Positions 1 through 64,000 of a stretch of DNA of 64,000 nucleotides are shown here, one piece after another. The notes beneath the pieces are model-generated. The model worked only from the letters and a program-made list of their open reading frames with translations. It ran no database searches and was not told the DNA's origin. This stretch comes from Macrostomum hystrix (taxonomy: Eukaryota; Animalia; Platyhelminthes). Within the stretch, counting starts at the first letter, position 1, and every line of letters begins with the position of its first letter. A program made the position numbers and the translations under genes. The stretch spans positions 7,936,001 to 8,000,000 of the forward strand of contig CATNEN010000029.1 of assembly GCA_950097015.1 (NCBI GenBank). The letters are read 5' to 3'.

Positions 1-75
1 CTTGTAATCCTATACTCTCTCCTTGTAATCCTATACTCTCTCCTTGTAATCCTTTACTCTCTCCTTGTAATCTCT
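1..75. repeat. ~21-bp tandem repeat (cttgtaatcctatactctctc), truncated by the window edge
   Basis: 3-4 visible copies. Confidence 0.8.
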
Positions 76-1974
76 TGTTGTCTCATTGTTGCTGAACCTT
101 TATTTTCCCATTGAATTTATGTCCTATTGCTGAAGCGGCCCTCCCCTACTAAGCAAGGCTGAATAGCTGCAGTTTTTCTTCCCCGATGAGCCGGGAGGAA
201 CAGCCAGTGCAATCGATCATGCCTTGTTTTGCAAATTGGCGCGGTGGTAGCTGCGATGGTTGCAGCGGTGGCGGTGGAAATGGTAGCATTGAGTCCATTC
301 TCAGCCCACGCGTGCCACCTCTACTAGGCTAGCTGCGCTGAGCACCGGCTTACCCGGCCAGCGGCGCAACTGTCACCCATTTGAAATTAAATTAGTCGGA
401 TTCTTTAAATAAGCCTCGACTGGCTTTCCTAGTTTTTTTCATCCATTCATTCACTTAATCCCACTGGGACGGGGCATAGGCCACACTTCCCAGGTCCATT
501 ATCTCCTTACCCGCCCGTCCGCTCATGAGACCGTTGGGAATAAATTCGACGGCAGGAAAAAAAAGAGAGAAGAAAAAAACTTTTTCTCCTAACTTTTTTA
601 GCCTTCACAACTTGGTCGCGAGCGGATGATGGGATAAGTGGGTTTCAGCTGACAGTGGACTCCCGTATACTACTCGCAGCACAGAGTACGAAAGGGTCAG
701 GCGGACAAATCACGGTTAACAGTTTTAGCGACCTACGCCAGCGGCCCTTCAAAGCTCGTTACTAATAGTGCGACGCGGGAATCACAGAATTGATAAAGAG
801 CTAAGGTGGCAAATGAGTGCAGTAGAGTACCCCCTGCCAGCCAGTCTGCAGGGACTTGATCGAGTACTTGACTCAATTTAGGATCGCGGCCAAGGAACTA
901 TTTTAAAATAAAAAGTTCGTTAAATTTAATCTTGGCCTTTGTCCCCAAGTGGGTAGCGAGGGAGGACAACGGGACGACTCTATGCGTATGTGGAGTCAGT
1001 GGAATGGGCAGAATTGATAATATGATAATATACGTATAATATAAGGAAGTCATTCTGCAGCCAACAATTAGCCTTCGGGCAATAATAAAATGAAGAAGGA
1101 AGAATGATTTGATCGCAGCAAAGTCCACTTCAGATATTTTATTGATGGTACTAATGGTTTGCGAGAGAATCTGGACCGTTTGCATGGGGATCTACCACTC
1201 TGTTGTAGATCGTTGAGTCCTGTCTCAGTCAGGAATGAAGACTGGAATTAGGTGATGAATCGGCTGGCTCAATGAGCTGACTGCTGGGCCCATCGAGACC
1301 GGCAAAATCCCATCCCGGCGTTTCCTCTTCCCATTTCCCTCTTCATTGCTCTCGCTCCGCTTCTGGCCAGAACCTCGCCGCCCATCTGTGCCTAGGAAAG
1401 TGGATCCCATAATGCCGCTCTGATGGGATCAGATGAGGGAGGAGGCTGGGTTTGGGGAAGAATGACCCGATGAAAGCAGACGCGGCCGATGTTTGTGGAG
1501 TCATCTCACCCGGTCACCTGATGAGACAAAATGTAAATTAAGAACTACAACATTGTTTATCACAGTCTGCCCTACATCCAACTTCGCCCGATTACTTTTA
1601 CACGAGGAGCTGCAGCCGATTGCTGACTGACTGGCTGGCAACAGGATACCTAATCTGGGACGGCACGCCATCACTGCGTTTTCCCATCCGGGGAGGTGGA
1701 AGTTCGGCTCGAGCCAGAAAAATTTTCTTCCTATGAACTCCGGCGAGATCTTTGTCGAATGTTGCGTGAACGCTCGGCTTCTTGGCTTTTTATGTCAGGA
1801 AGATTTCTGTTTTACTCCAGTACAGAACTAAGAGGGCTGAGCGATAAAATGAAGTCCTATCCGACACCCGTAGGGAATATTATATGCTTTCTCAAACTCG
1901 GTGAAATGCTGGCAGGCAGTTGTGCAGTTACCAAGTAATACAGTTTGAAGTTTCGAATTCTTAATTATTGTCCC

Positions 1975-2153
1975 ATGAAGACAGGCCAATCAATCTCTAC
2001 GACCCCAACGAAGACAGGCCAATCAATCTCCATGACCCAGACGAAGACAGGCCAACCTCTATGACCCCAACGAAGACAGGCCAATCAATCTCTACGACCC
2101 CAACGAAGACAGGCCAATCAATCTCTATGACCCCAACGAAGACAGGCCAATCT
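1975..2153. repeat. 33-bp minisatellite just inside innexin B intron 1
   Basis: gaagacaggccaatcaatctctatgaccccaac, about 5-6 copies. Confidence 0.9.
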
Positions 2154-2176
2154 CGGAGACCACTGTTGTAACTCAC

Positions 2177-2333
2177 CTACATACTGCCGAATGCCAATCA
2201 GCCCAATGAAAAGGAACAGAATGACGCCGGTGAACTGATAGTTGAGCCTGTCAGCGAAGTCGTCGTCGAAGCGAAGCTTAGAGGAGCCGATTCTGCCCAG
2301 CTTGGACAGCTTCCACATGAATGTCGCGTCCAT
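2177..2333 (-). CDS. inx: Innexin B, core N-terminal/TM1 exon (MDATFMWKLSKLGRIGSSKLRFDDDFADRLNYQFTGVILFLFIGLIGIRQYV-G); the rest of the gene lies left of the window
   Basis: Canonical DDDxxDRLNY...RQYVG motif. Phase-1 donor G|gtgagt at 2176, at the same protein position as innexin A intron 1. No matching exon 2 seen in 1-2176. Confidence 0.92.
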
Positions 2334-2470
2334 CTCGCTGCCGTGGCCGCCCTGGACGCCGTGCGAGCCTCCGCCGTGGGTGTGATGGCCGCCTCCGCTG
2401 GAACCGAGGCCGCTGGCTTGGTGAGAGCCTTCTCTCTGATACCCGGCGAATAGAACCTCGCGGAGCGGGC
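2334..2470 (-). CDS. In-frame Gly/His-rich 5' extension of the innexin B exon (GPLREVLFAGYQREGSHQASGLGSSGGGHHTHGGGSHGVQGGHGSE)
   Basis: Open frame continuous with MDATF, GC-rich and coding-like. Candidate phase-1 acceptor ccgcccgcag| at 2471-72; an alternative in-frame ATG lies at 2492. Confidence 0.55.
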
Positions 2471-3034
2471 CTGCGGGCGGTGCGTCAATCATGAGTCAAT
2501 TAACTAATCTATCTATCTATCTATCTATCTATCCCACTATACTAAATCTCTAAGATCTTCTATCGATCTATATTTCAAAATGCTATCTTTCTTAGATTTA
2601 ACTATTTTATCGCGAAGTAAGTTGTATTTGGCTCATTATGAAAATTGTAGTCATAGAGGCTTCAAACGAATGAAATGGTACAACATTGATTGCGGGCGGG
2701 GGCTAACGCAAAAAACGTTTTTGTAATCGACAAACTATTATTTATGACTGAGTGGCTATGAAAATACGCTGGGCGTGAGCCAGCTAATGCTCCAGGTGAA
2801 CTTATATCCATCAATTAGCGATCAATAGAAGACAGTTGATGGGTTCCAAGAGAGTGCGCCTCCTGTCAGTGTGTTTCTGAGATCTAGGGGTCGAGACAAA
2901 GAAGCTCGCAGAGTCGCGAATTGATTGACACGATCTTTTCCCATCCCACAGTAAAGAGCAGAGCGGCTTCCCCGATAAGAGGATAAATCCATCGGAAATG
3001 CTGCACCTGAGCCGTAGATTGAATCTTCCTAGGC

Positions 3035-3076
3035 TTAGGGTTAGGTTTAGGGCTAGGGTTAGGGTTAGGGTTAGGG
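3035..3076 (+). repeat. Short interstitial (TTAGGG)7 telomere-type tract
   Basis: ttaggg ttaggt ttaggg ctaggg ttaggg ttaggg ttaggg. Confidence 0.85.
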
Positions 3077-4274
3077 TCCGGACTTTCTAAAAGCTGTGAA
3101 ATATAGCGGAAACGTTAATATTTCTCGCGAGAGTTGAAATTTATTCTAGGAGACAGAGCTGCAGATACAGCATTTTTGTAGGGGGGAGCGAGGAAGAAGA
3201 AGAGAAGGAAGATTTGAGTGGTGCTTTTTTACCTGCCGTTTGAAATGCCACCTTGGCGACTGTTTTCTGTAATGCTGTGTCAACTGACAAAGTCGACGCT
3301 GCCTGTCGCTGCGGTGGAATTTTGCTGCTCGACTTTTAAAAAGAGTAACTTTTTTCGTTTTATCTTTCTGACGTTGCCTTTAAATGATAGGCAGCTGCTT
3401 TATTTGAATCTGGAGTTTTGCTTGTAGGAGATGCCGGGAAGGGGTAACTTAGCATTGCATTCCGGATGGGATCTGCAGTGGATTTCTCCTGGTGGATGAT
3501 TGGAAAATTGAGATCGCGAGTAGCTGGAGAAGACAGGAGCAGGGATTGTAGTAGCTGAGCTGCTCCGCGACCTGGTCCCGTCCGGCAAACTGGGGCATCA
3601 TAAATTATCAAAAGAATGGGCAAGAGAAGAGGCAAGGGGTAGGCGCGGCTGCCTGGAGGTAGTGCCGCCGCAGCTTGCTTGCTAGCTTTTTCCTCTGATT
3701 TGGACTGCTTTTGGCCTGGCTGGCGTGGAGTTACGGGAAATGCTGCAGCGGGAGGCTCTCTCTCTCTCTGTGTGCCCACCGGCACGGGGTAGGCGGGACA
3801 ATAAATGATTATGGATTAACAATGGAGCCTAGCTGCTGAGGAGGGCGAAGGAGAGGGAAGAAGAGATGCGGTTGTGTGTGTGTGTGTTTGAGTGGGGAGG
3901 ACACAGCAAATGAGAGGGACTCACGAGAGGGCGAGAGGACGACCCAGGGTTGGCTGCTGGCCTCAATAAAAAAACGGAACCTTCGCCGTTGAGAATGCCA
4001 GAGAGAGATGGGACGGAGCAGGAGAGACAAGCCAGCGGCAGAGAAAAAAAAAGATAAAGGAGGAGGGAAGTCCCTTTCCAGGGGGAAGGTTGCGGTCCAG
4101 CCAATTGAGTAGCTACTGGCCAGCATCCAACAGCAGGCAATAGTCTGCTGCCCTGCCTAACAGTGCCAGCAAATAATTTGCCATTTTGAAAAAATCCAGT
4201 GTAAATTAAAAAAATAATTTTTGTTTATGCCTTAATAGAATCAACAAATACCTTAGCTTAGCGCTTAAGGTATA

Positions 4275-4900
4275 ACTCAGAATTGACTGATAAGAGAACT
4301 CAGAATCGACTGAGAGAACTCAGAATCGACTGAGAGAATTCAGAATCGACTGAGAGAACTCAGAATCGACTGAATGAATTTAGAATCGACTGAGAGAATT
4401 CAGAATCGACTGAGAGAATTCAGAATCGACTGAGAGAACTCAGAATCGACTGAGAGAATTCAGAATCGACTGAGAGAATTCAGAATCGACTGAGAGAACT
4501 CAGAATCGACTGAGAGAATTCAGAATCGACTGAGAGAACTCAGAATCGACTGAATGAATTTAGAATCGACTGAGAGAATTCAGAATCGACTGAGAGAATT
4601 CAGAATCGACTGAGAGAACTCAGAATCGACTGAGAGAATTCAGAATCGACTGAGAGAATTCAGAATCGACTGAGAGAACTCAGAATCGACTGAGAGAATT
4701 CAGAATCGACTGAGAGAACTCAGAATCGACTGAATGAATTTAGAATCGACTGAGAGAACTCAGAATCGACTGATGAATGAACTCAGAATCGACTGATGAA
4801 TGAACTCAGAATCGACTGATGAATGAACTCAGAATCGACTGATGAATGAACTCAGAATCGACTGATGAATGAACTCAGAACTCAGAACTCAGAATCGATG
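4275..4900. repeat. 20-bp minisatellite (gagagaactcagaatcgact) with a 180-bp higher-order repeat
   Basis: About 30 copies; the variant tgaatgaattt recurs at 4371, 4551 and 4731. Confidence 0.95.
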
Positions 4901-7511
4901 GAGAGACTGATTATGAATTGATTAAGATGCTGCAACCAGAAAGAACTTTCAATTTCATTAAAAAATTCATATCTTATTCCAAGTTCGTAGTTCTGCAAAG
5001 GGACGTAATAACACCTAAAGAGAAGGAGTTTGCTAAACTAGAAGTTGAGGTGTGAGAGCTGTGGAGTGGTCTGCTTGTTCGCCCATGCCTGATCCACCCC
5101 CAATGTATGATCGGATAGTTGGAGTCAACGGATGAGGGCCCAGATTTTTTAATTCACCCTGTTTTCCGGGCTTGAAAAATGTTGCTTCTGGAGGTCTAGG
5201 CGTACAGTGCATGTTCGTCCGCAATGCGCATTGCGCCGCAGTGTCCATCCACCTGGGTCACAGGAGGAAGTGAGCGACTTCCCTTTCAGCTATGCATATT
5301 TTTTCTTTTGAGCTTCCTGATTATTGAATCTGGTTGGATGGTTTCAATCACAGTGCATGGTGAATAAAAAGCTAGTGCGTTATGAAAACCAACGGGAATT
5401 CATGTTTTAACCTAAGGTTTTTTAATGTCGATGCAGCTGATCTTTACTTTATATGTAGCTTTAAAATTCGAACTTTCTGGACATACTTTCTGAAAATACA
5501 CCGAAATTTCTGGAGAATAAGACGAGTGAACGCTTCGGAATTTAAAAATAAAATACATGAATGTCTACTGGTACAAAGTTAATAAAAAGTAGTATGTTAC
5601 GCGTATCAGTAATGTATCGTACTTGAATTCCCGACAGATTTTAACAAATAAAGTCGGGAATTTATCATAGATGAGCTTCGTGCAGCTTAGAACTTTTAAA
5701 GAAATTAAGTCTGAAGTCAAGCTGGACAAAATGGCTTTCTGCTATAGCATACCTTGTATTTTTGTTTAAGGAAATGAGCATGAAACACGAGGACTCTGCA
5801 ACAGAAACGAAAAAGGGACAACTGCTTACAGACAAAAAACACAATGAAGGATGAAAAATATTAAGGATTCTTTAAATAAGCAAGTCGAAACAAAACAGTC
5901 AGCGGTTAACCGCTCTTGCCGTTCTGATTAACCGTGCAGAAGAGAAAGGATCTATAAAAAACAAGAATAAATTTTATTAAAATATTAAAATATTCAGCTT
6001 AACAAGTGAGGGAGTCATTTAGCAATGATGAATATTTTAGCGGAAAAACAATAGCGTTAGTGTGTGTTTGTGTGCGTCTGTGTATGTTGTGAAAAGTAGC
6101 ATAGCACAAAGAAAACTTATTTATAAGAAAGCAAAAACAAAGCTAAATATGCATGTATATGTAGGCATGTGAACAAATACAGGTGCCCCATCATGGAAGC
6201 TGTTCATTAATATTCAACAGAAAAGATCTAGACCAATGGTTATAACAAAATTGTTGTTAACATAGAGAATAATTTGGTCACTGTTTAAATGAAGCGTACA
6301 ATATTATAAGTAAGTTGGAGAGAATGCCAAATACTGGACCATAGAAATCACTATAATGAGTTAAACAGCATCAATAAGCTTAGGTTGTGATCTGACATGT
6401 GGGTTAACGCAAACTTTCGTCAATATTTTTTCGTTACTGTAACGTTCATTACTTGTAACGTTTGTTACTTTAAATTTTGTTACAGCAACTCTCGTTATAC
6501 TTTCTTAAACTTTCATTATTGTAAATTTAGTTTCTGCAAAAAAATATAACTTGCAGTGAATCACTTCAATTCAGGGCTTTATCAAATGAAATAATGGTAA
6601 TTGCTAAAGCTATAAATAGTTAGATGAATTTGAATTAAAAAACTCGCTATCCTCAGGCACAGGATCACGCGCTTTGGATTAATTAATATAAAGTCTGTCA
6701 TATATCTTGTGGAGGGGAAGATAATATAGATAATTGTAACATCGAATTAAACTATTTTGTCAGAAAAAAAAGCGCTATAGGATCGCAAAAAACATAAAAC
6801 ATTTATCGCACTGCTTAATTAACAGCTGAAAGTTAACAGCGAAATAATCTGTTTGAATGAGACAAGTAGCAAATGTCAAAGGCTGTTTTGGTGCGGTGTG
6901 CTCAGGAGTCAAAATTGGCCTTTATCCCTAGAAACAGAAAAATTCTTTATTAGTTGACTTGCACTTTAACAAAAATGCTTTAAAATGAAAAAGAGAGGTG
7001 ATTAATAAGTTCTGTGTCATTATAGTGAAAGTACAAGAAACCAAAATACAATGATTATGATTACTATATAAACTATCTGGCGCTGTTGTCAGGATTAGAA
7101 TAAGTTTAAGGGGGAAATGAGGATAGTGGGATCTTGCTATGTTTGGCACAGACAAAACAGATAAATATAAGTTTTGGGCCTATGGTGTACAGTCGAAAAT
7201 CTAGGCCTAACTATTTGAAAAAAACTTGTTCGTGCAGTCCCTCTGAGAAGAGCCGGTGAATTTGAGTATTCTAGAACATAATTTCGTGTTAAAGTATGTG
7301 TGCGCGTATCAAAGGCGCCAATAGACGCAAAGTCAATTAACATTGCTAGAAAATAAAGTACAAAGAATTCGATTTTTCCTCTGTCACAATTTCGAGAAAA
7401 AAATATTTCTAATGAGCTTTAAATTCATAGATTAGCTCATATTATTCTTGCCTGGATTTGATAAAGCAGCTCTTAGAACATTAGACCCCGGACACACAGG
7501 GCATGCAACTG

Positions 7512-7517
7512 TTTATT
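7512..7517 (-). promoter_or_regulatory. Candidate polyadenylation signal (AATAAA) of innexin A
   Basis: Plus-strand tttatt about 175 nt past the stop codon. Position only. Confidence 0.4.
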
Positions 7518-7690
7518 TACACGCTAGCTGGGGGTAACCGCACAATTAAATATTCGAGCAACAAAACGGAAACGAGAGACAGGGTGAGAGAAAAATAAGC
7601 AGAGCTATGCGCGAATTATTAAAATAGATGAAACAATACTATGCGCATAAAATATAGCAAACAGGACAAATACATTAGCAGAATCGTCGG

Positions 7691-8099
7691 CTATACTATA
7701 CTAGACCCTCTGTTCACAGACTCTAACAGCCTGTTAATGTCCTCCTCTGTGCCAGTGATCTTGGCCTGTCGATAATTCTTCCACAATGTTGACGCCACAT
7801 CCAGAGCAATGAGGTCGCTAGCCAGGTTGGACACCACCTGGAGAATGAAGACGCCGTCCGCGCCCAGGTTGATGTTAACAAACCTGTTGCAGTCGCGCTC
7901 CTCGGTATTTGAAATTATCTTCATCGCTTTCAGGTACTGCTTGATGAAGGCAACTCGCCTTTGGGGAATTAGTATCTTAAATACCCACACAAGGGTGCTG
8001 GCTAAGGTCAGGACGCCAAGGATGATGAACCAGAACCAGAGGAACACGTAGACCTTCTCAACGAAGTGGTTGATAGGCAGTACGCACTGCAGATCGTAT
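7691..8099 (-). CDS. inx: Innexin A, coding exon 3 (YDLQCVLPINHFVEKVYVFLWFWF...SSIV*)
   Basis: QCVLPIN...EKxYxFLWFW innexin TM4 motif. Acceptor tttttag| at 8100-01 and TAG stop at 7691-7693. The three exons total 151+637+409=1197 nt, i.e. 398 aa plus stop. Confidence 0.96.
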
Positions 8100-9293
8100 C
8101 TAAAAATGACACGAAATACGCGTTCTATACTACTTTGTATGTCACATGCATTGATACCGAACAGAAAATAGTTGTACATCGCGACAATGAATAGTCCTTT
8201 GTCCATAGCTTTTTCTGACAATAAAAGATGGCTACAGGCAGCCCTTGCAGTTCCTTTCTCCGCTGGATATTCTTGGAATTTTTTAAACTATTCATTCCTA
8301 CGCATTTTAGCCGCATTGGCAGTTGCTCCCTTTGGCTCCAAGCAGCTGTCCGCAGATGCAGAGCTGCTCCCCCCTCCTCTCTCCAGTGTCGCCCCGGCGC
8401 CATATCAATGCCTTGCCGAAGCCTTTCCTATGGACAAAATCCCCATTCTATCCTCGGCTTACGGCTCGAAAATCCCAATCGAAGGGGGGGAGAATTTAGC
8501 CAAAAGCCATCCCAGGCTAGGATCAGACGTGGGAGTCTCTCATACTGTCATAAATATTCTACCGAACCAGTCTGATAGATAATGTTGGTATTTGCCGCGG
8601 TTTTCCGATTTGGTCATGCCACCCCTAATTCCACTCGGGCCGTATCAGTTGCTAGGATAGCAGGTCCCCAGTTTCATAGTTTCTATTTTAGCCAGGCCAA
8701 ACTTGGTTAACCATTCAGTGGGCAGAGATATGCACAGTTCTAGCGACTATTTGGAGCGACAGGCGATTAAGCGGCAATTATGGTCCGATGCCTAAAACTG
8801 CATCCTTTGGCAGATGCTGAATCAATAGACCCTCGCATGCCGCTTCCGGACCAACCAGTTCAGCTCTGCTAGAAGGATCGCTAACTATGCGCAAATAATA
8901 ATTATATATTTGCCTTTTCTGTCTGGTAATGTTGTCGCACGAACTGTGCGCGATTCTGTTCGTAATCGTCGGCAGAGAAAAATCGAAAATTTGTTTTAAA
9001 CGCTTTACTTAACAAAATAAACTCTAAAAAACTGCTCTTATAATAAATTGGTGATTTTAGCTCACTAGAAAACTAGTTTGCTAGTTGTTAAACTTTTCTG
9101 TATAAATGACTCTTGAACTTGAATGGCCTTGGAGACTGGAGTAGGACTGAGAGTGGCGGGCCAGAGAACTCAGCGAAGTACGCCGAAGTGCAACTGCTTC
9201 CGTTTTTGCCTTTTGATGAAATTTTCTTCCGATATTCGGCTAAGAGGGAGCGAAAGAGTTTGGTCAAGCCAGGCGAGACTCGCTGACGCTCAC

Positions 9294-9356
9294 CCTGGCG
9301 CATAATGCCCGCACGCATGAGCTCACTGTGTCGCTTGGGAGAAACGATAAAAGCAC
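9294..9356 (-). CDS. Candidate 63-nt symmetric exon inside innexin A intron 2 (G-AFIVSPKRHSELMRAGIMRQ-G in phase 1)
   Basis: Long pyrimidine tract with a 94-nt AG-free zone (9359-9452), acceptor ccccgtcag|, donor AGG|gtgagc. Open in phase 1; has a TGA in the innexin A (phase 2) frame. Confidence 0.5.
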
Positions 9357-9524
9357 CTGACGGGGAACCGGCGACGGAGACCATGTTTGAGGGGGTAATG
9401 AAAAGACGAAAAGACAGAAAAGAGAGGAGCGAGAGAAAAGCAGGGAGGACGGCTTCCCAGTCCGACTGACGCACACGTGAGTGAACACAAGACAAGCCGT
9501 TTTTCTGTTCCCGCATTAACTCAC

Positions 9525-9542
9525 CTGGAGGAGGCTTGGTGC
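9525..9542 (-). CDS. Candidate 18-nt microexon GCACCAAGCCTCCTCCAG inside innexin A intron 2
   Basis: Strong pyrimidine tract cctcctttctgtctccccttttctcccatcagtttctcag|, donor CAG|gtgagt. A competing AG 8 nt upstream would give 26 nt. Confidence 0.5.
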
Positions 9543-10413
9543 CTGAGAAACTGATGGGAGAAAAGGGGAGACAGAAAGGAGGATGCGAGGACTGCATTTT
9601 GCGTCAGTTTTGTTTAGCCGGCGTGAGCTGTGAGGAAAATAGGGCGGGCTAAGACAAACTAAAGCCCATGGAGAATCCCAGCGCGCATGGGAGCGCGACG
9701 GAGCCGAAATGGAAGGGAATTTTTGTAACGGCAGCAGGCAAGGTGGGGCATAAAATAGGCTTTTACGACGGATGCACTAATTGGGAATCGGCTAGTCGGT
9801 AATAAAAATACTGCTCACCACTCGCTGCCGCATCGCGTCCCCTCCCCGTTCGTCTAATTCCCTACGCACCAACCGCCACCCTCCTCGATGTTAGCTCCTG
9901 GGTCTGTGCTCGGTTTCGCAACAGACACGGCTCCTGCTCAGCTTGGCGCCAGAAATAGATTTGGTGGGTTATAGCTTGAGCAATCTAGAGGCTGCTCAGA
10001 CCCGGATCTGTCTCGTATCTAACCAGGCTTCTGCCTGCCCGCCTGCATGTCTGCCTCACAAAGATTGGGACTTAATTAAAAGATCAGATCTGATCCCGAG
10101 GGCAAGTGAAAGGTATTTTAGACAAGCATTTACTGTGCTTTATAGGAACTCTTAGTGATAGATTGTTCAGTACCGCACGCGGTAAAAACTGATGGCGTTC
10201 AAAATTTTGAAGTGTGCGACAGCCAGAGAACTGACCAGAAGTCGAAGGGTTGAAGGGTGACATTAAGAGAGCCTGAAAATAATGTCGAAGGGTCGAATGG
10301 CGTGATTCCTAGAACTTTCTAACATTCTAACTTCCTTGAAAGCGTCGGTTAACAGTCGCTAGTGTCCCAACTTCCATTGTACAGATCCCACAACATGTGC
10401 TTGAGGAACTCAC

Positions 10414-11050
10414 GTTTGTGCCTTGACGCCGACCTTGCGCACCACCAGGTGGCAGTAGGTGACGCGGGGAAAGTTCCCAGTCTCGCGCCACTCCTGGCCG
10501 ATCATGAGGCTTTTAAGCACTTCGTAGCCAAATAAAGTGTCGTTTGAGCCGAGAAATTTTCGCATAAGGTAGATCTGGCCCACTGAGTTGCCAATGAACA
10601 GTAGCCGCACAATGAGAAACAGCATTGTCAGCCGCATTGACGGACTCAAACAGCAGATGAACTTTTCCAACACATTTCGCATGCGGCTATACCGGCGTGC
10701 GGCCTCGGCCTGCTCCTCTAGGGCGGCCACCAGGCACTGGACGGCCTTGCGCCTGAGATCCGTGTCCGGCATGGAAGCGTTTCGCGCGTTCTTGATCAGC
10801 ACTGGCAGCCGGCGAGCGCCCACTCGCCAGATGAGATGAGGCACCCAGGTGATGATGGCCTGGCCAGCCAGCACAATGGCCACCCATTGGTAATAGCTCA
10901 GGTAGGTCATGTCGGCCAGCTGCTCCTTTTTTACAGGTATTTCTTGGTTGGGCAACAGGAAGTAGGTGTTAGACACCCAACAGTAGTTCTCGGCGAAATC
11001 CTCCCATGCTTTGGAGAATTCCTGCGGCACCCAGCACTGGATCGGCTTGC
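10414..11050 (-). CDS. inx: Innexin A, coding exon 2 (GKPIQCW...NYCW...YYQWV...FPRVTYC...KVGVKAQT)
   Basis: ORF 10410..11102 has the innexin motifs QCWVP, ENYCW, YYQWV and FPRVTYC. Acceptor tttcag| at 11051-52 and donor AC|gtgagt at 10413. 637 nt, phase 1 in and phase 2 out. Confidence 0.96.
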
Positions 11051-11718
11051 CTGAAATCATTGCGTTCAGGAATCGTTTGTAAGGCTGTGAAAAAGTTGTC
11101 AATTAGCAAAGAAAATCGGAATAGGAACAAAGAGGAATTCAATGATTTGTGACGAAATTGACCACCTTAAGTTTTCCTACTGTTTCGGATTTTCTTAAAG
11201 TACGAGTATCTTGAACCATTTAAAGTTTGTAGATTAAACTATTTGTAGTTTTCAAAACTCTACTGGTGAGAACAGATGTTTTCAACTGCTACAGAATATG
11301 TCACTGGTTGTAGAGAAAGCGCTGAAAGCTACGAGTACAATCGCGGTCCATTATTTGGATAGACAGTTTTTCGTTTTCAAGTTTATAGTGCCGGGTCAGT
11401 TTTTCAGTTAGTTTATTTTACCGTGAAGATTTAGCTTGTTCTAATGTTACAGGTCCTCGTTGTTGCTTGGATAAACATCCAAAGAAATACAATAACGTCG
11501 AAACGTTTATTGAAAGTCAGAAATACTTGAACAGTGATACCTGATACTCGTACTTGAAAAGTTCGTAATCCTAGACCTAGTCCGTTCCCAGTGTTTAAAG
11601 AAGATTGGAAAGACGAGTAATGCCTTCAAAATGCCTAGTTTTGCTAGGAAACGTATTGCCCCGTATAAACTGCAAAAAAACTTGTACATACGAAACAAGT
11701 CGTTTAAAATCGCCATTA

Positions 11719-12460
11719 AGTACTGTTGACCTAGAAAACCTAAAATTGGTGGTCGACAACACCAAGTACAGTTGACCTAAGAAACCAAGAATTGGTGGTC
11801 GACAACACCGAGTGCAGTTGACCTGAGAAACCGAGAATTGGTGGTCGACAACACCAAGTACAGTTGACCTGAGAAACCAAGAATTGGTGGTTGACAACAC
11901 CAAGTACAGTTGACCTGAGAAACCAAGAATTGGTGGTCGACAACACCAAGTACAGTTGACCTGAGAAACCAAGAATTGGTGGCCGACAACACCAAGTACA
12001 GTTGACCTAAGAAACCAAGAATTGGTGGTCGACAACACCAAGTACAGTTGACCTGAGAAACCAAGAATTGGTGGCCGACAACACCAAGTACAGTTGACCT
12101 GAGAAACCAAGAATTGGTGGTCGACAACACCAAGTACAGTTGACCTAAGAAACCAAGAATTGGTGGTCGACAACACCAAGTACAGTTGACCTGAGAAACC
12201 GAGAATTGGTGGTCGACAACACCAAGTACAGTTGACCTGAGAAACCGAGAATTGGTGGTCGACAACACCAAGTACAGTTGACCTGAGAAACCGAGAATTG
12301 GTGGTTGACAACACCAAGTACAGTTGACCTGAGAAACCAAGAATTGGTGGTTGACAACACCAAGTACAGTTGACCTGAGAAACCGAGAATTGGTGGTCGA
12401 CAACACCAAGTACAGTTGACCTGAGAAACTAAGAATTGGTGGTTGACAACATTAAGTACT
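11719..12460. repeat. 46-bp minisatellite in innexin A intron 1
   Basis: gtacagttgacctgagaaaccaagaattggtggtcgacaacaccaa, about 16 contiguous copies, no spacers. Confidence 0.95.
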
Positions 12461-13525
12461 GCTGGCGTTGTCTAAAGCACCAATGCCAATGCCCGAAGCA
12501 CCAAGAACTGGCGGATTTCAAGGACAAACAAAGTACAAAGGCTAAATTTGGCTTGCCAACAGCCACCTTGTCAGACTGTTTCCTATTCCACTGTAACAAC
12601 TCTCCTATCCCAGTATTCTTGGAGGAAGCTTGAGCAGATGAGAGCTAGTGAATGAGTGATTGGGTGAGCGAGTGAGCGAGTGAGTAGTAGAAGCTCAAAA
12701 GAAAGGGGCGCCTAAATAATTCACAAGTAAATTTTTTGTTCAGACGGAAAGCACTGTCGATCCTGTGCAGTTGCTCCGCTTGTAAATGGCTGTTGTTGGG
12801 CACGTTGAGTTAAGGACCAGAAATATGTGGGACCGGGGAGAAAGAGAGTGAGAGAATGGGAGAGAAAGGGGAGCGGCGAAGAGGAAGGACTGCTAAGTGG
12901 GCGAGGAATCGGTTGATGAAACTATTATTGATCAGAGACTAGACGCGTGTGGTCGGTGCCCACTCCAGACTCAGCTAGCCTATAATGCGAGGACGATGAG
13001 CTATTCACTAAGGGACAGCCGGATGAAGACCAAGGCCTCAACAACGATGGTGTAGGCAGAGTGCTCGGGGTTAGTGGTGGGGAGATTCTCAACCTAGACG
13101 GTGGTCTAGCAGGGTTCTCATTTCTATGCTCATCTGCTTATTATCGCGTCTCCGCACAGATAGGCGCCTGTATAATTTAGGCCTCATCTATTTCCGTCTG
13201 GTTTGCAATCCAGCACGGTCCTGTCCCTTACCTAACATTATTTCTATCTAACTAGCATTCCAAAAATATTTAAAATCTGCTAGCCTATACTAGTCACCTG
13301 GTTCCCCAAAACCTTACTCAAATATGATCCTCATTATCAGAGTCTCGAACGCAAATATCGCGTCACGCAAGTGTACAAGTACACGTAAAACATTTTTACA
13401 TAGAAAAATTACCATCCATTTTACAGATGGGATTTTAGAATCGTGTAGAAGTCCAAGTTGGAAAATAATACTTCAAAGTGTGCACGCGCTGTAGCAATAT
13501 TTGTGCGGCCCGGATGAAAACTTAC

Positions 13526-13584
13526 ATGATCCCTCAGAATACGAAATTGAGAGTTGGTGGGGACTATTGAAAGTGTTTCCGCAA
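13526..13584 (-). CDS. Candidate 59-nt exon inside innexin A intron 1 (CGNTFNSPHQLSISYSEGS)
   Basis: Very strong acceptor cttcatctctttccatttctttttcattttacag| and consensus donor CAT|gtaagt. Confidence 0.55.
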
Positions 13585-16500
13585 CTGTAAAATGAAAAAG
13601 AAATGGAAAGAGATGAAGATCTGGAAGCTGCGGGTACACGGAGGGAAGCTGGGGAGCCGGCTGTGGGAGAATACAAGCGGGATGGGGAGCCCATGGCAAA
13701 CACGGTTAGTAACGAAGTCCCGGGATCAATTTTGGCTCAGCATCCCGTGAAGCGTTCTCGATGCCTGCAGTAACAGCCGCAGCATTTGCCACACTCTCAG
13801 AACAGAACATGCTTCATTTCGAGTGTTGGCGAGGGATAGCTGCAGCAACTGCCGCCTCAGCAGACACAGACGGCCTTCCCAATTCCCACCATTTACCCCC
13901 TCCTGACACCCACCCCCAGTCCGAAGCAGCTGCAGCGAAGTTTGAAATTGGTCATAGTGACTGACAGTGTCAGGAGAGCTGTTTGGAAAGGGAAAGTGGG
14001 ATACAGGAGTGGGTCGGCACTCCCCGACTCCGTACCGTATGCTGCTTCGGATTTTTATTCGTCTCTCAGCTGGCTCCGGACTGGCTCACTTTCCCCACTC
14101 GCCCTTCTCTCTACGTCCCTTATCGCTTGCTCATATCTCGGCCTCAGTCACTTCTGTCTGGCTGTATCACGATTCCCGTTGTCGGGGCTTTTGGCGAACT
14201 CAAAACCGAAAGCGCAAGTGCGAATAGAACACACTTTGACTGTAGCTTTGCCTGCATTGAGACTGCGACCATCAGATTGCAGGAAAACTGAACACGCCAT
14301 TGGATGGAATCTCTGTCCCTAGGTCATAAAAGAGGACTTTCTACTATGGGGATTTTGGCGACACGCTTACGTCTGAGACAGACAGGCGAACAGAAACTTT
14401 CGCATATCTAAAAACTATGGATTTTTTATCCACAATCAGGTGAAGCCATGGCAGGCAGAGAGAGAGAGAATTGCGACGGCTGTTACGCCTAATAGAATGC
14501 GAACTGAGCGACTGTGTGTATGTGTTCAGCGAAAATGCCTTCTGTGCAGCTGGTTGCACCTTCTGGTTGCCGTGCGCTTACCCCTGACCCGGGGAAGATC
14601 CGGCTCTGTCTCCGTGACGGTAGATGAAAATCGGGGATCGAGATGGGCGAACTAGGGAGACACAAAACTCGACTGTACTTTATTGGACTTAGTTCCGAAC
14701 CCCCTGTTCGGATTCTTCCTCGACTTGTGTTGCCATCCGCGGCCTCGTGGACGGGGTAGAAGGTTTAGTGTGGAAGTGGGGATTCTAAAACCAACGGGGC
14801 ATGACAGGCTGCGAGGAGGCAGAGGGACAGTCTGGGAGAGAGTGGAAAAGAGATACGGAGCCATGGAATATCTCCTAGCAGCTTCGTCTTACAACCCTGT
14901 CGTTTTCGACCCCAATCCCGGTCGCATTCCGCTCTCCGTCTCTCTCCTCCCCTACCAGGAGGAGAACGGGAGCAGCGAAAAACCTCTTTTTTGGGATGTC
15001 GGGTTGAGGTGAGGGAGGCATTGCTGCTCCTGTCTTTCACTCGGCAGAGTGGAAATTGATAGCAATAAGAGTCAAAGGCGAAGGAGCTGGAGAGAAACGT
15101 GGAGTTCAGTACAGAAGCAGCTGCTGCAGCTTTGAGGCAGCGCCGGAGTGATTGAGCCACACCCATCCCAGTCGACCGCAGCGGCACACATAGTCCTCAC
15201 ATAGCATTTTCTTCCCGCAGCAGAGTTACTTCATTCTTCTGGCTAAGAAATACCAAAATAGAAGAGCTAGGCCAGGACCAGATATTCCAGACATGGGGAG
15301 AAGAGCTGGCCTGCCCCCTCCCGGGTGGCGGTGATGGTGGTGGCTGGTGGACAGCGGTCTCTGTAGCCGACGCCAGGAAAGCCAGACTATTTTCGAAGGG
15401 GGGCATTCGCTGGTCAGCCGGCACGCAAGCATTTACGAACACACTCTGCCCTCTGTCCCACACACCAGGAAGGTTTACAAAAACCTTCAGAGGTGCCCTG
15501 GCTAGTCCAACCCTTCAGTCTGCTTTCTCTTCTTTGCTTTCCCGCCTCTCTCTACCCGTGTCTTCCTCTTTCTGCCACTCTCCCGAGTGTTCCTGTTTCA
15601 ATTTCCCTCTGATTCTGAGGATCCTCCTCCACCCGCCTCCCGGTTTCCTTGGCTGGCCTAGGTTCCCCTCCGCAACCCTGCCCCTCCCCCCCGAGTGTTG
15701 ATGCACGCGACCGGCGCCTTCTGGCAGCGGGATTTCTATGCCTCTCTTTAAAGGAAATCTCTGCTGTGAGAATGCCGGAGAATAAAAGAAAATGATGGCT
15801 GACCGCTGCTTCTCAGCATTGGCAAAGGTTTGGGTTAATACAAATACGATTTCTGTCTGTCCAGGCCAGGGATTAGCAAATTATATGGGACCGGGCTAGG
15901 CCTAATGACGGCTGAGACGGGGAGCGACTGAGGAAGAGCTAGATGAGGCGCTGATGGGGGATCAGAGAAGCGGGCTTCTTCCCAGCCCGGACCGTCGCTA
16001 TTTAAGCTTGATTCGATTCGTCGATCCTCTGAGGGTTTAGCGGCGGGGTTGGGTAAATTTTGGAATCCTAGGACCGACTGAGAGTTTCTCAATCACCCAA
16101 AACCCGTCTGCCAGAGCCTCGAAACCGTGTACGCCCTCTCTCTTCTTTGGCTTTCTTCTCTATCTGATGGCGAGTCCCTAGTAGTTTCTCTGCTTAACTA
16201 ACAGGATTAAACCCTTGACCTCGCTCCTCCGTGCCGACAAGTCTTACTCTTAACTACTTCCGATCCGAAAGCAAGACCCGGGCTGAGAACAGAATTAGAA
16301 ACTGAAGCATCGAGTAGGCGAGTGGGTCCGTTACGCAATCGGAGGCTGCACGGAGGTAATATCGATTTTTTCGCTATTACGGTTCTGAAAGAATCCTGGT
16401 GTATTGCGGCACTTGATTGGTTTGATTTGAAGTGAGCGAGAAAAAACTGCAGTTGCTCTCTATAGCCCGTTGCATATCATTTAAACAAGTGGAAAAACTA

Positions 16501-16682
16501 TTTTCGACTGACTGTTTTTTTCCTGATGCCCAGTGAAGTATAAATTTCGGGTGGTTTACGTATGCGAAGAAAAATCAAATGCCGAGAGGTATTGGGTTCA
16601 GAGAGAGAGACTGGATAGCCAAACGACAAAATGGCCGTTCACAGAGGGCGCCCTGCCAGGTGAATAAGCCCGTGAAACTCAC

Positions 16683-16693
16683 TTGTCTAAATA
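16683..16693 (-). CDS. Candidate 11-nt microexon TATTTAGACAA inside innexin A intron 1
   Basis: Acceptor ttttctgtcag| and donor CAA|gtgagt only 11 nt apart. Its length supplies exactly the phase shift needed by the exon chain. Confidence 0.35.
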
Positions 16694-17074
16694 CTGACAG
16701 AAAATTTTCCTCATAGAATTGCATTGTGGAGAGCAGCGTAGCAGCGTAGCGCTGTGCAGTGCTACAGCCAGTGTTCTGTGCTTGAAAGCAAAAAACTAGG
16801 AAGAGAGAGGGAGTGAGAAACAGAGCAAAGCATTTTCTGGGGCTTGGTCCAAAATAGATTTTCAGCTAGTACACACAAACGCACAGTATGACGTATAGCC
16901 AGTGTGAGTCACCTAAATATGGACTTCAGGATTTGGTCTTTGGATTTCAAATACCCAGAATGTATATAATTCTTTATCTTCTAAAATATTAAACCAATCA
17001 CCATGAAAATCCAGAACACGGGCTAGTAGTTGGTATTTGAACTACCCCCCTGTGGTCTTTCCCCATGGGGAACA

Positions 17075-17192
17075 ATCCCTGGGTGAGTGTGGCGTCCCCC
17101 CAGTCCATGGACAGAACGGCCCTACGCAGCCTTCGGATGCGACGCGCAATAGCTGCTTCGAAGTTTCAAACGATTATTGCTATTATTATTGT
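17075..17192 (+). mobile_element. 3' fragment of SINE family 2 near the start of innexin A intron 1
   Basis: gtgtggcgtcccccagtccatggacagaac...cgcagccttcggatgcg matches 52824-52880; ATT-rich tail. Confidence 0.7.
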
Positions 17193-17273
17193 TAATTTTG
17201 CTTTTTGCCAGGGACCCGTTAAAATGGAAAAACGATCGCTTAACATTTGGGAGCAAATGTTAGCTGAACCTAC

Positions 17274-17424
17274 CGACATACTGCCGCAGACCAATGACCG
17301 CGATGAACATGATCATGAGACCTCCTGTGAACTGGTAGTTCAGCTGATCGATGAAATCTACTCCATGACCACCGTATGGGGTTTTGAAGATGCGGCCAAG
17401 TTTCAGCACGAATCCGGCGTCCAT
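17274..17424 (-). CDS. inx: Innexin A, coding exon 1 (MDAGFVLKLGRIFKTPYGGHGVDFIDQLNYQFTGGLMIMFIAVIGLRQYV-G); not in the supplied ORF track
   Basis: Manual minus-strand translation gives the innexin N-terminal/TM1 signature DxxDxLNYxxT...RQYVG. ATG at 17424 with an in-frame TAA 6 codons upstream. Phase-1 donor G|gtaggt at 17273 is compatible with exon 2 (G|GC AAG CCG = GKP). Confidence 0.93.
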
Positions 17425-20400
17425 GACTCCGACGCTCGCTTAGCCCGGCCGGACGGCAGTTGGTGTGGGGAGAATTGTAGTTGGGGAGCGCGGCACAGTT
17501 CGGGAATCGTCAGCAGGGTCCAGCCATGCTTGGCCGCGACTCAAGCCTCGCTACTGTTGTTGTACAATTGAAGAGCCTCCGTAGCGCGAATTCGAAATCG
17601 ACGAATTCGAAACCAGCCGATGAAGAAGGGGAAGAATACGAGTGGGAGTGACGGGCGCGCCTGAAGTGCCTCAGCGTCCTCCAATCAATGGCGCCACCAA
17701 TGCTCGACCTGGCGGCGGTGAACGCCTGGCTTTCACTGGGACAGCCTGCGCATGACCGGCAGCCTGTTGGGCACGTTATTTTTCTCCTTCGCCTCCTATT
17801 TTCCTCTCTCGCTCTCCTTCGCTATCCGCTTTCGCCGGTGTCCAGCCTTGGCTTTTTTGGCCAACAAATGCTTCTTTTTGGTATCGCTGAAGATGCGCAG
17901 CCCTCTCTTGGATGTCGGAAAGCTCCCCCAATGGCATAGGCAGATTGCGGGGAAAGGAAGGCGACTGGGGAGGAGACTGCCCACTGTGTGCGTGTGTGTG
18001 TAGATGGAGGAGGGTGGGCTGCCTCCAATGCCGGAGCAAGTAGGGGTAGATAGGGGTTGGGAAGGAAAGCGGCGAGGGGTGGACTGGGAGACGGTCGACC
18101 CAGAGGATATACTTAGCATTTTCTCCAGCGGACCGTTCTGCTCTTCTCTCTCAGCTGGCGCTCCCCCTGCCGCCGCTGCCGGTCCTACTCCGTTTGCAGG
18201 TACCGGCAGAACACATTGGCTATGTTCCCTTCTCAGCTCATGCGAAACAGCAGCCAATCCCAGCCCCTGCTGCGGAGTTCTCTCGCCCTCTTCTCTAACC
18301 CTGGCGCCAGTGCCCGGCCTCACATTCTTTTCAGCAGCCACCCGGCTCTCAGCTCAATCCGGAAAGGAAAAAGACAGGCAGTGTGCGGGGAGGCCCGACG
18401 AATATTCCCCTTCTGGTCTGGGGTAGATTGAAATGGCGCGGGGTAGGGGAAGATTGAGAGGAGGTAGGCAGAAATGGAAGCGATTCGGGGGCGATGGAGT
18501 GAGCGCGCTGGGCGCTGGCTTCAGATTCCCCATTCAACTCTCGCTTTCTGTACCAGTCCGGCTGTACCCAGGGCAACCCGGCGAGCCAGCCTCGGTCGGT
18601 CGGTGCCGAGGGAGGGAGGGACGCTCCAGGGAAAGAGAGATGAGGAACGGAGCCAGCTGAACAATCTGTCCTCTGGGTAACCATACAGACTCGCCTGCTG
18701 CCACTACTCCATCTCTCCCCCTCTGCCTCACCGGGTGGCTCTCTCTGGTAAGCTCTGGCAACTCGAGCGTGCGAAGGAGGAGAGTGTATCGGGGATTTGG
18801 GCGCTTGCAGGACGAGAGGAGAAAGTGATTGGGAAGGGAGCTGAGAGGTTTCCCAAGCATCCTTGTGCTGGTTCCATGCAGTCAATCCAATGCTTGGCAA
18901 TAATTTGTTTCGGCTTTTAGCTCGTATTTCGATTCTGCGATTCTCAAATTTTGGCACAGCACAGAGCTGCCTATTGTGCTTATACAAATTGTAGTTGTGG
19001 CTCTATCTGCACCTGCATCTGTAATCTAGCTTGCCTGTGTTACCAAAGAAAGGATTTTTCTCATGCTCATTTTTCATTCGTGTTAGTGAATGGATGGGCA
19101 TGTTTTTAATCCCTAAATAGCCGTTTCTTTTCATTTCCTGATAGTCGAGAAAACTTTTCGTGCGTCCATTTTTCGAAGCATTAGCCAAGGACTAAACTTC
19201 CATTAGTCTTCTCTTACAGCTGGCCCATTTGCAGATAGCGACTTAAAAGACACTCGTGCTAAAGCCCTGGCGGGTGCGGGCAATGAAAATCACATTTCCC
19301 ACACCGAACAGCCAGACGGTGTCGGGTGGGCTGAGCTGAGCTTGCTAAGAAAGATTAAGAGGCTTAAGTAATATCTTCCTGGCTAAGCCAATGCCTTTAC
19401 TCAAAGCGAATCTGCGTCAGAGCAATCTGTGAGCTGCCCTAGCTGCGGCTCGGAATTCTCTAGAATTATTGTGATTATCTCGGAATTCCGGTGCAGCAAT
19501 TTATTAATCGGCGGCACCCCAGCTCCCTATCAGGACAGACTGCGCCAGTAATTAACTCAAGAAACTTTCGACTTGTCCCAGTCCAAGCGGGAATAAGTCG
19601 CTGGTCTTTGCTCCTGCTTATGGTGCTTCTCACAGTACAGAAGAAGTAGTAGTTGCTTGAGCGTGCTTAAATATTAGAAGTGCACATTTTTGTCATGAGG
19701 CCAATCTTGTTGAACAATACTCACGTGTAGCTGTTCAGTTTTCAATTACCTTCAAACTACTCTACAGCTTCGCTTGCTCGGACTCGTCCCTCGGGGCGGG
19801 GGGTGGTTGGAGCCGGAATGACGGAAGAGGCCTGGAAACAAGATAGAGTGAATGAGAGCGAGGCGCAGGCAGATATAGTGCATAATTAATTTGCAGCGAA
19901 CTGTGCAACCAAACTGCCATCCGGGGCAGCACCAGCACCTCAGACGCTGCACGCCAGTTGCCATCCATAATGCATGCCTCCGATCTTGCGACCCCGCGGA
20001 AGAATGCCTTCATTGCTTTCCTAATATCTCATCCCAATCTGCACGGCGCGTCTTATCGCCCTCCCACCCCGTCAACCCGACTAACCCGCCTACAGCTTCT
20101 AGTCCTAAAGACCAGCACAGCGTCTCAACAGTCGCGGGAGGGTTTAGTGGGGCCATTTGCGCATTAGACAGGAGTTTAGCCCATATATAAGCGATGGGGT
20201 CGCTTAAGTAAATGACGCTGCGAACCTAGGCGGCTGGAAACAACGGATAAGCCGCCGCCGCATCCTCCTCCCACACACTGCAACCTGGCGAGGTCCGAGG
20301 CGCTAAAGCCTACCTAACCCGACCCCGTGTCCGCCACTGTCAAAACCTAAACTCGAACAGAAGGAAGGAAGGGGCGAATGAGAATCTGATAAGAGGCGGC

Positions 20401-23400
20401 TCAGGATGCACCGGCTAAAAACTCGCGCGCATTATTGGGTGACTCGATGGAACAGGCCCGCGAGATGCTGGCGGCGAGAGAAAATTTATGGGATAATTTT
20501 AGTTGTTAACAGGACGAGAAGGGGAGTGAAGTTGTGAGCCTCGGTAACTCCTCTCAGGCAAGTTGGAGAATCCCTTGGGGAATTATTATGTCAATAACTT
20601 CCCGACTGAAATTATCCCTCACTGGCGACCGTTTCCCTCGCTCATCCCCACCTCCTCCCAGAGGGAGATGGAGAAAATTCGGACTAAATTGGAGTAGGAT
20701 TGGAAGACCAGCAGTTCTCGCTCATCCCGCTGGCCGGCAGTCGCCTGCTGGGACTTCGATAGCGAGGGATGTCAGAACTCTGGTAGTTACCAGGCCCGGG
20801 TGTTGGGTAGAGTGGCCCGAGGCGCTCCCAAGTCCGCCGCCCCCGTTCCCTGTTCCTCCTGCTTCACTCTTGGAAATCTGATTTCTGCTCTCCAACTGCT
20901 AGCCGATCCTCCCGGGGGGGGAACCGCAGCGTTGATGGCGGAAGGCGAGGTCCGCCTCACGGCTCCGGTTGTCGACGGCATGGGAACAAATTAGCCAAAT
21001 CCTCCTCTTCCCTATTCTGTGGGCGAGTCCGCCTGTAGCAGCAGGTTCCTCTCGTGTTTCCAAGCCGATTCATTCCTCGCGGCCTTCCGTCCAACCGCTC
21101 TTGAAGGCAGTCGCTGCAGTCCACTTAAGCCAAGGATCTTCCTGGGTCACTTCTCCAACTTCCTCTAACTCTATTCTGCCTAAAATGCAATCTACAGTGA
21201 ACGATCTGCAGTCCTGCGGCCCCCGCACTGTCTGTCTGGCTGGCTAGCCGAGTTAACAAAAAGATACCTTGACGATTTTTTCTAGCTTTTCGTGCGACAG
21301 CTAGAACATAGACAGGTCTCGCACCGGACTGCTAAAGCGTATTGACAGTTTCCCTTCCGCCACCAAAATCAGCCCCATTGCCCGGTTGTAGTGTCAACTC
21401 AGGACAGGCCTTTCTGGGGGACTAGTCGTATATACTATAGCAGAGAGGACCTCCTCACTCCACTCACTCAGAACGCCCATGCGGCCGGCCCACTCAGCCC
21501 TGCCGATCTAAAAATAGACCTGGTGGCCAACACACCCAGCCGCCGCACACCGGCTACAGTGGCCAAGTAGAAAGAAACGGCATGCACTTTTAAATGCGAG
21601 CTGGGAAGAGCACTGGCCACAATAGAGAATATAAGAGAGGAAGAGGTAAAGAGAAGAGAGGGGGATTGGGTGGGTAGGGAGAGTACCGGGGCCGTCTTGA
21701 GTTGAGATGAGACCTCTCAAATTTTTTTCCGCATTGATCCAACCACTTGTCTTTGCCAAGCCTTCATGCAGACCCGCCTACCAAACAACATTCTCTCCCC
21801 GCATTCCCTTTGGCTCCACATTTCGGCCCTCTGCTCTCCACTTTTCTGCAGCCTTCGAGCCGACAAACTTTCTACCGATATGAGAAGAAATAATAAATTC
21901 AGCATTGGAATTCAATACCTACTGAGGCAACATATGCCAAGCAACAATGACAGCCCTGGTAGGCGGGTTTTCTGAAAATTCACACTCAACCGGCATCTAG
22001 TTGGGTGAGGTGGATGCATTTGCTGAGCAGATATTTTGCTTGGCTAATATGCAGCTAATAGTTTCTGTTTGCCCTGGCTACCACTCCGAAGCTAAGAGTG
22101 GACAACTACTGAGCACTATGGCACATCCCAGATTCAGCATCACCTCAACCTACCCCCCTCACAGCCCCCCTCACAGCACCCGTTATATACTGGCAACGTG
22201 GTGCACGGAGGCTTTGGAGAAGGCAAAATTGATGGCCCGGAAAGAGGTGAAGAAGAAGCGAGCAAGGGTAGAGAGTCTCCTGGAGCTGGCCCTCCTTCGT
22301 TTGGATCGACAGTCAGGCTCATTAATTATTTATGAGAGCCCATGAGCGCGCCAAAATTACCTTGGCAGTTTTTTCGGCCCATTTCTCACGCACACATGCG
22401 CTCCTCTTCCCTTCATTGGTTGGGAATACACTCCCGAACCAGCCGCTCCCTCAATCACTTTGGATGCATTCGCCTTTTATTGATGTGCTCAAAGCTCCCC
22501 ATCGTTTTCTGGTGCTCAACAAGAAAAAAATACTGACTTTCTTGACAAGGTGAGTGAAGTCGGAGCAATGAGGGACAACCAGAGCTCTCCTGGGTGTACT
22601 ATTACCGGAGGGAATCTGTTGCAAGCTTTGGTCCGAGCTGCACTCGAAAACTCTCATCCCCGATTCGGAAGTTAGAAGAACATTCAGCAAAGAGGCCGGG
22701 CATTCACAGCCTGAGTGCAATTTAGTCCAGTCAGAGCAGGTCTGGCAACTGGTCCATGCTCAGGAGCGCCCAGGCTTTCGAGTCGCGTGCACTACAGGCT
22801 CAAACAATTTTTCTGGCTGCTCGTGTCCTTGAACTGGATTAAGGCACTAGGTCTCATGCTCCCTAAAATTCAGTTCGGGAGCACCTGCTGGTTTGAGCTT
22901 GGAATTGTGTTTCTGGATCGCTAACCAGCTGTAAATTGTAGGTGGCAGCATTAGCTTTTCTAGAATAGTTCATGGGCTTGGCAACCACTTATCTATGAAC
23001 TAAAAACTGCTTGATTTGCTTCTGATTTGGCGACCGAAAAGGCAGATGGAATCTGCATTCACATTTAGGAAAAATCGGTTAGGTTTCTGTGCCTCGAGTC
23101 AATTTGTTTAATTTGCTTGTTTATCGCACACGTTTGCGACATTGTTTCCGGAATGTCTTCATCAAAAACATCCCAGATTTCTGCTTTAAAGTAGCAGAGC
23201 ATTGTAACTGAGCCCCTACTTTAATTAATTCGGCCCGAGAAGAGAAGTGCTACAAGCTAGTTTATTAGGCCGAATCGAACGGACCCACTTAGATAGAAAT
23301 AAAGGAGCTGGAGTCAACAAAGCCTCCCCAGCTTCATCCGAGATCCACTCCTCTACCAGTAATGAAACTGAATGACGACGCAAATATTTTTTGACAACCT

Positions 23401-23974
23401 CGCAGCGAAGAGAATGGGACTCGCAGCGCCTATATATTTCAACTAGTGAAAGTGCCTAGCTGTAGTCCTTTCCTTTCCGTGTTGCCCCTTGCCCTGGGAA
23501 GGGAGAAATAACAGGACGTCCGCTGTCACTTCTTGTAGCAGCTGACTGTGTCACACGGAAGCGATGGGCCTACATCTTCTTCATAATTACTAGTGAAGCA
23601 ATTCGATGCACTTACACTTCTCCATCGAGGGGATTCTACAGGCCCCGACTGTCGGTGAAACTGCCTGACTGACAGCTTTCCATTTTTTATTCTAAGCCGC
23701 TTGCTCGACTAAGTCTCTTAGATAGTTTTGACAAGTTAAAAGAATCCCACTTTCCCATGTCAAGATGCTAGCCCGTCACTAGAAGTCCAAAGGACAAACT
23801 TTCAAGGCGTTTTTTATGCGCGAAATAGTATTTGCAAAACTCCCTTTTCAAAAACTGTATGCGGTCTGACCCGAATGTCGACAATATTCTAACTGCTCTA
23901 CTTACAGCAGGCAATCGTGAGAATAGGGAAGTTTTGAAGCTAAGAGGTAGACGAAAATTAGAACAATAAATTAC

Positions 23975-24136
23975 CTGCTCATTTTCCAGATAATTTTCGA
24001 CGTAACTTCCAATGACTTGACAGTCGTGTAACTCGGCAGATTCTTGTTGCAAGTGAGTAAGTATGGAGCTACCGTTGCGAAGGCTGCTGCCGCGCCATGT
24101 CTTCTTTGTAGAGGTTTCCTTAGCAACAGTTGCCAT
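23975..24136 (-). CDS. Candidate first coding exon (MATVAKETSTKKTWRGSSLRNGSSILTHLQQESAELHDCQVIGSYVENYLENEQ)
   Basis: Part of ORF 23768..24211, ending at a phase-0 donor CAG|gtaatt (23974). In-frame ATGs at 24136 and 24184. Overlaps the X-box cluster. Confidence 0.4.
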
Positions 24137-24157
24137 AGTAACAGTCGTCTTAGCAAC
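24114..24157. promoter_or_regulatory. Three tandem RFX X-box motifs
   Basis: GTTTCCTTAGCAAC (24114), GTTGCCATAGTAAC (24129) and GTCGTCTTAGCAAC (24144), each matching RTHNYYWTRRNRAC, with exact 15-bp spacing. Confidence 0.6.
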
Positions 24158-25924
24158 CGAGCAGTCGAACTCCGAGAATCGCATAATTTCAGCGATCAAT
24201 AGTACAAACAAAGTAAAATAAATGAAGCCTCAACTCATTCAGTTGTTGGTCACCGAATTTCATATGCGAATCAATTCAATAAGTCTGTGCGTTAAGTGTA
24301 TTTAGCAGAAATACGAGTAAATAAAGTCTAAGAAGAAATAGCTTTCATCAATTATTGCTATAAACATCACATGAATTCAAGATCTTCATTTTGTACGATT
24401 TACTACTTCTAAAAAGTAGTACTTGTGCAAAATAAACCAACTGCTTTGGCAGCAATAATGCAACAAGCTTCTCTTTGCCTCTTAAAATTTTAATTTAATG
24501 GATAAAATATTCTGTAATTTTCATACTAGTCGCTTTGTTTAGCTAAACAAAACGACGCAGATTAATAATTCCTAAGGAAATCAATTTCACTGACAATAAC
24601 AAGTAACAAGATGTGCTAGAAATCTCTGTTCGCTTAGAACTTAACTTTATGCCTCATAAAGTTTATGCGCAAAATTTTGTTTAACTTACCCTGCCAGAAA
24701 TTTCTTCACCAGATAAAAATATCGGCTTTCTCAGACTTCTGAAAAGTGTGCATAGAAAGGATTAGTGGACGACCTGCTCAAATGTTGAGCAGTGTAATCG
24801 CTCCCCCGCTCCCAAGATCGCTGCCAAATGAGGAAGGAAGCAATTTCCGAAAGGGAAAGGAAAGTGGGACTAACTGGCCCAAGCAGCGGCCTCCCCCCTC
24901 TGATTAGGGCTCGTTAATACCGATTGTAATCAAATTTAATTGGGCCCCAGTGAGCTGGCCCAGCATCCGACGGGATGATGAAATTGCTGCCGCCCAGATC
25001 ATGGGCCCAATGAGACAGTTTGTCGGGGATTTCTCTTTAAAGTACTTTTCACCCCCCGCTATGGCCGGGTCAGCCGGGAAGACTTGACCCGCAGGACCGG
25101 GCCGAGTCGCCACACTGTTCCCAACCGGGCCACTTTTAGAAGAAACAGGAGAAGCAGCAGCAGCAACATAAAGAGGCTCACTAGCAGCCTGAGACAGATG
25201 AGGGGGAAGAGATTCCAGGATTATCCCATGCCAGAGGAGGCTTCTCAACGTAAAATCCCAGAGCAATGGGGCGATAATTCAAACTGCATGCGTTTCCTCT
25301 TTTTCTAGGAAAATCCCTCGAATCCTCGAGCTGCAACCTGCGCAGGGGAGGGGAGGGGCCGCTTCTGCCCGTCCGTTGCGGCTAAAGGGGGATGTCCGGC
25401 CTTAATTAGCAAAAATTTCCCGAAGCCGCAATTTGAGCAGCGTCATCGCAGAGCAGAGCAGAATCAGGCGGGGCCAGGGAGCGCCCGGACACAATGAGGC
25501 GAAAATTTAATTTGCGCCCGCTCCCGCTGGGGGCCGCAGATGCCCCGAGCTGGCATGATCTTTTCCCATCCACCCACCTCCTCCTTCTCCCCTTTTCTCG
25601 GTCTGCGCCCCAGTTTCATTTCTCTGCTTATTTTATTTTCACATTCTTTCTGATCTCCACAATACCATTGTGAGACTTTGAAACCATGGCTATGAAGGTG
25701 AAAAAGCTAGCGACTAATGATAGTCTGTTTAGTAGTATGAGAAAGCTTTTTATTCACTGTTTATGTCCTTCGAGACGCAGTGTATAGGCATTGTTTTGTG
25801 CGAGATCCGGCATTGTATGATCCATTGCAAAGAAAAAAGGCTAATTTAAATTATTGGCCAGGGTAAATTGCTTTGCTTCGTGCTTCGATTGCTTCGACTT
25901 TTAAATTATCGAGTTCGAAGTTTA

Positions 25925-26220
25925 GGGGTGAGTGACTGAACGGTCAAACATGTTTGCCTCTCACGCCAAGGTCCCTGAGCTCGATTCCACGCTGGGGGCC
26001 ACATTTATTTAGGGCGCAGCCGCAGAGGGAAGGCTTGGGGGCTTGTTATACAATTTACGCCCTTGAGGGCCAACCTCGAAGGCACAGTGAGATTGTGTGC
26101 TCAGGAGTCAGCGAAATGGGCAGAATTGCCTCCTCGCTGGCTGTGGGTCCAAATCCCTCGAAACGATGTGAGATGATGATGATGTGCCATTTCCCGCAGC
26201 ATTTCTACAAAAATTATAAT
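25925..26220 (+). mobile_element. tRNA-derived SINE family 1 copy
   Basis: Degenerate A/B boxes (gagctcgattcc). Shared body caatttacgcccttgagggccaac...gagtcagcg(g)aatgggcagaattgcctcc...gatgtgccatt.cccgcagc also seen at 29485, 29905, 30985 and 60380. Confidence 0.75.
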
Positions 26221-26935
26221 CACGAGTATAACGCAACATTGTACATTGAAACTTTTTTATTATACCTATTTTTTAAACTGAGAATTAGCGCTCACCTCAA
26301 AGGCACAGCAAGCGGTTGAGCCTTGAGCAAGGTGTGACCGAACGTCTGTCCTGCAACTGTCGGAATGTGGTCAACCGCAACTGCTGGATAAAAAGTGTGA
26401 CAAGCATGGCTTTGTGTCATTTATTCAATCGTTGATTCGCTTAAATTTCGTTCACAGCATGAAGCCCAGCCAAGTATGAAAACTGATTTCATTCAACCGA
26501 ATGACCAGCAATTGTTCACTTTGAAAGGTGGACACAAGAAAACTTAGGCCTTGCTTTGGCCAGGCAATGAAACAGGAAAAGCAGGACTGACCGCTAGTTT
26601 CAAGAAGGACAGCGCAGCACGCCCCGGACTCATTCGTCAGGCAAGCGATGCCACGCAGAGCGGAGAATATTTTGAAACTTTTTTTACTTAGCCCGGAAGC
26701 TTTGTGTGTTCCGCTTTCCAATGGGATATCGGGTGGTGACTGGATAATCAATGAGCATAGCAGTGGGATAACTCAGCTAATCGGCTCTCTTAGATGTCTG
26801 GAGTGGCCAAAAAGTGCACGCCCGATTCAGCCGTTCTGGGATACACTGCCAATGATCCACTTGAGTATGGAAAGTATGGACTGGAACGATCCAGTTTTTT
26901 TAAAATCAGCATTAGGGTTTCCGGTTGCGTTATAA

Positions 26936-27540
26936 CAGGGGTCGGCAAACTCCGGCCCGCGGGCCAGATGCGGCCCTCGAAGCTCCCAAGTCCAGCCAGT
27001 TGCCTCTTCCAACGCCTACAGTATCCTGTCTCATCTTTCCCCTATCTCATCTCTCTCATCTCTCCTCGGTCCCATTTCTCCCCTGTCTTATCTCTCCCGT
27101 GTTTCCCGTTTCTCTTCCCTGTCTCATATCTTCTCTGTCTATCTATTCCCTGTCTCATCTCTCCCTTGTCTCATCTCTCTCGTGTCTCATCTCTCTCGTG
27201 TCTCCTCTCTCCCTGTCTCATCCTTCCCGTGTCTCCTCTCTCCTGTGTCGCATCTCTCCCCTGTCTCATCTCTCCCCTGTCTCATCTCCCTCGTCGTGTC
27301 TCATCTCTCTCGTGTCCTCTCGCCACTGTCTCATCTCTCCTCTGTCTCATCTCTCCCCTGTCTCATCTCTCCCGTGTCTCATCTCTCCCGTGTCTCATCT
27401 CTCCCGTGTCTCATCTCTCCCGTGTCTCATCTCTCCCGTGTCTCATCTCTCCTCTGTCCCATATTCCTTTATTTAATACGGCAGTGTCGTCTTTTAGGTT
27501 CTATCTGGGGCCCGCACGCTAATAAGTTTGCCGACCCCTG
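26936..27540. mobile_element. Non-autonomous hAT (Charlie-type) MITE with an internal 17-bp CT-rich satellite
   Basis: 15-bp perfect terminal inverted repeats CAGGGGTCGGCAAAC/GTTTGCCGACCCCTG. 8-bp TSD cgttataa/cgttagaa (7/8 match). No transposase ORF. Confidence 0.85.
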
Positions 27541-28057
27541 CGTTAGAAAGACAAAGCAAAAATTCAAAAAATGGATTGCTTTGCTCAAGGATTTCGACCT
27601 AGTGAATAGGTCACGAGCTCGTTTCTGACATTCTATGCATGGTCCCTGAGCTCGAATTTGCGGCGAGCCTACATCAAAAGAATATAATAATTCAATGTTG
27701 CTCCAATTTATAATGAGTCATGCTGCAATTATTATTTGACGCTTAAATTAGTTTTTTCGATTCAAAGCTCTTTCCAATATATTTGAGCATGGCCACATAA
27801 TACAAGTGTGAACTCATGTGAGCATAAAGTGCTCAGCTTCTCCAATTGCTAGTGAAAGCCGGTGTGTGTGTGTGTGCTCCAATTCGAGTGCTCAATAAAC
27901 AGGCCCCGGGCGTGCCAAAGTTGTTGGCAAAGTGCTTTTTTTCTGGACTGATTTCCGCCCCCCCGCCCAGCACAGATGCTCAGAATGTCGCATGAGACAT
28001 TCGCCAAGCTCTCATTGGCACAGTCTCTCTCTCTGGCTCTACTTCCCTGGCTACCCG

Positions 28058-28620
28058 GCTCCCAGCTCTATACAGCTAAACAATTCTGCACACAATCACA
28101 GCTCCCAGCTCTATACCGCTAAACAATTCTGCACACAATCACAGCTCCCAGCTCTATACAGCTAAACAAGTTCTGGCACACAATCACAGCTCCCAGCTCT
28201 ATACAGCTAAACAGTTCTGCACACAATCACAGCTCCCAGCTCTATACAGCTAAACAGTTCTGCACACAATCACAGCTCCCAGCTCTATACAGCTAAACAG
28301 TTCTGTACACAATCACAGCTCCCAGCTCTATACAGCTAAACAGTTCTGCACACAATCACAGCTCCCAGCTCTATACCGCTAAACAATTCTGCACACAATC
28401 ACAGCTCCCAGCTCTATACCGCTAAACAATTCTGCACACAATCACAGCTCCCAGCTCTATACAGCTAAACAGTTCTGCACACAATCACAGCTCCCAGCTC
28501 TATACAGCTAAACAGTTCTGCACACAATCACAGCTCCCAGCTCTATACCGCTAAACAATTCTGCACACAATCACAGCTCCCAGCTCTATACAGCTAACCA
28601 ATTCTGTACACAATCACAGC
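28058..28620. repeat. 43-bp minisatellite
   Basis: cacaatcacagctcccagctctatacagctaaacagttctgca, about 13 copies. Confidence 0.95.
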
Positions 28621-29484
28621 CCTCTCAGTCTCGGCCCGCTTTCGCTTTCCATGGCGCATTGGAAAGCGAAACCCATGCAGTCAGAAATTAGTCATAGTTG
28701 GGCAATCTGATAGACCTGACCTGCATCTTCCAGCAAGGATGGGGTTGCACCAAAGTCGGTAAGAATCTCAAAGCTATCTTCCAAGCCAGCGCATCGCTTC
28801 TCGCGCACAAATTTTGACTGATAATTCATTATATTTCACGACTAGCCAATATATACAGGCCTTGCATTCCGAGCCTCAGAGAGTGAGCAAACGAGGAAGA
28901 CAGAACTCGCGGGGATGAGGCGAGGTCTTCAGCGTATTGGCAGCGGTTGAGCAAATTAATTATTTATGATGCGCTCGAAAGAAGCAGGGCTAGAAGAAGA
29001 GTGTGTGTGCGTGTGAGACCTGGTGCCAAACACACAGGGCGGTGAGCGTGGGAGTTTTTTGGTGGCATTGCATGGATTTTTCTCTTCCTTGATGGGGGGG
29101 GCTGAGTCTGAGGCCCCAGCCGTCGAGCACAGATAAGCCCTCTTATTCCCTTAGCTCCTTGCAAGTCTCATCCGAGCACTAGCCGCTTGTCGAATACTGC
29201 TCTATACCACTCCCTCCCTCTCACTCGCTCGCTGGCAAACTATTGATTTAAGCGAGTTCAGTACTTTGTATTTGTATGGGCGGGCTGCCAATCAAAGATT
29301 GAAATAGGGCTATTCAATTTCTGATAAGAATGGTAGGTTTTTTGTGATAATTTGATTGAGTAAATTGTTCTCCAAGTATCTTCTTTACAGAAACTATTTT
29401 ATGAAGGTCAGAATAACAGTTAATTGTTTAAGTTTCACTAGTAAGTGTCCGTTCACTTATTGTCCATGGACAAACACATTCTAT

Positions 29485-29855
29485 GGGATGAGTGGCAGAG
29501 AGGTTAACGCGTTTGCCCTTCGCGCCAAGGTCCCTGGGCTCGATTCCGCGGCGAAGCCCCATCCATTTGGGACGCAGCCGCGGAGAGAAGGCTTTGGTGG
29601 CTTGTGGTGCAATTTACGCCCTTGAGGGCCAACTTCCAAGGCCAAGTGAAAGTGTGCACTGAATGACAATGAGAAAGTCAAGGCAGATTTACTTACCTGT
29701 GTGAGTGTGCGTGCCTGTGTACAGTATCTGTGTGCGTGTGTGCTCAGGAGTCAGCGGAATGGGCAGAATTGCCTCCGCGCTGGCTGCGGGTCTAGTGTCA
29801 CCAAATGATGTGCCATTGCCCGCAGCCCTCCTGCAATTATAATGATTATTATCAC
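29485..29855 (+). mobile_element. tRNA-derived SINE family 1 copy (near full length)
   Basis: A-box-like tggcagagagg, B-box-like gggctcgattcc, family body, AT-rich attataatgattattat tail. Confidence 0.8.
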
Positions 29856-29904
29856 ATCCTAAAACACTAATAACTGCAACGTACACATGCACACACTCAC
29901 ACAG

Positions 29905-30120
29905 GGGTGTGTGCATATTGCCCTGACTTTCTCATCGTCAGGCAGTGTACACTCTCACTGTGCCTTGGAGGTTGGTCCTCAAGGGCGTAAATTGCACAAC
30001 AAGCCCCCAAGCCTTCTCTCCGCGGCTGCGCGCCAAATAAACGTGGCCTCGCCGTGGAATCGAACTTAGGGACCTTGGTGCGAGAGGCAAATGCGTTAAC
30101 CGCTCTGCCACCGACCATCG
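29905..30120 (-). mobile_element. SINE family 1 copy, inverted relative to 29485
   Basis: Reverse complement reads tggcagagcggttaacgcatttgcctctcgcaccaaggtccctaagttcgattcc and continues into the family body. Confidence 0.8.
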
Positions 30121-30984
30121 AGAGTCCTTACTTGTCCATGGACAATAACAAACGGAGTGCAAAAGTTTGGAATTCAATTACTCAGCGTTTTTGGGCCATT
30201 CGCTTTTCGATATGGCTACAAAGGCGACAAAATGATAGTCTACCAAAAGTGCAAACTGTACATTGTTTTGATTGCACTCAGACAGCAAGGCGTGCAATAA
30301 TCTAATTAAAATTCTTTGCCTCATCCTACTCAGCAGGGTTCCCAGTCTCATCTCAGCACTGTACCAACAAGCCCCTGTGTTGGCCCCGTATTCGGTTTCA
30401 ACAGTATTAAAAGATCCTTCTAGTCTATAGTTTTCTTTTTATGCCCCGCCTGAGCATGCTGAGCATGAGCATATAGCATCAGGGAGTTGCTTAGCAGCTG
30501 GCTAGCTTTGGGCGGTCGGATGGGGAGAACTTTGATGGCTAAACTGTTCGCATTTCGCTGCTTGAAAACGGGCTTTCAATGGACGGTAGATCGAGAGGCA
30601 GAAAGAGGGATAGGAGAGAGAGACAGGGGGCAGATGATAGGGAAAAAGCTGACAGAGAGCTGTTGATGCATTAGGAGCTAATTGGCGCAGACAAGTGTGC
30701 GGATGAGTCAAGTGCTCGCCAAGCTCGTGGGCATTCAGAGACAGCCACCGCAGCAACCGCCCCCTTAAGCCATCAGAGAGAAAACAGCACACACAATGCA
30801 CACACACTCCATAGAACGCAAATACGCGAAGTGCAGAAGGATTGGGCCAGCACAAGCAACAGAGACTACGATTTTTTATCCCAATATAGGGAAGGATTAT
30901 ACGACGAAGATTTCTGCTTTGGGGAAAGTGTATTAGCAATGTAGCCCAGGCTGGGAATCCTAAGCCGCAGATTATGTAGTTACA

Positions 30985-31250
30985 CATATTATAATACTTG
31001 CAGGAGGACTGCGGGCAATGGCACACAGGTGTGTACATCTGCCCTGATTTTCTCATCGTCAGACAGTGTACACTTTCACTGTGCCATGGAGGTTGGCCCT
31101 CAATGGCGTAAATTGCATAACAAGTCTCCAAGCCTTCTCTCCGCGGCTGCGCCCCAAATGGCTGCGCCCCAAACGGATGTGGCCTCGCTGCGGAATCGAG
31201 CTTAGGGACCTTGGTGCGAGATTCGAACTCGAGACCGCTTTTCCACTCAC
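30985..31250 (-). mobile_element. SINE family 1 copy
   Basis: Same body and tail on the minus strand, with a small internal duplication (ggctgcgccccaaa x2). Confidence 0.75.
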
Positions 31251-33021
31251 CCCCTACCAAGAGGTAACTTTAAATTCGAAGTCAACTGATTTAGAAATTC
31301 GGGTGGGCGAGGAGCCCTCCCCAGTCCTTGGACTGCACAGATGTACACAGGCTTACACACAAAGTCCATAGACTCAAACTGATGATACAGACTCAAAGAA
31401 GCATGAGTAGCGCAGGCTGAGAAGATCCGCCGGCTGAGCTAGTAGCTATCGATTCGATTTCCCGGAGAAAAATGTTCCAAGCTCCTCCCCCCACCGACCA
31501 GCTTCGCACAGAAAAATGCCCCCAGAGTTGTTCATTGATCGGAAGTCCATATGGCAGTTCGCACACAGCGCTTCAAAAGCTTAGCATGCAATAGAAAGGC
31601 ACAGAGATAATAAGTACTATAAAGTCTATGTTTTTGAAGTTTATTTTTGTGGTTTTTCCAAATGTTTTCTGTTCCTTGTGTCAAACTGGAAGCTAAATTG
31701 GTGCAGAATTCGGCGCGCGTCATACTTAGAATCTCTGGGAAGGGGGATTAGAGCGATTAGCTCATCTAATTCCATTTTCAAACTGGGACTTCGCAGAGCC
31801 GAGGTATGGATGCTGCGGAAACCAGATCGGGCCATGATCCAGCCTAAAGCCTTCCCACCGAATGGCATTGACGAATTTCCCACGGGAAGGGCGACTGGGC
31901 GAGAGAGAGTGAGTGTGAGAGAGAGTGATGACGATGAGGACAAACAGAAGCGGCCTGTGTCAGCTGCACAGTTTACGAATATAATGTTACCTTCAGCTTA
32001 GGGCACTTGGCTGGTCCTCCAACTAAAGCGGACTTCAAATCGGTGATTGTGACTCCCAAATTCCCCTTCCCATCCTCTCTCGCACTTTGCTCCACAGTTT
32101 GTGCCCGGGCACGAGTGTCAACGTGTGACTTCCCCTGCTCCCCAGCCAGAATTTTCACACCTCCCCGGACCTGCCCCATCCCTATTAAGAGGCCGGGCGC
32201 TCCAAGGTCGAGTGGCAGCCGGCCAAGTACCAACGGCAGGAGGGGGGCAGAGCTGAGAGCGGATAGAGGCCGGGTGAGAATAAAAAGAGCGAGTCGGATT
32301 TTTTCTGAAGAAATTCAGAACTCAATGGGAACAGTTTTTTTCTGGCTTTAACAGTTCCTTTTTCTTCCTCGATATAATTTCAGAAATTAAGTTTTTCCTC
32401 CTCTGCTCCGTCTCGCTTTCACCTGGCTTCCTCTCCGCTTTTTTCTTACTTTTCCCTGGCAATTCCTGCACCGCTTGCTTCTTGCTAGGCTCCTTCTAAA
32501 CAGAGGAGCCTGCTGCCCTCTTGGGCAGCCTCCACACCCCGGGTAAATAGGGGTGGTTGGGAGGTGAAATTGAGAGCTCTGTGAGGTGAGCTCAAGGGCC
32601 CGCACTGCTCAAACCGGTCTCAAATCTGACGCACCAAAAAAAACTGCGCCACCCGCCACAGCCCCGACTACAACTTGTCGGCGGAGCAAGCGAATGAGTG
32701 GGAAGAGAGGAAAATAGAGCGATGAACGAGATCCCCCCAAAAACACCGGAGAGAGAAAGAGGTCGCCGGACAAGGGGAAACGCTGGGCCATGATCTTTAT
32801 CGCCAACCGTTGCTTTTCTGGCCAAACCGTAAGATCCCCACTTCACTGCACTTTCCTTGGCCCAACTGCCTCTCCCTCCACCATTCTCCCATGGGCCATG
32901 ACCAGGCGATTCCTGAAGCCCAGTGATACTCTCTGTACTGATTTTCTCGGCCTTTTACACATTCATGAAAGACGGGTCAATGCCAGATGGGGTGAGAGTG
33001 AAATGGGAAATTGGTCAGAGA

Positions 33022-33486
33022 GGGAGATTGGGAGAGAGTGGGAGATCGGGAGAGAGTGGGAGATTGGGGAGAGGGGGATTGGGGAGAGGGGGAGATCGGG
33101 ACAGAGTGGGAGATTGGGGAGAGGGGAGATTGGGGAGCGGGGGGATCGGGAGAGAGTGGGAGATCGGGAGAGAGTGGGAGATTGGGGAGAGGGGGGATTG
33201 GGGAGAGGGGGAGATCGGGACAGAGTGGGAGATTGGGGAGAGGGAGAGATTGGGGAGAGTGGGAGATTGGGGTGAGTGGGAGATTGGGGAGAGTGGGAGA
33301 ATGGGAGAGAGTGGGAGATGGGGAGAGAGCGGGAGATTGGGAAGAGGGGAGATTGGGGTGAGTGGGAGATTGGGGAGAGGGGAGATTGGGGAGAGGGGAG
33401 ATTTGGGAGAGGGGGAGATCGGGACAGAGTGGGAGATTGGGGAGAGGGAGAGATTGGTGAGAGGGGGAGATTGGGGAGAGTGGCAG
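33022..33486. repeat. G-rich purine satellite (gggagattggggagag variants)
   Basis: Degenerate 12-18-bp units, strongly purine-biased on the plus strand. Confidence 0.9.
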
Positions 33487-33951
33487 ATTGGGTTATCGAT
33501 CGCGACTCTGGCAGCAAAGGTCCCGAGTTCGTATCCGCATTTTGTAGCAGAATATATAGGCCTCTTAATATTAGTTAACGGTCGGGTCAGGCAGTAAATT
33601 AGCAGGCTTTGGTTTTCGATGGCAGTTATATTAGTATTGGTTTCTGGCCTGTCCGTTACTATACATGAGGAGGGGGGTTAGCGAGGCTTTAGTCGCAGAA
33701 AGCCTACACCGGAGACACATCCGGTGCCGACCCACTGGCCCATCCGTTCAAGATTGATGGCAGGGACTCGTTGTCATGGGGTTGGACGCAAACTTATTTT
33801 GCTACTTGGAGACCATTTGCTGGGCTGCAGGAGGGAGAGGCGAGGAGGCACTATTCGGCTAGAGACCGCGTCTTCAGGAACTTTTTGCACAGTGAACCAT
33901 CAGGCACTGATTGGGACTCCAAGCTTTTGAGAGATACGGAAATTAGTGGAA

Positions 33952-34512
33952 TGGGAGATGGGGGAGAGTGGGAGATGGGGAGAGAGTGGGAGATGGGGAG
34001 AGAGTGGGAGATGGGGAGAGAGTGGGAGATGGGGAGAGAGTGGGAGATGGGGAGAGAGTGGGAGATGGGGAGAGAGTGGGAGATGGGGAGAGATTGGGAG
34101 ATGGGGAGAGAGTGGGAGATGGGGAGAGATTGGGAGATGGGGAGAGAGTGGGAGATGGGGAGAGAGCGGGAGATGCGGAGAGAGTGGGAGATGGGGAGAG
34201 AGTGGTAGATGGGGAGAGATTGGGAGATGGGGAGAGAGTGGGAGATGGGGAGAGAGTGGGAGATGGGGAGAGATTAGGAGATGGGGAGAGAGTGGGAGAT
34301 AAGGAGTGAGCGGGAGATGCGGAGAGAGTGGGAGATGGGGAGAGATTGGGAGATGGGGAGAGAGTGGGAGATGGGGAGAGATTAAGAGATGGGGAGAGAG
34401 TGGGAGATAAGGAGTGAGCGGGAGATGGGGAGAGAGTGGGAGATGGGGAGAGAGTGGGAGTTGGGGAGTGAGTGGGAAATGGGGAGAGATTGGGAGATGG
34501 GGAAGAGTGGGA
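33952..34512. repeat. 18-bp G-rich minisatellite (gggagatggggagagagt)
   Basis: About 30 copies, related to the 33022-33486 array. Confidence 0.95.
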
Positions 34513-35237
34513 GATGGGTTGGCTGAGGTTTGAGAGATGAAAGCAGGTGAGCTGAAGGTGGGCTGTCGGGACTTGTCTCGGCTGAAAAAAAGCGGCGCCA
34601 CTCATCGGAAAACAAGCCGATGAGATTTCTCAGCGATTGCGATCCTACAGAAGTGCCAAAGGATCGTCGTTGTGCATAGTTCGGGCTACACATAGCCGAA
34701 AAGATGGCTAGAATCTGAAAGACTGCACCTGCGAAAGCAATAAGCTTGCCAACGGACCCGAATCCGGACCGCCACAACCTCCTCTCCGCCGAAGCAGCCT
34801 CGCAGCGCGGCCTGCTTCATAAAGATTTAGCTGCCTGATACGTTGACGCGGCGTGGAATAGCCACCGAGGGGCGAATGAGTCCAGTATAGTAGGGGAGAC
34901 GGGGAGGAGGCGACGCCGATGGAGGCCTTGGGAGAAAGGGGAGCCAGGGTAAGAAGTAGATTTCCAGGAAAGATGGGGCTGCATATCAGATTCCGAGTCT
35001 AATTAAATGTATATAGGGTCTTACTGATAGAGGCCCTCCTGAATGCTAATGGCCCAGGTCGTCCTATGTAGCTGGTACACTCCCTGTCTGTCCGGATTCA
35101 AGACTTTCAGGTCCGAACGAGCTAGATTTGCGAATGCTAGCTGCCATTTACAATCCCATTTCATAGCTTTCAGTGCTTTTCAAAACAAGTTTAATTGACT
35201 AATCTACTGTTTTAATTGGTCCCGTTGAGATAATCCT

Positions 35238-35760
35238 CCGATTCCCATCCCCGGATTCCCATCCTGGATTCACATCCTGGATTCCCATCCTGGATGCCCA
35301 TCCTGGATACCCATGTCTGGATTCCCATCCTGGATTCCCATCCTGGATTCACATCCTGGATTCCCATCCTGGATTCCCATCCTGGATTCCCATCCTGCAT
35401 TCCCATCCTGGATTCCCATCCTGGATACCCATGTCTGGATTCCCATCCTGGATTCCCATCCTGGATACCCATACCTGGATTCCCATCCTGGATACCCATA
35501 TCTGGATTCCCATATCTGAATACCCATATCTGGATTCCCATCCTGGATACCCATACCTGGATTCCCATCCTGGATACCCATATCTGGATTCCCATATCTG
35601 AATACCCATATCTGGATTCCCATCCTGGATTCCCATCCTGGATACCCATACCTGGATTCCCATCCTGGATTCACATCCTGGATTCCCATCCTGGATTCCC
35701 ATCCTGGATTCCCATCCTGGATTCCCCTCTCGGATTCCCCTCCCGGGTTCCCATACCCGG
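35238..35760. repeat. 13-bp minisatellite (ggattcccatcct)
   Basis: About 40 copies with gatacccat variants. Confidence 0.95.
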
Positions 35761-36102
35761 ACTCCAACTTCACAACCCACCTATTGTTGTCTTTTGTCTG
35801 TTGTGAAGAAAAAAATTGGCTTTAGAAAAAACTCAATTTCAGTTTACTTCAAATTGAATTGCAATATTATAGTATATATTTCAATTTTAATAATCTCCTG
35901 AGATTGGCGTGTTGCTAAAGCAATGGTACTCACTCTTTAAAAGCCATTTTCTTTGAAGCTGTTTTCGTAAAGGCTAAATAATTTATAGCTGTATAAAACT
36001 ATCCTTTTTGATACAAGAAAAGTCTTCAAGAAACGTTAAAAAAAGAACGTACAACGGCCGGACACGCCCTAGCTAGTTAGGAGCAAAGGACGCAGGGGAT
36101 AT

Positions 36103-39100
36103 AGATCCTTCAGGATTGGGAGACTCAGGAACCCATCTGGATGATCCTTCAGGATTGGGAGACTCAGGAAACCATCTAGATGATCCTTCAGGATTGGGAG
36201 ACTCAGGAACCGATCTGGATGATCCTTCAGGATTGGGAGACTCAGGAACCGATCTGGATGATCCTTCAGGATTGGGAGACTCAGGAATCCATCTGGATGA
36301 TCCTTCAGGATTGGGAGACTCAGGAAACCATCTAGATGATCCTTCAGGATTGGGAGACTCAGGAACCGATCTGGATGATCCTTCAGGATTGGGAGACTCA
36401 GGAACCGATCTGGATGATCCTTCAGGATTGGGAGACTCAGGAATCCATCTGGATGATCCTTCAGGATTGGTAGACTCAGGAAACCATCTAGATGATCCTT
36501 CAGGATTGGGAGACTCCATCTGGATGATCCCTCAGGATTGGGAGACCCAGGAACCCATCTAGATGATCCTTCAGGATTGGGAGACTCCATCTGGATGATC
36601 CTTCAGGATTGGGAGACTCAGGAGTCCATCTGGATGGTTCTTTAAGATTGGGAGACTCAGGAATCCATCTGGATTATCCTTTAGGATTGGGAGACTCAGG
36701 AACCCATCTGAATGATCCTTCAGGATTGGGAGACTCCATCTGGATGATCCTTCAGGATTGGGAGACTCAGGAGTCCATCTGGATGATCCTTCAGGATTGG
36801 GAGACTCAGGAATCCATCTGGATTATCCTTTAGGATTGGGAGACTCCATCTGGATGATCCTTCAGGATTGGGAGACTCAGGAGTCCATCTGGATGATCCT
36901 TCAGGATTGGGAGACTCAGGAGTCCATCTGGATGATCCTTCAGGATTGGGAGACTCAGGAATCCATCTGAATTATCCTTTAGGATTGGGAGACTCAGGAA
37001 TTCATCTGGATGATCCTTCAGGATTGGGAGACTCAGGAATCCATCTGGATTATGCTTTAGGATTGGGAGACTCAGGAACCCATCTAGATGATCCTTCAGG
37101 ATTGGGAGACTCAGGAACCGATCTGGATGATCCTTCAGGATTGGGAGACTCAGGAACCGATCTGGATGATCCTTCAGGATTGGGAGACTCAGGAACCGAT
37201 CTGGATGATCTTCAGGATTGGGAGACTCAGGAACCGATCTGGATGATCCTTCAGGATTGGGAGACTCGGGAATCCATCTGAATGATCCTTCAGGATTGGG
37301 AGACTCAGGAACCGATCTGGATGATCCTTCAGGATTGGGGAGATCAGGAATCCATCTGGATGATCCTTTAGGATTGGGAGACTCAGGAATCCATCTGGAT
37401 GATCCTTCAGGATTGGGAGACTCAGGAATCCATCTGAATGATCCTTCAGGATTGGGAGACTCAGGAACCGATCTGGATGATCCCTCAGGATTGGGAGACT
37501 CAGGAGTCCATCTGGATGATCCTTCAGGATTGGGAGACTCAGGAGTCCATCTGGATGATCCCTCAGGATTGGGGAGATCAGGAATCCATCTGGATGATCC
37601 CTCAGGATTGGGAGATTTAGGAGTCCATCTGGATGATCCCTCAGGATTGGGAGACTCAGGAATCCATCTGGATGATCCTTTAGGATTGGGAGACTCAGGA
37701 ATCCATCTGGATGATCCTTCAGGATTGGGAGACTCAGGAATCCATCTGAATGATCCTTCAGGATTGGGAGACTCAGGAACCGATCTGGATGATCCCTCAG
37801 GATTGGGAGACTCAGGAGTCCATCTGGATGATCCTTCAGGATTGGGAGACTCAGGAGTCCATCTGGATGATCCCTCAGGATTGGGGAGATCAGGAATCCA
37901 TCTGGATGATCCCTCAGGATTGGGAGATTTAGGAGTCCATCTGGATGATCCCTCAGGATTGGGAGACTCAGGAATCCATCTGGATGATCCTTCAGGATTA
38001 GGAGACTCAGGAGTCCATCTGGATGATCCCTCAGGATTAGGAGACTCAGGAGTCCATCTGGATGATCCCTCAGGATTAGGAGACTCAGGAGTCCATCTGG
38101 ATGATCCCTCAGGATTAGGAGACTCAGGAGTCCATCTGGATGATCCCTCAGGATTGGGAGACTCAGGAATCCATCTGGATGATCCTTCAGGATTGGGAGA
38201 CTCAGGAATCCATCTGGATTATCCTTTAGGATTGGGAGACTCAGGAACCGATCTGGATGATCCTTCAGGATTGGGAGACTCAGGAGTCCATCTGGATGAT
38301 CCCTCAGGATTGGGAGACTCAGGAATCCATCTGGATGATCCTTCAGGATTGGGAGACTCAGGAATCCATCTGGATGATCCTTCAGGATTGGGAGACTCAG
38401 GAACCGATCTGGATGATCCTTCAGGATTGGGAGACTCAGGAACCGATCTGGATGATCCTTCAGGATTGGGAGACTCAGGAACCGATCTGGATGATCTTCA
38501 GGATTGGGAGACTCAGGAACCGATCTGGATGATCCTTCAGGATTGGGAGACTCGGGAATCCATCTGAATGATCCTTCAGGATTGGGAGACTCAGGAACCG
38601 ATCTGGATGATCCCTCAGGATTGGGAGACTCAGGAGTCCATCTGGATGATCCTTCAGGATTAGGAGACTCAGGAGTCCATCTGGATGATCCCTCAGGATT
38701 GGGGAGATCAGGAATCCATCTGGATGATCCCTCAGGATTGGGAGATTTAGGAGTCCATCTGGATGATCCTTCAGGATTGGGAGACTCAGGAATCCATCTG
38801 GATGATCCTTCAGGATTAGGAGACTCAGGAGTCCATCTGGATGATCCCTCAGGATTAGGAGACTCAGGAGTCCATCTGGATGATCCCTCAGGATTAGGAG
38901 ACTCAGGAGTCCATCTGGATGATCCCTCAGGATTGGGAGACTCAGGAATCCATCTGGATGATCCTTCAGGATTAGGAGACTCAGGAGTCCATCTGGATGA
39001 TCCCTCAGGATTAGGAGACTCAGGAGTCCATCTGGATGATCCCTCAGGATTAGGAGACTCAGGAGTCCATCTGGATGATCCTTCAGGATTGGGAGACTCA

Positions 39101-39296
39101 GGAGTCCATCTGGATGATCCTTCAGGATTAGGAGACTCAGGAGTCCATCTGGATGATCCCTCAGGATTGGGAGACTCAGGAGTCCATCTGGATGATCCTT
39201 CAGGATTAGGAGACTCAGGAGTCCATCTGGATTATCCCTCAGGATTAGGAGACTCGGGAATCCATTTGGATGATCCTTCAGGATTGGGAGACTCAT
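36103..39296. repeat. 39-bp minisatellite block 1 (gatccttcaggattgggagactcaggaatccatctggat), with a 32-bp deletion variant
   Basis: About 80 copies; internal 312-bp and 1286-bp duplications. Confidence 0.97.
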
Positions 39297-40105
39297 TGAG
39301 AATCAAAAAGAAAGACTTTTGAAAACTCAGCCGCTTTATTAAACTATAGCCATGGAAGCCATACAGATCGCGTGAGGTGAGAGTTAAACTCAAAGATTCT
39401 CTTCCGTGGCTAGCTGGCCCGGAGAGGGCAGTGGCGGAAAGCCTAAAAGTGACATTTCCTTTGAGTAACTGGCCGTTTAAGACCGCAGCGAGTTGGGTTT
39501 TCTGCTGGTGCGGACCTCACAGACGTCAAGTTCTGTGGCGGGGCCGAAAAATCTGAGGTTAGGATTGATTGGCGTCATGACCCATTGGGTTGGTAAGTGT
39601 GCCAAGGCCACTATGTGAATTTGCTCTACTCTGCAAAAATAGGGGATAAAACTCCCGGGAGTTCTGGGTAGTTGGCGCTTGTTGGGTGAATTTTTTTAGC
39701 TAATTTTACTTGCCCTATAAAATGCCACAGACTGAGGGGCTTTCAAAATAGGCCGGAGCTAAGTACGAGTATATGACTGTGTGCATTGTTTCAAATAAAT
39801 GTATATATGGGCTTCCCAGTCTCCTCTAATAGCCTAATTTGGCATTCAACCGTTCAGCGGTGAGTCGTTGGCTTAGAGGGTTAGCTGTTTAGGGTTAGCC
39901 ATCGCTTCAGGACTGAGAGGCACAACTGGCCTCTATACAATCAGCGAATGTGATGCCTAACTCGACCAGAGCACTCTGCCTAATTAGTACACGCAGTAGT
40001 GACCCTACTTAGGGAATGATAGTGAGACTGAAGGACCAGTTCGCCAAAAAGCGTCATAAGTTCGAACCCTAACGTGTGACAAATATTTTCTTTAAGCAAC
40101 ACTCG

Positions 40106-41611
40106 CTCAAGAATCCATCTGGATGATCCCTCAGGATTGGGAGACTCAGGAATCCATCTGGATGATCCCTCAGGATTGGGAGACTCAGGAATCCATCTGG
40201 ATGATCCCTCAGGATTGGGAGACTCAGGAATCCATCTGGATTATCCTTTAGGATTGGGAGACTCAGGAATCCATCTGGATGATCCTTCAGGATTGGGAGA
40301 CTCCATCTAGATGATCCTTTAGGATTGGGAGACTCCATCTAGATGATCCTTTAGGATTGGGAGACTCCATCTAGATGATCCTTTAGGATTGGGAGACTCC
40401 ATCTAGATGATCCTTCAGGATTGGGAGACTCCATCTAGATGATCCTTTAGGATTGGGAGACTCCATCTAGATGATCCTTCAGGATTGGGAGACTCCATCT
40501 AGATGATCCTTTAGGATTGGGAGACTCCATCTAGATGATCCTTCAGGATTGGGAGACTCCATCTAGATGATCCTTTAGGATTGGGAGACTCCATCTAGAT
40601 GATCCTTTAGGATTGGGAGACTCCATCTAGATGATCCTTTAGGATTGGGAGACTCCATCTGGATGATCCTTCAGGATTGGGAGACTCCATCTAGATGATC
40701 CTTTAGGATTGGGAGACTCCATCTAGATGATCCTTTAGGATTGGGAGACTCCATCTAGATGATCCTTTAGGATTGGGAGACTCAGGAATCCATCTGGATG
40801 ATCCTTCAGGATTGGGAGACTCAGGAATCCATCTGGATGATCCTTCAGGATAGGGAGACTCAGGAATCCATCTGGATTATCCCTCAGGATTGGGAGACTC
40901 AGGAACCCATCTAGATGATCCTTCAGGATTGGGAGACTCCATCTGGATGATCCTTCAGGATTGGGAGACTCCATCTGGATGATCCTTCAGGATTGGGAGA
41001 CTCAGGAGTCCATCTGAATGATCCTTCAGGATTGGGAGACTCAAGAATCCATCTGGATGATCCCTCAGGATTGGGAGACTCAGGAATCCATCTGGATTAT
41101 CCTTTAGGATTGGGAGACTCCATCTGGATGATCCTTCAGGATTGGGAGACTCAGGAATCCATCTGGATGATCCTTCAGGATAGGGAGACTCAGGAATCCA
41201 TCTGGATTATCCTTCAGGATTGGGAGACTCAGGAATCCATCTGGATGATCCTTCAGGATTGGGAGACTCAGGAATCCATCTGGATGATCCTTCAGGATAG
41301 GGAGACTCAGGAATCCATCTGGATTATCCTTCAGGATTGGGAGACTCAGGAATCCATCTGGATGATCCTTCAGGATTGGGAGACTCAGGAATCCATCTGG
41401 ATGATCCTTCAGGATAGGGAGACTCAGGAATCCATCTGGATTATCCTTCAGGATTGGGAGACTCAGGAATCCATCTGGATGATCCTTCAGGATTGGGAGA
41501 CGCAGGAATCCATCTGGATGATCCTTCAGGATAGGGAGACGCAGGAACCCATCTGGATAATCCTTCAGGATTGGGAGACTCAGGAACCCATCTGGATAAT
41601 CCTTCAGGATT
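40106..41611. repeat. 39/32-bp minisatellite block 2 (same family)
   Basis: Run of 32-bp units at about 40290-40780 flanked by 39-bp units. Confidence 0.97.
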
Positions 41612-43360
41612 AATGTTAAGATCCCACTTGGAGTACCATCAGGGGGTTTTAAGAATTCTGCATCATGGAGCCATGCAGATTTTTATCAAGGAGGAAGTCA
41701 AGATACAATCAGACGAGTCCACTGCAGTCCATTCTTCATAAAAAATACGTAAACATTTTTATATGAAGTCTAACTCACCTGTAGAAACTGCTCTCCGAAC
41801 CAGCGCAATCCACGAATTAGTTAGTCACAAGTACCACAATCGGTCAAGATGTTTTCCGTGTACTCCATGTCGTCATGTTTTGTTTGTTCGCTGATTCTTC
41901 GTTGCAGAGAAAGATCAATATATATATTTCTCTTCGTTAATCAGCTAATCAGCTAACCTGAACTGTAGACTGGACACTTTTCAAACTATTTTATTTCGCC
42001 AGCACTAAGCGCACAAGTGGCTAGGCAAAGTTTGCGCTTAGCGCAACGCTATATGCTGGCGCTCAGGAACACGGCAAGAGAATGAGAGGGGCAAGGCGGA
42101 CAGGGAAGCAAGTAGAGCAATGGGGAGTGAGGGGAGATTAGTGCGAGGGGGTGGTTGTCGGCTATAGCATTGGAGGGCGGATCCTGAGGGGGGGTGCAGA
42201 GGACAGACTGCACGGAGGCTGGTCTCGCCTTGGCAAAGGTGACAAGGGGCTGGTTTGGAATTAGAAAAGGGAAACTCCTCCTACGGCTCTCTCTCTCCCT
42301 CTCCTGTTTCTGTGGCCGAATAAGTGTATGCGTGAGTGTGTGCTTGTTGAAAACCTGCTGCAGTATTAAAGGAAGGTGTGTCCCAGCTCGAAGCAATTAG
42401 CGCCCTGGTCAGGGGGACAGGCCAGCAAATGGCGGGTAGCTGGCCGCTGCTTTTGCTATTGCTTCGTTTATATTTCTCGTTGTTCCTTGTTTCCTTTGAT
42501 TAGACAGGGCTGGGGCAGGGCATTGTCTTTTTGTTGCCAGTCTGACCTGGCGAGTACGAGGACAGAATCGAAATCAGGAAGATCATTGCCGCGGGATAAA
42601 CCTGCACTCTCTGCAGAGAGATCTAATCTAAGCCCCGTCAATACAATAGAGAATTTGGCAATTTTTTTCTTCTAAAGTGATTTTCTCACTTACAGATTAT
42701 TGCCAGGTTATTGTTCTTAATCCAGCCAGCACCAAAAGCTGTACACAACCCAGTGTCCATTCGTCTAGAGAAGTTAAACGCAATTGCAGGCTGGAAGGGC
42801 CAGTTGGAAGACTAATAGTATAGCCAGGCAGATAGGGATATTTGGTCAGGGGGAGCGGGGAGAGGTCAACGGCCAGAACGCAGGCACAAGAAAGCAGAGA
42901 AAGGTAGAAAGCTGGCTTTGGAAGACGAGAACAGAAAGAAGTGAAGGATTTAGACAGCCAGCACACCTGGCTTCACCAAACTGGGTCGCCCCGCTGCAGG
43001 ACCGGCGTTGCGCACGCTTCGTTCACTCCTATTTTGGGACAGAATTAGAGAAAGATTTGGCTGCAGGTCTGTTAGTCTACTTAACTTCAGGCGCCGTGGA
43101 ACTACAGTACTGTGCACAGGGATACAGAGCGTAGAATTTGGGACCTTTGCCATCCCGAATTGGGCAAGTGGGAGGGTGTTTTGGTGGGCCTAAAATGTTT
43201 GTTACCAACGATGAATATGGCAGAAAAGTCAGCAGCCAGCCCATTCGAATGGAAAATTAGTAAAAATGTTTTGCTTTTGTTTATCGAGTCGCGCAGTTTG
43301 TGCGAGAGATTTTGGCGCGACAGTGCAACATTGGGACTGACTGAAAATAATATGTTGACG

Positions 43361-46300
43361 ATTGTGACTGAACAGCCACTGTGCCTAAATGATCATTGTG
43401 ACTGAACAGCCACTGTGCCTAAATGATCATTGTGACTGAACAGCCACTGTGCCTAAATGATCATTGTGACTGAACAGCCACTGTGCCTAAATGATCATTG
43501 TGACTGAACAGCCACTGTGCCTAAATGATCATTGTGACTGAATAGTCACTGTGCCTAAATGATCATTGTGACTGAACAGCCACTGTGCCTAAATGATCAT
43601 TGTGACTGAACAGCCACTGTGCCTAAATGATCATTGTGACTGAACAGCCACTGTGCCTAAATGATCATTGTGACTGAACAGCCACTGTGCCTAAATGATC
43701 ATTGTGACTGAACAGCCACTGTGCCTAAATGATCATTGTGACTGAACAGCCACTGTGCCTAAATGATCATTGTGACTGAACAGCCACTGTGCCTAAATGA
43801 TCATTGTGACTGAACAGCCACTGTGCCTAAATGATCATTGTGACTGAACAGCCACTGTGCCTAAATGATCATTGTGACTGAATAGTCACTGTGCCTAAAT
43901 GATCATTGTGACTGAACAGCCACTGTGCCTAAATGATCATTGTGACTGAACAGCCACTGTGCCTAAATGATCATTGTGACTGAATAGTCACTGTGCCTAA
44001 ATGATCATTGTGACTGAACAGTCACTGTGTCTAAATGATTATTGTGACTGAATAGTCACGGTGCCTAAATGATCATTGTGACTGAACAGTCACTGTGCCT
44101 AAATGATCATTGTGACTGAACAGTCACTGTGTCTAAATGATCATTGTGACTGAATAGTCACGGTGCCTAAATGATCATTGTGACTGAACAGTCGCTGTGC
44201 CTAAATGTTCATTGTGACTGAACAGCCACTGTGCCTAAATGATCATTGTGACTGAACAGCCACTGTGCCTAAATGATCATTGTGACTGAACAGCCACTGT
44301 GCCTAAATGATCATTGTGACTGAACAGCCACTGTGCCTAAATGATCATTGTGACTGAACAGCCACTGTGCCTAAATGATCATTGTGACTGAACAGCCACT
44401 GTGCCTAAATGATCATTGTGACTGAACAGCCACTGTGCCTAAATGATCATTGTGACTGAACAGCCACTGTGCCTAAATGATCATTGTGACTGAACAGCCA
44501 CTGTGCCTAAATGATCATTGTGACTGAATAGTCACTGTGCCTAAATGATCATTGTGACTGAACAGCCACTGTGCCTAAATGATCATTGTGACTGAACAGC
44601 CACTGTGCCTAAATGATCATTGTGACTGAATAGTCACTGTGCCTAAATGATCATTGTGACTGAACAGTCACTGTGTCTAAATGATTATTGTGACTGAATA
44701 GTCACGGTGCCTAAATGATCATTGTGACTGAACAGTCACTGTGCCTAAATGATCATTGTGACTGAACAGTCACTGTGTCTAAATGATCATTGTGACTGAA
44801 TAGTCACGGTGCCTAAATGATCATTGTGACTGAACAGTCGCTGTGCCTAAATGTTCATTGTGACTGAACAGCCACTGTGCCTAAATGATCATTGTGACTG
44901 AACAGCCACTGTGTCTAAATGATCATTGTGACTGAACAGTCACTGTGCCTAAATGATCATTGTGACTGAACAGTCACTGTGTCTAAATGATCATTGTGAC
45001 TGAATAGTCACGGTGCCTAAATGATCATTGTGACTGAACAGTCGCTGTGCCTAAATGTTCATTGTGACTGAACAGCCACTGTGCCTAAATGATCATTGTT
45101 ACTGAACAGTCACTGTGCCTAAATGATCATTGTGACTGAATAGTCACTGTGTCTAAATGATCATTGTGACTGAATAGTCACGGTGCCTAAATGATCATTG
45201 TGACTGAACAGTCGCTGTGCCTAAATGTTCATTGTGACTGAACAGCCACTGTGCCTAAATGATTATTGTGACTGAATAGTCACGGTGCCTAAATGATCAT
45301 TGTGACTGAACAGTCACTGTGCCTAAATGATCATTGTGACTGAACAGTCACTGTGTCTAAATGATCATTGTGACTGAATAGTCACGGTGCCTAAATGATC
45401 ATTGTGACTGAACAGTCGCTGTGCCTAAATGTTCATTGTGACTGAACAGCCACTGTGCCTAAATGATCATTGTGACTGAACAGCCACTGTGTCTAAATGA
45501 TCATTGTGACTGAACAGTCACTGTGCCTAAATGATCATTGTGACTGAATAGTCACTGTGTCTAAATGATCATTGTGACTGAATAGTCACTGTGCCTAAAT
45601 GATCATTGTGACTGAACAGCCACTGTGCCTAAATGATCATTGTGACTGAACAGCCACTGTGCCTAAATGATCATTGTGACTGAACAGCCACTGGGCCTAA
45701 ATGATCATTGTGACTGAACAGCCACTGTGCCTAAATGATCATTGTGACTGAACAGCCACTGTGCCTAAATGATCATTGTGACTGAACAGCCACTGTGCCT
45801 AAATGATCATTGTGACTGAATAGTCACTGTGTCTAAATGATCATTGTGACTGAACAGCCACTGTGTCTAAATGATCATTGTGACTGAACAGTCACTGTGC
45901 CTAAATGATCATCGTGACTGAATAGTCACTGTGTCTAAATGATCATTGTGACTGAATAGTCACTGTGTCTAAATGATCATTGTGACTGAATAGTCACTGT
46001 GTCTAAATGATCATTGTGACTGAATAGTCACGATGTCTAAATGATCATTGTGACTGAATAGTCACTGTGCCTAAATCATCATTGTGACTGAACAGCCACT
46101 GTGTCTAAATGATCATTGTGACTGAACAGTCACTGTGCCTAAATGATCATTGTGACTGAATAGTCACTGTGCCTAAATGATCATTGTGACTGAATAGTCA
46201 CTGTGCCTAAATGATCATTGTGACTGAACAGCCACTGTGCCTAAATGATCATTGTGACTGAATAGTCACTGTGTCTAAATGATCATTGTGACTGAATAGT

Positions 46301-48270
46301 CACTGTGTCTAAATGATCATTGTGACTGAATAGTCACGATGTCTAAATGATCATTGTGACTGAATAGTCACTGTGCCTAAATGATCATTGTGACTGAATA
46401 GTCACTGTGTCTAAATGATCATTGTGACTGAATAGTCACGGTGCCTAAATGATCATTGTGACTGAATAGTCACTGTGTCTAAATGATCATTGTGACTGAA
46501 TAGTCACTGTGCCTAAATGATCATTGTGACTGAATAGTCACTGTGTCTAAATGATCATTGTGACTGAATAGTCACTGTGTCTAAATGATCATTGTGACTG
46601 AATAGTCACTGTGTCTAAATGATCATTGTGACTGAACAGCCACTGTGCCTAAATGATCATTGTGACTGAATAGTCACTGTGTCTAAATTATCATTGTGAC
46701 TGAATAGTCACTGTGCCTAAATGATCATCGTGACTGAATAGTCACTGTGTCTAAATGATCATTGTGACTTAATAGTCACTGTGTCTAAATGATCATCGTG
46801 ACTGAATAGTCACTGTGTCTAAATGATCATTGTGACTGAATAGTCACTGTGTCTAAATGATCATTGTGACTGAACAGCCACTGTGCCTAAATGATCATTG
46901 TGACTGAATAGTCACTGTGCCTAAATGATCATTGTGACTGAACAGCCACTGTGCCTAAATGATCATTGTGACTGAACAGCCACTGTGCCTAAATGATCAT
47001 TGTGACTGAATAGTCACTGTGCCTAAATGATCATTGTGACTGAATAGTCACTGTGCCTAAATGATCATTGTGACTGAATAGTCACTGTGCCAAAATGATC
47101 ATTGTGACTGAACAGCCACTGTGCCTAAATGATCATTGTGACTGAATAGTCACTGTGCCTAAATGATCATTGTGACTGAACAGTCACTGTGCCTAAATGA
47201 TCATTGTGACTGAATAGTCACTGTGCCTAAATGATCATTGTGACTGAATAGTCACTGTGTCTAAATGATCATTGTGACTGAATAGTCACTGTGCCTAAAT
47301 GATCATCGTGACTGAATAGTCACTGTGTCTAAATGATCATTGTGACTGAATAGTCACTGTGTCTAAATGATCATCGTGACTGAATAGTCACTGTGTCTAA
47401 ATGATCATTGTGACTGAATAGTCACTGTGTCTAAATGATCATTGTGACTGAAGAGCCACTGTGCCTAAATGATCATTGTGACTGAATAGTCACTGTGCCT
47501 AAATGATCATTGTGACTGAATAGTCACTGTGCCTAAATGATCATTGTGACTGAATAGTCACTGTGCCTAAATGATCATTGTGACTGAACAGCCACTGTGC
47601 CTAAATGATCATTGTGACTGAATAGTCACTGTGCCTAAATGATCATTGTGACTGAATAGTCACTGTGCCTAAATGATCATTGTGACTGAATAGTCACTGT
47701 GCCTAAATGATCATTGTGACTGAACAGCCACTGTGCCTAAATGATCATTGTGACTGAATAGTCACTGTGCCTAAATGATCATTGTGACTGAACAGTCACT
47801 GTGCCTAAATGATCATTGTGACTGAATAGTCACTGTGCCTAAATGATCATTGTGACTGAATAGTCACTGTGTCTAAATGATCATTGTGACTGAATAGTCA
47901 CTGTGCCTAAATGATCATCGTGACTGAATAGTCACTGTGTCTAAATGATCATTGTGACTGAATAGTCACTGTGTCTAAATGATCATCGTGACTGAATAGT
48001 CACTGTGTCTAAATGATCATTGTGACTGAATAGTCACTGTGTCTAAATGATCATTGTGACTGAAGAGCCACTGTGCCTAAATGATCATTGTGACTGAATA
48101 GTCACTGTGCCTAAATGATCATTGTGACTGAATAGTCACTGTGCCTAAATGATCATTGTGACTGAATAGTCACTGTGCCTAAATGATCATTGTGACTGAA
48201 TAGTCACTGTGTCTAAATGATCATTGTGACTGAACAGTGACGGTGCCTGAATGATCATTGTGACTGAATA
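43361..48270. repeat. 34-bp satellite (gtgactgaacagccactgtgcctaaatgatcatt), about 144 copies
   Basis: 4.9-kb uninterrupted array with single-base variants; no ORFs reported across it. Confidence 0.98.
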
Positions 48271-49200
48271 TATTATACCTTTTAAAATGCAGCCCTAACA
48301 TGCTTAAGTGATTGACTAGGCTTCATAGTTGGGCATACTTTATCATTGGTGCACAAAAAACACGCAACACCATATTATCACCATTGGCGTGAGACTGGGA
48401 TTTAAGCTTTTTCATGTTTTCCCCTTTCCACTAGCCCGCCAAAAGCCAACAGAAAAGCGGATCAAATTGGTAGCTAGGACAGCCAGGCAGAGAGTGGGTG
48501 AGCAGTCGAAGCAAGTGTCTGGCGGACCAACTGAAGAGGCCTGAAGTGGAGCTTAAAGTTCTCAGATGGTGTCCGGCACACACGAACCCGCATCCGCCGC
48601 TCTGGGAAGGAAGCTTTGAAGAAGAAGGCGTTCTTCCCGCCTCCTCCACGCCTCCAGAAACTTGTCCGCCGCGAGCTATCAGCTGAGCTGTTTGGCTGCC
48701 ACGCTCGCTTTGAGGCCTAATCGAAAGCAAGTAATTCGATTGGAAGCGCCGTAGTGAGTAGCGGAAGGCTTGCCAAACATACAGCCTCAAGGCTCGATGG
48801 CGTGTCACAGGGTGCGGCGAGAATGTGTGTGTGCTTGTGTGAGTGTGTATGTGTGTGCGCTTATTCGCAGAAATATGAAGCGCCACTGTCAGACTACGAG
48901 AACGGACTGCTGAGTACTAGTCGGGGGGGGGGCGGAGCTTGCCTCCTAATCCGAAGGCAAACTTTGATCAGCGGGCAGTTGCCCCTATCCAGCCCCAGTG
49001 AAGGCCGCAGTATACCCCGACACACTAATCCGAGATAATGGCAGGCTAGCCTCTAGAGCGGCAGAGAATGCTCACAGATTGTGTGCGCCCGAGTGTGCAA
49101 ATCAAAAGTTTTCAAATATTTTACTCTTTAGCTGACTCTAGCTCACTCTGTCATTTTTATAGTACAGATCTACAAGGTGTCTGTACGAGTACTTTGTCGC

Positions 49201-49249
49201 GTAGATAGATAGGTAGATAGATAGATAGATAGATAGATAGGTAGATAGG

Positions 49250-49292
<43 letters not shown>
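49201..49292. repeat. (GATA)n microsatellite
   Basis: About 22 tetramer units with occasional GGTA. Confidence 0.95.
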
Positions 49293-49902
49293 GAGGGAAG
49301 GCGGATGAAAAAGCAGATTATTCTGTTCATGAAAAGCAAGCCGAAGCGGGAAAGCAATAAATAATGAAAAACTCGAGAGCACGATGCGGATTCCCGAATC
49401 GCAAAGCCAGGCTACCCCAATCGGAGCGGTAGCCTATGGACACATCTTTATCTAGCAGTTGGCCACTCCGCCAACGAAATAAACAACAGCTTCCGAGAGT
49501 TTCGGTTCCTCGGTTCCTCGCTCATTCTCTTCCTCACGCTCGGGACTTGAAGCTCAGTGAGCAGCAGCCTTTAATCCCCGAAGCAAATTACTTGGGGAGA
49601 ATGTGTTTCCATGTCTTTTCAGGGCAGCGACCGTCTTTCACTCTTTCAGCAGCTTTGAGCAGCGTAATCTTGCCTCAAGAGATTCTTCCAGCGTTTGCGT
49701 GAGGCGTGCGATTCGTACAGCTATTTTTCTGTTTGTTTTCATTTGCCCATCTGCAATTAATAGCGAACAAAATTGCTCACTGACGGTCTAGTCACGAATA
49801 GCTGGGCCCTGAATTGATTGTCTTCAGGCAGCTAGGCAGTTCAATTGGAATTACCTTTGCCGAGACGACAAAGCTGCAGTTAGTCTATTTTTGCAGCAAA
49901 TC

Positions 49903-50775
49903 TCCCAGTTACTAACCCCTTAATATCCCAATTACTAATCACCTTAGTATCCCAGTTACTAACCCCTTAATATCCCAATTACTAATCACCTTAATATCCC
50001 AGTTACTAATCACCTTAATCTCCCAGTTACTAACCCCTTAATATCCCAATTACTAATCACCTTAATATCCCAATTACTAATCACCTTAATATCCCAGTTA
50101 CTAACCCCTTAATATCCCAGTTACTAATCACCTTAATCTCCCAGTTACTAACCCCTTAATATCCCAATTACTAATCACCTTAATATCCCAGTTACTAACC
50201 CCTTAATATCCCAATTACTAATGACCTTAATGTCCCAGTTACTAACCCTTAATATCCCAATTACTAATCACCTTAATATCCCAGTTACTAATCACCTTAA
50301 TCTCCCAGTTACTAATCACCTTAATCTCCCAGTTACTAATCACCTTAATATCCCAATTACTAATCACCTTAATATCCCAGTTACTAATCACCTTAATATC
50401 CCAGTTACTAATCACCTTAATCTCCCAGTTACTAATCACCTTAATCTCCCAGTTACTAATCACCTTAATATCCCAATTACTAATCACCTTAATATCCCAG
50501 TTACTAATCACCTTAATATCCCAGTTACTAATCACCTTAATCTCCCATTTACTAATCACCTTAATATCCCAATTACTAATCACCTTAATATCCCAGTTAC
50601 TAATCACCTTAATATCCCAGTTACTAATCACCTTAATCTCCCAGTTACTAACCCCTTAATATCCCAATTACTAATCACCTTAATCTCCCAATTACTAACC
50701 ACTTAATATCCCAATTACTAATCACCTTAATATCCCAGTTACTAATCACCTTAATCTCCCAGATACTAACCACTA
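49903..50775. repeat. 24-bp minisatellite (cccagttactaatcaccttaatat) with 23-bp variants
   Basis: About 36 copies. Confidence 0.95.
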
Positions 50776-51299
50776 TAATCTCCCAGATTAAGATCTAGTC
50801 ACTGATTAGAGCACTAATAAATAGCCTGCCAATCTGTGATTGATTTGATACATTTTTCAACATAACTGACGATTTTACTACTCTAGCTTACACACCAGGA
50901 GTCCTTGCTCTTCGCGGAGTAACGCGAGCCTGCAAGTCATTCAGGTGAGCTTTCCATTTCATCGCGTGCGGTCGAGGCGATGGTCGATGTCCGCAGCTAG
51001 CCCCGGCTAAACAAATGATTTGGTCACACCGTTCGATTTGGTCCAAGTCCGCGGTCTGGTCGATGGGCCAAACTCGATATTGACAGGCCAAAGCTTGCTA
51101 CAAATGACTGGGAATTAGACCGATCTCCTGTGTCCCACCTTTTGGACTGGGGCACAAGACCTCGCGTCCTCACCTCACCTGTCTTTCTCTAATCCTACTT
51201 TTGCAATCGAACCACTTTCACTACGCCAGAGCAACTCAAGTTTTTTCACTACTGATTAGTAAATAAAATAACTATAGTGAAGAGCATCTGCTCAATCTA

Positions 51300-51600
51300 T
51301 GGCTGCTGCTGCTTGGCCTCGTGCTGAACGCGCGGAAGACGGTCGTCTTGAAAGGTGCCCTCCGACCTGCCAGGCGAGATCAAATGCCGAGGTGCCGCCG
51401 CAGATGCAATACTGCTAACACACTGCGGGAGCTTCGTGTACCTCGTCGGCGGTCCCATCCCGGATGTCGCCGACGACTAGGTAAAATGATGAAGTTGATG
51501 AGGGCCTGGGCTGAACCAGGCACGGGCTGCGACTTTTTGAGTTCGATGGCCCACAAGCGCGCTCTCTGACTGTCTGGCGCGACGCTTCCAAAGACGGCAT
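51300..51600 (+). pseudogene. Decayed non-LTR (RTE-like) reverse transcriptase fragment
   Basis: Across frameshifts and stops it reads GLVLNARKTVVL...CGSFVYL(V)GGPIPDVADD...GLNQARAATF, resembling the GLxINxxKT and FxYLG motifs that follow the RT YADD motif. Confidence 0.55.
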
Positions 51601-51835
51601 GCGTACAGCTGCACAGTCCATGGACTGAGGGGAAGCAGCGCTCAATATTTCTACCAAAAAATCAGCTTTAAGCAATCGGAATTTCAAGCGACTTGCTGAA
51701 GGACACATTTTTTTCCTGGAACGAAGATTCGAACTCTTGAACAGTCGGTCAGAAGTCCTACCATTGAAACCAGTTTTCATTCATACGTCAAAATATGATT
51801 CTAGTGTGTCAGTCTGTTCAGATCTCATTGATAAT

Positions 51836-51849
51836 GTTGCTATGGCAAC
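51836..51849. promoter_or_regulatory. Single near-palindromic RFX X-box GTTGCTATGGCAAC
   Basis: Full 14-bp match to the X-box consensus. Confidence 0.45.
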
Positions 51850-52470
51850 TGTTTTGATAGTCCATTAGTTTGCTACGAATTAAAAAAACAATTAATAGCC
51901 TAATGCTTCGTGTCCAAGGACGCCCCGCTGTTGCTAGGGAGTCATACCGTACGCAACTGGCTGAAGCGGACAAATAATTCAGCAGGAAAGTGACAAGCCC
52001 AATGCGAAATCAGGTCGACACCCGTATAGCGACACAATGGATTAAGACGTGGCCTTCCAACTGACTTATCCCGTCTCAGATAGATACTGCCGTAATCCCA
52101 TTCTAGTCCCAGTGGAGCGAATTCCCGAAAGAAAAAAAATTGTGCAAAGGAAAAATCCCAAAAAAGTGATGCGGTGGACAGGGATTAGTCGGCAAGGAGG
52201 TTTCAAGGGCTGCAGACAGAGACGCGGATGCCAGACAGCAGGCTTGGCTCCGATGTGTAGGTGCCAAAATTGGACTATTAGAAAACTTGCCGGCACTGAA
52301 AGATCGTGCATTATTTTCCTACCCGTTATCCCATTAGAATTTCTGTCAGCAATGCTCCCAGTCTAACCTCATATCTCATTGTAAGAAGTAACTTGTTGCT
52401 GTTTCGTTAAAGTTTTCACTCGCATGCGGTTTCTAGCTCTTTTACACACATTTTAACAAACAGATTTTAA

Positions 52471-52962
52471 GTGGTTTAGCCTAGTGATTTTAGAGCGTTG
52501 GACTCGCGACTTGAAGGTCTGGGGTTCGATTCTCGACTTTAGCAAGACAATAACTCGTAACTCTGCATTGCTTCAGTTCAACCAGCTGTTTATTGAGTGT
52601 CAGCATTAGCTGGGGTAATTGTTTGCGTGTGCTGTGTTCCACACTAGAAGAGGTTGTAGCCTAGTGGTTAGGGCGTCGGACTCCCGACTTGAAGGTCGGG
52701 GGTTCGATTCCCGACTCCACTGGAACAATTTGCGTCCTTTAGCAAGACACTTAAATCTGCATTGCTTCAGTTCACCCAGCTGTTAAATGGGTACCAGCAT
52801 CAGCTGGGATAATTGAAGGTGGGTGTGGCGTCCCCCCAGTCCGTGGACTGAACAGCTGTACGCAGCCTTCAGATGCGCCGCGCATTAGCTGCGGCTGTGC
52901 TGTCGGCTGCACATCTGACCCAATTGGGGCAGGTGTAATCAATTATTATTATTATTATTATT
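52471..52962 (+). mobile_element. Tandem pair of tRNA-derived SINE family 2 copies (52471-52620 truncated; 52651-52962 full with (ATT)n tail)
   Basis: tRNA-like heads (tagcctagtgg...ggttcgattcc), central agcaagacacttaa...cacccagctgttaaatgggtacc module, 3' gtggcgtcccccagtcc.tggact segment. Confidence 0.8.
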
Positions 52963-55098
52963 GTGTTCCACCCAGTCCATGGACTGAACAGCCGTCGCTC
53001 AGCCATCAGCAATCTCTCTGAGCCAATCTCTCTGCCTCCTCGCTGGTGACGCGCCAGTAGCCACAGCCGCAAAAATCTGTTCGCACAAAAAAGGATGAAC
53101 TCGAAAAAATAGTGCGAATCCAGCACAAAAGACTAGAAGTATCAAACAAAAAGCAAACATTTTCTTCATTTTCTTTCTCGAATGCAATCCGCGTAGCCTC
53201 GAGAAAAGCCGCAGTGTTTGTGCACTTTTAGCAGAACTCCCTCCTCCAAGACGGGCGGAGCAATCGGCAATGAAGGGGGCGCGGTTTAATTCCCATTCTG
53301 CTAGCGAAAACTACCGCATTTAGACTGACAAAAAACGCCACAAAGCTAGGCCGCGCATTTCGAGGGATGGACTTGCACGAAACCGGCTGGCCTAATCCCT
53401 CAGCTTTACCATCCAGGCCGTGCGTATATATATATGTGATTCATTTAACAGAAATATTCCAGTAAGCCTCAACAAAGGCTGATATAGGCTAAATCTACGC
53501 AGAAATGCTGATACTTGGATGGTGCATCTGTTCGGCACTGTACCTGGGGATAACTGGAGAGGGGGCAGGTTTCGTGTCTCCCAAAGCAGCTGGAATGCAA
53601 TCAACTGAACAAGATGGCACGGATTCAATTAATACGTACTTGAATTGTCTGGCAAATGTGCTTTCAAAGGAAACCTTATTATTGTGGCTTTCTGGCTTTG
53701 TGGACTGCATTTTCTTTGAGCAATGTCTGAGCACAGATAGAGAGAGTTGTCATCGATTATAGATAGGGCTCGAGGCCCATTGCAGTTATGCTTATAGCAA
53801 CGAGGGCCAAAGCGCAAATTGGGGTAGAGGGGTTGGCGTGTGCAGGACAGAGGGTAAGAGAACGGACCAATCAGAAGGCGGCGAGGGGAGAGAAGTATAA
53901 ATAGCAAAGTAAGAGAAAGCGAAAGCGAAAAAAGTGACCGTAATTAGTAAAAAATGGCTTAAGGAATAATAAGATTTTTTGTTTCTGTTAAATAGTAAGG
54001 AAACAAACAGTAAACTTTTCAGAAAGTTCACAAAACGTTTTCTTTCAGCTTTGGCACAACACTATAAACTGTTAGCATATCTTTGAGATCTGAATAGGCT
54101 TACAACTCATTTTCTAAAAGAAAATAAGAAGTGGCGTTTCGGACAGACTAACAGCCACTGCATAAAAACTAACACGGGTCTCCAGTTTACCTTTAACACA
54201 CGTGTGCATACTATAGAAAAACTATCCGGAACAGACACGCACAGCTACACAACAGCTGCTGTCCGTTGAAGGAAATTCCCATTTTCATTAACAGCCGCCC
54301 CAACTGCCAATATACCGAATAGGTAGGAACGAGAACGCCTCTAAAAATGGACTGTTTTTCTGCTTCTTTTCGAAGAAGTAAAGTGATTACAAGCGTAAGA
54401 CTATTTTATCTCCAGATATGCTTTCCAATGAAGATTTATACTAAATAATTCTACATAATAGATAGAGATACTGTAGAACTGGTAGGCGTATCCTGGAGTT
54501 AGAACACAGCTGTCCCATACAGACGATGGCAACCGCTGATACTGAATTACATATTAAAGATTCATAAATTTTGCTCTTTATAAGTCCCAATGCGCGTGGT
54601 GAGACGATATTTATCTAGCCAAGAACCAGCAAGAAATTGTTTAGAAAGTTCTGCCAGCAACAGCCAATCAATCAGCCTTAGTCAGACAGTCAGCAAGAAT
54701 ATAGCAGCATGACAGCACAGCGTGATTCTATTGTCCGAAATTACTTCCCCACTCGCTAGCCTTCCTGAGCAGTGCAGTCCAGCGGTCCTTTGTGAGCAGT
54801 TGACCAGAGTCAGTCCTGCATGCATGGCAACCGGAAATAGGCCGTCCGTGGGAAGCAGCAAAGAGATGAATGGCCGACATCACTCGCAATCCTATCGGCT
54901 TTAGCAGCTTGGAGACAGGTGACTAGTGACCACGCCCACTGCCCTGTTACTTCGTCACAATCCATCAGCAGGCAGACGGGACAGGGGTCTACTTCTAAAC
55001 TGGAGTAACTGGCAAAATATAAATTTAGAACGAGGAAAAGTATTATGTAACTACTTTAAGCAGTCTGCACATATCCTTGCTCTTGCTATTTTAAATGT

Positions 55099-56120
55099 TA
55101 TAAACACCCTCTGGCCAGCCTGTGCTATAAACACCCTCTGGCCAGCCTGCGCTATAAACACCCTCTGGCCAGCCTGCGCTATAAACACCCTCTGGCCAGC
55201 CTGCGCTATAAACACCCTCTGGCCAGCCTGCGCTATAAACACCCTCTGGCCAGCCTGTGCTATAAACACCCTCTGGCCAGCCTGCGCTATAAACACCCTC
55301 TGGCCAGCCTGCGCTATAAACACCCTCTGGCCAGCCTGCGCTATAAACACCCTCTGGCCAGCCTGCGCTATAAACACCCTCTGACCAGCCTGCGCTATAA
55401 ACACCCTCTGGCCAGCCTGTGCTTTAAACACCCTCTGGCCAGATTGCGCTATAAACACCCTCTGACCAGACTGCGCTATAAACACCCTCTGACCAGCCTG
55501 CGCTATAAACACCCTCTGGCCAGCCTGTGCTATAAACACCCTCTGGCCAGCCTGCGCTATAAACACCCTCTGGCCAGCCTGTGCTATAAACACCCTCTGG
55601 CCAGCCTGCGCTATAAACACCCTCTGACCAGCCTGCGCTATAAACACCCTCTGGCCAGCCTGTGCTTTAAACACCCTCTGACCAGCCTGCGCTATAAACA
55701 CCCTCTGACCAGACTGCGCTATAAACACCCTCTGACCAGCCTGCGCTATAAACACCCTCTGGCCAGCCTGTGCTATAAACACCCTCTGGCCAGCCTGCGC
55801 TATAAACACCCTCTGGCCAGCCTGTGCTATAAACACCCTCTGGCCAGCCTGTGCTACAAACACCCTCTGGCCAGATTGCGCTATAAACACCCTCTGACCA
55901 GACTGTGCTATAAACACCCTCTGACCAGCCTGCGCTACAAACACCCTCTGACCAGCCTGCGCTATAAACACCCTCTGAACAGCCTGCGCTATAAACACCC
56001 TCTGACCAGCCTGCGCTATAAACACCCTCTGGCCAGCCTGCGCTATAAACAACCTCTGACCAGCCTGCGCTATAAACAACCTCTGACCAGCCTGCGCTAT
56101 AAACAACCTCTGGCCAGCCT
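55099..56120. repeat. 27-bp minisatellite (gctataaacaccctctggccagcctgc)
   Basis: About 38 copies. Confidence 0.96.
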
Positions 56121-57300
56121 GAAACTTAAATACCCGATGCGCAGCCTCTAAATATCCTCAGGTTATTCTAGGCCTATTCATTCCTGCACTATTAAAAAAG
56201 CCCAGAGTGTAGACAATCAGGGAACCAAATGTATAAGAAATGAAAGACCGGAAATCATTTTTTAGAAATATACTCGCAATTGCAACATGCAGACAAAAGT
56301 TTTCGCTCTCATCCCAAGAAACTGTTTCGTTTATTTCGGGAAAATAATCAAACAGATTTATAGATAATATATTTAAAACAATTTTTTTGCTGAAGCTACG
56401 GAGCAAGTTGCAACAGGTTTATACATTAGTTTTCAATTATTGATTTTTCTTTACAAGCAAATAATTAGAAATTTGGGCACACAAAGGCATGAAACACAAA
56501 AAGCAGAGGGAGAGAAAGAGAACGATGAATAAATGACAAGTCACTGATATGAAGCACTGGACTTCCATGGTAACACGAATTCGATATGAAGGAGAACAGA
56601 ATCTAATGATAGAGATAGAATTGACACCATCCTCAAGATGCGTATTTATCACAGTTACAAAGACACAACTCTTTGTACCTAGAAATAAACGAATCAATCA
56701 AACAGTATTTTTCTCGCCAATAATACAGGAAAATGTATTTATAGGAATTAAAACACAATCGACATTAGTATTGCATTTAATATATATATATATTAAGTCT
56801 TTTAGGGCATACAAAACGCAAAGACGAAATAAAAGGAGACAAATATACTACTACCAAAACAGTAGTAAAATGGATTAGAAAGGAGAAAATATATTATTTC
56901 TCTCTGGGAACATTTTTTAAACGTAGACTAAAAATTAAGGCTGTGTTATAACTATTTAGAAATTAATTCATTTCAAATTATGATTTACAGTACTACAAAA
57001 ATAACATGTATCTGGCTAATATAGTCCGTGAATTATTAATTAGTTCAAGGTTAAACAAATACGAGCAGTTCGCTGCTCACTCTGAACGCAAATATTTTAA
57101 AACAGAAATATATAAAATACTGTCGGCAGTCTATTATTGATTTTGTCTGACTCTATGCTGAAAGTAGACAGCTAAAGGTAGTAATGAGCGATACTTAGAA
57201 TGAAAAAAAATGACCTAATTTAGTTCGAAGGTGAACAATGCAAGTAACTGTAATTTAGCACCGCTGTTTTAAACTCGCGCTTGTATAACATTTTCACGAT

Positions 57301-57306
57301 TTTATT
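57301..57306 (-). promoter_or_regulatory. Candidate polyadenylation signal (AATAAA) of hippo
   Basis: Plus-strand tttatt about 170 nt after the stop. Confidence 0.4.
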
Positions 57307-57472
57307 TCTGTATTTTCCAATACTACTTATTAAAAGCCTAGTAGTAGTATACTGCAATCTAAAACAATCGAAAAATTTAATAATTCTTGGAAACTAAGCC
57401 AGCTTCAGGCACGGAAATTTTGGCGCGAATTTGAAAACCGAAAACACACGAGATGAAATGTGACAGATTCTT

Positions 57473-57828
57473 TTAAAACTGTTGCTGCCGCCGCTTCTTC
57501 TCGTCGATGGCATCTAGAATTGGCTGGCGTTTCAGTTTGTATCTGATGTGGAGATTTTCTATTTCCTTCTCCATGTCGCCGTCCAGATTGGCCAGGCGGC
57601 TCTGCAGCTCCTCGTAGGTCAGCGCGGCCACAAAGTCCAGATTACCGTCTTCGAATGCGCGACGAAATGGTTGGAAGGCCTGCTGCGCTGGGGATGGCTT
57701 AAGCACCGATTGCTGCTGCTGCTGCTGCTGTGAGCTGCCGCCGTCCTGCTTGTCGAAGTAGGCCAGATAGTCGGGTCGGTTGCTGCCGCCTTTGCCACCG
57801 GTGGCGGTCCGGTTCACGCGCATTGTGC
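57473..57828 (-). CDS. hpo: Hippo kinase, coding exon 4 (GTMR, poly-Q, C-terminal SARAH domain)
   Basis: Acceptor ttttccttag|. LTYEELQSRLANLDGDMEKEIENLHIRYKLKRQPILDAIDEK is SARAH-like. TAA stop. Total CDS 1515 nt = 504 aa. Confidence 0.95.
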
Positions 57829-57936
57829 CTAAGGAAAAAATGTGCCTAAACAGTTAGAGACAGGACATAACTGACAGTTCTGTCAGTTAGAAGAACTGAC
57901 AGATAGAATGATCTCGAAGATATGTTTTCTGGGAGA

Positions 57937-58680
57937 GCTGAGGATCTACAATGGTAGCTGAGGATCTGGGACAATGATAGATGAGGATCTACAATGGTAG
58001 CTGAGGATCTGGGACAATGTTAGATGAGGATCTACAATGGTAGCTGAGGATCTACAATGGTAGCTGAGGATCTGGGACAATGATAGATTAGGATCTGGGA
58101 CAATGGTAGCCTTAGATGAGGATCTGGGACAATGGTAGCCTTAGCTGAGGATCTGGGACAATGGTAGCTGAGGATCTGGGACAATGGCAGCCTTAGCTGA
58201 GGATCTGGGACAATGGTAGCTGAGGATCTGGGACAATGGCAGCCTTAGCTGAGGATCTGGGACAATGGCAGCCTTAGCTGAGGATCTGGGACAATGGCAG
58301 CCTTAGCTGAGGATTTGGGACAATGGTAGCCTTAGCTGAGGATCTGGGACAATGTTAGCTGAGGATCTGGGACAATGTTAGCTGAGGATCTGGGACAATG
58401 TTAGCTGAGGATCTGGGACAATGGTAGCTGAGGATCTGGGACAATGGTACCCTTAGCTGAGGATCTGGGACAATGGTAGCCTTAGCTGAGGATCTGGGAC
58501 AATGGTAGCCTTAGCTGAGGATCTGGGACAATGGTAGCCTTAGCTGAGGATCTGGGACAATGGTAGCCTTAGCTGAGGATCTGGGACAATGGCAGCTGAG
58601 GATCTGGGACAATGGTAGCTGAGGATCTGGGACAATGGCAGCTGAGGATCTGGGACAATGGCAGCCTTAGCTGAGGATCT
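57937..58680. repeat. 23/29-bp minisatellite (gctgaggatctgggacaatggta[gcctta]) filling hippo intron 3
   Basis: About 28 copies of alternating unit lengths. Confidence 0.93.
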
Positions 58681-58798
58681 GTGAAAATACTCAGGTTCAG
58701 ATTCGAGTATTCAGGTTAAATAGTATTAGCTGGGTCAGACTTATACAGTCAGATTTCTAATTAAAAAGCTATTTTAAGATACCAACATTGCCACTTAC

Positions 58799-59026
58799 CT
58801 TCATCGTCGTCGCCATCCTCATCGTCTGTGTCCACAATGACCATGGTACCCGTGACGCTCTCGGCCAGGCTATCCTCGTCTGAATTGACAATCATGGTGT
58901 GGGAAGACGACAAAGTGCTGCTGCCAGTGAGGGTTGAACCGCGTTGCGAGCCGGCGGCCTGTTTCATCAGGGTGCCTGGGTCGCCGCCGCCAGAGCTGAC
59001 GACCTGCTTCATTGTGCCGGCCTCCT
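58799..59026 (-). CDS. hpo: Hippo kinase, coding exon 3 (linker with GTMK/HTMI/GTMV motifs)
   Basis: Acceptor aatacag|, donor G|gtaagt, 228 nt phase 1-1. Thr-Met motifs typical of the MOB1-binding MST linker. Confidence 0.9.
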
Positions 59027-59107
59027 CTGTATTAGCATGGGGAATTGGAGATTCAGTTTATTTTGATTTCGCATTATGATTAGATTTTTTTAGAGATAAG
59101 GGTAAGA

Positions 59108-59612
59108 GATAGGGGAGTGACGAGACGGAGAGATTGGGGAGTGATGAGACGGAACGATAGGGGAGTGATGAGACGGAGTGATAGGGGTGTGATGAGACGC
59201 GAGAGAGATAGGGGAATAACGAGACGGAGCGATAGGGGAGTGACGAGACGGAACGATAGGGGAGTGATGAGACGGAGAGATAGGGGAGTGATGAGACGGA
59301 GAGATAGGGGAGTAATGAGACGGAGTGATAGGGGTGTGATGAGACGCGAGAGAGATAGGGGAGTGATGAGACGGAGAGATAGGGGAGTGATGAGACGGAG
59401 TGATAGGGGAGTGATGAGACGGAGTGATAGGGGTGTGATGAGACGCGAGAGAGATAGGGGAGTGATGAGATGCGAGAGAGATAGGGGAATAACGAGACGG
59501 AACGATAGGGGAGTGATGAGACGGAGAGATAGGGAGTGATGAGACGGAGTGATAGTGGAGTGATGAGACGGAGTGATAGGGGAGTGACGAGACGGAGCGA
59601 TAGGGGAGTGAT
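59108..59612. repeat. 24-26-bp purine-rich minisatellite (gataggggagtgatgagacggaga) filling hippo intron 2
   Basis: About 20 copies. Confidence 0.93.
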
Positions 59613-59806
59613 GAAACTGGTGAGAGATGAGCAAGGGGAGGCTGAGATAGGGGAGAGAAAAGTCAAGAGATCAGATATGTTTGAGTAGGTGTTAGAAGGG
59701 CCAGGGGAGATAAGTTCTGGAGCTTCGAGTGCGTCAGGTCAGCGGGTCAGTAGGTGTCCGACCCCAAGTGGTTGAGGGTGATTTATCATTCCCAGTTCTC
59801 TCTCAC

Positions 59807-60218
59807 CATCGGAATTCTCCGATTCGTCAGTCAGTCGGCCCTCTTTCTGTAGGCAGCTGCGAAGCTCTTCGGCCTCTCTAACCATGTCGCGCATTAACAG
59901 ATCCGGCGAAGTGGCGGCGCCTCTGATGAATTCGTGCTCCAATAGGCGCTCGGAACTTGGCCGATCGGCCGGATTCTTAATCAGACACTGGCTGACAAAA
60001 TCAATAAACTCCTGCGACCAGTTGTTGGGATTGCGAAAACTAGGCGGCGGTTTAGTTGGGATCATAAATAAGGCGCGCATCGGATGAATATCGCCGTAGG
60101 GCGGCTTGCCGTCGGCCATTTCAATAGCCGTGATGCCCAGAGACCAAATGTCTGCGGAATAGTTATAGCCAATCTCTTGGATCACTTCAGGTGCCATCCA
60201 GTATGGCGTGCCGATTAC
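59807..60218 (-). CDS. hpo: Hippo kinase, coding exon 2 ([11 protein letters not shown]...TDESENSD)
   Basis: Acceptor aaatgcag|GTAATC. Kinase subdomains VIII-XI ([26 protein letters not shown]). Phase-1 donor G|gtgaga at 59806. Confidence 0.95.
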
Positions 60219-60379
60219 CTGCATTTTTCAGAGCATGAAAACTAATGCGATTAGGCATTGTAGAAAGGGATTTTAGTCCCAATCGATAGACATTCTGCAG
60301 TATTTTTTCACGCCATTTCCAATGCTTCCGTTAATAAACTCTGTTCAGTTTATCGCCTCTTTTCAAGACCTCGAAAGAA

Positions 60380-60540
60380 GGTTTGGTCGTGCAATTAACG
60401 CCATTGAGGCACAGTGAGATTGTACACTGCCCGACGATGAGAGAGTCAGGGCAGATGTACACACCTAGGCTGAGGGTCTAGTGTCACCATATGATGTGGC
60501 ATTGCCCGCAGCCCTCCTGCAGTTATTCAGATTATTATTA
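60380..60540 (+). mobile_element. 5'-truncated SINE family 1 copy in hippo intron 1
   Basis: gtgcaattaacgccattgaggcacagtgag...ggtctagtgtcacca.atgatgtggcattgcccgcagccctcctgca plus an ATT-rich tail. Confidence 0.7.
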
Positions 60541-60588
60541 CTGAATCCAAGTCAGCTTAGGCCTACACTAATACAAGACTGGACTGAC

Positions 60589-61107
60589 CGTATTCCGCTT
60601 GGCCATAGTGTCTGTGAGCTGGCCGGCAACGCCAAAATCGGCTAGCTTAGCCTGACCCTGCGAGTTCAATAGAATATTTCCAGCCTTGATATCGCGATGA
60701 ATCTTGCGCCTCTGGTGCAGATATTCCAAGCCTTTGAGTGTGTAGGCCAGCACAGTGGCAATCTCAGTTTCGCTTAGAGTCTTGCCGCGCAGTCGCATGA
60801 TATCAGACACAGAGCCGGCGCCGCAGTATTCCATGATAATCCATAGGTCGGCATCCTTAAAATAGCTGCCGTAATACTTTACTATATAGGGCGAGTCGCA
60901 CTGCTGCATAATTGAGATCTCCTTGATGATCTCCTGCAGATCAGTGTCAACCGGCACCTTCTTAATAGCTAGAGTGTGTCCAGTGGCTCTGTGTTCAGCT
61001 TTGTACACACTGCCATAGCTGCCTTTGCCAAGTTTGCAAACTATTGTGAATACTTCGTCTGGCGGCTTGGCTAGTGAAGCTTCGTCCAGTTTATCAAAGG
61101 CAGCCAT
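60589..61107 (-). CDS. hpo: Hippo/MST1-2 (STK3/STK4) kinase, coding exon 1
   Basis: KLGKGSYGSVYKA, AIKKVPVDTDLQEIIKEISIMQQCDSPY, HRDIKAGNILL, DFGVAGQLTDTMAKRNT. Phase-0 donor ACG|gtcagt. Confidence 0.97.
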
Positions 61108-64000
61108 TTTAGTCAGTATTTTTACTCGGTTGTTTGACTGATTAGCACTAATTTTTTGCTGCTTAATAAAGTGCCAAACTAGGCTTGATCTCTGCTTGAA
61201 AGCTGACTGGCTGGCGCTAAATCAACAGGGCTAAAAACCAAAGGCACACAAATTAATCTACATCTGGATCAAATTGATTTTTCTATTATATGCTTAAATA
61301 AAATGCTAAAATAATTTGCTGTGGAAAATTTATAATATTAGAGCAATGAAAGGAACAATTAGAAACCTGGTTTCTAAACTGCAATAAATGGATCAAATAT
61401 AGATAATTAAAGAGCTAGTCTTTGCTCTGTGCATATATGCAGTAAGCTGTAAGCTATCTTACAAACACTGAAGAATTATTCATAAATATAAAATGTGAGT
61501 TAAATATTCAATAAAATAGCCTTTTTAGAAAACTGTTAATCAAAGAGAAAATCATTAAAGATAAATATAATAATGATGCTAAATATTTATGCTCCTATTT
61601 TACAATGAAATAATCACAAAATAATTTTAGTGAAGAAACAAATGATAGCATTAAAACTCTTACTGGCCCACTTAATGAGGTTTGTTCAGTTTGCACAGAG
61701 TGGCATTCCTAGGCAGCAATTGCAGGTACCATTTTCTAAAGCATGTACATGAAGCCACACATTGTAATTTAATTGATAGACAAATTAAATAAAAATTTTA
61801 CTACCTATTTCATACTGCCAGAATTTTGGACAGTTTGAATACTAGATAGATATAAAAACTAGTTAACATGATGATGCCAATAATGGTGCTTTACTTAGGA
61901 TATAGACAAAAAAGAAGGCAGTGGTAATTACTGTTATTCCAACTAAGAGAAGTCCACCGCCTGTCTGTTAAATCTACATGGTGATGGTAGTAGGTGTAGG
62001 CTCTATTCCTCTAACTTAAAGGATTTGAAGTAATTAAAGGAAGTAGTCAATCTGCAATGATATCATGGTAAAATCATCCCCTAAACACAGAAAAAAGTAG
62101 AGTTCTCTAAAAAGTGAGTTAACTAAAATTACCTATATCCATACCTGTATCTGTATCTGTATCTGTAATTGTATCTGTATTGCCAAAATTCTCCCTAAGC
62201 CTATACTTGTACATATATGTAACTAAAAACACTGTAAGTTACTGTAACATTAGTATTATCTTTGTATTTTGATATTCATAGAAAGTGGAAGCCAAATGAT
62301 CAATGGGGTACTGAAATTACAAATCCAGGAAGACAGTAGCCAATGAGAATTTGAGCCTTTTTTGAGACTCAACAGGTTTTGGTTTAAAACCTCTCCTCAC
62401 TTTGGCATTGAAATCTTGATAGCTTGAGTCCCCAATGCCACAGCAGGGAATTAAGAGTTTCCAGTGTAGGCAGTCTAAAGAAGTGCATTTGTTATCAATC
62501 CAATGAGATCTTGTCTATCTACACGCCACCAACAGTTAACAGACTATGGAAACCATACCCCACAATTTGTATGACATCTTACACCTTGAAATCTCTGAAG
62601 GGCTTGAGTTCCCAACACCGAGGAATTAAGAGTTCCCATTGTAGGCAGTCTGAAGTATCTTCACAAATCCTCTTTGTCATTTGCTCCCATTAGGCTTTTT
62701 TCTTGTTATAGCTAGAGATTGAACAAATCCAAGATTTTTCCACATCTGAATACCAAATAGATATAGACTAGATATAATACAGTCATGAGAATGAAATGCT
62801 CTAATAATTTTTTCACCTAACAATTTATAACTCCTACAAAAAGTGTCCCACAGATAGCATTTTTTGCTAGCAGCCAATTAGAGTTGGGGTCAGGTGGAGC
62901 AGAGCAGACACCTACTGTGACTTTGGCAGGATATAGTCTCAGCACTTTCAATATTCTGTTATCAGAAAGCAAAGGCACAACTGGCACATTGCTGGCATGA
63001 ACTGCTAAGCATAGATTGCTGCAGCAAAAACACTTTACCTAATGACAGATTGCTTTGCAAATAGTAACTAACATTCTTGGCTTATTTGCATATTAGATGT
63101 TGTATCAGCACATTGATAAAATCACACCTTAAAGACCACATGAATTTTGGTAGTCTGGACAAAAGTTATAGATATGGATATGGTTAATGTAACTTCTGTT
63201 TCTGGCATCTAGTTTCTGTATCTTGAGTTCACAAATGTACTTTGCACTAAAGTGGGGAAAACAGTGTAAAGACAAAAGAGACAAAGAAAAAATAGAAATA
63301 GATAAAGAAATAGGCACCAAAATTATATAAACTTAAGCCCCTATAACTTCAAGGCTACACATGTTTATGGGGATATTTGGATTTCGATTGTGGTCGAAAT
63401 GCATTGGCAAAATTCTAAGAAAATTTAAATGTTGATTCTGAGTTTTCTCTATTTAATTGTTGTCAAGCGAGCTACTCTACCTGAATTTTGTCCAAAAATC
63501 TGTGCATTGATAACTTCCCACATCCTATTCTAAAATAGCCATATCCATTGCTATGGCAGAACTCTAGAAGAAAAAAAAGAATCTCAAAGCATGCAGCTAG
63601 GGCTATCAGCTTCCCATGCATGGCGTGCAGCAAATATAGGGGTCAAAATATTTCCACATGGCACACCAAGGAGACTATGGATTCTGTTGTGCCTATCTGA
63701 AAATAATATCTAGAAGCCATCCATACAAAATTATATACATTTTTGTTTGTGTTCTACAATCAACATTCAGTTTCTATCTAAATATATTGCTTTTATAGAA
63801 ATGATAATAAATTAATAGCTAAATAGTGTCAAATTTAGTATTTTTACATGGATGACATAGTTGCCACTGGCAAGCAATGAAATATTAGTGCTGGATGAAA
63901 AACTTAGCGCAGCATTAGATAAATTTGTTTAAAACTTGAATAAACGGTAAAATTCATAAGCAGTAGGGCCTAACCACAAGTCCACAAAGCCCAGAGTTAT

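Follow-up and report, generated by a model that had tools for sequence, protein, structure and literature searches.

In the flatworm Macrostomum hystrix, an innexin gene (innexin B) is probably expressed from two alternative first exons that are both spliced to the acceptor before position 2470, the distal one leading to the ordinary protein that begins MDATF and the proximal one supplying a GUG start codon for a form with an N-terminal extension of about 53 residues. Positions are those of the window, that is, the whole 64,000-nt stretch of DNA that was analysed, and all features given by window position lie on the minus strand.

The window contains two tandem minus-strand innexin genes. Innexin A has three exons and encodes 398 aa, the same length as M. 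lignano P0040. Its coding exon 1 (17274..17424, MDAGF...RQYV) ends in a phase-1 donor and is 86.8% identical to M. lignano L008 9998-10163. Exon 2 (10414..11050) scores 164.7 bits against Pfam PF00876, and exon 3 (5784..8099) combines coding sequence at 8099-7691 (Pfam positions 234-333, 90.8 bits) with a 3' UTR of ~1.9 kb. RNA contigs cover 5784-8099, with the 3' end of exon 2 found as the loose contig end beyond 8099, and none falls within 3787-5783. The core of innexin B exon 1 (2177..2333, MDATFMWKL...RQYV) has its ATG at 2333-2331 and a phase-1 donor, and RNA contigs join it by splicing to exon 2 sequence ...GCAAGCCCATCCAGTGCTGG; the later exons lie before the window start (G000:C29:7933172-7933888 and 7928785-7929228). 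Taken alone, exon 1 of innexin B scores 20 bits against Pfam Innexin positions 1-29, under the cut-off of 25 bits, while its exon 2 (174.8 bits) and innexin A exons 2 and 3 all score above it, which places both genes in the Innexin family (PF00876). The closest proteins are M. lignano innexins (95% and 87% identity). Orthologues of innexin B begin at MDATF, as do both paralogues in the M. lignano annotation and the Dugesia innexin-4 entry (Q2L6N0).

Our RNA evidence consists of spliced contigs from four runs of one study, placed on 2150-8149; such contigs show presence, not absence, and rare isoforms get dropped from them. The acceptor AG occupies 2472-2471, and contigs of all four runs break exactly at the first base of the exon, 2470, confirming a phase-1 acceptor that an earlier note had read from the sequence. 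In these contigs the acceptor has two partners only, 24690 (four runs) and 3233 (two runs), and both junctions are canonical GT..AG. The gene therefore has alternative 5' exons on a common exon for the core N-terminus, as in UNC-7 and ShakB. Both transcription starts are approximate, because the contigs were placed on 2150-8149 only.

The distal first exon (24690..24913, 5' end approximate, donor CAGG|GTAAGT) is non-coding and single-copy in the genome. In all four runs, the 30 letters beyond the break at 2471 match 24691-24720 exactly and uniquely; the upstream part is 223 nt long in three runs, which takes it to 24913 provided that it is contiguous, and 288 nt long in the remaining run. An in-frame TGA at 24708-24706 closes this leader six codons ahead of the junction, and the distal isoform therefore encodes only the ordinary protein from MDATF. 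M. lignano keeps both the donor and the TGA (L008 ~1107-1249). At its 5' edge the exon has a conserved element, 24910..24943 (CCAATTAAATT..CAATCGGTRTTAACGAG; 88.6% identity over 35 nt to L008 1076-1110), just inside which the distal RNA contigs start and which is likely a core promoter or homeodomain site. The first intron of the distal isoform (2471..24689, 22,219 nt; GT at 24689-24688, AG at 2472-2471) holds every innexin A exon together with its 3' end (17424-5784), so that innexin A lies wholly within a first intron of innexin B on the same strand. The innexin B pre-mRNA overlaps innexin A, and the earlier idea that one region makes two innexins from overlapping pre-mRNAs holds through 24690>2470, which skips innexin A, although not through the exon chain then proposed.

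Between the acceptor and the core ATG, 2334..2470 comprises a split Gly codon and 45 codons in frame with that ATG, encoding PLREVLFAGYQREG followed by a Gly/His/Ser-rich stretch. Compared with the M. lignano orthologue, the full codons show six differences, all of them third-position and synonymous, and zero non-synonymous changes; the change in the split Gly codon is synonymous too, and the single indel is of 3 nt. Introns are otherwise barely alignable between the two species. When the species' own C1 copy is compared with M. lignano L010, 10 of 14 differences in the extension fall at third positions, and C1, C7, M. lignano L010/L011 and two genomic contigs of other flatworms (L019 and L020) keep both the phase-1 CAG|G acceptor and the R-[DE]-[VIA]-[LF] core. 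Neodermatan gene models have Gly/His-rich ORFs ahead of MDATF, which start at AUG. Conservation of the coding type is thus found ahead of the annotated AUG and in its frame. By this measure 2470-2334 is protein-coding, which points to a longer N-terminal form of innexin B.

From the nearest upstream stop to the annotated AUG, neither of the observed leaders nor the collinear M. lignano genomic exons contain an in-frame AUG. With the distal leader closed by its TGA, the extension most likely originates in the proximal first exon (3233..3786, 5' end at least 3786, donor GGCAG|GTAAAA), giving it a size of about 53 aa. This exon lies outside innexin A. Its junction to 2470 skips 762 nt and is found in runs X1 and X4; one contig spans 3232-3786 unbroken, and each of the four runs has contigs over the body of the exon. 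The proximal contig ends at 3786, by a 44-nt element at the upstream edge of the exon (3785..3828, 97.7% identical to M. lignano) that is likely a promoter or TSS element. Within the exon there is an in-frame TAA at 3338-3336 and no in-frame ATG.

The proximal exon also carries CAAR-GTG-GCA-TT exactly 19 nt before its donor, and we propose the GTG at 3249..3251 (gccAAG-GTG-G) as the candidate start codon of the extended proteoform. In an unbiased scan of 2,975 windows of 26 nt, the one at 3255-3230 ranked first, with 20 of 26 positions kept in both paralogues (17 in the next best), and CAAR-GTG-GCA-TT is the sole stretch kept by all three paralogues in the 3 kb upstream. The sequence AAR-GTG-GCA-TT stands 19 nt before a GTA donor in the species' own C29, C1 and C7 copies and in M. 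lignano L007/L008 and L010/L011, and in these five lineage copies the GTG has A at -3 and G at +4, a favourable context for a near-cognate start. The C38 copy has lost the extension frame, and the GTG motif is absent from the sense strand over the 20 kb scanned upstream of it. L010/L011 have an in-frame TAG just five codons before the GTG, and no AUG stands between the two. Four upstream ATGs with short uORFs in the proximal leader would reduce scanning to the GUG, and the stretch of five codons that follows GUG-GCA is weakly constrained, with two non-synonymous changes between orthologues. From conservation alone, this GUG is most likely used as the start of the extended form.

Under the model that we favour, innexin B would be transcribed from the two alternative first exons, each spliced to the acceptor before 2470. 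The distal mRNA would give only the ordinary innexin from the ATG at 2333, and initiation at the GUG (3251-3249) of the proximal mRNA would add (M)AFQTA, the split Gly and the 45 conserved codons of 2468-2334. With the extension, the short conserved motif L-R-E-V-L-F-A-G-Y would sit in front of the pore-lining N-terminus, tethered by a Gly/His/Ser-rich stretch, where it may affect gating, and leaky scanning past the GUG would still allow the short form to be made.

The earlier note had instead proposed that five small exons, four of them threaded through the introns of innexin A, are joined one after another to 2470 and lengthen the protein by ~150 aa, a reading that we now consider scarcely credible. 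The five minus-strand segments do exist with AG/GT flanks, and scripted joining reproduces their stop-free frame of 450 nt before the core ATG. Such frames are nevertheless common: under strict splice-site rules leaving 53 donors and 220 acceptors in 22 kb, there are 80,147 stop-free chains that lead through four internal exons to 2470 in phase 1, compared with 58,015, 106,855 and 134,211 in three shuffles and 16,310 on the opposite strand. No contig among those placed on 2150-8149 contains 9294>2470, the one junction of the chain that reaches this stretch; the observed partners of 2470 are 24690 and 3233, and all five segments lie within the intron that is spliced out of the observed distal isoform. 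Neither do exon lengths, phases and splice sites prove conserved in M. lignano. The proposed first exon (23975..24136) is intronic, 554 nt downstream of the real donor, and like the 11-nt (16683..16693) and 59-nt (13526..13584) exons, which belong to the same chance-level chain, it has no collinear M. lignano match; the 18-nt exon (9525..9542) is not retained there as an AG..GT unit. Unlike these four unconserved segments, the last one (63 nt, 9294..9356) is partly conserved non-coding sequence: its first 15 nt match M. lignano, a point in favour of the chain, but frame-breaking indels of 5, 3, 6 and 5 nt follow and the GT donor is missing. The suggestion that a transcript threading over innexin A bears the extension also falls, since the in-frame TGA leaves such a transcript with the MDATF form only. 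Of the N-terminal extension then envisaged, the coding sequence at 2470-2334 stands, while the ATG at 24136 and the length of ~150 aa do not. A microexon chain picked post hoc can thus be at chance level although its target acceptor is real.

Three further readings bear on how the observed junctions and the conserved codons should be interpreted. Translation of the extension might start at a regular AUG carried by another exon further upstream, one spliced to 2470 in a rare or tissue-specific isoform of the kind that contigs, showing presence and not absence, can miss; this would keep the broad idea of the earlier note but with other exons than its five. Since the coding signature is present from the very first base behind the acceptor, coding has to extend upstream of it, and the Neodermatan models begin their extensions at AUG. 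We still regard this reading as unlikely: acceptor 2470 has only two branches across the four runs, zero conserved blocks between 24690 and 2471 resemble an ATG-containing exon that ends in a phase-1 donor, the M. lignano annotation begins both paralogues at MDATF, and it would be left unexplained why CAAR-GTG-GCA-TT stands at a constant distance from the donor across the paralogues. A decidedly more doubtful possibility is that 2470-2334 is an untranslated leader with a function at the RNA level (structure or translational control) and that protein is always made from MDATF. Both observed mRNAs lack an in-frame AUG, the 137 nt contain no ATG in any frame, and the extension has diverged less at synonymous positions (6 of 45 codons) than core exon 1 has (23 of 52), which hints at extra nucleotide-level constraint. 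An RNA element would, however, not be expected to show substitutions between orthologues that are all third-position synonymous, indels in multiples of three, an acceptor phase kept everywhere, and a peptide motif kept in old paralogues and other genera with nearly every third position changed.

The remaining reading, which we hold to be very improbable, concerns the distal junction itself, taking 24690>2470 as an assembly chimera or a trans-splicing product and not as a cis-spliced 22 kb intron. Macrostomum uses spliced-leader trans-splicing, and the contigs are de Bruijn assemblies from one study with 30 upstream letters displayed. Yet the junction falls exactly at the CAGG|GTAAGT donor and the CAG|G acceptor in four of four runs, the two exons lie in order on the same contig and strand, and M. 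lignano keeps the donor in the collinear position; the distal exon is moreover single-copy and therefore not an SL gene.

The two-first-exon model invites comparison with other innexins. [quoted passage not shown] As there, one innexin gene would give proteins that differ only ahead of TM1, and the layout, known here from sequence, is similar in that innexin B would bear a short conserved charged and hydrophobic motif on a flexible tether. UNC-7 differs in that the observed leaders of innexin B lack an in-frame AUG and a GUG is the likely start. In Drosophila shaking-B (N+16 and lethal), alternative 5' exons give different N-termini and rectifying electrical synapses, as cited in PMC7455501. 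Alternative 5' exons of a single innexin gene are common to both cases, but the ShakB isoforms replace the N-terminus, whereas innexin B would keep the core and add a piece in front of it. Conserved N-terminal extensions initiated at non-AUG codons have been reviewed (PMC5666671) and approached phylogenetically (bioRxiv 10.1101/2022.05.02.490320). Innexin B shares with them coding conservation upstream of the AUG, a conserved near-cognate codon in good context and the absence of an in-frame AUG; it differs in that most of the extension is encoded in another exon than the near-cognate codon, and in that the possibility of making the extension would depend on which first exon is used. A full-text literature search returned zero papers combining innexin with non-AUG.

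The innexin N-terminus lines and gates the pore, and in UNC-7 how electrical synapses rectify is set by the length and charge of this part (PMC7455501). If the model is true, the conserved extended form would be an unrecognised type of innexin subunit in flatworms, where gap-junction research is concerned with regeneration and neural signalling. It was probably hidden from annotation for want of an AUG, and current Macrostomum gene models beginning at MDATF may truncate innexin B. The gene would also be a clean natural case in which the choice of promoter turns a non-AUG proteoform on or off. At roughly even chances, a broader picture applies, in which a flatworm innexin clade has a GUG-initiated extended subunit whose GUG was kept through ancient duplications, with a dedicated proximal exon and promoter choice as the switch, and in which the A/B pair could be a co-regulated unit resembling the cholinergic gene locus. 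In that locus, VAChT is nested in the first intron of ChAT. The likeness is that a gene of related function lies on the same strand in its neighbour's first intron, with a remote non-coding first exon upstream of it. What defines the cholinergic locus is that its genes share a first exon, and the nested position is what innexins A and B have in common with it. The tandem order of A followed by B is kept in four paralogous regions.

In an assembly of 220 Mb, the window carries a tandem pair of innexin genes, A and B, on the minus strand, with family membership of both confirmed by Pfam and M. lignano innexins as their closest proteins (95% and 87% identity). Exons were searched singly and joined only in local scripts, for frame checks. 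The coding exons of innexin A lie at 17424-17274, 11050-10414 and 8099-7691 (all minus strand) and encode 398 aa, the same length as the M. lignano protein P0040, and RNA contigs place the end of its 3' UTR at ~5784. The first coding exon of innexin B occupies 2470-2177 (minus strand), and its remaining exons lie before the window start. The gene order A, B, a 598-aa gene and a dynein heavy chain is identical in M. lignano, and an A-then-B pair on one strand occurs in four paralogous regions of the M. hystrix genome: this one on contig C29 and those at G000:C1:4535554-4565221, C7:4535107-4551794 and C38:2036694-2054275.

Innexin B has two real first exons, and the more distant lies 22 kb off, on the far side of its paralogue innexin A. 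All RNA evidence comes from contigs of four runs of one study, which we took as RNA because they total ~40 Mb against a 220-Mb genome and are spliced at GT..AG borders. These were placed on a single stretch, 2150-8149, and transcription starts are therefore approximate. Contigs cover 2176-2471 and continue into innexin B exon 2, and at 2471 the assembly graph of the four runs forks into exactly two upstream sequences. One branch, found in all four runs, shows 30 letters that match 24691-24720 exactly and uniquely in both window and genome; the genome continues after this match with a G|GTAAGT donor, giving the junction 24690>2470 and an intron of 22,219 nt that encloses all of innexin A. The other, from runs X1 and X4, joins 3233 to 2470 with GT..AG ends, and a single contig runs without a break from 3232 to 3786. 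Further upstream within the stretch, 3787-5783 is free of contigs from the four runs, and innexin A exon 2 is joined to 8099. No protein translated from the RNA contigs of this species itself turned up in protein searches.

An earlier note had proposed overlapping pre-mRNAs for the two innexins, which the intron spanning innexin A bears out in 4/4 runs, and had built innexin B's N-terminus from five small exons spliced to 2470, a model that is refuted. The five segments and their AG/GT flanks do occur at 24136-23975, 16693-16683, 13584-13526, 9542-9525 and 9356-9294, and a local script reproduced their joined open frame. Under strict splice-site rules, which 53 donors and 220 acceptors of the 22 kb pass, 80,147 stop-free chains with four internal exons reach 2470 in the right phase, compared with 58,015-134,211 in three shuffles, so an open chain carries no weight by itself. 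The predicted junction 9294>2470 is in no contig, the partners of 2470 being 24690 and 3233, and the predicted ...ATGCGCCAGG ahead of 2470 is likewise in none from the four runs over 2150-8149. Comparison with M. lignano also speaks against these exons. The 9356-9294 region is partially similar there, but lacks a donor and has frame-breaking indels of 5, 3, 6 and 5 nt; the 18-nt exon (9542-9525) is not kept, and no collinear match was found for 24136-23975, 16693-16683 or 13584-13526. The region of the proposed first-exon ATG (24114-24157, minus strand) falls in the intron of the distal isoform, ~550 nt past the real donor, and BLAST gave no match to it in M. lignano.

The same note was right that 2470-2334, ahead of the core ATG at 2333, belongs to a protein; on comparative grounds, this extension is coding. 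Against the M. lignano orthologue it shows six full-codon differences, 6/6 of them third-position and synonymous. The split first codon adds another synonymous change, and the sole indel is of 3 nt; introns align with M. lignano in short blocks only. The CAG|G acceptor and its phase are kept in the C1 and C7 paralogues and in two M. lignano paralogue copies (L010/L011), all of which share the peptide G-x-[LVF]-R-[DE]-[VA]-[LF]-F-A-G-[YFC]-[HQ]-x-[KE] with most third positions changed. The acceptor recurs together with Q-[LI]-R-D-I-L in two genomic contigs from other flatworms, and Gly/His/Ser-rich ORFs stand ahead of MDATF in gene models of schistosomes, Paragonimus, cestodes and one monogenean. 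An mRNA contig from another flatworm (L009), with 52 open in-frame codons behind a TGA and no AUG, was set aside, its similarity to the Macrostomum extension being too weak to count. Synonymous divergence from M. lignano is far lower in the extension (6/45 codons) than in the exon's core, 2333-2178 (23/52), which hints at an added constraint at the nucleotide level.

Neither leader offers this frame an AUG. In the distal exon, the frame entering 2470 meets a TGA six codons ahead of the junction, and the conserved frame from there to the ATG at 2333 holds no start or near-cognate codon; M. lignano has a collinear distal exon, whose donor and TGA position are identical. Read-through of that TGA from a uORF with an in-frame ATG (MHTFQKSEKADIFIW-TGA) was rejected, as that frame lacks an ATG in M. 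lignano. The proximal exon leaves the frame open as far back as a TAA at 3338-3336 and contains no in-frame ATG, here or in M. lignano. The ATG that closes the M. lignano spliced leader would not be in the conserved frame, and trans-splicing that supplies an AUG at 2470 is not supported, the contigs having no third branch. The phase-1 donor at 17274 would let innexin A exon 1 splice in frame to 2470, but no contig shows this join, and the resulting membrane topology would be implausible.

The proximal exon ends in gcc AAG GTG GCA TTT CAA ACG GCA G|gt, and its GTG at 3251-3249 is probably a conserved GUG start. Five further sequences (the M. lignano orthologue, C1, C7 and both M. lignano paralogue copies) carry AAR-GTG-GCA-TT 0.6-1.2 kb upstream of the acceptor, each time precisely 19 nt ahead of a GTA donor, and all copies have A at -3 and G at +4. 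An unbiased scan of 2,975 windows over 3 kb upstream ranked 3255-3230 as the best-kept 26-nt window in both paralogues (20/26; background 14-15, runner-up 17). BLAST of the 5' exons across paralogues detected no nucleotide similarity, the GTG segment being found by a targeted motif search and the window scan only; besides it, the paralogues share no further non-coding similarity, and their 5' regions have eight exact 8-mers in common, which is chance level. The motif was not found on the sense strand in 20 kb scanned upstream of C38, and the C38 extension region contains stops; three B copies keep both extension and GTG segment, and C38 has lost both. Alternatively, the extension could be read from an AUG in a further upstream exon, or the conservation could have an RNA-level reason. 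In L010/L011 any start is confined to a short stretch by an in-frame TAG five codons upstream of the GTG; this TAG, the fixed 19-nt spacing, the scan rank and the A-3/G+4 context together led us to read the GTG as a start. GUG initiation would yield (M)AFQTAG-PLREVLFAGYQREG...GSE-MDATF, adding ~53 residues to innexin B.

Innexin variants in N-terminal length are already known from UNC-7, where 24-168 aa precede TM1 and affect voltage dependence and rectification (PMC7455501), and other genes are known to have conserved non-AUG extensions (PMC5666671). A full-text literature search for 'innexin' and 'non-AUG' together found no paper. The structure found, two first exons and an extension probably initiated at GUG, is related to the microexon model and more interesting.

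Eight conserved blocks lie within introns of innexin A or upstream of the gene, at 23561-23523, 22366-22302, 21752-21687, 20708-20568, 15964-15836, 15086-15024, 13837-13803 and 9809-9643 (minus strand). They have many TAAT/ATTA-type motifs and are likely regulatory elements; the seven other than 13837-13803, with 72-92% identity to M. lignano, are likely enhancers of the locus. A reading as hidden exons was rejected because AG/GT borders are not conserved. A six-codon uORF, ATG GCT GGA CCC TGC TGA (17527-17510, minus strand), precedes the innexin A ATG by about 100 nt; its M. lignano counterpart, ATG GCT AAA CAC TGC TGA, has equal length and position within a conserved block. This suggests that the innexin A leader reaches at least as far as the uORF and may be under translational control.

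An element of 53-76 nt at 17133-17081, shortly after innexin A exon 1, matches M. lignano sequence upstream of innexin B exon 1 (L007, 8948-9000) and, in the other orientation, the paralogous L011 (4596-4671), and is probably a dispersed repeat. Of two tandem repeat arrays, a long one occupies 11598-12471 (minus strand) within innexin A intron 1, and the other, with a ~42-nt unit, fills 1985-2170 (minus strand) immediately behind the donor of innexin B exon 1. The 762-nt intron that follows the proximal exon contains an interstitial telomere-like (CCCTAA)n run (3024-3085) and a (TAGA)n run (2494-2540), and a long (TAGA)n run also lies just upstream of exon 1 in the C38 paralogue.
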